From assembly GCA_043228905.1 (NCBI GenBank), contig JBHGNT010000016.1, positions 7,626,001 through 7,690,000 on the forward strand: a stretch of 64,000 nucleotides of DNA, read 5' to 3'. The DNA comes from Azolla caroliniana (taxonomy: Eukaryota > Plantae > Polypodiophyta). Shown here one piece after another: positions 1-64,000 of the stretch. Made by a program: the position numbers and the translations under genes. The notes below the pieces were generated by a model. The model saw only the letters and a list, made by a program, of their open reading frames with translations, did not search any database and had not been told where the DNA came from. Each line of letters opens with the position of its first letter. Positions within the stretch are counted from its first letter, which is position 1.

Positions 1-218
1 GGCAAGGAGAAAGGCGGATCTTCAGCAATGAAGACTGGACCAGCCAAGAAGGGCCTCAATACGGGCAACGGTGAATTACGCCGGTCCAACCGCTAGAAGC
101 TCCGTCCCAACTCCGGACCAGAAGGTCCCTCCGGGGGCACAACTCAAGAAGAGCTGTCGCAAAATGGTGCGAGATCTCCAAATCGCACAGGCCCAGAGGG
201 ATAGCGGCGAACAGTTTC

Positions 219-1516
219 GTGACCGAAGGCCGCCAGCGAGGCATGTGGTGCGACGCGGTCGGCCACATCCGGAAAGAATGCGCGGATTTCGCCGAGGCAC
301 TCATGACCAATGTGGTGTACCTCTGGAATGGGCGGGTGCACGCGAGCAAGACCCGGAAAGCCCTAGAGTTGAATACGAGGCGCGGCGGAATGAAGTGGTT
401 AAGGGAAGAGGCTACGGCACGACATATAGCGGCCGTTAACTACTCGGCGTCGACGGGAATCGAGGTCGAGGGTGATGAGGTCCGGAAGGCGAAGGACTCC
501 GGATTCTGGCCGCTGGTGCTAGAGGGTCTCTCCAGAGTACGACTGAAGAAGGAAGAGGTAGACCGCGCAGAACGGCGGATCCGGGAGGTCACCGGATGGG
601 ACGACCCAGTGGAAGAAAAGACCGGCATCGTGGCAGCCGCATGCCAGAACTACGAGGTTTTGGTAGAAGACAAGCGCGCGGGAAAGGCCGGAGGGAGGGG
701 GTGGCCCATCGCAGTGGTACAAGACCCGGTTCGGACCGAAGCCGAATGAGGACGCCCACGCCGGCGCACCGGAGAAGAAGAAGCAGGCCGGTTTCCGGCT
801 AAGCACCAAAATCGAACGAACAACGGACCTACGGAAGGTCCTAGAAGAGAGAATTCTCGTCAGCAAGGTTGAGTTGTCGTTACGGGAGCTGCTAGGAATC
901 GCCAAGAAGGAGTTCCATGACTCCATCGTGGACTTGGTGAAGCGGAAGAGGCTATCGACGGAGCCGGAACCGGAGAGGCCGGTGGAAGTGCGGATGACGC
1001 ACTTAGAAGACACGGCCCTAGAGGATGAGTTGGCGGAAAGCCACTACGCGAAGCCGCATTGGGCTAGGGCCACTATGGAAACCCCTGTTCGGATCGACGA
1101 CATCCAGGAGCCGGTGGTGGCATTGGTAGATCACGGTTCGGAGATCAACCTGATGTCCATGGACTTCTATAAAAAAGGGGAAATGGCCGATCAACACCAA
1201 CCACGGGTGGAAGATACGCGCGGCGACGTGCGCTATAGAGGAGCTCCATGGTGCATGCCCGAACGTACGCGTGAAGATCGTCGATGTCGAGATAGATCAG
1301 CATTTCTTCGTACAAGAGACTTCCTCGCACTCGGTAATTCTCGGCGAACCATACATTACGGCAACACGCATGGAGACGAAAGTACTGGACAACGGTTCGG
1401 CGTATGCGTGCGTCAAGAGCCAAGACGGTCGGCATTCCGTCCAATTCATGACAGTGCAACCCAATCACGAGCGAAACTGCGAGACCCTCAGTGGCGACAG
1501 CCGAGGGGATTTTTAG
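219..1516 (+). pseudogene. gag C-terminus plus aspartic protease, frameshifted
   Basis: ORFs 219-749, 874-1548 and 1271-1516 align piecewise with ORF 36349-38289 (SLRELLGIAKKEFHD, HYxxPHWARAT, ...GDF*). Confidence 0.85.
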
Positions 1517-4500
1517 AGAGGGCTATCAAAGGCGTGGGGTCGCGATAGTTCGGACACCCCGGAAGAACCCCACACATGTATTATAGGTAGGAAATTTTTG
1601 CTCTCCGAAAACAGAGGTTGTACGTTAACGGGCATTAGTAGCCAGGAGAGGAAGCGGGCGGAGAGACGACTTATGGTGTGTGGAGTCCTCTCACACGACG
1701 AAGAAATTAGCGGTGCCATGGAGGCGATCTCTTTTGACGACACCTTGGGCGAATTACGAAAAGTGGTCGGTGAAGGCCTTAGCGAAGACCGGACCATTCT
1801 GGTTAGCTCGATGGGAATGTATGAAGTCATCGCGGACTTTGGGGGTCGGATCGGGTCGGATCGAACGGCCCACGTGGATACGAAGTATAAGATTGTGGAC
1901 CGGAAGGTGAGGCCAGTTGCGGCACCCTTGCCGGAGGGCAACCGAGAGCGGATAAAAGGGGTCGCGTCGGACCCAAGTTTACGGAAACCAGTCGGCATAG
2001 GGCACCGGTTCACCGACATAACGCTACAGGAGCTCAAGGTTGGTGGGGGTGGCTTTCTACTGCCGGAGGAGGAGGACCGGTTTCGGAGGATGCTAAGAAG
2101 GCACAGGAAGGCCTTCGTGTTCTCGTCGGAGGAGATCGGGTGTGTAGACCCGACAATCGTCGAGCCAATGGTGATCTTCACGGTACCGCATGTGCCGTGG
2201 AATCTCAAACCGATTCCGGTGCCCAGAGCTCACATCCCGATGTTGATGGAGCTACTGAAGCAGAAGGTGGATATGGGCGTCCTCGAACCGTCGAATGCCC
2301 CATACTCGAATCGTTGGTTCACGGTGCCAAAGAAGAACAGCACGTTGCGCTTCATACAGGACCTGCAACCGGTCAATAAGGTGACCATCCGTAACGCAGG
2401 GATCGGGCCGACCATAGAAGAGTTTGCGGAAGCCTTCGCTGGAAGGTCAATCTATTCGGTCGGTGACTTATACTCGGGGTACGACCAGTTCCAACTAGCC
2501 GCAGAGATCAGGGACATCACCACAATGAGGACTCCTCTCGGCTTGGTGCGGATGTGTACCTTACCGCAAGGAGGAACGAATTCGGTGGCGCACAAGGTGA
2601 GTGCGATGAACAAGGTGCTGAGGGAGTGCATCCCGGACATCACTATGCCGTTCCTAGAAGACATAGCAATAAAGGGGTGTCCGGTGGAGGATGCAGACGA
2701 AACGATTGGACCGGACGGATGTCGGAGGTTCGTCGTGAACCACATCAACGACTGCGATAAGGTGCTGCAAAGGCTCGAGAGCGTGCGGCTCACCTTCTCC
2801 GGAGAAAAATCAGCGTTCGGGCAGGCGGAGGTCCTGGTAGTCGGACACCTGTGCGGGCCCTATGGCCGGAAACCGTCCCCGGCAAAGGTAGAAGCCATCT
2901 CCGTGATGAAGGACGATTGCGGGTCGGTTACGGAGGTCCGCAGATTCTTGGGTGCGTGCACGTTCTACCACATCTGGATTCCGCACTACGCACACGTCGC
3001 GGAACCGCTCTACGGGCTATTAAAGAAAAGGCATAGGTTCGAGTGGAGGACGGAGCACACGGAGTAGGTCCGGAGACTGAATGGGGCGCTTGCCGGGGCA
3101 CCGGCTCTCCGGAAAGCGGTTTACGGTAAGGAAGTCCCCATCTACGTGACGGTGGACACGAGCCCGACCGGGATCAGGTGGGTGATCAGTCAGGAGGACC
3201 AGGACGGCGTACGGTTCCTGATCCGGTTTGGAGCGAAGGTATTGAGCGAGCGGCAGTGAGGATACGCCCAAGTTAAGCGCGAGCTATGGGGTATCGTTTC
3301 AGCAATTAAGGCCAACAAAGACTATCTGATCGGGACGGAAGTAATCATTCAGACGGATTGCCTACCGATTCTCGGTATGGTTTCCGGATGCGCGATGCCG
3401 GACTTGGCAATGCTCCGGTGGATAGCGTACGTCAAGTCCCTAAATCCAGAAATTCGACACATTTCCGGGAAGGACAATGCCATGGCCAACATGCTTTCGA
3501 GAGCGAGGTTCGATGACGAGGATGACATGGTTTCGGAAGACAAGGAAGTTGGCGTAGACTTCTTCGAAGCGGCCTACGTAACGACAAGAAAGGGGAGCAC
3601 TCCGGCGCTTAACGAGTTCGACGAGAGCGAATACGACGGAGAGGGGCTCCGAATCGGGAGGCTCCTACGGACGATGACACCGGACACAACGTGGACGAGG
3701 GAAGAGACCCACCAAGTGCAGAAGAAGGCGTAATGGTTCTTCCTACGGGAAGGGCGCATATGGAAGCACCCGAAGAAGCGAAGCGGCACCCCACTCCGCG
3801 TAGTGGCGAGGGAGGACGAGCAGAAAGCGCTGCTTATGGCGTACCACGAGAGTCCTTGGGCCGGACACCGCGGGACGTGCGCCACATTCGAGAAGCTAAA
3901 GGGGAAGTACTGGTGGTCAGGACTCTACCGGGACGTGCATCGGTTTGTGACGACTTGCGAAAGCTGTCAGGTGCACTCCATAGTCCGACATCGGGACGAG
4001 CTTCACCCGACCTACCCTCTGACCATCCACTTCAAGCGGATGGTGGATCTGGTGATGATGCCAATGGGGGTAGGGCAGATGCGGTATCTAGTGCTGGCTC
4101 GGGAGGACCTGACGAACCAGGTGGAAGGCCGAGCGTTGCAGAACAAAATGACCGCAGCCGTGTGTCGGTTTCTAATCAAAGATGTGGTATGCATGTACGG
4201 GTGCGTCGGCAAGATCGTGGCCAACCGCGGAGAATCAGAAGCGCAAGAGGCTTAAGAGTTGTTTGACCGGCTAGGGGTTAAACTCTCGCTCACCATGGCA
4301 TACAATCCAAAGGCTAACGGGAAGGTGGAACACGGACACGGACCGATCGTCAAAGCGTTAGTATGGGCGTTTGGAGGCCAAGTCGAAAACTGGTTGCGGC
4401 TCTTACCCTATACGTTGTGGACGGACCAGACTACGCACAGTTCGGTAATGGGGTTCATGCCAGTGGAACTAATGTATGGGCAGAAGCCGATCATGTCGGT

Positions 4501-4610
4501 GGAACGGACGATTTCTTCGTGGGCCGCGGTGGGCTGGAAGGACGAAATGAGTCGTGAAGAGTTGTTGGCGGCGCGGATCCGGAAACTTGAGTAGAGGCCG
4601 GAGGACGTGG
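1513..4610 (+). pseudogene. pol (RT-RNase H-integrase) with stops and frameshifts
   Basis: RT motifs DLYSGYDQ and LPQG are present; catalytic FLDD is mutated to FLED. Integrase HHCC (YHESPWAGH...CESC) is present. Truncated at ~4610. Confidence 0.88.
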
Positions 4611-5140
4611 AAAGAATACTTTTCTGGCCAATTCAACAATTATCTGCAGCAAACGGGAATTCGGCGATAGTTTAGCTGCAGATACACACCGCAACAGAAC
4701 GGTGTTGCCGAAAGGAAGAACCGATCGCTTATTGATGCGACAAGGGCTATGCTGGGAGGAGAAGAGCATGCCCAAATTCTATTGGGCGGAGGCAGTCCGA
4801 ACGATTGTCTACATCCAGAATTGGATCGGTGATAAGGTGTCAGCTCACGAGCTGTATTTCGGGCGCAAGATGAATCTAAGACACCTTAGGATATTCGGTA
4901 TTGTTGCGTATGTGCATGTACCGGATGAGAAGCGGAGGAAGTTGGATGCAAAATTGGAAAAATGCATCCTAGTTGGCTATATTCAAGAGTAAAAGGGTTA
5001 TAAATGTTATAACCCCCAGACAAAGCAGGTCCGAGTTAGTCGAGATGTCGAGGTTGATGAATCGGCATCGTGGTATTTCTTACCGACTCCGAATTCTGAA
5101 TCTGACCCGATGCCGGTGGATGAGGCTAGTGAGCCTGAAC
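4611..5140 (+). pseudogene. Ty1/copia integrase core and C-terminal fragment
   Basis: Reads EYFSGQFNNYL...YTPQQNGVAERKNR, YWAEAVRT, HLRIFG, KRRKLDAK..KCILVGY, typical of copia integrase. Confidence 0.8.
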
Positions 5141-5161
5141 CGGCCCAGGTAGAGGGGTGCA

Positions 5162-5791
5162 TGTCGTGAAGAAAACCGGCCAGAAGCGGAATCGGCGAAG
5201 CAGGGTGCATGAACCGGCCCGGCCCTACACTAACCCACACTAATTACTACCTTGTACATAACTAGGAGTAGGACGGTGGGTGTAAATAGACTAGATGTGA
5301 CGCATTGAATGTCAAGGAAATCAAGGAGTATCTCTGCCTGAAAGGAGAGAGAATAAATTGATGGGAACGAGGGTGCAATGGCCGGCCTCAACGGCCTATA
5401 AAAGGGAGGGAAAAAGGAAGATGAAGGTATCGCGTTTTGGGGACCGAGGACGAAGTGCTGTCGGACTAGGACCGAACTCCCTCCTCCATCGTTTGCTGGA
5501 TTTCGGACTGAGTGGTGTGCTTCATAGAAAGCCCGTGTGCTTCCGACTGAGGCTCCACAGCGCAGTCGGGGCTATGTGCGGGCGTGAGCATTGTGTGTGT
5601 GTGTGTGTGTTCGCCTGAGTTGGGCCCGTTACCAGCTTCTCGGTTGTAATCGTTACTGATTTGTAATTAAGTCTTTGCTCTCTCTCTCTCTTCGTCCCTT
5701 TGTGTTCCTGCAAGCTGCGCTCTCTCTCTCTCTCTTCTTTCTCACGCTCCTTGGTTCAAGGCCCCCATGCAAAGAGCGTAACAACACGACA
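5162..5791 (+). repeat. 3' LTR of element 1-5791
   Basis: Perfect 7-bp terminal inverted repeat TGTCGTG...CACGACA, the same end as the LTRs finishing at 42564 and 46465. TATAAAA at ~5397. Copia integrase resumes right after it. Confidence 0.8.
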
Positions 5792-7662
5792 ACGTCTTGG
5801 GTAACTTTGCATGTGCCAGCATACTCCGGACTCTCTCCATTATGGTCTGGTTCATCCTCTCGGCCAGCCCGTTTAGTTTTGGCGTCTTCGGCACGGTAAA
5901 TTCGAGCCAGATTCGCTTCGAACAATAGTACTCCTCGAACTGCCCCCGGTATTCTCCTCCGTTATCTGCTAGAACCGCCTTCAGCTTCTAGCCGGTTTCT
6001 CATTCCACTCTTGCGTGGAGCTCCTTGAAGACAGATGGCACCTGATCCTTCATCTTCAACAGTGTGGCCCACAACTTCCGGCTGTGGTCGTTTATGAATG
6101 TCACGAAGTACTATGATCTGGCATGTGACTTCGTGTCCACTTGACACACATCTGTATGCACCAGTTCTAGTAGTGCATTACGTCTCATCGGTCTCCTTGA
6201 GCGGAAGGAGGTCCGGTTTTGCTTACTGGCCAGGCAATCCGTGCACTTCTCAAGATGCACATCCTTCACCAGAATGAGGTTGTCTTCGGCTAGTCTTCTC
6301 ATCCCCTTCTCGCTCATGTGACACAGTCTGTTGTGCCACAGCTCACCGACAGTGTCGGAAGCAATGTTCACTTCTTCTGGGCTTAACCAGGTCTTCATCA
6401 GGTACATTGTGTTGACCTTTCGGGCCCGAGCCACTATCAGGCTCCCCTTGCTGAACTTCATGTCACCGTTCCTGATGCTACCCGTGTAGCCGTCATCATC
6501 TATCTGACCGGCTGATATCAGGTTCAATTGAACCTTCGGAACGTGTCAGACATCCTTCAGCAGCAACTTGCATCCGGTTGGAGTTGTCAGCCACACGTCT
6601 CATATGCCGACAATTCGGCATGTACCTTCATTCCCCATCCAGACATAGCCGTGATCATCGGCTGTGTAGGATGAGAAACATTTCTGGTCCGGGGTTAGGT
6701 GGAACGACGCTCCGGAATTGACAACCCACGTTGTCTCCTCGCCGTCGGCAAGGTGCAACTCACTCTCGTCGGTAATGAGCATCAACTCCTCTTCACTTGC
6801 CGTGATTGTCATCGTTCCCTTCTAGTCCGGTCCTCTCCAGTCTTTGTTGTTCCGGTCTGGTGACCGCTTCGAGTCGGTACTGTCAGTTTCCTTGTCTTTT
6901 CGGAAGTGCCAACAATTCTTTTGGAAGTGTCTCGGCTTGCCGCAATAGAAGCAAGTAGGCCTCCCCCTTGACTTTGACCGTGTCCCCGACTTTTCCCGGT
7001 TCTGGGGACTACGGTTCCTTTGTCTTCCGCGCTCCGATTCGGTAAGGAGCGCTTTGGAGTCGGAGCTCGTATCCTTATCTCTCTGACGCGCCTCCTCATC
7101 TAGCAAGCTGGACTTCGCTCTTGCTAGGGATAACCGTTTCCCTTCTGGCCCGACGTTGCCCAAAGTGACAACCAACGTCTCCCAACTATCTGGGAGGGAA
7201 CCGAGCAGGAGTAGTGCTAGTACCTCATCGGCGAGAGGTACTTCCAATGATGTTGCCTGGTGTATCAGCCCCTGGAAGGCATTCATGTGCTCCGCCATGC
7301 TGGAGCCATCTTGGTACCGGAGTCTTACTAGCTTCCGGAATACCGAAACCCGATTAACAGCATTTTTGTTCTAAAACATAATGTCGATCTTCTCTCAAAG
7401 CTCATGAGCCTTACTCTCTTCATTGAAGTTGTTGTACAGGCTCATGTTGATGAAGCACCGAATGTATGCCGTCGTCTTCATGTGCATTACCTCCCACACC
7501 GCGGTGTCGATCTTATCTGGTCTCTTGTCCCCGAACTGAACCAGCAACCAAAGATCTTTAACCACGAGCATGTCCCTCATCTTTGACTTCCACATTGAGT
7601 AGTTGGATCCAGTGAGCCTGAACATGCCTCCCAACGAATCTTCCATTTTCTATGTCGTTTCG
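5792..7662 (-). mobile_element. Ty1/copia 5' internal region (gag, protease, GAG-pre-integrase, start of integrase), pseudogenised, lacking 5' LTR and PBS
   Basis: ORFs 7395-7646, 6822-7298 (CFYCGKPRHFQKNC), 6600-6812 (WVVNSGASFH) and 6111-6527 (LWHNRLCH). The start matches the post-PBS leader at 16776-16800. Confidence 0.85.
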
Positions 7663-10600
7663 CCCGGTTATGCCCGGAAGAAGTGAACGTGGCTTCCGAC
7701 ACTGCCGGTGAGCTATGGCACAAGAGGTTGTGTCACATGAGTGAGAAGGGCATGAAGAGGCTTGCCAATGACAACCTCATTCCGGTGAAGAACGTGCACT
7801 TGGAGAAGTGCACTGATTGTCTGGCCGGTAAACAAAACCGGACCTCCTTCCGATCGAGGCCACCAATGAGACGTAATGCACCACTAGAGATGCTGCATAC
7901 TGATGTATGTCAAGTGGACACGAAGTCACATGCCGGATCACCGTACTTCGTGACGCTCATAGATGACCACAGCCGGAAACTGTGGGCCACACCGTTGAAG
8001 ACGAAGGATCAGGTGCTATCCGTCTTAGAACTCCACGCAAGAGTGGAAAGAGAAACTGTCTGGAAGACGAAGGATCAGGTGCTATCCGTCTTCAAAGAAC
8101 TCCACGCAAGAGTGGAAAGAGAAACCGGCCGGAAGCTGAAGGCGGTTCGAGCAGATAACGGAGGTGAATACCGGGGGTAGTTCGAGGAGTATTGTCGCTC
8201 GAAGGGAATCCGGCTCGAATTTACCGTGCCGAAGACGCCGGAACTAAACGGGCTGGCCGAGAGGATGAACCAGACCATAATGGAGAGGGTCCGGAGTATG
8301 TTGGCGCATACAAAATTACCCAAGATGTTTTGGGCTAAGGCACTTTCGATGGCGACATACATGATAAACAAATCACCCTCAGTACCCTTGGACGGAGGCA
8401 CGCCGCAGAGAGTATGGACCGGTAAGGAAGTGTCCTACTGGCATCTAAAGGTGTTCGGGTGTCTCGCGTACGTGCATGTTGCTAAGGACCGGAGAGGAAA
8501 GTTGGATCCAAAGACCCGGCCATGCATATTCCTCGAATACGGCGATGATGAGTTCGGCTACCGAGTGTGGGATCCGGTTGACAAGAAGGCTTTCTGGAGC
8601 CAAGATATTATCTTCATGGAGGACAAGACTCTTGCCAACTGGGAGTCAAAGAAGAAGATAATGAACTCTGATGAGATTCGGACCCACCCGGCTAAGAGCC
8701 GGTTGACACTCGAGGAACCAGCCGGTTACGGTGAGGATACCGAACCGGCATAAGAAGAAGTAGAGGAAGCTGAAATCGGAACCGGCCAAGACCCCGAATC
8801 GGATTCAGATGAAGAACAAATAGTGGAGCCGGTTGCCGAAGGCCAAAGACGGAGATATCCTCTCAGAGAGAGAACGGCCCCCCGGAGATTTCCGGATGCA
8901 GAGCATGTGCTGCTGACCGATGAGGGAGAGCCGGAAAGCTTCGAAGAAGCAAAGGATGACACCCACAGCCGCAAATGGTTAAGTGCCATGCAAGATGAGA
9001 TGATTCCCTGCATGAGAACCATACGTACGAATTGGTGGAGTTGCCGAAAGGAAAGCGGGCACTCAGAAATAAGTGGGTGTACAAGTTGAAGCCGGGAGAT
9101 GCCGACAAACCCCCGAGATACAAAGCCAGGATTGTGGTGAAGGGGTTCCAGTAGAAGAAGGGTGTGGACTTCGATGAGATATTTGCCCCGGTAGTAAAGA
9201 TGACTTCCATCCGAACGGTGCTGAGTATAGCGACAAGCATGAACCCCGAGGTAGAGCCGTTGGACGTGAAGACAACATTCCTTCACGGTGACCTCGAAGA
9301 GGAGATCTACATGCAACAATCGGAAGGATTCGTGGAGAAAGGGAAGGAGCAGCTAGTTTGTCGGTTGAAGAAGAGCCTGTACGGACTGAAGCAGGCTCCC
9401 CGACAATGGTACCGGAAGTTTGACTCCTTCATGACCAACCAAGGGTATCACAAAACGCAAACCGATCACTGTGTGTTTGTAAAGAAGTTCGAAGGAGGCG
9501 ACTTCCACTCCTTCTATACGTGGGCAACATGTTGATCGTCAGACGGGACCAAGCCAAAATACAGATGTTGAGGAAGGCTCTCAACCGAACTTTCTCAATG
9601 AAAGACTTGGGCCCGGCAAGACAGATACTGGGGATCCACATCATCCGGGACTAGTCAAAGAAGCAATTGTGGTTGTCACAGGAGAAATACGTGACAAAGG
9701 TGCTTCAACGGTTCAACATGTTAGAAGCAAAACCGGTCTGATCAACACTCCCGGCAAATTGCAAACTATCCGGTAAGCAAAGCCCGAAGACGAAAGCAGA
9801 GAAGGTGGATATGGTGAAAGTTCCATATGCCTCTGCCGTTAGGAGCTTGATGTACGCAATGGTGTGTACTCGGCCGGATATTGGATACGCAGTCGGAGTG
9901 GTGAGCCGGTTTATGAGCAATCCCGGCAAGGAGCTCTAGAATGCTGTCAAATGGATACTCCGGTATTTGAAGGGCACTTCGAATATGAGTCTCCGATTCG
10001 GCTCCGATAAACCTCAACTTGACGGTTTTACCGATTCGGACATGTCGGTTGATGTGGATACCAACCGGTCCACATCCGGGTATGTAATGACATATACAAG
10101 AGGAGTTGTCTCATGGCAGTCGAGGTTGTAGAAGACGGTTGCGTTGTCAACCACAGAGGCGGAGTACATGGCGGTTGTGGAAGCCGGCAAGGAAATATTA
10201 TGGATGAAGGACTTCATCGGAGAGCTCGGTATCCGGCAAGATGAATACCGGCTCTATTGCAACAGTCAAAGTGCCATCCACCTTGCTAAGAACGCAGCAT
10301 ACCATTCCAGGACGAAGCACATCCAGCGTAGGTATCACTGTATCCGGGAGCGAGTAGAAGATCGAGAGTTCGCGCTGACGAAGATCCACACAGCCGAGAA
10401 CGGGTCAGATATGCTGACCAAAATATTGATACCCGACAAGCTGGATGCATGTCAGAAGCAGATCGGACTAGTAAGACATCCCCTGTCGGAGTGAAGGGGG
10501 AGTTTGTTAGGAAACATGTCCCTCTGGATGGGAAGTGGGAAGACCCGGTGAGAACCGGATGATGAGTACCCGGCAACGGAAGACCCGGTGAGAACCGGAT

Positions 10601-11148
10601 GACAAGTACCCGGCAAGGAAGACCCGGTGAGAACCGGATGTTGCAGGCCTGGTGAGAACCTCTCATCGGATGGAAGGGACATAATATGTAAATATGTTCC
10701 ACAGAGCCCACTGGGGCTATATTTGTATATAGCTCGAAAGTCATATTAGTATAAATATGACCTAGAGCAAACTGAATGAATGAGATGATGTAGAGTTGGT
10801 TGTGTTATTATCGTTGTGGCGATAATTCAGAGTATAACTGTGTATAGAGAAGAGAGAGAGAGAGAGAGGAAGAGGTCGTTGCCTCTATTGTAACCGCCTT
10901 GTGGCGAAGCGAGGGAGCAAGAGGTCGTTGCCTCTGTGCCCCATTGTTGTAATCTCGATATAGTGATATTTTGCAGTCTGAGGGCTGTCGTGGTTTTTCC
11001 CAGATTTGGGTTTTCCACGTTAACATCCAGTGCACTCTCTTCTTTACTGTTTCGTGTGTAGATACATCTCACCACATCCCTGTTTTCTATGCTTGATCCA
11101 ACCTCTCGGTTGTGGCCGAGCATAGCTAAGGAAACCGTATTCCTTTCA
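7663..11148 (+). mobile_element. Ty1/copia 3' half (integrase, RT, RNase H pseudogene, PPT, 3' LTR)
   Basis: LWHKRLCH, ADNGGEY, LDVKTTFLHG, LKKSLYGLKQAPRQW, STTEAEY, HSRTKHI. PPT GTGAAGGGGGAG at 10491-10502. About 65-bp internal duplication at ~7997-8125. Confidence 0.9.
10505..11148 (+). repeat. 3' LTR of copia 7663-11148
   Basis: TGTTAGGAA...TTCCTTTCA after the PPT. CCGG-rich ~40-bp subrepeats, TATA and GA tract are shared with the LTRs at 16007 and 53461. Confidence 0.8.
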
Positions 11149-11253
11149 GAGTAGATAAATCCGCTTGTATCTTGCGTAACCGCTCCAAACGATCCTCTAC
11201 GCAAGGATTTGTGGGTAACTCTAGTGTTTCAAATACACACCATCGGGGGTGAC
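11149..11253 (-). mobile_element. Chromovirus C, integrase fragment (leftmost piece)
   Basis: Homologous to 27198-27300; continues at 17799 across TSD GTGAC. Confidence 0.75.
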
Positions 11254-11307
11254 TGTCAAGACTTGAGAATAGGAGAGAGAAAAATAAGATGACGATAGAA
11301 GGTGTAT

Positions 11308-11338
<31 letters not shown>

Positions 11339-12872
11339 ACTAGAAATGGAAAGAGAGTTCATATTATAAGAGAGCAAGGATTACAAAGAGTAGGTTAAGG
11401 GCCTACAAACTGGTGTTGAACCGAATGAGTTGTGATGAATGAATAGACACTTATTTATAGTGCTTAAATGGAGTATTCTAGAATGTTCTAGAATATTTTA
11501 GAGCTGGTTGTGTACAGCTCCAAAAGTGAAACATGGAAGACCAGGTGAAGATGCATATGAGGGGGAAGATCAAGGCGAAATGCCACATCATTGATCTTAC
11601 CAGATATCACATATGGGCCAAAACATTGATAATCCAATTTGCAGCAAGGTCAGGTTGTTTTAATGCGACCTTGTAAAAGCCATACTCGATCTCCCACTTG
11701 AAATGTAGTCGATGACGGTCGGCAACCTTCTTTTGAGGGTTTTGAGCATCACATAAATGGTGCAAAAGGATATCTTTAACTTCATGGAGTCGGATGAGCC
11801 GATCTTCAGTAGCTGGGTTTGTCAGGAGTTCGGGATGTTCAAGCATAGTCCAACGAGGATGGTACCCAATGTTTGCAAAAAATGGGGAATATCCAATAGA
11901 AGAATGTTCTGAGTTGTTGTAAGCAAATTCCGCCAAATGTAATTGATCAACCCAATCATCTTGTTGATAGTTGACAAAACAACGAAGATATTGTTCTATT
12001 GTTTGGTTGGTGCGCTCACTCTATCCGTTAGTTTCTAGATGGTCGCCGGAAGAGAGTTTGCAAGAAGTGTATAAGAGTTTGAACATGTGCCGCCAAAATT
12101 TTGAGATGAATTGGGGACACCGATCATTGATAATATCATCAGGAAGACCATGATGCCGAAATACCTCTCGCATGAGTAACTCGGTTGTCTCTTGGCTCGT
12201 AATGGCCTTTGTGCAAGGAAGAAAATGTGTCATCTTGGTATAACGATCTACTACCGTGAGAATAGAATCTAAACCCTTGGAAGGTGGTAGATCCGTAATG
12301 AAGTCCAACGAAAAAGATTTCCATGGACTCTTAGGAATAGGCATTAGTTGTAATAAGCCATATGCATGATGTTTAGGTTTTTTGGATCGGCAACATGTAT
12401 CACAACTACGAACATAATCTATAACAAAATGGCGAAGTCGTGGCCACCAATACCTTCGAGAAATTAACTCCAAAGTCTTGTGGATGCCGAAATGTCCAGC
12501 CATTGGTGTGTCATGACATTGTTGCAAGACTTGGAGTCGAGAAGGACCATCAGGCACATATAAGAGATTTTGTCGAAAAAGTAAACCATCATGCCAATTG
12601 AACTGGTTGTAGTCTTGACGAGGATTTTGAGATTGTGAACAAGAAGCACGATCTGGGATAATATGGTTCAAAATGTCTTGGGTGAATTCATTAATCTCAA
12701 TATACTCCCAAATGGAGTCCAGAAGACTTGAATCCCTGGGTGTGTCTATAGCATGAAATGTCATTAGTCGTAGACGGTCAGGACCCAAGAGGATTTGCTT
12801 CTAATTTTCAAATGCGGCCTCTCCTGGATGAAGTTCCATATACGAACACCGAGATAAAGCATCCACTTTTCC

Positions 12873-13279
12873 TTGTTGCATCCCAGGGCGATATAGAATT
12901 ACAAAATCAAAACGAGTTAAGAACTGTGCCCAACGAACTTGTCAACGACTCAAGACTCGAGCACTTTGAAAGTACATTAGATTTTTGTGATCATTATAAA
13001 CAATGATTTGTTGAGACGAACCCTCCAAAAAATGACGCCATTGTTGAAAAGAATCCACAATAGCAAGAAGCTCTTTGTTGCATCCCAGGGCGATATAGAA
13101 TTACAAAATCAAAACGAGTTAAGAACTGTGCCCAACGAACTTGTCAACGACTCAAGACTCGAGCACTTTGAAAGTACGTTAGATTTTTGTGATCATTATA
13201 GACAATGATTTGTTGAGACGAACCCTCCAAAAAATGACGCCATTGTTGAAAAGAATCCACAATAGCAAGAAGCTCTTTG
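12873..13279. repeat. 202-bp tandem duplication within the RNase H region of element B
   Basis: TTGTTGCATCCCAGGGCG... starts at 12873 and again at 13075; TTGT microhomology at the junction. Confidence 0.9.
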
Positions 13280-16072
13280 TCGTGAACCTCATAGTTGATT
13301 TCTATAGCTTTGAATTTCCATGAATGAAAAACCACAGGGTGCAATTGGTCATCATTGCTAATCTGGGATAATACGCTTCCTAGTGCGAAGTCGGATGCAT
13401 CAGCTTCGAGTATAAAGCGCTTCAATGGATCAACATGCATCAAAATCGGTGCAGATGTAAATGCTTGCTATAATCCTTCAAATGCAGAGTTTGCATTTAT
13501 ACTCCAAACAAATAGTCGATTCTTTTGTGTCAGTTGAGTGCGGGGTAATACGATCTTTGAATAATCTTTGATGAACTTGCGATAAAAGTTTGCGAACCCC
13601 AAAAAACATTGTACATCTCGCACAAACTGTGGTGTTTGCCAATCCAAAACTGTTTGAACCTTTGCTAGATCCATAGAGATGCCATGTGAAGAGACTATGT
13701 ACCCCAAAAATTCCACTTGACGCTGGAAACTGCACTTCTCCAATTTTGCATAGAGACCATATTCATGCAACCGTTGCAAAGCTTGTCAAACGTGTATAGC
13801 ATGATCCTCTTGATTTTTTGAGTAGATCAAGATATCATCCATGTAAACTATGACGAAAATATCGAGGAAATCTCGAAAAATGACATTCGCCATATGTTGG
13901 AAAACTGTTGGTGCATTCGTGAGACCAAATGGCATCATTATATACTCAAAGTGGCCATAGCGAGTACGGAAAGCAGTCTTCCATTCATCCCCAGGAAGAA
14001 TTCGAACAAGATTGTAAGCACCTCAAAGATCTAACTTTGTGAAATACTTAGCTCCACTGAGGTGTTCCAGAAGGCTCGAAATCAATGGTAGAGCATATCA
14101 GTTTCGAATAGTTACTTTATTCAATCCTCGATAATCCACGACCAAACGAAGCAAACCATCTTTCTTCTTAACAAAAAATATGGCTGCGCCGGCAGGAGAT
14201 CTTGAATGCTAGATAAACCCATTCGCTAAGTTCTTGTCGATATATTCCCGAAGAACCTCTAATTCCGTGGGCGAAAGGTTATAAATTGGCCCCTATGGAG
14301 GCTCTGTTCCGGGCTGCAAATCAATCGGGCAATCATACGATCGATGCTCTGGTAGTCTATTGGCCTTCACTTATCAAACACATCGGAGAATTCTATATAT
14401 TTCTTCGGTAGTTGGACCCCCGATTCTTGTGAGCTCGATGTGGGAGTTGCTAAAACTGTGAACACCAACATGTCTTCCTTCCGTCCTTCCTCACGTAACT
14501 GATGTATAGAGATTGTCGAAATCTTTTGGAATGTCCTATCCTTTGTTGGAGTTTTAAGAGACTCAGACTGTATTGTGACCTCTTCAATGGTTCTTTTCCT
14601 CCAATCAATAGTTGGGTTATGTAGCTCAAACCATGGAAGACCAAGAACTAGGGAGTGCTCTAGACTACTAATGATGTTGAATGAGATGACACTAGCCAAA
14701 TTGCCTAGGACTACACAAATTGGTTCAGACTCTTCAACTATATCACCTGATGCTATGGGGCATCCATCAATGACTCCGACAGACACTAGGCTTGGGAGCT
14801 TATGCAACTGAATATTATGTATTATAGCAAACTCACGATCCATGAAACAAGAGTTGGCTCTAGATTCTAAGAGGACAGAAGTCGGGACTCGATGACACCT
14901 AGATGTATTAAGCTCAACTTGTGCAGAGAAAACTCAACTAACTTGACCGGATGAAATGGAACCACAACTAGGGATGGACGTTACATGCCTAGGGCTATCC
15001 AACCAAATGGCTCCGATTTTGGCCGGACTTACTCGTTTAACACATCATCTAATTGGCTCAAGACATCAAATGTATTTTTATGACAAGGACTACTAGGCCT
15101 ACTTGGGTTACAAGAAGGGGGAGCAAAAATTGAGATGGGATTGTCATGAAGACTTACTTGGTTAACTTGTCATCGTGGTTTATGTGGACAATTCATAGCA
15201 ATATGCCCTAGACCACCACAATAGAGGCATAGACGATTCGCTCATTGTCATTGCTTTTCAGCATCCGATAATGGTCCTCGACGTCGTGTTGTCTCAATTT
15301 CCATTGGAGTAGGGCCTTCCACCATACTTGGGGTGGAATTGCAACCACTGAAGCATATGTTTCTATTGGTCGAAAGCGTAACATTTGTTGGCACTTAGAA
15401 CGCCACTCAAATAAGCGATTGTCACATCGCATGGACCGGCTTATTGCTTTAATAAGAGATTTTGGATCATCATGGAAGGTAAGAAGTAAATCCTTCACAT
15501 CATTGTGCAAACCTTGACGAAATTGGTCCATTAACACCGCCTTGTCCCATGGAATATCATATGCTAGAAGGCGAAAATCTGTAGCATAAGTGGAAGCAGG
15601 ACGATCTCCTTGTCGTAATCGCAGAATTTTGTTTATTGCGGTTCTCATACTATCGATGTCTCCAAAGTTGGCTTGGAACTCATTAATAAACCCTTCAAAA
15701 TCTTCTAATAATGGTGAGTGCTTCTCAAGGAGTGGTGCAAACCATGCTAATGCGGTACCCGTTAACAAGGTACCAACTAGTCCCACACGAGCAACATCAG
15801 TTGGGTAACTGCTAGGATGCAATTTAATCACAAGCCGTACCTGATTTAAAAATCCACGAAATTGAGACCTTGTACCATCAAACTTGGCCGGCAGACTAAT
15901 CTTGGGTTCCTTCGACAAGGATTGAACTTCCGCCGCTTGTCAATGCAATAGAGTAGTCTCCAATTGATACACCCGTTGAGATAATTCTTCATATTGTTGT
16001 ACTTTCTGTTGGGAGACAGGTCCCTCCGGATGGGAAGGGAGAAGAACAATGCTGATGAACAAACTCGGCCGA

Positions 16073-16285
16073 AACCGGATGACGAGTAGCCGGCTACGGA
16101 GAGCCGGATGGTGTAGACCCGATGAGAACCGGATGAGTACCCGGCTACGGAGAGCCGGATGGTGCAGACCCGGTGAGAACCGGATGAGGAGTGCCCAGCT
16201 ACGGAGAGCTGGATGGTGCAGACCCGGTGAGAACCGGATGAGGAGTGCCCGGCTACGGAGAGCCGGATGGTGCAGACCCGGTGAG
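16073..16285. repeat. About 54-bp CCGG-rich tandem repeat, 4 units, in U3 of the copia LTR
   Basis: AACCGGATGAGGAGTGCCCGGCTACGGAGAGCCGGATGGTGCAGACCCGGTGAG-like units; the same array is at 53532-53760. Confidence 0.9.
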
Positions 16286-16765
16286 GAGTGCTCACCGAAT
16301 GAAGAGACATATTCGTAAATATGTTTTTGAGAATCCATCCTGGCTATATTTGTAAATAGCCGAAAAGTCATATTAGTATAAATATGACTTAGGGCAAACT
16401 TTTAGTTGTAGTTGTTATTCTTGTTGGTGCAAGAAGAGAGGGAGCGCATAACCGTGTATAGAGAGAGAGAGAGAGAGAGAGAGAGGGAACGAGGTCGTTG
16501 CCTCTGTTGAAACCGCCGCCTGTGGCGAAGATCGTGAGCACGAGGTCGTTGCCTCCGTGAACTCACTGTTGTACATTCTAACATAGTGATAGTTTTCAGC
16601 TTGGGGGTTGCCGTGGTTTTTTCCCTAGTTTGGGGTTTTCCACATAAACATCCTGTGTACTCTTCTCTTCTTTGTGTCGTGCATTTATTTCCCGTTTTCT
16701 GTGTATGATTCTAAGCTCGGTTGTGGCCGAGCGTTGCATATAGGGAGCGTGCAGTTCCTGTGAAG

Positions 16766-16777
16766 TGGTATCAGAGC
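16766..16777 (+). other. PBS complementary to initiator tRNA-Met
   Basis: TGGTATCAGAGC, 2 nt after the LTR end. Confidence 0.92.
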
Positions 16778-17318
16778 GAAACGACACAGAAAATGGACGA
16801 ATCGTTGGGCGGCATGTTCAAGCTCACCGGCTCCAACTATTCAGTGTGGAAATCGAAGATGAGGGATATGCTCGTGGTTAAAGATCTTTGGTTGCCGGTT
16901 CAGTTTAGGGACAAGAGACCGGACAAAATCGATGCCACGATATGGGAGGTGATGCACATGAAGACAACGGCGTACATACGGTGCTTCATCGACATGAGCC
17001 TATACAACAACTTCAATGAAGAGAGCAAGGCTCATGATTCTAAGCTCGGTTGTGGCCGAGCGTTGCGTATAGGTAGCGTGCAATTCCTGTCACTTTCTCA
17101 GCACTTACTTGTTGTAGGTCTCCCAACAATCTTTGATTTTCATGCTCCAGTGCCACGAATTTAGTTGTTAGCATGTCGAGCTCGGAGAGAACACGCATAT
17201 ATTCTTGCTTGTTGACGGACTCCATAGTTACAAGAGAAAATTGGTAGATTTACTTGAATAAGGTTAAGATAAGAAGAAGAAGTTGGAGAAGAAGAAAAGA
17301 GAGATATTCGGTTCAAAT

Positions 17319-17368
17319 GGTCGAGACTTGAGAATAGGAGAGAGAAAAAGTAAGATGACGATAGAAGG

Positions 17369-17408
<40 letters not shown>

Positions 17409-17798
17409 ACTAGAAATGGAAAGAGAGTTTATATTATAAGAGAGCAAGGATTACAAAGAGTAGGTTAAGGGGCTACAAACTTGTGTTGAACCGAATGAGT
17501 TATGATGAATGAATAGACACCTATTTATACTCCTTATGGAGTATTCTAGAATGTTCTAGAATATTTTAGATATTTATGATATTTACATTCTAGAATATTT
17601 TAGATATTTATGATATTTAATATAATCATGGAATATCCTAGAATGTTCTAGAATACTCTAAATATCTTGTAATAACTAATAATACATTATTATAACTATA
17701 CATCATATATGTTATTATAATGGTTAAATGTCTAACATATAGATCAAGACGTCTTGGGATCGAATCCTTGTAAGGCCAAAATGTATGTCTTCATGACA
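17319..17798 (-). repeat. 5' LTR of chromovirus B
   Basis: Matches 11254-11500. TATAAAT at 17529-17523 (minus). Bounded by TSD GTGAC. Confidence 0.88.
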
Positions 17799-19675
17799 GT
17801 GACAGCCCTATAAGCATAAAATGGTGTTACCTTTGTCGATGAGTGGACAAAGTTATTATACGCAAATTCGGCGAAGTGGAGATTATCCGCTCGGTCATCT
17901 TGATGATAGCTTAAAAAGCACCGAAGATACTACTCCAGCGTTTTATTTGTTCGTTCTGGTTAGCCCTCTGTTTGCGGGTTGTAGCAGGAGGAGAGGTTAC
18001 AAGTGACCTTGAGCATTTTAAAGAGGTGCTTCTAGAATTTCGAGACGAACAAGGGTCCATGGTCGCTGATGATACTATCAGGAAGGCCATGATGCCGACA
18101 TACTTCACGCATGACAGTTTCGGCGGTTTCCTCACTAGAGATTTCCTTAGTACATGGCAAAAAGTGGGCCATCTTCGTATATCGATCTACTACTGTTAAG
18201 ATCGCATCGAATCCCTTAGAGACCGGAAGATCTGTGATGAAATCTAGAGCAATGGATTGCCACGGCTTGCTTGGAATTGGTAATGGTTCTAATAAACCAT
18301 ATGGATGATGCCTTGGCATTTTTGCTCTGCAACATGTATCACAAGTCCGAACAAAATCTTCGACAAATTGTCGCATATGGGGCCACCAGAATGATCGTTA
18401 TAGTAAATCTAATGTTTTAGTACTACCAAAGTACCCAGTTGTATATGTGTCATGACAGTTTTGGACTACTTGAAGGAGATAAGAACCATTAGGAACATAC
18501 AAGAGTTTCTTAAAGAATAGTAATCCACCATGAAATTCGAATTGTCAATAGTCTGTACCTGGTCGTTGTGATTGTAAACAAGATGCTTGAGAGGGATCAA
18601 TTTGTGTTAGAATAGCTTGGGTGAAAGCATCTGTCTTCAATTCCTCACGTATGGTATTGATAACATGGGAATCCAAGGGCATTCTGAAGACCTGTGTTGC
18701 TTGCAATCGTGTTGGTCCCAGAATTACTTGCTTTTGGTTATCGAAAGCTAGCTCGCCAGGACGCGGTGCTAGATACGAGCATCGTGAAAATGCATCTGCC
18801 TTCCCTTGTTGCTTCCCTGGACGATATGTAATTTTGAAGTTGAAACAAGTGAGGAATTGGGCCCATCAAGCTTGACGTCGATTTAACACACGAGCATTCT
18901 GAAAGTAGGCGAGGTTTTTGTGATCACTGAATACAGTGACTTGATGAGAAGATCCCTCTAGAAAATGCCTCCATTGCGTAAAAGAGTCCACTATTGCTAA
19001 TAGCTCCTTATCATGAATTTCAGCGACGTCAAAGTTGCGTGAATGGAAAGCCACGGGATGGAGTTTTTCATCATCGCCTTGTTGTGACAGAATGCTACCC
19101 AACACGAAATCTCACGCGTCCACTTCGATGATGAATGGTTTTTCCGGATCAACATGAGCCAGAATAGGAGTTGATGTAAATGCCTTCTTAAGACCCTCAA
19201 AAGTCATGTCTGCTTCTTCAGACCAAACGAACGATTGTCCCTTCCTGGTGAGTTGTGTGAGAGGCGGAACAAGCTTTGAGTAATCCTGTATAAACTTGCG
19301 GTAGAAATTGGGAAAGCCTAAAAAGCATTGCACATCTCACAACGAACGCAGAGTCTACCACTCTACCACCATTTTGACCTTGGCCGGATCCATGGAAATG
19401 CCTTCCGAGGAGATGACATAGCCTAGAAATTCTACTTGGTTGCACTCGAAACTACATTTTTCCAGCTTTGCATAAAGACCATGTTCTCGAAGTCGTTTTA
19501 GTACTAACAGTACATGAGAATCATGCTCTTCTTTGGTCTTCGAATAAACCAGTAGATCATCCAAATAGTTTATCAAACAAACATCCAAGAGATCTCGGAA
19601 TATATCATTTGCCATGTTCTTAGAAGACTGTTGGCGCATTAGTGACGCCGAATGGCATGACCGTATACTCGAAGT
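17799..19675 (-). mobile_element. Chromovirus C, RT-RNase H-integrase pseudogene segment
   Basis: Colinear with 27300-29186 (YLDD, HDKELLAIVDSF, LDFITDLP). Confidence 0.88.
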
Positions 19676-19844
19676 CAATTTTTTGTTCATTCGCTCGGTT
19701 AACACTAAACATTGTGGAGATTGAGCCATTACAGGGCAAGCGTAACCACCACGAGTCTCGCGGCTTACAATCATCCCACGGGTCACGAAACGACCGTTGG
19801 CACCAAAAAGTTTGAATTTCCCACGCAAAGTTCGTCGAAAGAAC

Positions 19845-20055
19845 AACCTTCGACGAAGATTCAACCTTCGACAAAGATTCATCCTTCGACAGAGATTCAT
19901 CCTTCGACGAAGATTCAACCCACCTCACAGATTCAACCTTCGATGAAGATTCACCCTTCGACGAAGATTCATCCTTCGAGGAATATTCATCCGTCGACGA
20001 AGATTCAATCCACCTCGAAGATTCAACCTTCGACGAAGATTCATCCTTCGACGAA
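19845..20055. repeat. 18-bp minisatellite (~11.7 units) in the leader of element G
   Basis: Consensus A(A/T)CCTTCGACGAAGATTC. Confidence 0.92.
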
Positions 20056-20079
20056 CCTATAAAAGCTTGACAAGAAAAC

Positions 20080-22650
20080 ATGGCCGGATCCGCATGGACA
20101 GAGATGTTCAAAACCCGACCCGCATGCCAGGAGGAGTCCACACAAACCAACCAAACCCACGATGTCGTCCTACCTAACCCGACTCGGTACCATGGAGGGT
20201 GGCTAACTCCAGGGATGCTACCAAACATGAACCTCCCATCGAGCCCAGGAACTAAAGCACCTCTGAACACACCCCCACTACAGGAGAGCCCAATGGCAGA
20301 CCCACTCAGTGTAGAGCGACACATACGAGATGCAGCGCAAGAGTTACGGGTGATAGAACACGAAATCAATCTATGGACGGTACAACTTGCGAAAGGAGGA
20401 CAATTGGAAAGCACCACTCGAGATATCGAAGCCGCTTTGGCATAAAGGAAGGATAGATTCGCATGAGTGCAACAAAAACTTCACCTCCTAGAAACATCGT
20501 CGCACATGCACCGCCGAGGTCACGAGCACAGCCCTGTACCACATTCGAGCACAACGGGCGACAGCCCAAACGAAGCCCGCACACAACGACACCCGACACA
20601 ACCACGCATGGGCACAATCCCTACACCTGACCAAGCTACCCCTACACCTCCAAACGCTGAACTCGCACTAGCACTACAATCCATCCAAACTCTTGTAGCA
20701 TTGATGGAAAAAGACCGAGCACCCACAGACCATCCGAGAAACCTCACAAATGACAGTGGGAAGAGTGCTTCAATTTCTAAACTAGTACCCCGTTTCCTTG
20801 GTTTTGGCGATGCCTATGATCACGTAGAGAGGTTCAAACAAATTTATCGCGCTTATGAACCCCTCACAGAGATCACCAAGGTAGCCGCGTTTGGACTTAC
20901 ACTTGATGACCAAGCCAGAATTTGGCTTCGAACCTTCAATGAAGACATCGCAGCCGATTTGGAATATGTCATCGAGGATTTCTTGATAAACTTCACTCAC
21001 CGAGGGAATAAATGGAACCCGATTGACCAACTTTTCGCCCTCAAGCAAGAAGCGAACGAAACAATCTGGGACTACATACGTCGCACGAAAAGCCTGCATC
21101 ATCGTTGTAGTCTGAGCGACAAGATGTCGGATGACAAGTTGATGAGCCGTTTCATTAATGGGTTGTTCGATCCGACACTCCAAAATTTCCTAATTGCCAG
21201 GATGTGTCGATCGTTTGCTGAAGCCTGCACAGTAGTGATGACCTTTGAAGATTCAATGAGTGGGTTATAGATACCCACTCAAGCACCTACGAACAACCGC
21301 AAGAAATCCTCAAACCCCACCCCTACTCTACCCACACCACCACGAACCACCCGTATAGAAAGACCCCAAGCATACGCCCAACGAGAAAATGTAAGGTGCA
21401 CGGTATGCCACAGCCATCACATGAGACATGAGTGTCCCCTCCTCCATCAACGACGACCGCAATACTGTAAGTGGTGCAAAGCTTTTGTGATGCATACGCA
21501 AGAGAACTACAGGCAAGGCCCCACCGGAAGGTACGGCCAAATGCCAATGGTGGAACACCCACGCTCACCTCCACCACTTAGCCGCCCAACACTACCAGCG
21601 ATACTCCCTCAACAACCCCCACTACCGCGCGTCGGCACCCACCTCGCCGAACTAGAATATACCACAGATAACCAAACCCAGGTCGGGGCAAGCACCCCCG
21701 AATATAAAGACTCATACCGGGAGTATGGCATTGAACAAGAGGTGTTGTCCCACTTCCTGGACTTCGAAGGTGACGAAATACCAATGTACGTCCTGAGATG
21801 GGAACAACATGGACCCCCTATGGGATACCGCAACAACAATGGTCTAAGGAGGTCAAAATTGAAATGCTTCAACTGCCAAGGCCCACATATGGTTAGCGAG
21901 TGCCCAACCAAACATGAATACTACAACCGGATGGCCCAATGACCATGACACCTCCCACTCAACACGCCCCCCACAACCACCGGTGCAAGGTCTCACCCAA
22001 CAGTTGCAGGACCTTATCGAATGGTTCCAAAGAGAAGCATCATGCCTAGGGTGCAATAAGGAACACTTAGTACCTGATTGCCCAGAAAAGAAGAAAAGGG
22101 TCGGCACAAATCTGTTGTCCATTGTACCATCCACGATCGGTGCCAATGTCATCACACGGGCCCAACGAGTAGCGCACAATTTAAAATACCAAGATCAAGG
22201 TCTCCCCGCAACCACACGTAAGAGACAAAAATCTAGAAAGAATAATTCCACGCAAACCTCAAAACAAGATCAAGAACCGGAGGGAGACATAGAAACATTA
22301 CCTGTCAATCCAAATCAAGAACTACTGGCACACCTAGCGGCATACCCAAACCCAGTAGCTAAGAAACAAAAGGTAGAAGAATACATCAAGCTCATACGCC
22401 ACAAACAGTTTGAAAAATCACTTAGTCTCCCAAGCTTAAACTTCGACCAACTAGAAGAATGGGTAAACCCCTCACCTCCCCCCGTCGTCACACCAACCGA
22501 CACCCCCACTTGCCATCCTACTCCGATCAAAGAGTTCAACACAGCCCTACTCTAGCAAATCTTAAATTTAAGATTCCGACTCACATTACGCGAAGTGCAG
22601 AGCTACATTGGCACCTTCGTCGCCGACAACCCCCTGCTACGACCTCTACT
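20080..22650 (+). pseudogene. gag of element G (in-frame stops, zinc knuckles)
   Basis: ORFs 20080, 20467 and 21421 share one frame. Retrotransposon gag-like core (ARIWL...LKQEANETIWDY...FINGL) and knuckles CFNCQGPHMVSEC and CLGCNKEHLVPDC. Confidence 0.75.
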
Positions 22651-22891
22651 TATGGTAAACGAGAAATAGAAAGAGAGGGAGAAAGGGAGAGAGAGAAAGA
22701 GAGGGAGAAAGAATGTTTTTATGATAATGTGTGTTTGTCTCTCTCTCTACAACCAACCAACCGACCACAGAGAGAGAATGTGGTGGTTATAGGTGCACCC
22801 TATTTTTGGGGTGCACCTTTTCATATCATAAGGTTACGTTTTGTATTTACTTTCTTATTTACTTATTTACACTAATTAGTTTATTACAACA
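22651..22891 (-). repeat. 3' LTR of copia H
   Basis: Near-identical to 33460-33700. Confidence 0.95.
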
Positions 22892-22903
22892 CCCCCCCAT
22901 AAA

Positions 22904-25900
22904 CTAATTAGTTGTGAACCGTTGTAATCCTAAATTTTCACAACAAGTTTCAAATTTGTCCGGAGGGAGAGCCTTTGTTAGAAAATCAGCCCACATATGA
23001 TTTGTTGATGTAAACTCTAATGTAAGCTTGTTTTCTTCGGCTAACTCTCGTATAAAGTGATATTTTAAATCCACATGTTTTGTTTTCTCTGAGTGCTTTG
23101 GATTCTTCGTTAAGTAGATGCATGATATATTGTCGCAGAAGATTTTCAATTGGAGTGGTCCACATAGTTGGAGTTCTTTTATCACTGTTTGCAACCATAA
23201 TCCTTCTTTAGCAGCCAATGCCACTGCTACGAACTCAGCTTCAGCAGATGAGAGTGTCACAGATTCTTGTTTTTTCGATTGCCACGTCACTGCTGCTCCT
23301 GCCATTATAAAAGAAAAACCAGCAGTAGATCTACGAGAATCAATGTCCCCCCCCCAATCCGAATCAGACCAACCAACAAGTGATTTGATTGGTCTTTCGG
23401 ATTGGGATCGTTTATATGTTAATCCATAGTTAGATGTGTGTTTTAAATATCGCATAACTCGTTGAAGTGATTTCCAATGCATAAGACCAGGGTTATGCAT
23501 AAAGCGTGAAAGATAGTTAATTGCAAAACAAAGGTCAGGACGAGTCCCTGTGACTAAATATCGAAGTTTTCCTATTAATTGTTTAAAAGGAAATTGTTGC
23601 ATAAAATTAATATCTCTTTTTGTGGTTGGACTATCAGATATGCTTAAGTTACATGTTAATGATAAGGGAGTAGTGCAAGGTTTAATGTTTAGCATTCCGA
23701 AGGATTTCAAAATTTCATTAATGAATTTATTTTGATGAATGATCAAGGTGCCCATACTACGATTACGCGTAACTTGCATGCCTAGGAAATAAGATAGGGG
23801 ACCTAAATCTGTTATTGAAAATGCTTTGGAAAGCTCTAGCTTTGCTTGAGTAATTTCAGATGGTGTTCCGACTATAGGAATGTCATCAACATATAATGCT
23901 ACCACTAACAACCGATTAGATGAATGATTATGTCTAATGTATATATTTGGTTCTGATAACAATCTAGAATAGCCATGTGAGAGCATAAAATTGTTAAATT
24001 TTTGAAACCATAACCTAGGAGATTGTTTGAGTCCATAAAGTGATCGATGTAATCGACACACATAGTTTGGTTGAGATTGTGACTCAAACCCAGGAGGTTG
24101 GGACATGTAGATTTCCTCAGGTAAATCACCATGTAGAAATGCCGTTTGTACATCCAAATGATGTACTTCGAGATCAAGAATGGTGGCTAGAGCCATTAGG
24201 AGCCGAAAAGATGCCATACGGAGGACGGGTGAAAATGTCTCAGAATAGTCAAGTCCTTCAACTTGAGAAAACCCACGAGCTACAAGTCGAGCTTTGTAAC
24301 GTGCAACAGTACCATCAGGGTTTAGTTTTTTCTTCAACACCCATTTGCATGAAATAGGTGAGCGTCCCATTGGGAGTGGTACTAGAGTCCATGTTTTATT
24401 GGCCTCAAGAGATTCAAGTTCTTTTGCCATGGCGGCTTGCCATTCTACACGATCTGGACTTTGCAATGCCTCATTGATAGTTAAGGGATCATCAGAGACG
24501 TCTGATGTGGTTGTCAGGGAACCAAGAGCCGAAAAAGCAAACTCAGGTTCAAATCGATGGTCCGCAACAAGGGCATCAATTTTTTGTGTGTGATCATAAA
24601 GATCTTGAATAGTACGAACTTTCTTTGGAGTCGATGTAGGGCTAAGTGAACTAGGTGATTTCGCATTGTCACAACAATTTTTATCTTCTACATGTTGACG
24701 ATTAGTGGGATATGAGGTATTTCTACATCCTATTTTAATTACTTTTGCATCATTGTGACCATTGGTTTTCCCCTTACCATTAAGGCGTGAGGATCTTCGT
24801 AGTGGGATCAAGAGATTTTGAATAGGATGGGAACCTGAATAATCAATGTGAGTTAATTGTGTTCTATCTAAAGGCTTTTCCTTATGAGTGCTAAATTGTT
24901 TATTAAGCCTTTGTTTAGTTTGCGTAGAGTTAGTGTTTAAAATTGGAGTATGTACATCAGTTTGTTGTGATTGTTTGGTTATTAGGGGCAATAAGTTGTA
25001 CTCATTGGTTGAAACTGGGACTTTTGGGCGAACCTCTAGAGATGAATGCATTAGTGGAGGAGGGTTAATTGGCATATGGTCAAGTGTGACTTGTTGAATT
25101 TCCGAGGACATTTGTGGAGCCCGCCAAGAATTAGTAGGTGATGATATTATTTCTTTATTAGATTCAATGTTAGACATGGTAGTCTCATCTTGTATCTTTT
25201 CATGGCCATGATGTGGGTGAGGATTAGATATTAGCTTATCTTCATCAAATATCACTCGTCGACTAAATATAAATCTTTTGGATTTTGGGTCATATAATCG
25301 ATAACCCTTATAGCCATGAGGTTCGCCATACCCAACAAATATTGTGCGAACTGCGTGATTATCTAATTTTGATCGAGTTTCTAAGGGTACGAGTGCATAT
25401 GATGGACATCCAAAGATTCTTAGATTTTCATAATTTGGATTTTTTCCAAACCACAAGGAAAATGGAGTTGTCCTAATTGATCGACTATATGTTCTATTGA
25501 ATATATAACAAGCGGTTGAAACGGCCTCTTCCCAATATGTTCGGGGAAGGTTTGCAATGGCGAGCATGCTACGAGTGGCGTCCATATACAACCGGTTTCG
25601 CCGTTCAGCCCTTGAATTGTGTTGGGGTGTATATGGGATGGTAAACCGTTGTTGAATCCCATGGTTTTGGCAATAAGTTTGGAAGTTTTGGGACTTGAAT
25701 TCTCCACCATTGTCTGATTGTAGTACTTTAAGGGGTAAATCTTGTTGATTTGTTACAAGTTTGTGGTAGGCTTTAAATTTCTCAAGGACTTGATCACTAC
25801 ATTTTGTCTTGAGAAACGTGACCATCGTGAACCGAGTAAAGTCATCGATAAATGTTAGGAAATATACATTTCCAGATAGGGATGGGGTAGACAAAGGACC

Positions 25901-26182
25901 ACATATATCCATATGTACTAGTTGGAGGGGTTTGGTGGTCGTTGTAGGATGGGATGGAAATGGCGAGTTAGAAAGTTTTCCAAATATACACCCTTCGCAA
26001 AGGGATAATTTCGATTTACGAGGAAGAGTAAAGCCAATTGCTATATGTTGTCGGGCCATGTGAACCATTGTTTGATGGTTTAAGTGACCTAATCGATAGT
26101 GCCATAATAAGGTCATATAGTTTGATGTGTTTGAATCATCTATGTGGTGTGCTTCTTCAGCAGGTACCACAGAGCGGCCTAG
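22904..26182 (-). pseudogene. Copia H polyprotein, 3' part (integrase, RT, RNase H); still open but severed from gag
   Basis: 1088-aa ORF: LWHYRLGH, CEGC, SDNGGEF, YKARLVARGF, LYVDD, WSDSDWGG, AEAEF. Confidence 0.92.
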
Positions 26183-26316
26183 TGTCAGGAACTCTATTAA
26201 GGCAGAGAAGGAATTAGTACTAAAAGAAGGATTAGTACTATTGTTGGGGAATAGTACTAAGACAGAGAAGGATTAGTACTATGAGAGGTGTCGAACTTTT
26301 GAGAGAAGGAATGAGT

Positions 26317-26364
<48 letters not shown>

Positions 26365-26654
26365 TGATGCGAAAGATATATGTATTATATGAAGGAAGAT
26401 ATACAACAGTAGTTAGAAGGCTTAAGACTGGCGTTGAACCGATTTGGTTCGAACTAATGCCTTGCGCCTCCTTTTATAGTGTCTTCAGGAATACTCCTGA
26501 AGTTTCTAGAATGTTCCAGAGAAATCTGGAATATACATCAATTTCCCAATAAAACCTAAATGAAAATAATATCCTTCAAATTACAATTCATAACCTAATG
26601 GTAAAGTCTCGACCCGTGTAACAAAAGGTTATGGGTTCGAGTCTAGTTATGACA
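26183..26654 (-). repeat. 3' LTR of chromovirus I
   Basis: TGTCA...TGACA termini; direct repeat of 31505-31982. Confidence 0.96.
26591..26644 (+). promoter_or_regulatory. tRNA-like Pol III A/B-box module in the LTR (copies at 31919-31972, 49479-49533, 17713-17767)
   Basis: TAACCTAATGG followed 43 nt later (start to start) by GGTTCGAGTC. Confidence 0.6.
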
Positions 26655-29600
26655 CTATCCCCCCTTTAAAACGACGAGTTCCACGAGTCGTTTTGGATTG
26701 AGGACCCGGTTTCTCGGGATATTGTCGATGGAAGTCTTCTAGAAGAGCACGAGCATTGGTCACATTCTCGATCGGTTCCCAAGTACGCTCGCTGGGACTA
26801 TATCCTAGCCAATCGACTAGATAGTAGAGCTTGTTGCGAACAATCTTGGAATCGAGGATGGCAGCGACCTCATACTCAGGTCCATCTTCGAGCTCGATAG
26901 GAGGTGGTGGTTGTATAGTACGTCCTGGGATAGTGCTCTCGTGATAGGGTTCGAGGAGAGAACTATGAAACACCGGATGTATCCGAAGTTGCGGAGGTAG
27001 CTCGAGACGAAAAGCGACATCATTAATCTTCCCGATAATACGGAAAGGACCTAATCGCCGATAATCCAACTTCTCACATGGGCGAGTAGTCTTGATGTGT
27101 CGTCGTAGCAGCCACACCCGATCTCCAATGTTAAAACTGGATGGAAGTCGATGACGATCTGCGTAGTCCTTGTGTGATTGTTGAGCTTGCTGGAGTTGAG
27201 TAGATAAATCCGCTTGTATCTTGCGTAACCGCTCCAAACGATCCTCCGCGCAAGGATTTGTGGACACTTCTGGGGTTTCAAGGACACACCACCGGGGATG
27301 ATATCCCGTATAAGCGTAGAATGGCGTGACTTTAGTCGATGCGTGGATAGCGTTATTATAGGCAAATTCGGCGAACTGAAGAATATCTGCCCAGTCATTC
27401 TGATGATAGTTGAAAAAGCACCGCAGATACTGCTCCAGTGTTTGATTTGTTCGTTCGGCTTGACCGTCGGTTTGTGGGTGGTAGCCGGAGGAGAGGTTAC
27501 AAGTGACCTTCAGCATTTTAAAAAGGTGCTTCCAGAATTTTGACACAAACTGGGGTCCACGATCGCTGATGATATTATCAGGGAGTCCATGATGCCGACA
27601 TACTTCCCGCATGACAATTTCGGCGGTGTCTTCACTAGATATTTCTTTAGTACATGGTAAGAAATGAGCCATCTTCGTATATCGATCCACCACTGTGAGA
27701 ATCGCACTGAATCCCTTAGAGACTGGAAGATCTGTAATGAAGTCAAGAGCAATGGATTGCCATGGCTTGCTTGGAATTGGTAATGGTTCTAATAAACCAT
27801 ATGGATGATGTCTTGGCATTTTCGCTCTGCAGCATGTATCGCAAGTCCGAACAAAATCTTCGACAAATTGTCGCATACGGGGCCACCAGAATGATCGTTG
27901 TACTAAATCTAATGTTTTAGTACTACCAAAATGTCCTGCTGTATATGTGTCATGGCAATTTTGTACTACTCGAAGGCGGCAAGAACCATTAGGAACATAC
28001 AAAAGTTCTTTAAAGAAGAGTAATCCATCACAGTATTTGAATTGCCGATAATCCGTACCTGGTGATTGTGATTGTGAACATGACGCTCGAGAGGGGTCAA
28101 TTTGTGCTAGTATAGCTTGGGCGAAAGCGTCAGTCTTCAAGTCCTCACGTATAGTATTGGTAATGTCGGAATCCACGGGCATGTCAAAGACCTGTGCTGC
28201 TTGCAGTCGTGCTGGACCCAAGATTACTTGCTTCTGGTTATCGAAAGCTGGCTCACCGGGACGTGGTGTTAGATACGAACGCCGTGATAATGCATCTGCC
28301 TTCCCTTGGTGCTTCCCCGGACGATATGTAATTTTGAAGTCGAAGCGTGTGAGGAAGTGGGCCCACCGAGCTTGACGTCGATTCAGTACACGAGCATCTT
28401 GAAAGTAGGCAAGGTTCTTGTGGTCACTGAATACAGTGACCTGATGAGGAGATCCCTCCAGGAAATGCCTCCATTGCATAAAAGAATCAACTATTGCTAA
28501 TAGCTCTTTATCATGAATTTCGTAGTTGATTTCGGCGGCGTCAAACTTACGGGAGTGGAAAGCCACAGGATGTAGCTTCTCGTCGTTACCCTGTTGTGAT
28601 AGAATGCTCCCTAATGCGAAATCCGATGCGTCAGCTTCGATAATGAATGGTTTTTCCGGATCCACATGACCTAAAATTGGAGCTGATGTAAACGCCTTCT
28701 TAAGACTCTCGAAAGCCATGTCCGTCTCTTTAGACCAAATGAATGATTGTCCCTTCCTGGTGAGCTGTGTGAGAGGCAGCACAATTTTTGAGTAATTTTG
28801 TATGAACTTCCGGTAAAAATTTGCAAAGCCTAGGAAGCATTGCACATCCCGCACCGAACGCGGAGTGTGCCATTCTATCACCGTTTTCACCTTGGCTGGG
28901 TCCATAGATATGCCTTCTGAGGAGATGACATAGCCGAGAAATTCCACTTGGTTGCACCTGAAACTACATTTCTCTAACTTTGCATACAGACCATGTTCTC
29001 GAAGTCGTTTTAGTACTAATAGTACATGAGAATCATGTTCTTCTTGGGTCTTTGAATAAACCAGTAGATCATCCAAATAGATGATCAAAAAATCATCCAA
29101 GAGATCTCGAAATATATCATTCGCCATGTGCTGGAAGACTGCCGGCGCATTAGTGAGTCCGAACGGCATGATCGTATACTCGAAGTGCCCATATCTGGTG
29201 CGAAACGCGGTCTTCCATTCATCTCCTGGTCGGATCCGTACGAGGTTATAGGCTCCTCGTAAGTCGATCTTCGTGAAGAACCTGGCACCGTTGATCCGTT
29301 CTAAAAGACTTGAGATAAGGGGAAGAGCATACCTATTTCTTACTGTGACCTTATTCAAGCCACGGTAATCTACAACGAGTCGAAGCGAGCCATCTTTTTT
29401 CTTGACGAAGAAAATGGGTGCACCGGCTGGAGATTTCGAATGCCGAATGAAACCGTTCTCCAAATTCTCCTCTATATAGGCTCGGAGGACTTCTAGCTCG
29501 GTTGGTGACAAATTGTAGATCGGCCCCCATGGCGGCTCTTTTCCCAGTTGTAAGTCGATGGCGCAATCGTACGGCCGATGATGAGGAAGTGTGTTGGCTT

Positions 29601-30234
29601 GTACTTTATCGAACACATCAGCATACTGACGATACTTCTCGGGAAGTTGAACGGTGGACTCCTCTTTGGTGGTGCTGGAGGGTTGTACTGATATTGCGAA
29701 GAGAAACATTTCCTCCTTGCGCCCTTCCTCACGCAACTGATGTAGCGAAATGGTTGCAACCTTCTGGGTAGATCCTTGGGTTTGTCGCAACCGGATTTCC
29801 CTTGTCCTCCAATCTATGTCTGGGTTATGTAACTCGAACCATGGTAATCCTAAAACTATGGGATGTTCTGGAATACTAATAATATTAAATGATACTACAC
29901 ATGTTAAGTTATCTAGGACAATATTAATGGGTTCCGACTCTTCTATGATATTACCAGAAGCAATGGGACGACCATCAATGACTACTACTGAGGCTGGACA
30001 TGGGAGCTTTCTAAGAGATATCTGATGAGCTCGGGCAAAATTCCTATCCATGAAGCAAGAATTAGCTCCGGAATCTAGAAGGGCTAAGGTATGTACTGGA
30101 GGGGTACTTTTAGTACTAACTGCTACTTGGGCTACGAACACATCACTAACTTGCTTAGAGGGAATGGAACCACTAATGGGCTGCACAGATCTAGGGCTGT
30201 CCAACCAAACGGCTCCTATTTTGGCTGGACTTAG
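26647..30234 (-). CDS. pol: Pol: protease, RT, RNase H, integrase, chromodomain; probably entered by -1 frameshift
   Basis: LLDSGA, IYLDD, EADASD, integrase HHCC and DDE motifs, GPF, and chromodomain YEVAAILD...YLVDWLGY...TWEP. No ATG at the ORF start. Confidence 0.93.
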   Translation of the reverse strand, partial: LSPAKIGAVWLDSPRSVQPISGSIPSKQVSDVFVAQVAVSTKSTPPVHTLALLDSGANSCFMDRNFARAHQISLRKLPCPASVVVIDGRPIASGNIIEESEPINIVLDNLTCVVSFNIISIPEHPIVLGLPWFELHNPDIDWRTREIRLRQTQGSTQKVATISLHQLREEGRKEEMFLFAISVQPSSTTKEESTVQLPEKYRQYADVFDKVQANTLPHHRPYDCAIDLQLGKEPPWGPIYNLSPTELEVLRAYIEENLENGFIRHSKSPAGAPIFFVKKKDGSLRLVVDYRGLNKVTVRNRYALPLISSLLERINGARFFTKIDLRGAYNLVRIRPGDEWKTAFRTRYGHFEYTIMPFGLTNAPAVFQHMANDIFRDLLDDFLIIYLDDLLVYSKTQEEHDSHVLLVLKRLREHGLYAKLEKCSFRCNQVEFLGYVISSEGISMDPAKVKTVIEWHTPRSVRDVQCFLGFANFYRKFIQNYSKIVLPLTQLTRKGQSFIWSKETDMAFESLKKAFTSAPILGHVDPEKPFIIEADASDFALGSILSQQGNDEKLHPVAFHSRKFDAAEINYEIHDKELLAIVDSFMQWRHFLEGSPHQVTVFSDHKNLAYFQDARVLNRRQARWAHFLTRFDFKITYRPGKHQGKADALSRRSYLTPRPGEPAFDNQKQVILGPARLQAAQVFDMPVDSDITNTIREDLKTDAFAQAILAQIDPSRASCSQSQSPGTDYRQFKYCDGLLFFKELLYVPNGSCRLRVVQNCHDTYTAGHFGSTKTLDLVQRSFWWPRMRQFVEDFVRTCDTCCRAKMPRHHPYGLLEPLPIPSKPWQSIALDFITDLPVSKGFSAILTVVDRYTKMAHFLPCTKEISSEDTAEIVMREVCRHHGLPDNIISDRGPQFVSKFWKHLFKMLKVTCNLSSGYHPQTDGQAERTNQTLEQYLRCFFNYHQNDWADILQFAEFAYNNAIHASTKVTPFYAYTGYHPRWCVLETPEVSTNPCAEDRLERLRKIQADLSTQLQQAQQSHKDYADRHRLPSSFNIGDRVWLLRRHIKTTRPCEKLDYRRLGPFRIIGKINDVAFRLELPPQLRIHPVFHSSLLEPYHESTIPGRTIQPPPPIELEDGPEYEVAAILDSKIVRNKLYYLVDWLGYSPSERTWEPIENVTNARALLEDFHRQYPEKPGPQSKTTRGTRRFKGGIVS

Positions 30235-31400
30235 TCGTTTAACTCTTCTTCTAATTGGCTAAGGACATCAAATTTGTTTGCGAGATTCGGACTATTAGTA
30301 CTATTAGGACTATTATGACTATGAGGACTATCAGAGATTCCTACTGAAATAGACTCGGGTTTAGTATAGTCAGAACTAACAACGACTTGGTTTACCTGCC
30401 TTCTTGGTCTATGGGGACAGTTTATCGCGATATGCCCTGGTCCACCGCAATAAAGGCATAATCGGTTTGTTCGGCGTCGTTGCTTTTCCTCCTCCGATAG
30501 CGGCCCACGACGACGTGTAGTGTCAATTTCCATTGGAGTTGGAGTACTTACTGGAGGCGCATTATGTGACTCCCTTTGAAAAGGTTTTGCTACCACTGAG
30601 GCATAGGTAGGCTCGGATCTTGCCCTCGGCATCTGAAATTGTCGTTCCGAACGTCGCTCGAAGAGGCGGTTGTCACATCTGACCGCTCGACTGATTGCTT
30701 CTGTTAATGATTTTGGCTCTTCAGGGAAAGTCAAGAGTAAATCCTTGACATCGTTGCGTAGACCATAGCGGAACTGCTCCATCAATGCTTGATCATCCCA
30801 GGGGATATCGGCGGCGAGTAGGCGGAAATCTGCAGCATATGCGGAGGCTGGACGGTCACCTTGGCGTAATCGCCGGATTTTGTTGATTGCAGTCCTTATG
30901 CTGTCAGTATCTCCAAAACATGCTTTAAACTCACTTATGAATTCTTCAAAATTATTTAGTACTGGAGATTCCTTTTCTAGTAGCGGAGCGAACCATGCTA
31001 ATGCTGAGCCATTTAACAACGTGCCTACTAAACCCACTCGTGATGCATCGGTGGGATATCGGGATGGATGCATTTGAATAACTAACCGTACCTGGTTAAG
31101 AAACCCTCTAAACTGCGATCGCGTTCCATCGAACTTCGTGGGAAGGCCAATCTTGGGTTCTTTATGAATCCCTTGTGCTCCGTGCCCTTGTTGTTGCAGT
31201 GCTACGATGGTTGCTTCGAGTTGTTGCACGCGTAACGCAAGTTCCCCATGCTGTTGTTGCGTTTGCTGCTTTTCTAAGGAAATTTGCTGAAGATCCCCCA
31301 ACAAGCGTTGATTTTCTTGTTCCAAAGCATGAAACTTCTCTTTCAAGCATTGAAATTCCGAGAAAACGGATTGATACTCTTCAGCGCTAACGGTGGCCAT
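30231..31400 (-). CDS. gag: Gag (coiled coil, capsid, CCHC knuckle)
   Basis: 389 aa starting at ATG; PTKFDG, LRQGDRPASAY, CLYCGGPGHIAINC. Confidence 0.93.
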   Translation of the reverse strand: MATVSAEEYQSVFSEFQCLKEKFHALEQENQRLLGDLQQISLEKQQTQQQHGELALRVQQLEATIVALQQQGHGAQGIHKEPKIGLPTKFDGTRSQFRGFLNQVRLVIQMHPSRYPTDASRVGLVGTLLNGSALAWFAPLLEKESPVLNNFEEFISEFKACFGDTDSIRTAINKIRRLRQGDRPASAYAADFRLLAADIPWDDQALMEQFRYGLRNDVKDLLLTFPEEPKSLTEAISRAVRCDNRLFERRSERQFQMPRARSEPTYASVVAKPFQRESHNAPPVSTPTPMEIDTTRRRGPLSEEEKQRRRTNRLCLYCGGPGHIAINCPHRPRRQVNQVVVSSDYTKPESISVGISDSPHSHNSPNSTNSPNLANKFDVLSQLEEELND

Positions 31401-31490
31401 GGGATGAAGGAAAAGGGAAATAAGAGACTAGTAGGAAAGGAGGGAGACAGAAGGAAGAGGGAGAGAAAAGACCAGACAGGCACCGAGGAA

Positions 31491-31502
31491 AAATCGGTTC
31501 AA
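31491..31502 (-). other. Non-tRNA PBS complementary to the predicted transcript 5' end (self-priming)
   Basis: Sense TTGAACCGATTT lies 2 nt after the LTR and is the exact complement of sense AAATCGGTTCAA at 31773-31762, which starts 33 nt after TATAAAA. Confidence 0.85.
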
Positions 31503-31504
31503 AC

Positions 31505-31638
31505 TGTCAGGAACTCTATTAAGGCAGAGAAGGAATTAGTACTAAAAGAAGGATTAGTACTATTGTTGGGGAATAGTACTAAGACAGAGAAGGATTAGTA
31601 CTATGAGAGGTGTCGAACTTTTGAGAGAAGGAATGAGT

Positions 31639-31692
<54 letters not shown>

Positions 31693-31982
31693 TGATGCGA
31701 AAGATATATGTATTATATGAAGGAAGATATACAACAGTAGTTAGAAGGCTTAAGACTGGCGTTGAACCGATTTGGTTCGAACTAATGCCTTGCGCCTCCT
31801 TTTATAGTGTCTTCAGGAATACTCCTGAAGTTTCTAGAATGTTCCAGAGAAATCTGGAATATACATCAATTTCCCAATAAAACCTAAATGAAAATAATAT
31901 CCTTCAAATTACAATTCATAACCTAATGGTAAAGTCTTGACCCGTGTAACAAAAGGTTATGGGTTCGAGTCTAGTTATGACA
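31505..31982 (-). repeat. 5' LTR of chromovirus I
   Basis: Direct repeat of 26183-26654; TATAAAA at 31806-31800 (minus). Confidence 0.96.
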
Positions 31983-33367
31983 CCTAGAAGGTAAAGACAT
32001 CCTTGTCTTGGACAATTGACGACATAGCCTCGTCCAGAGGGTGTCTAATGACGAATGATACAATATTTGTGATAAAACTCGACGGATGTATTATCATTCG
32101 TGAGTTTATTGACAGATATCAAGTTTTTGGCTATGTTAGGTATATAGTAAACTTCATTGATTTCAATGAAGTTCCCATCAGAAAGTTCAAGATGAGCAGT
32201 CCCATGTCCAAGGGCATATTCAACCCCATTGTTCCCAAATCTAACCGGGAAAGGATGTTCTAAGGCCTTATAGTCTTTGAGCCATTCAACTCTTGAGGTG
32301 AGATGACATGTGGCACCTGTATCAAGAATCCACGTTGAAGTGGGAGAATTGTTAAATGAAGTGAGGGCCATGAAGGCAATGAAAGAATCTTCATTATCTT
32401 CATCGGAATTTTGGTCATTATCACATATGTGATTATTTGGATCGTAGTCATCATGAGATGCATTATAAGATTGGTCTTCTTTATATGTTCTTTTCCCGTT
32501 GTTAGAATTCCTATAACAATCTTTCGTTTCATGTCCGCTCCTTTGACAATTTTTACAAAAGGATCTAAGGAACCTAGATTTGTTATGATTCCTTGAATCG
32601 TTAAATTTAGAGGTTCGTGAATAAAATTTGGAGTTATTAGGTTGGTATGTTGATTTAGGTTTATTGTAAGGTTTTTTATTGTAATTTGGATGTTTGATAT
32701 AAAGTGCGGTGTGAGATGAGGAGGGTTGATTTATTGCCCTACGAAGTATGTTTTCTTGTGAGATTGATGCAACTAATGTTGGGACACTAATGTTGGCGGA
32801 TGTGGATTTTGTACTTATAAATGGTTGCCATGATGGGGGTAGGGCGGCTAACAAGAGGGCAGATTGAACGGAACTTGGCAAACTAAGTCCTGAAAGGATT
32901 ACATCATCAAGTCGAAGTCTCCAATTTTTAACGAATGTATCAACATCATCATTTTCATTCATATTCATATTTATTAATGTTTTTAAATTTGCAACTTGGG
33001 ACGTAACGTCCGTATGGAGGTAATCAGCCTCTAATCTATCCCATATTTGTTTGGAGGTAGTCAAGGTTCTCACACTTTGCTTAAGTGTGTCCTCCATATG
33101 AAGGAGAAGTTCTAAGCGAGCGTTTAAATCACGCCGCTTCCATGTTTGCACACCAAGTGCATTTGTGGGGGGGACATTGATGTCGGTGTCGGGGCACACG
33201 TCGGTTCCATCGACGATTTTTAACAAGTCATGTTGTTCTAATATAATTTCCATGGTCATACGCCATGGTTGATAATTTTTATCATTCAATTTTTCAATAT
33301 GATAAGTGCGAGACGATACCTGGGCGGCATTTGCCGCCACAGTTGCTATCACTCCACCGTTTGACAT
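31983..33367 (-). pseudogene. Copia H polyprotein, 5' part (gag, protease) with one in-frame TAG at 32047-32045
   Basis: CKNCQRSGHETKDC and WILDTGATCH. Removing the insert and one TSD rejoins in frame with ORF 26170 (..YLLGRSVVPAEE..). Confidence 0.9.
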
Positions 33368-33447
33368 GGTCGAAAGTCGTTTCTTTAATTCGCACGTTCG
33401 TTATTAACACCGCGACACAAATCTTGGTGGGGTTGGACTCCTTCACC

Positions 33448-33459
33448 GCTCTGATACCA
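33448..33459 (-). other. PBS complementary to initiator tRNA-Met (copia H)
   Basis: Minus strand TGGTATCAGAGC abutting the LTR. Confidence 0.93.
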
Positions 33460-33700
33460 TATGGTAAACGAGAAATAGAAAGAGAGGGAGAAAGGGAGAG
33501 GGAGAAAGAGAGGGAGAAAGAATGTTTTTATGATAATGTGTGTTTGTCTCTCTCTCTACAACCAACCAACCGACCACAGAGAGAGAATGTGGTGGTTATA
33601 GGTGCACCCTATTTTTGGGGTGCACCTTTTCATATCATAAGGTTACGTTTTGTATTTACTTTCTTATTTACTTATTTACACTAATTAGTTTATTACAACA
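33460..33700 (-). repeat. 5' LTR of copia H
   Basis: Near-identical to 22651-22891. Confidence 0.95.
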
Positions 33701-33705
33701 CTACT

Positions 33706-35352
33706 CGCCAAGGAAATAGAGTTCACGCTCGAAGAACTACTCAAACTCGACATTCAACCGTGGCACGACGTCCTTCGACGCCTCAATGGTGGCCTATCGG
33801 CAAGATATGGTGAAAGGATACACACCCACACTCCTCACACGCCCACAATCGTCAAACAACCCGAAGGACCGCTAGTCGATGTCCACGAAGCTCACTTCGA
33901 GAGCGACGATACTAGTTTCACTCTACCAATCTGCATCAATGGTAAGACGTGTGACGCAATCATTGACACCAGAGCAGGGTTAAGTATCGTCAGTTACGAA
34001 TGTTGGTGTAAGTGGGGGAGCCCAAGAATGCTTCCTTCAGATGTCAAACTACGAATGGCAGATGGGTCCATCCATAAGCTAGAAGGCATGATCCTTGCGC
34101 ATCACTTCACTATCCACGGAGTGGAGTTCAATCTCACCTTCGTTGTCACAAGATCGTCCAACCATGTGGCCTACGAGTGCTTACTAGGAAGACCATTCCT
34201 ACGTATAAGCCACCTAGTAATGGATTTTGGGAACGATATAATCTATATGCGTAAAGACAACAAAACCTTCCACATCAAAGCATACACACAAAAAGTGCAT
34301 AAACAAGAAGGCAGCCCTCTCGTAGACGATTGGTCAGAAACCACCAAGTTTGAGACCAACCTCCTAGCGTGCAACCCCACAAAGACAGTTCAACTCTTGA
34401 CTAGAGGCCAATTGTTTCCCCAAAGACTCACCACTTCCAAAGAGGGGAACGTACATGACAGAGACGACAAATCCGTCGCTTCCGAGACGTCAGAGATGAA
34501 TTGGGTACACGCTCTCGCCACAACCGACGCAATGTACCCTATAGGTACAAAGTGTTTTGAAGAGGACGGAGAAACAATCTATTGCTTCAACGTCACCACC
34601 CTGGGACCCCGGCGAAAAGAAGTAGACGTAAAGGACGAAGAACTGGTACAACGAGTCACACGTCCAGGTGACGCCACGACCACTTAGAAGACTACAACGG
34701 AAGTGGACTTCCCAGAGCATTTCAAACTCTATGAAGAAGGGAATAGGGCAGTGGCTTGTAAGAGACCACAACGCACCCCCCAAGGCCTAGGAGAAGTCTA
34801 TGACGGACCGGAAAGGGTGAAAGATATCAACCTCGGGAAAGGGACAGACTCCAAACTGGTATTCATAGCCGCAGATCTCCAGTCCAACGAGGAGATGTCC
34901 TTGATCACCCTCCTCACGTAATTTAGCGACGTGTTTGCATGGTCGTACGTCAACATGAAGGGAGTCCCAGCCGAGGTCGTCACCCATAGTATCCCCATGC
35001 AAGCCGACGCCCGCCCAATCCGGCAAAGGCCACGCCCAATGAACCCTAACTACGCCCAACAAGTAAAAGCCGAAATCAACAAAATGTTGGTTGCAGGCAT
35101 TATCTACCCGATCGAACAAACTACTTGGGTCTCCTCGATTGTAGTCGTCCCGAAGAAAAACAACCAAATCCGCATATGTGTCGACTACCGCCAAGTTAAG
35201 GAAGCCACTATCATGGACAACTACCCAGTACCCTACATCGAGCATCTACTCGAAAGAATCGCGGGAGCAGAAGCTTATAGCTTCATCGACGGGTTCTCCG
35301 GGTACAACCAAATCTCGGTGGTCCCTGAGGATCAACACAAGAAAGCCTTCGC
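33706..35352 (+). pseudogene. Protease and N-terminal RT of element G, truncated by deletion
   Basis: AIIDTRAG and LLGRPFL protease motifs; RT homology stops after EDQHKKAF. Confidence 0.82.
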
Positions 35353-35504
35353 TTTCTACAACTTCTACTCATCCTCCTTGACTCTGGCCTGTACGAAGCC
35401 CCCCCCTTCCAACGGCACAACCACCCAACGTGGGGCCTCACCTTTGATTTGAATAAAGGTTCAACTCATCGCCAACTGGTCGGCCTTTGGACCCGCGTCA
35501 ACGT

Positions 35505-36208
35505 TGTCGTAGTGTATTCCACACACTACGTGAAAACCATAAAATAATATATCCGATTTTAGATACATATAAATAAATAAATAATATATCAAAACATTTA
35601 TCACGTGCATGGAGAATGACTCGAACCCTGCACCTCCACGTAGATAAACCCCAACTTTACCATTGTATTAACTTATCTTTAGTGTTATATATATAGATTT
35701 AATACGTATAAGACCTTTATTTACACATACCTTTATTAAAAGATAAAAATCATGTATTCTTTAGGGTGTGAATATTTTATTTACACGTGACATTAAAAGT
35801 GACTCATGCACATCTAGCGTGCATGAGCCCTATACTTAGGAAATGACAAAGCATCACATGCACATTTAGTGTGCATGGACACTTTAGGCGAAAAAGCATG
35901 AAGCCATGCTTAGCCTCTTCCATCTTTATATAAGGAGGAGAGAAATATGTATAAGGTTGTTGATTAATATACAAGGATTGATCAATCTAATATATTCGTG
36001 GGATTCACGAATTTTGCCATCTAAATTACTCTTATAATCTAAATATTGTTTTAAATACACTAAACTCGTGGGATTCACAAGATTGCTATCTTACTTCTCT
36101 TTCTACTATTCATAACTAGCCTTAAGTTGTATTCCTCTTCCTCCTAGTCCAAAACCTCGGCGGTTCCCACCCGACTCACGCAATGATCTGGAGCCGAAAG
36201 GCACGACA
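35505..36208 (+). repeat. 5' LTR of element J
   Basis: TGTCGT...ACGACA; repeat of 41861-42564. Confidence 0.95.
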
Positions 36209-36212
36209 CAGT

Positions 36213-36230
36213 TGATGAACCCGACGTGAA
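36213..36230 (+). other. PBS for tRNA-Trp with one G>A change
   Basis: TGATGAACCCGACGTGAA versus TGGTGAACCCGACGTGAA at 43679, the complement of the plant cytosolic tRNA-Trp 3' end as I recall it (TTCACGTCGGGTTCACCA). Confidence 0.8.
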
Positions 36231-36246
36231 GACGGGTGGCAAGGAG

Positions 36247-38289
36247 ATGGAAAATCAACCGGAGGCTAGCAACATGATGATGATGTTCGAGCGCATGCTA
36301 CAAGAACAACGCATGATGTCGGAGATAGCGGCATCAGTGGAGTGACTCGTGCAACGAAACGGGCAATTCAACGGGAAAGACGTGTCGCGGTATCTTCGGG
36401 ACTACAAGGCGGAGATGCTACGGTGCGGAATATCGGAAGGACTGCAAGTGACGTCCTTCAACCGGGTGGCGACCGACGGGCTTCAAGCAAGCATCCATGG
36501 GCTACGACAGGAAAATCCGACATGGGAGGCGTTTGAAGTAGAGCTAAAGAGGACGTTCGCCATCGAGGATTCCTCCAAGGCGACGCGAAGGGAATTCGAA
36601 GATTGGGTGGAGACGCCGGACAAGGGATTGAAGGTCGTTGATGTGTTTTCGGCATTCGAAATCCGGTTCGGGAGGTTGTCCGCGAGAGATCAAGCTATCC
36701 TCGTACCGGACAAGGTGATCATGTTCTTGCGAGCCGTGGACGTCCGGGACCGGAAAGATCTCGGAGTGCTCTTGGAGGACACGACCACGGAGAGTGGCCT
36801 CACCGAAACATGGGAAAGCGTGCAGGATATCGTCGCACGATACACGAAGAGGGGGCAATGGCTTGCCAACGAGGAAAAGAGGGTTTCGGAACCGATTCCA
36901 AAACCGAGAACCGGATTGGAAGACCATCCACCGAGGGCTCGGGAGACTACAACCGAGAAGGGGATTGATGCATCTACGGTGGAGCAACTATTGAAGGAGA
37001 TGGAGAATCTGAAGATCGCGATAGTGAAGAAGTCGGATGATCGCCCCACAAACTCCAAGTATACGGACCGACGGTGCATATGGTGCGATAGCGCCGAACA
37101 CGATCGGAGGGATTGCGACAAGCATAAGGAGGCGCTACGGCGAGATCTCATCTACTACGAGGGAAACCGGATTCATTCGATGGACTCTCGGAAGCCACTC
37201 CGACCGAACTTCCGGAAAGGCGGCATGAAGAAGGTGCTTGAGGAGGAATTGGCAGCAAGAAGCAACTATGCGACAACCGCGGGAATATGTGTCGGGGAGT
37301 CATCGAGAGCAAAGACGTCTTTTTGGTCAGAAGTTCTAGAAAACACCGAGAAAACCGACTCCAACGAGATCCGAAGCACCGCGGAAGGCGTTCGGGAAGC
37401 TACGGGATGGGAGTGCCCTGTCGACAAGAATAGCGTATACGCCCTATGTCAATTGCATAAGGTGTATGTGGACGAGAAACGACGACGCACGGAGGATGCG
37501 GCCAGGCCATCAAAGATACCGGAAAGCTGGAACTTCGGAGGTAAGGGAAAAGAAAAGGTGACTCCGGCATTCAAGCTTGCCTCGGACATAGAACAACAAA
37601 CCGACTTGAAAAGAGTGTTCGAGGAAAGAATCTTGGATAGCCGGGTAGTTTTCTCGCTTCGGGAGCTACTCGGAATAGCAAAGAAGGAGTTCCACGATCT
37701 TCTCGTGGATCTCGTGAAGCGAAAAAGACAAAGTACGGAGGAAAATGCTCCAAGGGTGAATGCGAACACCGTTTTAATGAACGACGTCGAAGTGGAGGAC
37801 GAAATTCCGAACTCCCACTATACAAGGCCACATTGGGCACGCGCGACTACGGAGACTCCGGTCCGAATCGGCAACATCAAAGAACCCGTGCTAGCATTGA
37901 TTGATCACGGATCGGAGATCAACTTGATGTCCAAGGAGTTCTACCGGAAGGGGAAGTGGCCTATTAACACCAACCATGGATGGAAGATTCGGGCGACCAC
38001 CAAAGCAACGGAAGATCTATTTGCGGCTTGTCCGGATGTGACGGTGAAGATCGGGGATGTCGAGATCGACCAAAATTTCTTCGTACAAGATGAGATTTCA
38101 CATTCCGTCATCCTCGGCCAACCCTTTATCACGGCATCACGGATGGAGACGAAGGTGCTTGATAGCGGTGCAGCTTTTGCGCGAATTCGGAGCCAAAACG
38201 GTGGGAAATCCATCCAATTCCTAACGGTGCTGGCAAATCACGAAAGGAACAAGAGGGAACTCTTGTCCCAAGTGAGAATGGATTTTTAA
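36247..38289 (+). pseudogene. gag-protease ORF of J, with a premature TGA at 36343
   Basis: ATG at 36247 is in frame with ORF 36349; CIWCDSAEHDRRDC knuckle; LIDHGSEIN protease. Confidence 0.88.
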
Positions 38290-41200
38290 AGAGGACTGTT
38301 GCGGAGTGGGGAAGTGATAGTCCGAGAAGCCCTGATACCCCACACAGGAAGAAAACTCTCGGAGCAAAACATGTACGAATCGGTCCGGATGGGGCATCTA
38401 CGTACACGACCGTAACCGGAGGATTGAAGAAAGGATACTGACAAGTGGAGGATAAGTTGCGGTCGGCATCAATAATAAAAGAAGATGAAGAAATCGTGGG
38501 GATAGTCGAAGAAGTGTTCTATGGGAGCATGCTACAATGACTTGAAGAGCTTGCGGAAGATAAAAGCCAAGGGAACCGGGTAGTCCCGGTGGAATCGGTC
38601 GAGATGTACGAGATCATTGCGAAAATGGAGTCGGATACGCTCCGCAAAGAAGAAGCAATGGTAAGTATGAAATACAAGACCGTGGAGAAGAAGGTGAAAC
38701 CGGCCGCGGGACCGCTACCTGCCGATAGCGAACAAAAGAGGAAAGAAGTCTCGGGAGATCCGACACTTCGGAAGTCCGTGGATATCGGACATGCCTTCAC
38801 GGATGAGACCCGGAAGAAACTTCGGATCGGTGGAGGTGGGTTCCTATTACAAAAAGAAGAAGAACGGTTTCGCGAGATGTTGGAGCAACACGGCAAAGCG
38901 TTTGCATTTACATCAAGGGAGATAGGGTGCGTCGATCCGAGAATGGTGGAGCCGATGGTGATCTTCACGATTGACCATGTACCGTGGAACCTGAAGCCGA
39001 TTCCGGTGCCGCGAGCGCATATTCCGAAAGTCATTGACTTGCTCAAGGAGAAGGTGGCGATGGGGATTCTAGAGCCATCAACTGCTCCGTACTCAAATCG
39101 ATGGTTTACGGTTCCGAAGAAGAATGGGTCACTCCGATTCATCCAAGACTTGCAACCGGTGAATAAGGTCACGATCCGGAACTCGGGAGTCGGTCCGATA
39201 GTGGACGAATTTGCGGAAGCTTTTGCCGGTCGTGCGATATACTCCATCGGAGACCTATACTCGGGGTATGACCAATTCCAACTAGCCGTGGAGAGCCGAG
39301 ACATCACAACCATGCGAACACCGATAGGATTAGTCCGAATGTGCACACTACCACAAGGAGCGACAAACTCAGTTGCTCATATGATGAACGCGATGAACAA
39401 GGTGCTTCGAGACTGCATTCCGGAGATAACGATGCCGTTCCTCGATGACATTCCGATGAAAGGATGCATGGTAGAAGAAAAAGATGAGACTATGGATGAT
39501 CGGGGATGCCGAAAGTTCGTGGTCGACCATATTCATGATTGCGAGAAAGTGTTGCGAAAGCTAGAAGATGTGCACCTAACACTTTCCGGGGAGAAATCGG
39601 CATTCGGGCAAGAAGAAATATTGGTGGTCGGACATCTATGTGGGCCCTACGGCCGAAGACCGTCACCAACAAAGATCGATGTGATTCAAGCTATGGAGGA
39701 AGTATGCGAGTCAACATCCGAAGTCCGAAGGTTTCTCGGTGCATGTGCATTCTATCACATCTGGATTCCAAACTATGCACATATAGCAGACCCGCTCTAC
39801 CACTTGTTGCGGAAAGGTAAGAAATTCGAATGGAAACCGGAACACACCAAAGCCATGAAGAAATTGAAGAAGACACTTCGGAGGGCGGAAGCACTTAAGA
39901 AGCCGAGCTACGACCGACCGATCATAGTAACGGTTGATATAAGTCCAACCGGTATCGGGTGGGTCATCAATCAAGCCGACTCGGATGGTTCGCGGTATCC
40001 GATCCGATTCGGAGCAAAGGTTCTCAACGAAAGGCAACGTGGTTATGCACAAGTCAAAAGAGAATTGTGGGGAGTCGTGTCGGCGATAAAATCGGATCCA
40101 GATTATTTGATCGGAGCCAAAGTGGTGATCGAGACGGATTGTCTTCCGATACTCGGGATGATGCGGTGTTGTACGATACCGGATGTAGCTATGGTAAGGT
40201 GGGTTGCATATGTCAAGTCGCTTAATCCGGAGGTTCGACACATCTCGGGGAAGGACAACGCGGTAGCGAATATGTTATCAAGGGCTCGGTTCGGAGATGA
40301 CATAACCGAATCGGATAATGAAGAAGTTTCCGAAGACTACTTCGCGTCGGAGCACATATGCCGAGTGAACGTAATCCGAGAATTCCGGGAAGAAGAATAC
40401 GAGGGAGAAAGCTTGATGATCGGAAAGATGTTACAAGAGGTCGAGGATTCAACAAACGATAAAGGAAGAAGTGCCGAGATCCGAAGGAAGAAGAGGCAAG
40501 TCCAAAAGTTCTTCTTGGAAAACGGATTAATATGGAGGGCGCCGAAAAGACCGGATGGTATACCACTTCGAGTAGTCGGGACCAAAGAGCAACGAAACCG
40601 GATAATGTCTGAGTTTCACGAATCCGATTGGGCTGGACACCGAAGAACATGGGCAACATTTGTGAAGATCAAGCAAAAATATTGGTGGAAGAAAATGTAC
40701 AAAGATGTTGCGGAGTTCACGGAAAGCTGCGAGAAATGTCAAGTCTACTCCGGGGTTCGACATCGAGATGAGTTACATCCGACATTCTCACCAACAATCA
40801 ACTTCAAGTGGATGGTCGACATAGTGGCCATGCCGACCGGGATCAGACAAAAGAAATACTTGGTATTAGCTCGGGTAGAAGGTCGAGCGCTTCAGAGGAA
40901 AACGTGTTCCGCGGTATGCCAATTTCTTTTGGAGGAAGTATTTTGCAGGTACGGGTGTGTAGGACAAGTGATTGTGGACCGGGGAGAACTCGACTCGGAC
41001 AAAGCTAGGGGATTCTTCGCCAAACACGGAGTTCGGTTATCGCTGACAACGGCATACAATCTGGAGGCCAACGGGAAAATCGAACGAGGACATAGTCCAA
41101 TCATGAAAGCACTTGCAAAGGCATGCGATGGAAAGGTGAAGGACTGGCCGCAGATGCTTCCGTATGCACTATGGGCGGATCGGACGACGCATAGCTCAGT

Positions 41201-41903
41201 AACCGGTTACATGCCGGCAGAACTCATGACCGGACAAGCACCGGTAATGCCGACGGAAACCGCGATCACAACATGGACAGTGCTATCGTGGAAGGAAGAG
41301 ATGAGCCGGGAAGAACTACTAGCGGTCCGGATACGACAACTAGAGGGAAGACCGGCAGACATAGCGGAAGCAATACGTCGACAACAAGAAGCACGGTTCC
41401 GGAACAAAAGTCGGTTCGACACAAAGCACCGACTACGACCGAGGAGGATTGAAGAAGGAGATTGGGTGATCGTCTATGACAGTAGTTTGGACCATCAACA
41501 TACAACGATGCGGAAATTCGCGAAAAGGTGGTTCGGGCCATACGAGGTTCGGAAAGTCTTCGACAACGGAACGTACCGACTGTCCGAGTTGGATGGAACA
41601 ATACTACGAGTGCCTATAGCTGGGAAGCGGGTGAAGATTTTCAAGAAGCGGACCGACGACAAACCCTATGTGATCCAAGCCAAGGCCGACAACGAGGAGC
41701 AATCGGACGAAGACCACGATGATGCGGGAAGCGAAGAAAGTGAATTACAACTCATAGTCAACATAAGGGGAGAATCGGAGGAAGCTTTGGGTGAAGACGG
41801 ATATGAGGAATCGAGAACTTCGGCACATACCGGAAGATGTGCGGGTTCGGAGGGGGCGAGTGTCGTAGTGTATTCCACACACTACGTGAAAACCATAAAA
41901 TAA
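38286..41903 (+). pseudogene. pol of J (RT, RNase H, integrase) in the -1 frame; two TGA stops near the start, then 1104 open codons
   Basis: DLYSGYDQ, LPQG, FLDD; FHESDWAGH...CEKC; WFGPY; no chromodomain. Stops at 38439 and 38538. Confidence 0.88.
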
Positions 41904-42564
41904 TATATCCGATTTTAGATACATATAAATAAATAAATAATATATCAAAACATTTATCATGTGCATGGGGAAGGACTCAAACCTTGCACCTCCACGTAGA
42001 TAAACCCCAACTTTACCATTGTATTAACTTATCTTTAGTGTTATATATATAGATTTAATACGTATAAGACCTTTATTTACACATACCTTTATTAAAAGAT
42101 AAAAATCATGTATTCTTTAGGGTGTGAATATTTTATTTACACGTGACATTAAAAGTGACTCATGCACATCTAGCGTGCATGAGCCCTATACTTAGGAAAT
42201 GACAAAGCATCACATGCACATTTAGTGTGCATGGACACTTTAGGTGAAAAAGCATGAAGCCATGCTTAGCCTCTTCCATCTTTATATAAGGAGGAGAGAA
42301 ATATGTATAAGGTTGTTGATTAATATACAAGGATTGATCAATCTAATATATTCGTGGGATTCACGAATTTTGCCATCTAAATTACTCGTATAATCTAAAT
42401 ATTGTTTTAAATACACTAAACTCGTGGGATTCACGAGGTTGCTATCTTACTTCTCTTTCTACTATTCATAACTAGCCTTAAGTTGTATTCCTCTTCCTCC
42501 TAGTCCAAAACCTTGGTAGTTCCCACCCGACTCACGCAACGATCTGGAGCCGAAAGGCACGACA
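41861..42564 (+). repeat. 3' LTR of element J
   Basis: Follows PPT GGAGGGGGCGAG. Confidence 0.95.
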
Positions 42565-43053
42565 ACGTACTCCCCGCCACCTACAAACGGGATTTTGAAA
42601 CCATAATTGACACGCGTTTTTTCCCCACTTACATAAGCTTTAGTCGAAACCCCCGTTCTCCCTTTGCCGGCCACAACACCTGCACCTGGCTCACCGGCCC
42701 CAAGAAAGATTTCTTCACAACAACTGACCAACTGCAGGAAATCCGGCTACCATCATTGAACATCCACCGTCTTTGCCATCATCTCCGCCGCCACCCGCCC
42801 CCCGAAGAACCCCCCTAATGAATCCTACTCGCCCCTGACGCCCGAAGCTCCCCTCCCATAGTGCACCCAAGAGTGTGCACTCATTGGGTTGGGGGGGATG
42901 TTAAGCGCTTGGATAATAACACAACCAGTCACGAATAAGAGCGCTGTCGTAGTGTATTTTGTACACTACGTGAAAAACGTATATAGTATTAGATTCAATA
43001 AAAAATGAAGAAATAGAAGAAAATAGCAAAATAAATGGAACATGCATAGGGCA

Positions 43054-43107
43054 AGATTCGAACCTTGCACCTCCATGTTAATAATGTAATGTCTTACCAT
43101 TACACTA
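43054..43107 (-). promoter_or_regulatory. tRNA-like Pol III A/B-box module in the LTR (copies at 45845-45898, 35617-35670, 41973-42026)
   Basis: Minus strand TAGTGTAATGG, then GGTTCGAATC 43 nt later inside hairpin GCAAG..CTTGC, followed by TTTT runs. Confidence 0.65.
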
Positions 43108-43678
43108 GCATTTCATTAGTGTTAAAGCATAGATGTCCCACATAGAAAGGTAAATTCACGCTAGGATAAACATTAGAAAAACGCATAACAAAAGAAAAAG
43201 CTACACATACACATCTAGCGTGCATGATAAAAAACGCACAAGTTAGAAAAAAGCATGATCACTTTAGATAAAGCATATAGTCTATCTATAGGAAAAGCAT
43301 GGGGTCTATAGTTAGAGAAAAAGCATGGATTACTAAAGACTTCCTCATCACTACATAAGGATGGGGAGCACAATGTAATTGTGTGTGAAAAATATTTGGA
43401 AACTAGATATGTTTCTAAAAAACACCAATTAATAAACTATACTCGTGGGATTCACGAGAATTCTATATCATTCTCTTTCAACCGAAGTTTATATTCTTAT
43501 ATTCATATTGATTAATCTAATACAATACACTCGTGGGATTCACGAGTTTGCTATAACTCTTTCTTACAACATATTTATATTCTTATTAGCCTTAAAACTC
43601 TCCTCTTCCTAGTCCAAAACCCCAGCGGTTCCCACCCGACTCACGCAAACGATCCGGAGCCGAAAGGCACGACACAGT

Positions 43679-43696
43679 TGGTGAACCCGACGTGAA
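43679..43696 (+). other. 18-nt PBS for tRNA-Trp
   Basis: TGGTGAACCCGACGTGAA, 4 nt after the LTR. Confidence 0.85.
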
Positions 43697-43712
43697 GACG
43701 GGTGGCAAGGAG

Positions 43713-45734
43713 ATGGAGAATCAACAAGAGGCGATGAACATGATGATGATAATGTTTGAGCGGATGCAACAAGAACAACGTGCGATGTCGGAGATGAAGG
43801 CGGCAGTAGAGCGGCTTCTGCGACGAAACGGGGAATTCAACGGTAAGGGTGTGTCACGCTACCTACGTGAATATAAGGCGGAGATGATGCAATATCGGAT
43901 ACCGGAAGGATTGCAAGTGATATCCTTTAGTCGGGTGGCCTCGGACGAACTACAAGAGAGAATCCACAAGATACAACAACAAAACTCGACATGGGAGTCC
44001 TTTGAAGAAGCTTTACGGGAGGCATATGACTATGAGAGATGGACGGGACGAGATCGACGAGAATTCGACGAATGGGTGGCGTCGGAGAAGACTCACCGAA
44101 GTGCAACGCAAGCGTTCCTAGAGTTCGAGCATCGTTTTGCTCGACTCTCGGAGCGGGAACGAAGATTGGTGGGAGAAGATAAAGTCTTAATGTTCGTAAG
44201 ATCGATCGATCGGAAAGAAAGGATGGACATTGGGATCGAACTCGAAGATGATGACGGTGCGAACGGTCTTACTGAGGATTGGGCCAAAGTCGAAAGGGTA
44301 TGCCGAAGACATGATGAAAGGAAGCTGAGAATCTCGTCAACAACGACATGGCCGATGAAGGATGGTCGATTGAGGAAAAACGATGAAGCCAATATGAAGG
44401 CCGAAATACAACATGATGGTACCACGGGAGAAAGAGTGGAACAAGACACCCACTCGTCTTGTGAAAGAACGATGGCGAAGGATAAGGCCGATAATTCAAG
44501 TGTAGAAGGAAATTTCGGGATACAAGTGCCCGAGACATCGGGTCAAAAAGGGGTAAGCATAATAGATGTTTGCATAATTGATGCAGATAAAGAGTGTGAA
44601 GCGGATGTGATTAAGGAGGTAGCCACAAAAGACGAAATCGAATCGGAGGTGGCTATAGACGAATCAATGGCGGATTGCCATATCGAGACTTCCCCACCAC
44701 TGATTCCAGAGACTCCGGCGGTTGCGATCGAAAGGCAACGTGAGACCGAAGAGACGGAAGGTGGCGGAGAGAAAACGAATGTCGAAGCCGACGAATACGA
44801 TGAAGAGATAGCCGAGAAGAATGCTAAGGGTGAAACTACGAAAGAAGGTAATATCGAGGATTCATGCCAACAATATCTAGAGACTTCGGCGATTGTGTCC
44901 GAGAACCAACGTGAGACCGGAGAGACGGGAGATGGCGGCGAGGAAGGTAAAGTCGGAAGTCGGTTCGGATGGAAAATGATCAATCCGAAATTCCAATCTA
45001 AAAGAAAGTGCGACAATGCGGAGGTCGGGTCTACGACGGGAGAAGCGCGTAATACAGAGCACGCTCTACGGCGAATAAAGAAACGCGTGTTATGGGGAAT
45101 AAAGAAGCACGCGCTACGGCGAGAAAAGAAGCATGCATTACAACCACACGAGGACCGAACAACGAGCACATATCGGAGGACCTACGTGGCGAACAACGGA
45201 AAGAAGTGCCGAAAGTCGAACCGGACAAGGCAGGTGAAAACGAAGAAAAGAAAGCAAATCCGGAAGAAAAGAAAAGAAAAGAAACCGACCCGAAAGAGCA
45301 CTGAATCGGTAAAAACCGACCAACCGAGTCCGGATCGACCGAATACAAATCGGAAAGGAAGCCGAACTAAACGAAAGACGATCCGACGAGACCGAATCGG
45401 AAGTAAGCTAATCCGACTAAACCGAAAATCCGAAAAGAAGTCGAGATTGATGAAGAAAAGAAAGAGGGCAAGAAAAGATACTACCGCGGATGACAAGGAC
45501 CAAGCGGGCCATGCAAAAAGCGAACGAAGACTATGGTGGATCGGATGTCGACAATGGTTCGGGTGGAAAGAATGGATGTGCTCCAAATGGAGAGACAGAG
45601 TCAACATAACAAGAGAAGTCGAGGGTACTACGAGCCGGCAACGAAACCAATCGGGTAGAGACCAGACGGAGGAGACTAACAAACACCAACAACTTCGGCA
45701 CATACCGGAGGATGTGCGGGTTTGGAGGGGGTGA
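43713..45734 (+). CDS. Gag-derived protein (673 aa from the first ATG) with an acidic then Lys/Arg-rich tail
   Basis: The first ~205 aa align with J gag (RNGEFNGKGVSRYLREYKAEM...GLTEDW). No knuckle, protease or pol. Confidence 0.75.
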   Translation: MENQQEAMNMMMIMFERMQQEQRAMSEMKAAVERLLRRNGEFNGKGVSRYLREYKAEMMQYRIPEGLQVISFSRVASDELQERIHKIQQQNSTWESFEEALREAYDYERWTGRDRREFDEWVASEKTHRSATQAFLEFEHRFARLSERERRLVGEDKVLMFVRSIDRKERMDIGIELEDDDGANGLTEDWAKVERVCRRHDERKLRISSTTTWPMKDGRLRKNDEANMKAEIQHDGTTGERVEQDTHSSCERTMAKDKADNSSVEGNFGIQVPETSGQKGVSIIDVCIIDADKECEADVIKEVATKDEIESEVAIDESMADCHIETSPPLIPETPAVAIERQRETEETEGGGEKTNVEADEYDEEIAEKNAKGETTKEGNIEDSCQQYLETSAIVSENQRETGETGDGGEEGKVGSRFGWKMINPKFQSKRKCDNAEVGSTTGEARNTEHALRRIKKRVLWGIKKHALRREKKHALQPHEDRTTSTYRRTYVANNGKKCRKSNRTRQVKTKKRKQIRKKRKEKKPTRKSTESVKTDQPSPDRPNTNRKGSRTKRKTIRRDRIGSKLIRLNRKSEKKSRLMKKRKRARKDTTADDKDQAGHAKSERRLWWIGCRQWFGWKEWMCSKWRDRVNITREVEGTTSRQRNQSGRDQTEETNKHQQLRHIPEDVRVWRG

Positions 45735-46938
45735 GTGTCGTAGTGTATTTTGTACACTACGTGAAAAACGTATATAGTATTAGATTCAATAAAAAATGAA
45801 GAAATAGAAGAAAATAGCAAAATAAATGGAACATGCATAGGGCAAGATTCGAACCTTGCACCTCCATGTTAATAATGTAATGTCTTACCATTACACTAGC
45901 ATTTCATTAGTGTTAAAGCATAGATGTCCCACATAGAAAGGTAAATTCACGCTAGGATAAACATTAGAAAAACGCATAACAAAAGAAAAAGCTACACATA
46001 CACATCTAGCGTGCATGATAAAAAACGCACAAGTTAGAAAAAAGCATGATCACTTTAGATAAAGCATATAGTCTATCTATAGGAAAAGCATGGGGTCTAT
46101 AGTTAGAGAAAAAGCATGGATTACTAAAGACTTCCTCATCACTACATAAGGATGGGGAGCACAATGTAATTGTGTGTGAAAAATATTTGGAAACTAGATA
46201 TGTTTCTAAAAAACACCAATTAATAAACTATACTCGTGGGATTCACGAGAATTCTATATCATTCTCTTTCAACCGAAGTTTATATTCTTATATTCATATT
46301 GATTAATCTAATACAATACACTCGTGGGATTCACGAGTTTGCTATAACTCTTTCTTACAACATATTTATATTCTTATTAGCCTTAAAACTCTCCTCTTCC
46401 TAGTCCAAAACCCCAGCGGTTCCCACCCGACTCACGCAAACGATCCGGAGCCGAAAGGCACGACAGCGCATCAACAAGGACGTAGTACAAAGAGGAAACG
46501 GCAAGAGGAAAAGAACGCAAAGAGACGTTCAAGTGGGAAAGGCCCATACCCTAAACATGAAAGCTATATAAACCACATAGTAGTGGCTTTGTGGGGGCTC
46601 TCCCATTTGTAATGATCTCCTATTGATTAGAGCTAGAGCTTCCTCTCCTCCTTCTTGTAACCTTTTAACATAAGAGAGATTAGTGAGGTGTTTAGTTAGA
46701 GAACACTAATCTCTCTCCTTATTGGTGTCTTAATCTATTAACCTATTGTCTATGAGAGAGAGCTTGAGAGAGTGAGAGAGATATCGTGCTCAATCATTTA
46801 CTAATCATTAAGTGAGTGTGAGGCTTGGAGGTATCCGACAACCATCTCCGCCCGATTCGCCATCAAGAGGGTATACGCCAGTTTGAATCCCGCCACGACA
46901 TCGAGGAGCTTACTCCATCGATGCATAGATCCTTAACA

Positions 46939-49548
46939 ATCTTTGTGAAGAACCTTGCACCATTGATCCATTCTAAAAGACTTGAGATAAGGGGAAATGC
47001 ATAGCTATTCTTGATGGTGACCTTATTCAAGCCACAGTAATCTATGACGAGACGAAGTGATCCATCCTTTTTCTTGACGATGAAAATGGGTGCGCCGGCT
47101 GGAGATTTCGAATGTCAAATGAAACCATTTGCCAAATTCTCCTCTATATAGGCTCGAAGGACTTCTAGCTCGGTTGGTGACAAATTGTAGATCGGTCCCC
47201 CCGGTGGCTCTTTTCCCGGTTGTAAATCGATGGGGCAATCATACGGTCAATGGTGAGGAAGCGTATTGGCTTGTACTTTATCGAACACATCGGCATAATG
47301 ACGATACTTCTCTAGAAGTTGAACGGTGGACTCCTCTTTAGTGGTGTTGGAGGGTTTTACTAATACTGCGAAGAGAAACATTTCTTCCTTGCGTCCTTCC
47401 TCACGCAACTGATGTAGCGAAATGGTTGCAATCTTATGAGTAAATCTTTGGGTTTGTCGATACTGGATTTCTCTTGTTCTCCAATCTATGTCTGGGTTAT
47501 GTAATTTGAACCATGGTAATCCCAAAACAATGGGATGTTCTGGGATACTAATTATATTAAAGGATACTACACATGCTAAATTATCTAGAACGATATTAAC
47601 GGGCTCTGACTCTTCTATGATATTTTCGGAAGCAATGGGACGACCATCAATGACTACTACAGAGGCTGGACACGAGAGTTTTCTTAGGGATATCTGATGA
47701 GCTTGGGCAAAATTCCTATCCATGAAGCAAGAATTAGCTCTGGAATCTAGGAGTGTTGAGACATGTACTGGAGAGGTACTTTTAGTATTAACGGTTACTT
47801 GGGCTAAGAACACATTGCTAACTTGCTTAGAGGGAATGGATAGATCTAGGGTTGTCCAACCAAAGGCTCCTATTTTGATTGGACTTAGTCGTTTAACTCT
47901 TCTTCTAATTGACTAAGGACATCAAATTTGTTCAATAGATTTGGGCTATTAGGACTATTGGGACTATCAAATATTCCTACTAAAATAGACTCGGATTTAG
48001 TAGAATTAGAACTAGCAACTATTTGGTTCACCTATCTTCTTGGCCTATGGGGACAGTTCACTTCAATATGCCCTAGTCCACTGCAATAAAGACATAGTCG
48101 ATTTGCTCGGCATCACTGCTTTTCTTCTTCCGATAATGGTCCACGACGACATGTAGTGTCAATTTCCATCGGAGTTGGAGTATTCACTAGAGACACATTA
48201 TATGACTCCCTTGGAAAAGGTTTTGCTAACACTGAGGTGTAGGTGGGCTCTGATCTTGCCCTTTGCATCTAGAACTGACATTCTGAACATCGTTCGAAAA
48301 GACGGTTGTCGCATCTCAGCACGCGACTGATTGCTTCTATCAATGACTTTGGTTCTTCAGGGAAGGTCAAGAGTAAATCCTTGACATCGTTACGTAGACC
48401 ATTACGAAATTGCTCCATAAGTGCTTGGTCATCCTAGGGGATATCGAAGGCAAGTAGGCAGAAATCTGCACCGTATGCGGAGGCTGGACGATCACCTTGA
48501 CGTAATCGTCGGATTTTGTTGATTGTTGTCCTTATGTTGTCAGTATCTCCAAAACAGGCTTTAAACTCACTTAAAAACTCTTCAAAATTGTTTAGTAAAG
48601 GAGATTCCTTTTCTAACAACGGAGCGAACCATGCCAAAGCTGAGCCACTTAACAACGTGCCTACTAAACCCACTCGTGATGCATCATTGGGATATCAGGA
48701 AGGATGCATTTGAATGACTAATCGTACCTAATTAAGGAATTCTCTAAATTGTGATTGTGTTCCATCGAATTTCATGGGAAGGTCGGTCTTGGGTTCTTTA
48801 TGAACCCCTTGCGTACTGGGTCCTTGTTGTTCCATTGTTGCTATGGTTGCTTCGAGCTGTTGCACACGTAACGCAAGTTCCCCGTGTTGTTGTTGCGTCT
48901 GCTGCTTCTCTAAGGAGATTTGTTGAAGCTCCCCCAACAGTCGTTGATTTTCATGTTCCAAGGCGAGAAACTTCTCTTTCAAGCATTGCAACTCTGAAAA
49001 AACTGATTGATATTCTTGAGCGCTAACAGTGGCTATAGTATGAGAGAAAAAAGGAAGAAGAGATTAGTATGAAGGGAGGGAGAAGTAAGAAGATAAAGGA
49101 AGAGAAGGAAGGAGACAAAATCGGTTCAAACTGTCAGGAGCAGTACTAAGACAGAGAAGGAATTAGTACTAAAAGATGAGGATTAGTACTAAGGGAGGTG
49201 TAGAACTCTCAAGAGAAGGAAAGAGTGAGTGTGTGAGAGAGAGAGAGAGAATGATGATAACAAAAGATATATATTCTGTTAAGAGAATATACAATAGTAG
49301 ATAGGAGACTTAAGACTGGCATTGAACCGATTTGGTTCGAAATAATGCCGTGTGCCTCCTTTTATAGTGTTCTCAAGAGTACTCCTGAAGTTTCTAGAAT
49401 GTTCCAAAGAAATCTGAAATATACATCAATTTTTTATAGTAAAACTTAAATGAAAATAATATATTTTGTATTACAACATAGTCTAATGGTCAAGAGCTCG
49501 ACTCATGTAACATAAAGTCATGGGTTCGAGTCTTGCCATATCATGACA
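46939..49548 (-). mobile_element. Chromovirus C, 5' half (RT start, protease, gag pseudogene, 5' LTR 49132-49548)
   Basis: Colinear with 29268-31982; the LTR is homologous to that of element I. Confidence 0.9.
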
Positions 49549-50847
49549 ATCATTGTATGGACTCAATAATCTCCTAGGTTATGGTTTCAAAAATTTAACA
49601 ATTTTATGCTCTCACATGGCTATTCTAAATTGTTATCAGAACTATATATATACATTAGACATAATCATACAACTAATCGGTTGTTAGTGGTAGCATTATA
49701 TGTAGATGACATTCCTATAGTCGAAACACCATCTAAAATTATTCAAGCAAAGCTAGAGCTTCCCAAAGCATTTTCAATAACAGATTCAGGTTCCCTATCT
49801 TATTTCCTAGGCATGCAAGTTACGCGTGATCGTAGTATGGGCACTTTGATAATTCATCAAAATAAATTCATTAATGAAATTTTGAAATCCTTCAGAATGC
49901 TAAACATTAAACCTTACACTACTCCCTTATCACTAACATGTAACTTAAGCATATCTGATGGTCCAACCACAAAAAGAGATATTAATTTTATGCAGCAATT
50001 TCCTTTTAAACAATTAATAGGAAAAATTCGATATTTAGTCACAAGAACTCGTCCTGACCGTTGTTTTGCAATTAATTATCGTTCATGCTTTATGCATAAC
50101 CCTAGCCTTATGCATTGGAAATCACTTCAATGAGTTATGCGATATCTAAAACACACATCTAACTATAGATTAACATATAAATGATCCCAATCTGAAAGAC
50201 CAATCAAAACACTTGTTGGTTGGTCTGATTCGGATTGGGGGGGGACACTGATTCTCGAAGATCTACTGCTAGTTTTTCTTTTATAATGGCGGGAGCAACA
50301 GTGACGTGGAAATTGAAAAAACAAGAATCTGTGACACTCTCATTGGCTAAAGCTGAATTCGTGGTAGTGGCGTTGGCTGCTAAAGGACTATGGTTGCAAA
50401 TACTGTTAAAGGAACTCCAACTAATATGTGAACCACTTCAATTGAAAATCTTCTGCGGCAATATATCATGTATCTGCTTAACAAAGAATCCAAAGCACTC
50501 AGAGAAAACCAAGCATGTGGATTTAAAATATCACTTTATACGAGAGTTGGCCGACCTTAGAGTTTACATCGACAAATCATATGTGGGCTAATTTTCTAGC
50601 AAAGGCGCTCCCTCCAGAAAAATAAAATAATTACTTTAGCATACATAAAAAGAAAAATAATATATAAAAACGAAAAGCTACACAATATGAAAACGTGCAC
50701 CCCAAAAATAGGGTGCACCTATAACCACCACATTCCCTCTATGTGTAGTCGGTTGGTTGTAGAGAGAGAGACAAAACATTCATTTAATAAAGTTTCTTCT
50801 CTCTCTCTCTCTCTCTCTCCCTCTCTTTCTATTTCTTATTTCCTATA
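49549..50847 (+). mobile_element. Older copia D of the same family as H: RT/RNase H remnant and partial 3' LTR (~50620-50847)
   Basis: ORFs 49606 and 50235 closely match ORF 22904-26170. LTR motif GTGCACCCCAAAAATAGGGTGCAC is shared with H. Confidence 0.88.
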
Positions 50848-51662
50848 CTAACAAGAGGAATTCCGGCTCTACTGCGATAGTCAAAGTGTCATCCACCTCG
50901 CGAAGAATGCGGTCTACCATTCCCGGACCAAGCACATCCAAAGAAGATATCACTAGCTCCGGGAGAAGGTAGAAGATTAAGAATTCTTGCTGACGAATAT
51001 CCATACGGAGGAGAACGGGTCAGACATGCTGACCAAGGTACTATCAACCGACAAGTTGGGCATGTGCAGGAGACAGATCAAATTGACAAGGCATCCCATG
51101 TCGAAGTCAAGGGGGAGTTTGTTGGGAATTCAGTCCCTCTGGATGGGATCTGGATGAGAACCGAAAACCGGATCAGATGGATCCGGAAGGTCTCCGAATG
51201 GATCCAGTGTGAACCGAATCTAGGGACATATTTGTAAATATGTTTCTGATGTGCCTGTCATGGCTATATTTGTAAATATTCCTAAAGTCATATAAGTATA
51301 AATATGACTTAGGGCAATCACTTTAGAGTATTAGTAGTTGTTGCCATTATTACTGCTGTATAGACATAGAGAGAGCGTGAGAGAGAGTGTGAGTGAAATA
51401 CATAAAGTATTTTTTGTTGTAACCGCTAGATGACGAAGGTATAGAGCTCGAGGTCGTTGCCTTTGAGTCTCGCATTGTATCCTCTTCTCATAGTGACAGT
51501 TGGAGTATGTGGGTTCCCATGGTTTTTCCCTATTAAGGTTTTCCACGTAAACATTTGGTCTCGTCTCATCCTGTGTAAATGCACTAAACCGTTATATTCC
51601 TATTTTCTGCTTTCTTCCATTAAGTGATTGAGACTCGGTTTGGTCGAGCGCTATTCCGCACA
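50848..51662 (+). mobile_element. Copia E remnant: RNase H end, PPT and 3' LTR (51120-51662)
   Basis: Homologous to 10233-10504. PPT AAGGGGGAG, then TGTTGGGAA...TTCCGCACA. Confidence 0.75.
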
Positions 51663-53385
51663 ACTTGACCATCACCCGTCCAAACCTCAACTATCTAGTC
51701 GGATTGATCAGTCAGTTTATGTCACAACCGAAGACCAAACATCTTCTGTGTACGCAAAGGATTTTGCGATATGTTAGTGGCACAAAGGACAAGGCGTTGC
51801 TTTATCGGGCAGGTGTAGTCAAATAGCTTGTCAACTACACGGATGCCGATTGCGCCGGAAATGTCGACGATCACATGTCAACATCAAGGTTTGCATTTTC
51901 ACTTGGAAGCGCCGCGATCACTTGGAGCAGCAAGAAGCAGTCGACAGTTGCACTGTAGAACACGGAGGCGGAATACAGAGGAGCGGCTATTGCGACATGC
52001 AAGGCCATATGGCTCAAAAGGCTCTTGACGGATCTACATACGAAGGTTGCCGATCCGACGACGATCTTTTGCGACAACCTCAGTAGCATCCAACTTGCGA
52101 AGAATCCCGTCTTCCACACCGGACGAAGCACATTGAGGTGCACTATCATTTTGTCTGTGAGCATGTTCTCTCTAGTGAAGCCGACCATGTATATATTCCA
52201 ACTTATCAGAAGGTGGCCAATATCTTCACCAAACCTCTCGGCTTGGACAAGTTGCCGCAATCCTCAAGCATGCTTGGCATACAGCACCTCAAATTTCCGA
52301 ATTTGAGGGGGAGAAGTGTAGGCCGAAGCAAAGTCGGGAAGGGGAGAGATGTTCAAGGAGCCAAGTCGGATGAAGAATTCGATTTTGAAACAACTTAAGA
52401 GGTCGAAACGTTCAGATCGGCTTGAGAGGCCAAGGACATATGGACAAATGGAAGGAGATTGGCTAAGTGGAGACTAGCCAGATGTAGGGAGAGCGATCGA
52501 AAGAACGGGTCAAAGCCAGATCCATCCAAACAAGGGGGAGGAAAAGCGGAAAAAGGCAAGGTAGGTGGCAAAGCCAAGAAGGGCAAAGCCGACCTGAAGA
52601 AAAAGGTCAAGACCAGGACATGGTCAGATGTGATCAAGGGCCTGCAAGAAGACGAGTCGGAGACAACCGACTCTGTCGAGAAGAGTGATTCAGAAGAGCC
52701 GAATCGTGTGAAGGCCAAATAGACGAGAAGGCAATCGAAGACGATACCAAGGCAGGAAATCCCACGGATTGAGGCGTGCCGAAGTCACAGAGGCAAGAAG
52801 AAGGCCAATGAGGGCCTAAGGAGTAGAGAAGTTAACCGGACAGGTTGAGGAGCACAAGCAAGAAGGTGTGAAGCCAGGAGAGGCCGGAGCGAAGAACCGG
52901 CAGTGCAGGAAGAACCTCAAGTTGAGCTTGAGGGGGAGTGTTGAGAGACAAGCTCAACATGAGCTGAATTGGCTAAAGGCCGACAGGTCGGTCGGCTGAA
53001 GAAGTCAACAGCCAAAGCGGTTGAGGAAAGTCAGTTGAATAAGCTGACAATTGGGTCAGCCTAGGGATAAGTTGATAGGCCGTTAGAGCCTTTATTCCTA
53101 ATCTTAGTATTAGTAATATTTCAGGGGTTAGTTTCATAGGCTCTTCATGAGCATTCAAGTACTGACGGTACTTGTGTCAGCCCATTGTCAGGGCTTGTAT
53201 AAAAGTGCTCTCTGAGCACACTTGTATGTGCATAGAGCGTATTATTTTGAATCCGAGTTTTTGTCTTTTGCTCTCTGTGTCTCTCCTGATCCCGCTTATT
53301 GTATTTCTATTTTCTCTATTTTTTACCTAACTTTGGCTAAGCCGACTATGTTGTTCTTAAGCTTCTGCATACGAAACTCATTACA
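51663..53385 (+). mobile_element. Copia F remnant: RT end/RNase H, ~620-bp 3' spacer, PPT and probable LTR (52939-~53385)
   Basis: LTITRPNLNY, YTDAD, TWSSKKQSTVAL, IFCDNLSSIQLAKNPVFH. TTGAGGGGGAG precedes TGTTGAG. Confidence 0.7.
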
Positions 53386-53460
53386 CTAAGGTATGATTCA
53401 GAACATCACTCAAGTTATGAGATATCGAAGAGGTTTGGGTCTTGTCATTGGGGGTTATTG

Positions 53461-54214
53461 TGTTGGGAGACAGGTCCCTCCGGATGGGAAGGGAGAAGAA
53501 CAGTGCCAATGAACAAACTCGGCCGAGGCCGAAACCGTATGAGGAGGACCCGGCTACGGAGAGCCGGATGGTGCAGGCCCGGTATGAACCGGATGAGGAG
53601 TACTCGGCTACGGAGAGCCGGATGGTGCAGGCCCGGTATGAACTGGATGAGGAGTACTCGGCTACGGAGAGCCGGATGATACAAACCCGGTGAAGACCGG
53701 ATGAGGAATACCCGGCTACGGAGAGCCGGATGGTACAGACCCGGTGAGAACCGGATGAAGAGACATATTCGTAAATATGTTTCTGAGAGCCCATCGTGGC
53801 TACATTTGTAAATAGCCGAAAAGTCATATTAGTATAAATATGACTTAGGGCAAACTTTTAGTAACTGTTGTTGTTGTCATTTTCTTGTTGGTGCAAGAAG
53901 AAGAGAGAGTGCGTAACTGTACAGAGAGAGAGAGAGAGACGAGGTCGTTGTCTCTATTGTAACCGCCGCCTGTGGCGAAGATCGTGAGCACGAGGTCGTT
54001 GCCTCCGTGAACTCACTGTTTTGTACATTCTTACATAGTGACAGTTTGCAGCCCGTGGGCTGCCGTGGTTTTTCCCCTAGTTTGGGGTTTTCCACGTAAA
54101 CCTCCTGTGTATCTTTCTCCTCTTTGTGTCGTGTTCTATTTCCTGTTTTCTGTGTAAGTAAAGAATCCCGGTTGTGGCCGAGCGTTGGACATAAGGAGCC
54201 TTGAGTTCCCGTCA
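53461..54214 (+). mobile_element. Solo LTR of the copia family seen at 16007
   Basis: Homologous end to end to 16007-16763. Flanks TATTG/TATCG form a 5-bp TSD with one CpG transition. Confidence 0.88.
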
Positions 54215-54595
54215 TATCGAGTGTTATGGCACCTTTCTTTGCTCTATAATTCCTTATCTTTTGCTTAAATAACTAGTTAGACTCTAACAAGCATGTGAAC
54301 TGCAATATGTGCATCTTCAAACAAGAATCGGGGGTGTGGAGCTAAAGATTACATTATGCTTGAGTAACATCAAATTTCACATGTCCAAATCAAAAAATTC
54401 ACTCAACACACAAAATAATTTCAATGAGCTTTCATCCCATTGCATGTTTACAGCTTACTTATAGGTGACAGTTGTCGACCACCATTAAGAAAGTAAAGGC
54501 TCCACTAGTCAGTAAATTGGAGGTGAGTTTTAAGCAAGCTTAACTACATTTGACTAGCTAAGAGCATATTGCATATTGCATTTGACTTGGCCAAG

Positions 54596-55213
54596 TGTCG
54601 ATGGTTGAAGAGTCGATTGCGAGAAAGTCCACTGTGAGAGTCGACTGACAGAGAGGAGATCCAGGTCGAAGACATGACCGACTAGTTCGGCCGTCCGGAT
54701 GGTCGATGACCAGGCCGACAAGTCGGACCGACTGGACAGTCGACACTAGAGTCGGCTAATGGGGCTACTTATTATTATAGATAATAATAATAGTGATGTG
54801 TAGTAGTGGCTACATTTGTAAATAGCCCATACAGGTCATAAGTATAAATATACTTGGGTAAACAATTCGAAATAGATGGACACATGTAGAACAGGTGAAG
54901 TGAGTGTCTCTGCAGCGTAGCGCCACAAAGAAGAGAGTGTGTGTGAGAGCGCAAGTGAGTGAACGGCGCCATAGTTGTGTTCAGTAACAACATACGCCAA
55001 GAGCCCTGGGAGGTTGTTTACACTCTGTGTAGAGAGTGTTGTACCCTGATCTCATTGTTGTATATCCACTGTATAGTGAATCTCCGTTCTCCGTGGTTTT
55101 CTCATGTTTTAGGGTTTCCACGTTAAATCTGTGTACAGTGTTTTTTTTGTGTTTTAGAGTTGTGTATTTTAGCACATTCCTTTTCTTGTGGATTGACGAT
55201 TCGTTTCTCAACA
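54596..55213 (+). repeat. Degenerate copia-type LTR, left boundary uncertain
   Basis: Shares GGCTACATTTGTAAATAGCC, AGTATAAATA and GGTTTCCACGT motifs with the copia LTRs; ends CTCAACA. Confidence 0.5.
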
Positions 55214-55640
55214 ATTTTATCCTAATTACAAAGGTACATTTATGTTGATTGGGTAGTTTAGCGAATCAATGATGAATGTATGGTATAGTTGAGCTTGATG
55301 GGCCATGTTAAGATATCCAGGGCAACCACACAAATTGTGTGTGAACATACTTGTTCCAAAGAACATGTATAAAGAATGTATGGGAATATGCAATGAATGG
55401 AGTGGATATTGCATGATATTTCACTCACTATCCCATCATCAAAAGATTGGTATGGGATCCTATACTATATAAACCACGTTCTCCCATGTAATTGTTGTTG
55501 ATGGATTGTTGTATTCTAATCCCCCATTTTTCACAAATATAATCTTGACTTGTGTATACTTAATCCCGCTTCTTCCAAACTTCTATTTATCTTCATTGCT
55601 TAATTATTAATATTTGGGTACAATTATTTCTATAGTTCTT

Positions 55641-56466
55641 CACATCTATTAATGGCCACTCTTTATGTGCTTTTATGGTTAGCTTGAGAATATAGGAACT
55701 TTTCCATATTACATAATACAAACATTTTGTTGTTGTAGTTGCATTTCAGTGTCTTTGAGAACCAGTCACAACTTTTGTGAAGGTTCCAACATTATTGAAT
55801 TCCCACGAGTCCTAAATACAATCATCAAGTCATGATTTGTTTTACTAGTTTCTCAACATTATTGGAGCATTTATATCTTGATTGGAGCCCTTTGTAATCA
55901 TTTAGTTCATTTTTACTTCAATTCAAAATGATGCTTACATCTTTCAATATAATCTTCCTAAATATAGGTCTCCAACTTCTACATCATTGAACTTTCTGCT
56001 TAAATGTAGATTTGCCGCCCCTCGATCAACACATGATCCTAACATCAATCTACACATCTATTAATGGCCACTCTTTATGTGCTTTTATGGTTAGCTTGAG
56101 AATATAGGAACTTTTGCATATTACATAATACAAACATTTTGTTGTTGTAGTTGCATTTCAGTGTCTTTGAGAACCAGTCACAACTTTTGTGAAGGTTCCA
56201 ACATTATTGAATTCCCATGAGTCCTAAATACAATCATCAAGTCATGATTTGTTTTACCAGTTTCTCAACATTATTGGAGCATTTATATCTTGATTGGAGC
56301 CCTTCGTAATCATTTAGTTCATTTTTACTTCAATTCAAAATGATGCTTACATCTTACAATATAATCTTCCTAAATTTAGGTCTCCAACTTCTACATCATT
56401 GAACTTTCTGCTTAAATGTAGATTTGCCACTCCTCGATCAACACTTGATCCTAACATCAATCTACA
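55641..56466. repeat. 412-bp tandem duplication
   Basis: CACATCTATTAATGGCCAC... at 55641 and 56053; few substitutions between the copies. Confidence 0.92.
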
Positions 56467-59400
56467 AATTGTTGAATAAGAAATCTTAGACTTATGTTGC
56501 CTTTCTCTATATAGCTAGCTTGCTAAAAAGTGCCCTTTTTTCTTTAAGATCATGAAAAGTGATCCAAAATTAGTTGTCCCAATATATGAAATCTAATAAT
56601 TAGGTGATGATGTTGAGCTTGTAAACTTATATCGTTCGCTCATTATTTTGATGGGGATTGGTGGCATAGAAAGGCCCATCAACTCTAGTAGAGAAAGAAG
56701 TGATACTCTCGCTTTCTCCGTGGATATAAGACAATGCATTGACGCATTGGAGAAAAGGCTCATTGACTATGTATGTTTTAGCTAAACAAGTTTGTGACCT
56801 TATACTTCAATTCCACATTTGATCACACCGTCAACATTAAACTTCTCCTTAACCAATTTTCTTTATCAATCACATCAAGAGAGTCACTTATCAAGTACAC
56901 ACACACTACATAAAAATCATGGTCCAAAAGGTTACTAGATATTTTATGGTTGTTAGAGATATTGGATAAGATTCAACAAATAGATGATTGCAAGTTTAGC
57001 ACATGCAATTTGAGCATGTTACAATATATAACAATCATTATTTATGAAAAACAAGTGCATGTGCAAACAATTGTGCTCGTTCTAAATGATCTTATATAAA
57101 AACAACTATATGCAAAACATTTTATTATGACAACATGCTATAAGATTTGGTAAAATGCCCATAGCCTTTTTTAAGAGGTGTGTAGGGATTCTTTGACAAG
57201 ATAAAATCCAAGCTCAATATATACATCTATCAAACCATATATTTATTGACAATATTGATCATTTGAGCTCATATTTCAAAAATAGATTCATATTTTCAGG
57301 TTAGTTCACACCAAAAGAATTAGCAAGAGGTCAAAGTTAAAAACTGTTTGGTTGACAACAAGTGTCAATTGATAAAGATTCTAGGATTATATGTTAAATC
57401 CATTGGTTGGAATTAATTCATAAAATACGCTTGGTTGGCATGTTATTACCATTGCTTCTATAAGGATGCAACCAATTCTAATGAAAAGATTTGTTTGAAA
57501 TGGTATTGCAAAGTTTAAGGCCTATATTTCAATATGAAAACATAGTTGTGCTTTATATTTTTTTCAAAGGTTGCATGATTTTTATAGCTTCGTTCAATAT
57601 GTATAGCCTATAGGTTATTGGTAACTCATCCATCCCCTCTAATGGGTTTTGAAAGATTAAAGTCATGGGTTGTGCTTTGGATGTTTCCATTTTTTTTATT
57701 TAAACCGACCTAGAGAATATGAGTACATAAGAAAGTAGCCCTACCATTGTACCTGGATGTTGGATTAAAGCCTAGCATTACAAGACCTAGATAAGATGTA
57801 TGTACTACACATTGGTGTGAGTTTTAGTTGCTATGGAAGATATGCCATGCATAAGACAAGCCGAAATCGTAAAAACTAGCTCAATCACCATAATTAACCA
57901 TACTCTAAAAAATCAAACACTTAACTTAGACACATTTCATTAATAGCAAAGAGTAAACTAAGAATGATTAAAAAGAAACCTTAATTAATAGAAATCTTAC
58001 TCAAAGAAATCTAATCTAGGGTTATTGTAGCCATGGAGGAAAGGCCAACCTACCATTCATGGTGGATTGAGATAACTAAACAAGAGAGAAAGAGCATAAG
58101 GTGTAGAGGATGAAAATATATATTGATATTAGAAAAGCATAAGGCTACAATATGATCGCACTCGGATATTCTTATCTAAGGGATGTCTATATTTGGGATA
58201 CTTGAAAAGGCTAAAATGAGTAGTTGGATTCTCTAAAGGTAAACTTTCTCAAACATCATGTATGTTAATGGTGTGTGCATGTTGGATGTGTTCAAACCTA
58301 GAAAATAAAGAAATTTTACACCAAACCTACCAAGAAGTTACTAAAAGCATTTGGAAATTGGATTAAATGGTATTTCAAAAAAGGAAGGACAATGAGTTTC
58401 TCTTAGATTTTGATCCTCCCAATAGAGATACATTTGCATTGATTATGAACGCTTTAGTTTTGAACCAAAATGGAAGAAAACAATGATTTCCAGAAATGAT
58501 GGAAATTTATCATGAAATTTATATTGATGTGTTTCATATTTAATACGTAGTAAGGAACGTTTGTAGAAATGTGCAGACAACACACTGCATGTGAGTTGCA
58601 TTCCCGATCATCTCAACCTTGAAAGCCTTGAACTTGTTTGAACTTGCTCAATCATGGAGGTGGAAAAATGTATTCAAAAGAGTCATCACTTTCTTTATAG
58701 GGAGTAATATGAAGAGTCATGTTAAGGTTGGCTACTTTTAAAACAAGCAAAACAAGAATTGGGATTTTACCAGCATGCCAACATGGCTAAACAAATACCA
58801 CATTGATATACAAATGTTACTAGTTAGGAACCCTCCATAAAACCTTGTCTTTTCTTTAGGTTAGACTAGACTTTCACAACAAGCCCTAGAATATGTGACA
58901 AATTTCTTTAAGGTGTTGTGATCACACTCTTTTTGGATCAATGTAGGCCTAGACTATGAGATGTTAACAATCACAGTAATTTGCTCTCGAAAGGGATAGT
59001 TAACAATGAGAGGTTTACCTACATGGAGATAATGCAAGTAACCCTACACAAGCTCGATGAGGAACATGGTTTGAATTTAAAAATACACTCAACAGGGGTA
59101 ATGTGTGGCATGATAGACATGAACAATTTTGATGTCGTAGTCAATCATGAATTGAAGATAATTTAGAACACGGGTAGCATGACAGTTTTCAAACATGCAT
59201 TGAAATCATACTAGACATGGGCACTGAATGTATGTTAGTAACAATCTCAATGAAGGCCACGTGACTATGGTAGACATTTTAGGCATTGATACAACATTCA
59301 ACCATTTGGAGTTGTATTGGCATTATGAAATGTATACCAATGCATGTCCAATTCCTGGGCTCACGGAAATGTAAACACAAACCACAATGATTGGGTTGAC

Positions 59401-60245
59401 ACAAATGCAAGCACAAACGCAATTATTTGGGCTCGCAGAAACACATTCAAACAATGCATCATTTGATTTCGTGTATTATCATGAAATTTATATTGATGTG
59501 CATCCATCTATTTTTCCAGAAACACACAAAGACATCCCTTCATTGTTTCAAGGATACTATTGAATGTCACAAATAAACCACCCTTGGCTAACCACAAATT
59601 CAAAGATGTTGATTAAACAATCTCTTTATAAGAAGTTACCTTTCCAATGTAAATCAATCTTTGAACTTTTGGGCCCTAGGGATGTGTACACACAAGAGAT
59701 TATATGTGTATGCAAAGCACAATGTGATGCAGTGTACCTCATGTTGTCATAATATTCAAACATAAAAAGAAGTAAACATTAGAAGGAACCATTATTTTCT
59801 ATGAAACAATGCCCTAACTTTTTTCTACTTCTCTTATTTACCTTTATAAAAAAACCGGGTGATTCGATGTAAGCTTTTTAGAGATTTTTTTCAACTTGAC
59901 TTCTCAAACATGCACAAAGAAGCTTGCTTTCTATTATCTTCATCATTTTAAAAGACCCATGAAGTTCATCCCATGACAACACATAGAGGGCTACTTTTTA
60001 TATTCGCATAAAAAGGCGGGGCAAACTTGGTGCAAAAGAAGTTACAACGAGTAAATTTTTAGGCGAGAAATGAATTCTGGGGGGGGGGGGGGGGGGGGGA
60101 ACACATGCATAATAATACCTATGTATGTATGTTGAAGTTACCCCAACAAATCTCTCTCGTGGGCACACAACTACCCTTGGGTTTTAGCCACCAACACCAA
60201 GGGGCAATGGTCAGGACCATACAAGTACACATACACACGTGCACA

Positions 60246-60250
60246 TGCAC

Positions 60251-60341
<91 letters not shown>

Positions 60342-60381
60342 TACACCATACACGTACACGTACACGTACACGTACACACAC

Positions 60382-60478
<97 letters not shown>
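60246..60478. repeat. Compound hexanucleotide microsatellite (CACATA)n-(CACGTA)4-(CACATA)n
   Basis: Read directly from the sequence. Confidence 0.95.
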
Positions 60479-60667
60479 GAGGCATAGACTCACTTTCATG
60501 CGCGGACACACAATCATCTCCCTCTTGCTCCCTCACACTTTTGTGGGTAGGAGAAAGAGGGGGGGGGGGGGGGGGTTGTGACTCGTGAGCAAGAGGCACG
60601 TTTAAAGGTATGTAAATCACTTGTGAATGTGGAGAAGCCCGAAGGTAAGGCCAGTCGTATCAGTCCA

Positions 60668-60795
60668 TATGTATGTATATCAGTATGCATGCATGCATGT
60701 ATGTATGTATGTATGTATATGGGTGGGTGCATGCATCATGCATGTTGTGATGGCCCCCACACACACACACACTCACACTCACACTCACACTCACA

Positions 60796-60859
<64 letters not shown>

Positions 60860-60926
60860 TCTTCATCATCATCTTCGTCTTCTTCTTCTTAAGCAACAGC
60901 TTGGCATGGCAACACACACCCAGTCA

Positions 60927-60957
<31 letters not shown>

Positions 60958-61225
60958 TCTCTCTGTGTGTCTATGTTTGCTCCTTGCACGTTATAAACAC
61001 GAAGCCCATCAAGGAGAGAGTAACGAAATCGCCTACATCTCTCTCTCACTCTCTCTCTCTCTCTCATTTTCGTAGTCTTTTTTTCCCTTGGCCACATTCG
61101 TTCTCCTCTTTCCTCACTTCTTCTTCTTCTTCCTTGTTCTTCGCCGCCCTTTGACAACTCCATTTTCTTCGTCTTTTTCGTCGGCACTCTTTCTCATCTC
61201 TTCTTCTTCTTCTTCTTCTTCTTCT
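60668..61225 (+). promoter_or_regulatory. Microsatellite-rich putative promoter/5' UTR of KCS
   Basis: (TATG)n, (CA)n, (CACACT)n, (CT)n and (CTT)n tracts. TATAAA at ~60992 is followed by pyrimidine-rich sequence typical of plant 5' UTRs. Confidence 0.45.
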
Positions 61226-61634
61226 GTCTTTGCTCTCCTTTATCAATAACTCACACTTCCGCCAAAATTCCCCCCCCCCCCTCTCCTCCGCTTCTTTCCA
61301 AATTAGGGTTTTTTCTTTCTTCTGAATTAGAGTGTTTTTTTTTGGGGGGGGGAGGGGGAGGGGGTCTATTTGTAAATTAAGGTCTTTGGGAGTGCCTTTG
61401 TAAAATCAGCGGGGTGGTTGTGTTTTCTCTTTTCTGAAGGGGAAGGGACTCTTTGTAAATTCAGGGATTTATTATTATATTTTTTTTACTGTTATCATAA
61501 AGATTAGGGTTTTGTCTGAGGGTTTTCTTTTCTTTTCGAGGAGGAGGAAGGAGGAGGGGGGGTTGTGCAGGGAGAGAGAGAGAAATCGTTTTTGATCTTT
61601 AACATTCTCAAAGAAGCATCGTCAGTTTCTGAGC

Positions 61635-63368
61635 ATGAAGGAATCAGGAGTGCTCAAGGAGGAATCCATGAACGAAGCGTCACCGACAGTAGAAGGAGAA
61701 AGAGGAGGAGCAGAAGCAGAAGCAGAAGCAGAAGAAGGAGGAGGAGGAGGAGGAGGAGGAGGAGGAAGGAGAGGAAGGAGAAGAGAGGAGAGATCATCAT
61801 CTGTCCAACAAACCAATGGCATTAACAATAACACAAGGACAACAGCAGCAGGAACAGGAACAGGAACAGGAACAGGTAGCAGGAGGCTACCAGATTTCCT
61901 GCAGAGCGTGAACCTAAAGTATGTGAAGCTAGGGTACCACTACCTGATCACCCACCTCTTGACTCTGCTTTTGGTGCCAGTGATGATGGGCATCCTGGTG
62001 GAGGTGTGCAGGCTAAGCTATCAAGATTTGATGGCACTGTGGGAGCACCTCCAATACAATCTGGTGAGTGTTCTGCTGTGCTCCACAGTGCTGGTCTTTG
62101 TGGTGACCATGTATGTCATGTCGCGGCCGAGGAGCGTGTACCTCATCGACTACGCGTGCTACCGCCCCCCCACCAACGAATTCACAGTCCCCTTCTCGCT
62201 CTTCATGCGCCAGTCGGAGCGGTCCGCCTCCTTCGACCCCAAGAGCCTCGAGTTCCAGAAGAAGATCCTCGAGAGGTCGGGCTTAGGCCAAGAGACCTAC
62301 CTCCCGCCCGGCATGCACGAGCACCCTCCCAAGCTCACCATGGCGGCCGCACGCGCCGAGGCCGAGGAGGTCATGTTCGGCGCGCTCGACACTCTGATGG
62401 CCAAGACGAAGCTCAATCCCAAGGACATCGGCGTGCTCGTCGTCAATTGTAGCCTCTTCAACCCGACCCCTTCGCTGTCCGCGATGATTGTGAACAAGTA
62501 CAAGCTACGGGGCAATGTCCGGAGCTACAACCTCGGGGGCATGGGGTGCTCCGCTGGGGTCATCGCCATCGACTTGGCCCGGGACCTCCTCCAAGTCCAC
62601 GGCGGGAGCTACGCGGTGGTGGTCAGCACCGAGAACATCACCCAGAACTGGTACTTCGGCAATGACAGGTCCATGCTCATCCCCAATTGCTTGTTCCGCG
62701 TGGGCGGGGCGGCCGTGCTCCTGTCCAACAAGCGGGCGGAGCGTGCACGCTCCAAGTATGAACTCATCCACACGGTCCGCACCCACAAAGGCGCGGACGA
62801 CAAGGCCTTCCGCTGCGTTTACCAGCAGCAGGACGAGGCGGGCGAGGTCGGCGTCTCGCTCTCGAAAGAGCTCATGGCCATCGCGGGCAACGCGCTCAAG
62901 ACCAACATCACCACGCTCGGCCCCCTCGTGCTCCCCGTGTCCGAGCAGCTCCTCTTCTTCGCCAACCTCGTGGCCCGTAAAGTCTTGAGCATGAAGACCA
63001 AGCCCTACATCCCCGATTTCAACCTCGCGTTTGAGCACTTCTGTGTCCATGCCGGTGGCCGGGCGGTCATCGATGAGCTCGAGAAGAACTTGAACCTCTC
63101 GGGCCGCCACGTGGAGGCCTCCAGGATGACCCTCCATCGCTTTGGGAATACCTCATCCTCCTCGATATGGTATGAGCTGGCCTATACCGAAGCCAAAGGA
63201 CGGATGCGTCGGGGAGATCGGATCTGGCAAATCGCGTTCGGTAGCGGATTCAAGTGTAATAGTGCCGTGTGGCGCGCCCTTCGTAATGTGAAACCGCAAC
63301 CGGACAACCCGTGGGCCGATTGCATTGACTCATACCCCGTCATTATTCCCGATGTGGTCAAGGTTTGA
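61635..63368 (+). CDS. KCS: 3-ketoacyl-CoA synthase (FAE1-type very-long-chain fatty acid elongase condensing enzyme), uninterrupted CDS, 577 aa
   Basis: [20 protein letters not shown], two hydrophobic N-terminal helices, [10 protein letters not shown], catalytic [39 protein letters not shown]. Confidence 0.97.
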
Positions 63369-64000
63369 TCGGTCCAATTCGTTAACTTCAACGTGAAGTT
63401 CCCCTTGCGAATTTCCCCTTTCTTTTCCACCTATTTGGTTCTATTTTTTTTTTTTTAACCTTTCTACCATCAATAACCATTGTAAGCTCCCAAACCTTTT
63501 GCATCTTTTAACTTCATTCATGTTATGACAATATTCATTTCACATGCTTAATTCATTTTTTTGTTGCATGTTATGACCATATATTCATGGCCTTGGAAAG
63601 GAACATTCTTTGGATTTAGCACATTAAGAATAATACCATCAAAGATCTATATAAGCTTATGTACATATAGTGTTCGATTCCCATTCTTATCACCTTATCC
63701 CTTGTTTCAATTGTTGATCCATGTGCTTACAAATATAATAAAACATCATAGGTTATTCCTAGCCAATTGGGATGCATTAAACGTGTGTTGATGATTGATA
63801 TATAGCCACAGATTGCAATAGTCTTTAGCTAGATATTGTCTTAGTGCTCACTTAATAGGTTCTATATTGATTCATGGACATTCAAAATATATAGCTTCCT
63901 TACTAACATATCATGTATAGATGTGCATGTGTTTGAATGCAATTGTAACAATGTGAATCCTGACTTAGTTGCGATTATCCTTTAAAATGGAAATTTAAAC

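What the first reader, a model, noticed from the sequence alone, without database searches (positions are those of the whole stretch)
17713..49533. tRNA-like Pol III A/B-box module, antisense in U3, shared by two different Ty3/gypsy lineages
Seen: eight LTR copies from five distinct LTR sequences carry an A-box-like 11-mer ending AATGG, followed 43-44 nt later by a B box. Chromoviruses (elements on minus, module on plus): TATTATAATGG/GGATCGAATCC at 17713/17757, TAACCTAATGG/GGTTCGAGTC at 26591/26634 and 31919/31962, TAGTCTAATGG/GGTTCGAGTC at 49479/49523. Trp-primed elements (elements on plus, module on minus): TAATACAATGG/GGTTCGAGTC at 35670/35627 (GGTTTGAGTCC in the 3' LTR) and TAGTGTAATGG/GGTTCGAATC at 43107/43064 and 45898/45855, with TTTT runs just downstream. 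The sequence between the boxes differs among families, but spacing, position near the LTR 5' edge and antisense outward orientation are constant. A weaker match lies at ~5209-5259. Established: ~44 nt is the T8-to-G52 spacing of intronless tRNA genes; B boxes bind TFIIIC; tRNA genes act as chromatin barriers in yeasts; Cassandra TRIMs carry a 5S-derived Pol III promoter in their LTRs. Inference: these elements keep a TFIIIC site as an insulator against surrounding heterochromatin, or to make a short antisense Pol III RNA. I do not know of this being described for these lineages but cannot search.
Basis: partly seen in the sequence, partly recalled or inferred. Interest (0 to 1): 0.82.

Follow-up and report, generated by a model that had tools for sequence, protein, structure and literature searches.

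The report
Backwards tRNA promoter in moss retrotransposons
Two unrelated groups of jumping genes, likely from a moss, carry a worn, backwards-facing tRNA-gene promoter at the outer edge of their end-repeats, where only the promoter-like letters stay conserved across families, so it likely recruits the host's tRNA-gene transcription factor, perhaps to keep the element's own promoter open in silenced DNA.

Summary
Observation confirmed and extended. Eight LTR copies of five families carry an A-box/B-box pair 43-44 nt apart, antisense in U3 (shuffles: mean 0.7). The hosts are Tcn1-type chromoviruses and Phygy-type non-chromoviruses. Seven metagenome Tcn1 loci (six families) carry it at the same place; 35 more distant loci with an LTR start in view do not. 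Over 11 families three blocks are conserved (D-loop 0.82, variable loop 0.81, T-loop 0.81 identity) against spacer 0.37 and flanks 0.27-0.35; spacing is fixed; acceptor and anticodon stems are gone. The B-box bases that TFIIIC reads, G53, T55 and C56, are 11 of 11. So it is a tRNA-derived, SINE-head-like type 2 promoter under selection, not a tRNA and not a passenger. Function is untested; a TFIIIC/TFIIIB site shielding the U3 promoter is my best guess (0.45). The T-run terminator is conserved only in Phygy; the 5209 match is noise. Closest published: Helenus TRIMs (sense, non-autonomous) and foamy-virus LTR Pol III units. This scan noted tRNA-like boxes in LTRs of other (fungal) genomes before, not this pattern in mosses.

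The parts
17713..17766 (+). Module of element A 5' LTR (tRNA positions T8-C61; A box 17713, variable-loop block 17749-17753, B box 17757)
11254..17798 (-). Element A, degenerate Tcn1-type chromovirus, TSD GTCAC; 5' LTR 17318-17798; 3' LTR remnant 11254-11502 lacks the U3 start and the module
26591..26643 (+). Module of element B 3' LTR; would read out across the PPT into the pol 3' end, first T4 at B-box +57
31919..31971 (+). Module of element B 5' LTR; B box ends 11 nt from the LTR edge
26183..31982 (-). Element B, intact Tcn1-type chromovirus: LTRs 26183-26654 and 31505-31982 (1 substitution, 6 gap columns), TSD CTAGG, gag 30231-31427, pol with chromodomain 26647-30258, self-priming site after the 5' LTR complementary to R, Pol II TATA 31807
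49479..49532 (+). Module of element C 5' LTR (LTR 49132-49548; Tcn1-type, 3' part missing)
35618..35670 (-). Module of element D 5' LTR; T4 at B-box +33
41974..42026 (-). Module of element D 3' LTR; carries C56T in the B box
35505..42564 (+). Element D, Phygy-type non-chromovirus: LTRs 35505-36208 and 41861-42564 (14 substitutions), 4-bp TSD ACGT, Trp-type PBS with one change, gag-PR 36346-38289, pol 38541-41903 without chromodomain, TATA 35926
43055..43107 (-). Module of element E 5' LTR; aligns to Rfam tRNA positions 8-63 at 13.4 bits (gathering 29)
45846..45898 (-). Module of element E 3' LTR
42945..46465 (+). Element E, non-autonomous Phygy-type element, identical 730-nt LTRs, TSD GCGC, 18-nt Trp-type PBS at 43679, ORF with gag N-terminus only

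Best explanation
The module is a tRNA-derived sequence kept backwards at the outer end of U3 in Tcn1-type and Phygy-type retrotransposons, and it likely works as DNA, by binding the host factor TFIIIC. Shown: it is colinear with tRNA positions 8-61, replicates as part of the LTR, and only its D-loop, variable-loop and T-loop letters and their spacing are conserved. Inferred: TFIIIC binds the B box, the retained A box lets it load TFIIIB on the AT-rich U3 DNA between the module and the Pol II TATA box (112-256 nt away), and this occupied, outward-facing complex would act as a barrier or nucleosome-poor anchor that keeps the element's Pol II promoter usable inside the nested, silenced retrotransposon clusters where these elements land. 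Any antisense Pol III RNA would be a by-product of variable length. The element itself would still be transcribed by Pol II (TATA, self-priming site or Trp PBS, PPT are all in place). The sharing between two lineages is either two captures of a tRNA/SINE head or one LTR-level transfer in the common host; the spacers are too diverged to tell.
For: Block conservation over 11 families: positions 14-21 0.82, 44-48 0.81, 53-61 0.81 mean pairwise identity versus spacer 0.37, upstream 0.35, downstream 0.27-0.35; same pattern Tcn1-versus-Phygy (0.87, 0.73, 0.86 versus 0.35). D versus E alone: 20 of 21 block positions identical versus 10 of 22 in the spacer (Fisher p 0.0006). Spacing 43-44 in 11 of 11 while B-box-to-edge distance varies 21 to about 120 nt. 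Bases read by human TFIIIC (G53, T55, C56, G57, C61, C62 by my renumbering of PMC11811891): 11, 11, 11, 9, 10 and 3 of 11. tRNA-level invariants outside the boxes are lost: U33 6 of 11, R37 3 of 11, no CCA, Levitt pair 15-48 mostly broken; acceptor and anticodon stems no better than slid registers (29/77 versus 26-36; 22/55 versus 17-22). The same paper says tauB encloses the B box and its upstream region, which would cover 44-48. Among B-family contigs of run X1 and X17, variants at >=10% fall at tRNA positions 10-12, 23-25, 28 and 34 and none at 13-22 or 44-61 (depth is lower there). Six copia LTRs and another gypsy LTR in the window lack the module (max 11.1 bits). TFIIIC as insulator: PMC11811891 introduction passage.
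Against: No binding, chromatin or small-RNA data. C62, a base TFIIIC contacts, is kept in only 3 of 11; G52 in 7 of 11; L056 has a poor B box (T54C, G57A, A58C) and L018 lacks C61; the 3' LTR of D has C56T, a change at a base whose mutation cut yeast TFIIIC binding 370-fold (C56G). TFIIIC tolerates A-B distances of 30-67 bp, so it does not by itself demand the fixed spacing, nor clearly the 44-48 block. Sister Tcn1 families lack the module (L020 and L022, L025, L026, L027, L071), so it is dispensable. The 11 families are related, not independent; the boxes (not the 44-48 block) were used to anchor the stack. In organism D contigs T20 is changed in about 90% of depth (35659). In yeast, tRNA genes repress neighbouring Pol II promoters (recalled), the opposite of the proposed benefit. 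No upstream CAA or fixed TATA is shared.
Confidence: 0.45

Rival explanations
1. The selected product is a short antisense Pol III RNA: from the 3' LTR it would cover U3 start, PPT and the pol 3' end and regulate the genomic RNA or feed small RNAs; in Phygy it would be a defined RNA of about 90 nt.
For: Both A and B boxes are kept, which transcription needs. T4 at B-box +33 in both D and E despite 68% LTR identity. Precedent: Pol III units with A/B boxes in foamy-virus LTRs give miRNAs (PMC3993851 passages).
Against: Terminator position is not shared among Tcn1 families (+11, +22, +29, +57, +80, none within 300 nt). Spacer and 3' flank are at background identity, and only 3 of 11 modules fold better than shuffles at z<-2.
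Confidence: 0.2
2. The constraint acts on single-stranded nucleic acid during replication: a T-loop-capped hairpin at the U3 end of the minus-strand DNA or genomic RNA (positions 46-51 pairing with the LTR terminus or a nearby copy), or pairing of the sense RNA with the loops of host tRNAs to help strand transfer or plus-strand priming.
For: The three conserved blocks are exactly the tRNA loops, with fixed spacing. Positions 45-52 pair with the downstream flank better than shuffles (Fisher p 2.6e-5); in Tcn1 the block is an inverted repeat of the LTR's first bases, and L019 has both sides changed in step. A tRNA-complementary U3 motif aids strand transfer in HIV-1 (recalled; not found).
Against: The control with a spacer segment also passes (p 0.0065); the register varies; the compensation is one case. 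D and T stems are no better than registers slid by one (24/44 versus 25 and 22; 36/55 versus 37 and 30). Tcn1 elements self-prime and have no primer tRNA; the Phygy modules do not match the Trp primer's 3' arm (3 and 4 of 11 at positions 62-72).
Confidence: 0.2
3. TFIIIC bound near the cDNA end serves integration: it tethers the pre-integration complex to Pol III sites or makes the LTR a landing pad for Pol III-targeting elements.
For: The B box lies 21-59 nt from the U3 end in Tcn1. Earlier unchecked scan notes report insertions upstream of LTR-borne boxes in a fungal genome.
Against: None of the 8 module-bearing LTRs in the window has an insertion upstream of its A box; no tRNA gene lies in the window; B has an aromatic-cage-type chromodomain as its own targeting device.
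Confidence: 0.07
4. It is a neutral relic of one or more tRNA/SINE insertions carried along in U3.
For: Sister families lack it; some copies have damaged boxes; different source tRNAs would share loops without selection.
Against: Stems, anticodon-loop invariants and spacer are lost while loop letters, including a CpG in 9 of 11, are kept; D versus E contrast p 0.0006; kept across integrases only 58-79% identical to B.
Confidence: 0.08

Closest known systems
Helenus / TRIMp3 (Kojima 2024, PMC10886601; parts 1-4 of 6, figure legends and supplement passages read)
   Same: tRNA-derived sequence in both LTRs, conservation centred on boxes A and B, not a functional tRNA, Pol III promoter inferred but not tested; one plant family (Selaginella).
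   Different: Helenus are gene-less TRIMs under about 1.3 kb with the tRNA-like part in sense orientation in the consensus records seen (Helenus-1_SMo and three animal families), thought to transcribe the element. Here carriers are 5.8-7 kb protein-coding elements with a Pol II TATA, the module is antisense and points out of the LTR. The paper says many Repbase LTRs resemble part of a tRNA but analyses only TRIMs, and expects autonomous partners to use Pol II.
Cassandra TRIM (5S-derived Pol III promoter; as described in PMC10886601 and PMC12786077 passages)
   Same: Pol III promoter captured into a plant LTR.
   Different: 5S type 1 promoter, sense, drives the genomic RNA of a non-autonomous element.
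Foamy-virus LTR Pol III miRNA units and the BLV miRNA cluster (PMC3993851 passages; PMC4992882 search listing only)
   Same: Autonomous, Pol II-transcribed retroelements that keep A/B-box Pol III units in or near the LTR.
   Different: They make hairpin pri-miRNAs with terminators; here the unit is tRNA-colinear, has no conserved hairpin product or (in Tcn1) terminator.
tRNA-gene and ETC barriers bound by TFIIIC (PMC11811891 passages; yeast details recalled)
   Same: B-box bases read by TFIIIC are conserved; position between a silenced flank and a promoter.
   Different: Host loci in yeasts and animals; none shown in a plant retrotransposon in the searches run.
Tcn1 and Phygy lineages of REXdb (Neumann et al. 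2019, PMC6317226; passages and one supplement row)
   Same: A, B, C: chromodomain, self-priming, 5-bp TSD. D, E: no chromodomain, 4-bp NCGN TSD, tRNA-Trp PBS.
   Different: No LTR-internal tRNA-like module is mentioned in the passages read.

Membership tests
Helenus / TRIMp3 | tRNA-derived sequence with boxes A and B in both LTRs | tested here: met
Helenus / TRIMp3 | short non-coding TRIM (under about 1.3 kb) | tested here: not met
   B 5.8 kb and D 7.06 kb with gag-pol; E 3.5 kb
Helenus / TRIMp3 | promoter oriented to transcribe the element (sense) | tested here: not met
   antisense in all 8 window copies and 7 loci; 0 sense hits among 41 loci; sense in the Helenus records seen
functional tRNA gene | cloverleaf with four stems, ARAGORN or Rfam gathering score | tested here: not met
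   ARAGORN 0 in window and 0 in 16 loci; RF00005 13.4 bits for E and 15.8 for L019 versus 29, no match for C; stems at background
copy-specific SINE insertion | own TSD and A-rich tail, present in one LTR only | tested here: not met
   no flanking repeat above chance and no A run in 11 of 11; present in both LTRs of B, D, E
type 2 Pol III promoter / TFIIIC site | A box and B box consensus at tRNA spacing | tested here: met
   C62 mostly lost
type 2 Pol III promoter / TFIIIC site | TFIIIC/TFIIIB occupancy or Pol III transcript | not testable with these tools
   only poly(A) raw-read runs were offered
type 2 Pol III promoter / TFIIIC site | oligo-T terminator shortly downstream | tested here: inconclusive
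   T4 at +33 in D and E; variable or absent in Tcn1
Tcn1 chromovirus | chromodomain, self-priming instead of tRNA PBS, Tf1/sushi-type pol | tested here: met
   Pfam Chromo and SH3_Tf2-1; 12-nt complement between post-LTR site and R; no REXdb reference sequence was available for a tree
Phygy non-chromovirus | 4-bp NCGN TSD, tRNA-Trp PBS, no chromodomain | tested here: met
   TSD ACGT and GCGC; table row; named homologues from the liverwort Riccia; D is 7.06 kb, under the published range 7656-9968; the Trp identity of the PBS is recalled, not matched to a tRNA set
chromatin barrier / insulator | blocks spread of silencing in a reporter | not testable with these tools
   needs an experiment

The most novel reading that the evidence does not exclude
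Two unrelated lineages of autonomous, Pol II-transcribed bryophyte retrotransposons have each recruited a tRNA-type Pol III promoter, facing outward at the U3 edge, as a portable TFIIIC boundary that lets them stay active inside heterochromatin: a self-carried tRNA-gene insulator, and the first handle on TFIIIC barrier activity in plants.
Probability: 0.3. Interest if true: 0.82.

Novelty: new variant of a known kind. Interest (0 to 1): 0.62.

Why it matters
Pol III promoters in LTRs are described as the engine of tiny non-autonomous elements. Here the same device sits backwards in full-length elements that do not need it for their own RNA, is under box-specific selection, and recurs in two lineages in one host group. 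If it binds TFIIIC it would show transposons borrowing the tRNA-gene boundary trick, scatter many TFIIIC sites through bryophyte heterochromatin, and give a clean test system (single-base B-box mutants in moss LTR reporters) for whether TFIIIC barriers exist in plants.

Tried and rejected
No whole genome was held, so genome-wide copy alignments could not be made. Phygy relatives with an LTR could not be fetched: viral scans gave none and the two genome-contig loci (L006, L007) end before the LTR; Phygy evidence rests on D, E and a truncated variant table (40 of 124 rows shown). No RNA holder listed. Poly(A) reads laid on the LTRs were few (37, 6 and 9), mostly in the orientation expected of sense LTR transcripts; such libraries cannot show a short Pol III RNA, so this is no evidence either way. 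Rfam on the whole window found no tRNA. The 5209 match, and three extra matrix hits at 16.9-18.4 bits (L017, L079, L085), are within the range of shuffled maxima and were dropped. A conserved cloverleaf, a conserved left hairpin (Fisher p 0.10) and a copy of the Trp primer were tested and not supported. The Fisher value 7/7 versus 0/35 uses a post hoc identity cut and is not relied on. The tree is the quick method; the careful search was not finished, and 5 of 97 rows (L006, L007, L015, L056 and one window fragment) were left out for matches under 150 aa. Two recalled papers (HIV-1 U3 tRNA-like motif; tRNA-related sequences in Chlamydomonas Gypsy elements) could not be opened or found; the second may be a closer precedent than anything I read.


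Full report
Setting. The window is a nest of LTR retrotransposons ending in a FAE1/KCS gene. No whole genome was held. A bryophyte host is inferred from the lineages present: Tcn1 and Phygy are moss and club-moss groups in Neumann et al. (PMC6317226, passages), and the named homologues of D pol are from the liverwort Riccia.

Observation. With recalled consensus boxes, at most 2 mismatches each and spacing 42-45, the window yields exactly these 8; 60 shuffles give mean 0.73, maximum 3. ARAGORN finds no tRNA; Rfam aligns the E module to tRNA positions 8-63 with one gap at 13.4 bits and L019 at 15.8 bits, below the gathering score of 29, and gives no tRNA match for C. The 5209 match scores at background.

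Carriers. A, B and C are minus-strand chromoviruses. B is intact: TSD CTAGG, LTRs differing by 1 substitution and 6 gap columns, chromodomain, and a site after the 5' LTR complementary to R instead of a tRNA PBS, as published for Tcn1. D and E are plus-strand non-chromoviruses with 4-bp TSDs ACGT and GCGC and a Trp-type PBS, matching the Phygy row (4 bp NCGN 100%, Trp 81%). E is non-autonomous with identical LTRs. In all, the module lies in U3, antisense, pointing to the LTR's outer edge; the Pol II TATA is 112-256 nt behind the A box. The 3' LTR of A has lost its U3 start and the module. Six copia LTRs and one further gypsy LTR lack it.

Relatives. An integrase-chromodomain alignment fetched 79 metagenome loci. 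A matrix trained on the five window families only was run on the DNA after each match: of 41 loci with a PPT-plus-TG call and at least 90 nt beyond it, 6 score 20.4-30.2 bits antisense (L016, L017, L018, L019, L021, L059), the other 35 at most 10.6, none in sense; L056, with 86 nt in view, scores 21.1. The PPT call is a crude pattern. These seven are 58-79% identical to B; L016 and L017 are one family. Thirteen IMG/VR loci, mostly 37-43% identical, show no pair at their LTR starts where these are in view. In a quick tree of 92 rows the 8 module rows need 3 changes (0 of 500 shuffles as low); seven of them form a clade at SH-aLRT 97 with L034, whose LTR is off the contig; L059 sits in the sister clade beside module-less L020 and seven further loci. 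One gain with losses, or a gain plus a transfer, both fit. The module is therefore a clade feature of some Tcn1 families, not of all.

What is conserved. Stacking 11 families on tRNA numbering gives mean pairwise identity 0.82 (14-21), 0.81 (44-48), 0.81 (53-61), against 0.37 (22-43), 0.35 (upstream), 0.35 and 0.27 (downstream). The 44-48 block was not used to find modules; no 5-column window outside the boxes exceeds 0.46 (129 windows). A14, G18, G19, T20, A44, G46, T47, G53, T55 and C56 are 11 of 11; U33 is 6, R37 3, C62 3 of 11. D versus E, independent of Tcn1, shows 20 of 21 block positions identical against 10 of 22 in the spacer. Contigs laid on the B LTR show variants of 10% or more at positions 10-12, 23-25, 28 and 34 and none at 13-22 or 44-61, with lower depth near the edge. 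Acceptor and anticodon stems are at background; D and T stems are no better than registers slid by one. There is no TSD, A tail or CCA. This is the profile of a SINE head: promoter letters kept, tRNA fold dropped.

Mechanism. Human TFIIIC reads G53, T55, C56, G57 and the partners of C61 and C62 (my renumbering from the paper's C69=C56) and encloses the region upstream of the B box (PMC11811891, passages); five of these six are kept in 9-11 of 11 families. Retention of the A box suggests TFIIIB loading, which would fall on the AT-rich U3 between module and TATA. Because the terminator is fixed only in Phygy (+33) and varies or is missing in Tcn1, I favour a DNA-level role over a defined RNA: an outward-facing occupied site that would shield the Pol II promoter from the silenced flank. 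That last step is inference by analogy with yeast and animal TFIIIC barriers. Against it: C62 loss, damaged boxes in L056, L018 and the D 3' LTR, module-less sister families, and the recalled repression of Pol II neighbours by yeast tRNA genes. The fixed spacing and the 44-48 block are not fully explained by TFIIIC, which tolerates 30-67 bp; they keep a single-strand model alive. In Tcn1, positions 46-51 are an inverted repeat of the LTR's first bases, with both sides changed in L019; the duplex test gives p 2.6e-5 but a spacer control gives 0.0065, so this is a lead only. A role in capturing the primer tRNA is unlikely: Tcn1 self-primes and the Phygy modules do not match the primer's 3' arm.

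Known versus new. Kojima 2024 (PMC10886601; parts 1-4 of 6, legends, supplement passages) describes Helenus TRIMs with tRNA-derived LTRs, sense in the records seen, and notes that not a few Repbase LTRs resemble part of a tRNA without analysing the longer ones. Foamy viruses keep Pol III miRNA units in the LTR (PMC3993851, passages). Ten searches found no description of an antisense tRNA-type promoter in Tcn1 or Phygy LTRs; the library lacks most subscription papers, Repbase entry notes were not seen, and a recalled Chlamydomonas Gypsy case could not be opened. Earlier notes of this scan (unchecked) report tRNA boxes in fungal chromovirus LTRs and backwards tRNA relics judged passengers; none matched this DNA or this module in this genome. 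Verdict: real, under selection, a new variant of LTR-borne small-RNA promoters; function open. Interest 0.62.

Noticed in passing
window 31954-31982 and 49515-49548; L019 4040-4080: Positions 46-51 of the Tcn1 module are an inverted repeat of the first bases of the LTR; in L019 both sides differ from the usual form in step.
   Followed up: partly
window 26655-26695; L018 and L019 just before the PPT: A small hairpin directly upstream of the PPT, overlapping the last pol codons, is shared by B, L018 and L019 and is followed by T4 on the antisense strand in B.
   Followed up: no
window 31775-31790 and 26447-26462: A palindromic B-box-like octamer sits next to the self-priming target in the B LTR; it is altered in C and absent in A.
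   Followed up: no
window 42945-46465: Non-autonomous Phygy-type element with identical LTRs and a 712-codon open frame of which only the gag N-terminus (47% to D gag) is recognisable; inserted into the 3' LTR of an older gypsy element.
   Followed up: partly
window 36209-36230: The PBS of D has a G-to-A change relative to E, in an element with open gag and pol frames.
   Followed up: no
window 11254-11510: The 3' LTR of A has lost its first roughly 230 nt together with the chromodomain end and PPT, yet the TSD is intact.
   Followed up: partly
window 35995-36090, 43440-43550: Phygy LTRs repeat a palindromic motif twice in R/U5 (repeat family D20).
   Followed up: no
window 61596-63368: Intronless-looking FAE1/KCS (ketoacyl-CoA synthase) reading frame at the edge of the retrotransposon nest, preceded by TG-rich microsatellites near 60170-60820.
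   Followed up: no
L006, L007: Phygy-like pol fragments (56-58% to D) lie in contigs of two prokaryote genome records, probably plant contamination.
   Followed up: no

Follow-up and report, generated by a model that had tools for sequence, protein, structure and literature searches.

The window analysed here, a 64,000-nt stretch of the genome of the fern Azolla caroliniana, contains three related LTR retrotransposons, termed I, B and C, which raise the question of how their reverse transcription is primed, since none of them has a PBS that starts with TGG, as the preliminary description had pointed out. We found that the site in question is an 11-12 nt complement of the element's own LTR. Tf1-like priming by the element's own RNA is the likely explanation, and the bases that follow the PBS likely record runoff of reverse transcriptase at the 5' end of the primer; we give this reading a probability of about 0.8. 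Self-priming has been established experimentally in fission yeast, while in plants it has been predicted from one complementary match. The covariation and the length-following junction described below provide independent support for plant self-priming, together with an exact predicted start base (31773).

Retrotransposons of the window

Element I, a young Tcn1-like chromovirus of 5.8 kb, is full-length (26183..31982, 5,800 bp; all features of I, B and C given here and below lie on the minus strand), is flanked by the TSD CTAGG and is nested in a copia element. Its 5' LTR (31505..31982, 478 bp, TG...CA) and 3' LTR (26183..26654, 472 bp) differ by 1 substitution and by 6 nt in a (TC)n tract. The gag frame (30231..31400) overlaps, at positions 30231-30258, the pol frame (26647..30258), in which we found PR, RT, an RNase H domain, IN and a chromodomain (about 26725-26874; PF00385 at aa 1129-1178, E 4e-14). 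Judged by eye, the chromodomain has Y, W and Y at what we take to be the positions of the aromatic cage. Within single I copies (window 31620-31700; L091-L150) one LTR is usually longer than the other by an even number of bases that can reach about 28, with 0-2 substitutions per same-copy pair, and the length difference of the window copy sits in the (TC)n tract.

Element B (11254..17798, TSD GTCAC) is a degenerate relative in which gag holds an insertion and the 3' part a deletion; it is devoid of the chromodomain, the PPT and a part of the 3' U3. Of element C only the 5' half is present (46938..49548), comprising the LTR (49548-49132), gag, PR and the start of RT, inside which it ends abruptly, so that the chromodomain is missing. 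Element I thus possesses the only chromodomain within the window. All three elements had been described as chromoviruses; for I this is borne out by the chromodomain, whereas B and C are so called because of their RT identity (78%; 87% over 102 aa) and, in the case of B, because of its position in the tree. Element B, with its GTCAC duplication, has inserted into a fourth chromovirus fragment (17810-19673 and 11150-11251, minus strand), whose pol is 84% identical to that of I, and divides it in two. The sole host gene among 12 frames scanned is a FAE1-type ketoacyl-CoA synthase frame (61596-63368, plus strand).

In an RT tree (25 rows, 251 columns) the elements group with fungal and vertebrate Tf1/sushi-type RTs, with a support of 100/99. 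A plant-only grouping with Tanacetum and Closterium was rejected (p-AU 0.026). Among the 120 matches listed there was no named Tcn1 reference sequence. Most likely the elements are members of Tcn1 and work like Tf1.

The predicted primer and the PBS covary across five lineages

I, B and C each contain an 11-12-mer, starting at a C|A step, to which the site located 2 nt past the LTR is exactly complementary. In element I, the PBS TTGAACCGATTT (31491..31502, 12 nt) is separated by a GT spacer (31503..31504) from the LTR end at 31505 and is exactly complementary to AAATCGGTTCAA, the predicted self-primer, which would constitute the first 12 nt of R (31762..31773) and begins 33 nt from the first T (31806) of the TATA box TATAAAA (31800..31806). 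Both the PBS and the spacer are invariant in 90/90 I copies. The same arrangement is found in element C (primer 49322..49333, 12 nt, 33 nt from the TATA at 49366-49360; PBS 49118..49129, 12 nt) and in element B (primer 17486..17496, 11 nt, 33 nt from the TATA at 17529-17523; PBS 17306..17316, 11 nt). The positions previously given for these six stretches all proved correct, and so did the distance of 33 nt from the first T of the TATA box (31806, 49366 and 17529). The compensatory change reported for B is also real, being a swap of A-T to T-A, with pairing that extends over 11 rather than 12 nt.

To look beyond the window we used a blind rule that names no primer sequence: an 11-mer located 28-38 nt after a TATA must have a complement, with at most one mismatch, just after a CA. 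Applied to 110 Ty3-capsid loci of the genome (from 150 scored), the rule fired in 80, whereas the number for each of five shuffles was 0-5 out of 110; the match of primer and PBS therefore exceeds chance. The preliminary description had proposed an analysis of covariation over genomic copies; when carried out, it showed that the pair covaries across five lineages of the RT tree, each with its own primer and a matching PBS. The primers are AAATCGGTTCAA in the lineage of I and C, AAATTGGTTCAA in E, AATTCGAATCAA in D, ATTCGGTTCAA in B, and ATTCCGGTTCAA in F, which is represented by two copies. They are 12 nt long in four lineages and 11 nt in one, and start at TATA+33 in four lineages and at TATA+32 in D.

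The differences amount to about five compensatory events, namely the A-T swap, a C-G pair turned into T-A, two neighbouring changes in D, and a change or insertion in F. It is these events, and not the individual copies, that constitute the evidence of covariation, because the copies are kin. The C-G to T-A change could have started as CpG decay. Five loci (L194, L195, L227, L075 and L085) combine an E-type primer with an I-type PBS, which leaves a G-U pair; they are possibly intermediates, recombinants or products of CpG decay.

We also tallied base pairs over the 135 of 155 loci that could be anchored, with anchors overlapping primer positions 1-7 and PBS positions 1-4, and with one mis-anchored row (L250) included. 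Counted from the 3' end of the primer, positions 1-12 form Watson-Crick pairs in 113-134 of the 135 copies; positions 8-12, which did not serve as anchors, do so in 115, 133, 124, 129 and 113 copies, respectively. Past the primer, pairing drops to 14/135 at position 13 and 18/135 at position 14. The distance of TATA+32/33, the C|A initiator, the edge of pairing and the edge of the variable junction described below coincide. For element I, the TATA spacing and the two edges suggest an RNA start at 31773, at the C|A initiator.

In all five lineages the LTR ends with CA and is followed by GT before the PBS (window 31503-31505); with this spacer the cDNA end would have two extra bases for the integrase to remove. 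Four lineages also retain the bases following the primer, CACCAGT or CGCCAGT, for which weak pairing with the LTR end is possible.

Predicted RNA structure

The minimum-energy structures of I, B and C contain all primer pairs (z = -5.7, -2.3 and -6.4, respectively). The primer/PBS duplex was also predicted in 15/15 further copies, so this central duplex is present in 18/18 folds in total, most of which contain in addition a hairpin or a short extension on the U5 side. The Tf1 RNA has been assigned a three-duplex ("pretzel") structure (PMC10085805), whose leader-to-LTR duplex is absent from all 18 predicted folds. The Azolla elements thus differ from the Tf1/sushi group in that no leader-side duplex is predicted and in that the primer is 12 nt long except in one lineage, where it has 11. 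A hairpin that spans the start site, formed by GAACC and GGTTC, occurs in I and C and is absent from B.

Comparison with host tRNAs

Four of the five primers carry at their end a word that resembles the tRNA T-arm, GGTTCAA, and tRNA-Thr(GGU) and tRNA-Gln(UUG) contain a 10-nt internal match to the primer of I. Moreover, half-tRNA priming is known in copia lineages (PMC6317226). One could therefore argue that the primer is a fragment of a host tRNA cleaved within the T-loop, and that the complement in the LTR is a secondary structural element. The comparison with tRNAs speaks against it. No primer is matched in full by any of 80 tRNA sequences, which represent 16 types; the best candidates have 2 mismatches, and the CCA ends match at no more than 7 of 12 positions. 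The primer of D lacks the T-arm word, and its best run in a tRNA is 6 nt. A search with the primer-in-T-arm pattern gave 399 matches, and the 30 examined included no tRNA, most of them being LTRs. Finally, each of the five PBS variants follows its own LTR, and the bases past nt 12 are random rather than a fixed continuation of a tRNA. We consider priming by such a fragment very improbable.

The tRNA set was obtained by running ARAGORN on fetched loci (80 distinct genes of 16 types), and the Rfam search covered 63 of about 58,700 candidates. The comparison of the PBS with host tRNAs suggested in the preliminary description has therefore yielded no full match within a partial set, which missed the primer of the copia element, its positive control. 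Matches to the 3' end of tRNA-Trp form two clusters, 13 at G000:C8:17796786-17823371, spaced mostly by about 1.2 kb, and 18 at C16:4989495-5105657, which are likely tandem arrays of tRNA genes.

A hypervariable junction follows the PBS

The copies of element I reveal a second feature, located directly downstream of the PBS (31485..31490 in the window, corresponding to PBS+1 to +3 in copies of modal length; the window copy exceeds its leader class by 3 nt). Among 90 young I copies, picked by gag protein identity from 150 scored, PBS+1 is T in 48, C in 35 and G in 7, and never A. Diversity at PBS+1 and +2 is 0.57-0.70, as compared to 0.002 in gag, i.e. these bases are about 300 times more diverse, and the 8-mers past the PBS are of 50 distinct kinds, as compared to at most 4 in any gag window. 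Leaders of 88 nt (34 copies) and 101 nt (18 copies) dominate, and among copies of equal leader length positions +4 to +10 do not vary at all, all variation being at +1 to +3.

The junction differs in 50 of 57 pairs of nearest neighbours, and in 47 of 51 pairs that are within 10 differences over 4.7 kb; on the tree of the coding region, positions +1, +2 and +3 require 21, 20 and 19 changes, respectively, whereas none of the 104 informative coding columns requires more than 4. In the set of 60 full-length copies, 4 had no 3' anchor and 2 more had no resolved LTR pair; all 54 remaining copies have a 5-bp TSD and 0-2 LTR substitutions, and hence are recent products of integrase. No comparable variation was found at the PPT edge of the I copies, or at the predicted cut site in R, where 86 of 87 copies are identical. 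Three I-family gag copies (L058-L060; G000:C22:1977509, 1983302 and 1989095) are spaced by 5,793 bp, about one whole element, and their post-PBS bases are common to two and different in the third.

Neutral drift, or assembly error beside a run of T, could in principle generate such a pattern irrespective of priming, given that the leader is non-coding and pyrimidine-rich, and that the (TC)n tracts of the LTRs are of unequal length within a copy as well. However, the changes are mostly substitutions between C, G and T confined to a sharp 3-nt window and absent from the PBS and from +4 to +10; diversity over the final 35 nt of this leader is 0.007; the 54 LTR pairs contain 0-2 substitutions; and the onset of variation shifts with primer length across families. 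We attach hardly any weight to this explanation. The post-PBS bases are likely a scar left by reverse transcriptase copying to the end of its own primer.

The position of the junction follows the length of the predicted primer

Variation begins at nt 12 in B, and rises at nt 13 in C-like copies, E, I and older I-like copies, as counted from the start of the PBS. In the lineage of element B it takes the form of a few haplotypes. Two elements of the window with tRNA-type PBSs, in neither of which a scar had been anticipated, served as controls outside the system. In the non-chromovirus gypsy (35505-42564, plus strand), the PBS (36213..36230) is an 18-nt match to tRNA-Trp; a related element at 42945-46465 has the same tRNA-Trp(CCA) PBS. 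All 30 loci of this gypsy were usable, and variation begins at nt 19. Its junction (L371-L400, 30 copies) is of 10 types, with a diversity of 0.48, as compared to 0.018 in gag. Position 19 is where plus-strand synthesis is known to stop, at a modified base of the tRNA. The copia element that hosts element I has a TGG-type PBS (33448..33459, minus strand), which we take to be of the initiator-Met type. It shows no peak of variation past the PBS in 27 usable copies (of 30 loci, 2 without an anchor and 1 mis-anchored were dropped).

Thus, we rejected the notion that the scar is specific to self-priming, and, because the tRNA-primed gypsy has one as well, the scar alone is no proof of self-priming. 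The onset of variation nevertheless tracks the primer length (11, 12 and 18 nt), so the variable zone likely marks the end of the plus-strand strong-stop DNA, which in the self-complementary elements would coincide exactly with the border of the stretch complementary to the LTR.

Lineage D (L232, L238, L255-L290) is almost devoid of base variation after the PBS: 30 of 32 copies have C, followed by a (TC)n tract of variable length. The distance from the PBS to the next fixed motif ranges from 13 to 101 nt, in odd steps, in the 27 of 32 copies in which it was measurable. The tract could have arisen by ordinary slippage or could have grown by tailing by reverse transcriptase.

A model of self-priming and of the origin of the scar

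Taken together, the covariation in five lineages, the dominant predicted fold, the grouping of the RTs with Tf1/sushi and the onset of variation at the end of the duplex make self-priming the best reading for these elements, with the start site and the RNase H cut being predicted, and they support the earlier proposal that reverse transcription proceeds without a host tRNA. According to this reading, Pol II would start 32-33 nt after the TATA, and the 5'-terminal 11-12 nt of the RNA, whose complement is evident in the sequence, would fold back onto the PBS as in the predicted structures. By analogy to Tf1, RNase H would cut after nt 11-12, and RT would extend the primer through the GT spacer into U5. 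The plus-strand strong-stop DNA would then copy the retained primer up to its 5' end, where RT would add 1-3 bases: T by slippage on the terminal run of A, C opposite the cap, or untemplated bases. At the second strand transfer the copies of the PBS would anneal, and the mismatched tail would be extended mostly in register, so that PBS+1 to +3, whose variation is observed, would be rewritten at most cycles while the length of the leader is usually kept. Copying at this step would also write changes of the primer into the PBS, which may help to explain the covariation.

The scar could have a different origin even if self-priming is true. Read as the minus strand, PBS+1 is A in 48, G in 35, C in 7 and T in 0 copies, so the absence of A on the plus strand fits equally well with purine additions on the minus strand, i.e. 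with minus-strand synthesis that stalls at the capped primer and makes purine tails there, the two strands then being joined via 2-nt overhangs (RT clamp) or by end-joining of the host. The Tf1 RT possesses clamp and template-independent activities in vitro (PMC3035444). Scatter of the start site, which would write templated bases, is another source to consider: after the PBS, 2 of 90 I copies and 5 of 135 others have GGT, which complements the three bases preceding the predicted start. A point to set against our model is that minus-strand additions might be expected at the predicted cut site in R, which is free of any scar. However, end-joining should alter the length in most cycles, yet leaders of modal length prevail (88 nt in 34 copies, 101 nt in 18), and start-site scatter covers only the G-first minority of 7/90. 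We regard these origins of the scar as unlikely, and prefer plus-strand tails extended in register, because the leader length is usually kept. As a generalization, it seems to us slightly more probable than its opposite that Ty3/gypsy elements rewrite 2-3 post-PBS bases at nearly every transposition, with RT tailing the plus-strand strong-stop DNA and extending the mismatch; the same tailing may make the (TC)n tract of lineage D grow past the PBS.

If this is true, the length of the primer that was copied, here 11, 12 or 18 nt, could be read from genomic copies alone, self-priming families could have their RNA start mapped without RNA data, each insertion would be naturally barcoded, and the many families for which self-priming has been predicted could be put to a sequence-only test. 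Should the scar hold in other families, it would offer a cheap test of the priming mode and a per-insertion tag for bursts of near-identical copies.

Relationship to known and predicted self-priming elements

The suspicion that self-priming had already been predicted for the Tcn1 clade is correct: Neumann et al. (2019) predicted it for 83% of 1,500 Tcn1 elements (PMC6317226). The REXdb criteria given there for Tcn1 are a 5-bp TSD, a length of 5.5-9.4 kb and a gag that overlaps pol, and the Azolla elements resemble Tcn1 in the chromodomain integrase (element I), the 5-bp TSD, the length of 5.8 kb, the gag overlapping pol, and a stretch of 10 nt or more in the LTR that is complementary to a site lying 0-5 nt past it. 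The clade is further characterised by moss or club-moss hosts. As far as the Tcn1 part of that paper goes, the prediction rests on a blastn complement, and neither a position of the start site nor covariation between lineages nor a variable junction is given. Novikova et al. (2010) state that the priming signal was not found in SM-Tcn1 (PMC2864245), and PMC7466625 does not mention the PBS or priming. What is new beyond the known prediction is the five-lineage covariation and the post-PBS scar, of which we found no printed description in a search of the open-licence literature.

The complementarity of the RNA 5' end to the PBS is shared with Tf1/Tf2 of Schizosaccharomyces pombe, Tj1, Tosmo1-3 and Tcry1 (PMC7175516, PMC11042837, PMC10085805, PMC4600332, PMC5341516). 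In S. pombe, the 11-nt own-RNA primer of Tf1 and its cut (PMC7175516) have been shown by experiment, whereas in Azolla self-priming is predicted from sequence. About half of the Tf1 cDNA keeps a single-stranded copy of the PBS, and most 3' ends have nontemplated bases (PMC11042837); the clamp and template-independent activities of the Tf1 RT are also treated in PMC3185545. A fixed genomic scar after the PBS, as found here, is not described for the Tf1/sushi group in the available text of these sources. In MLV, vector assays revealed deletions between the PBS and downstream sequence, which are raised by RT mutations (PMC3185545). The two systems are alike in that changes are anchored at the 3' edge of the PBS and are ascribed to RT at the second strand transfer; unlike the MLV deletions, the changes in the Azolla elements are mostly length-neutral substitutions and occur in nearly every natural copy.
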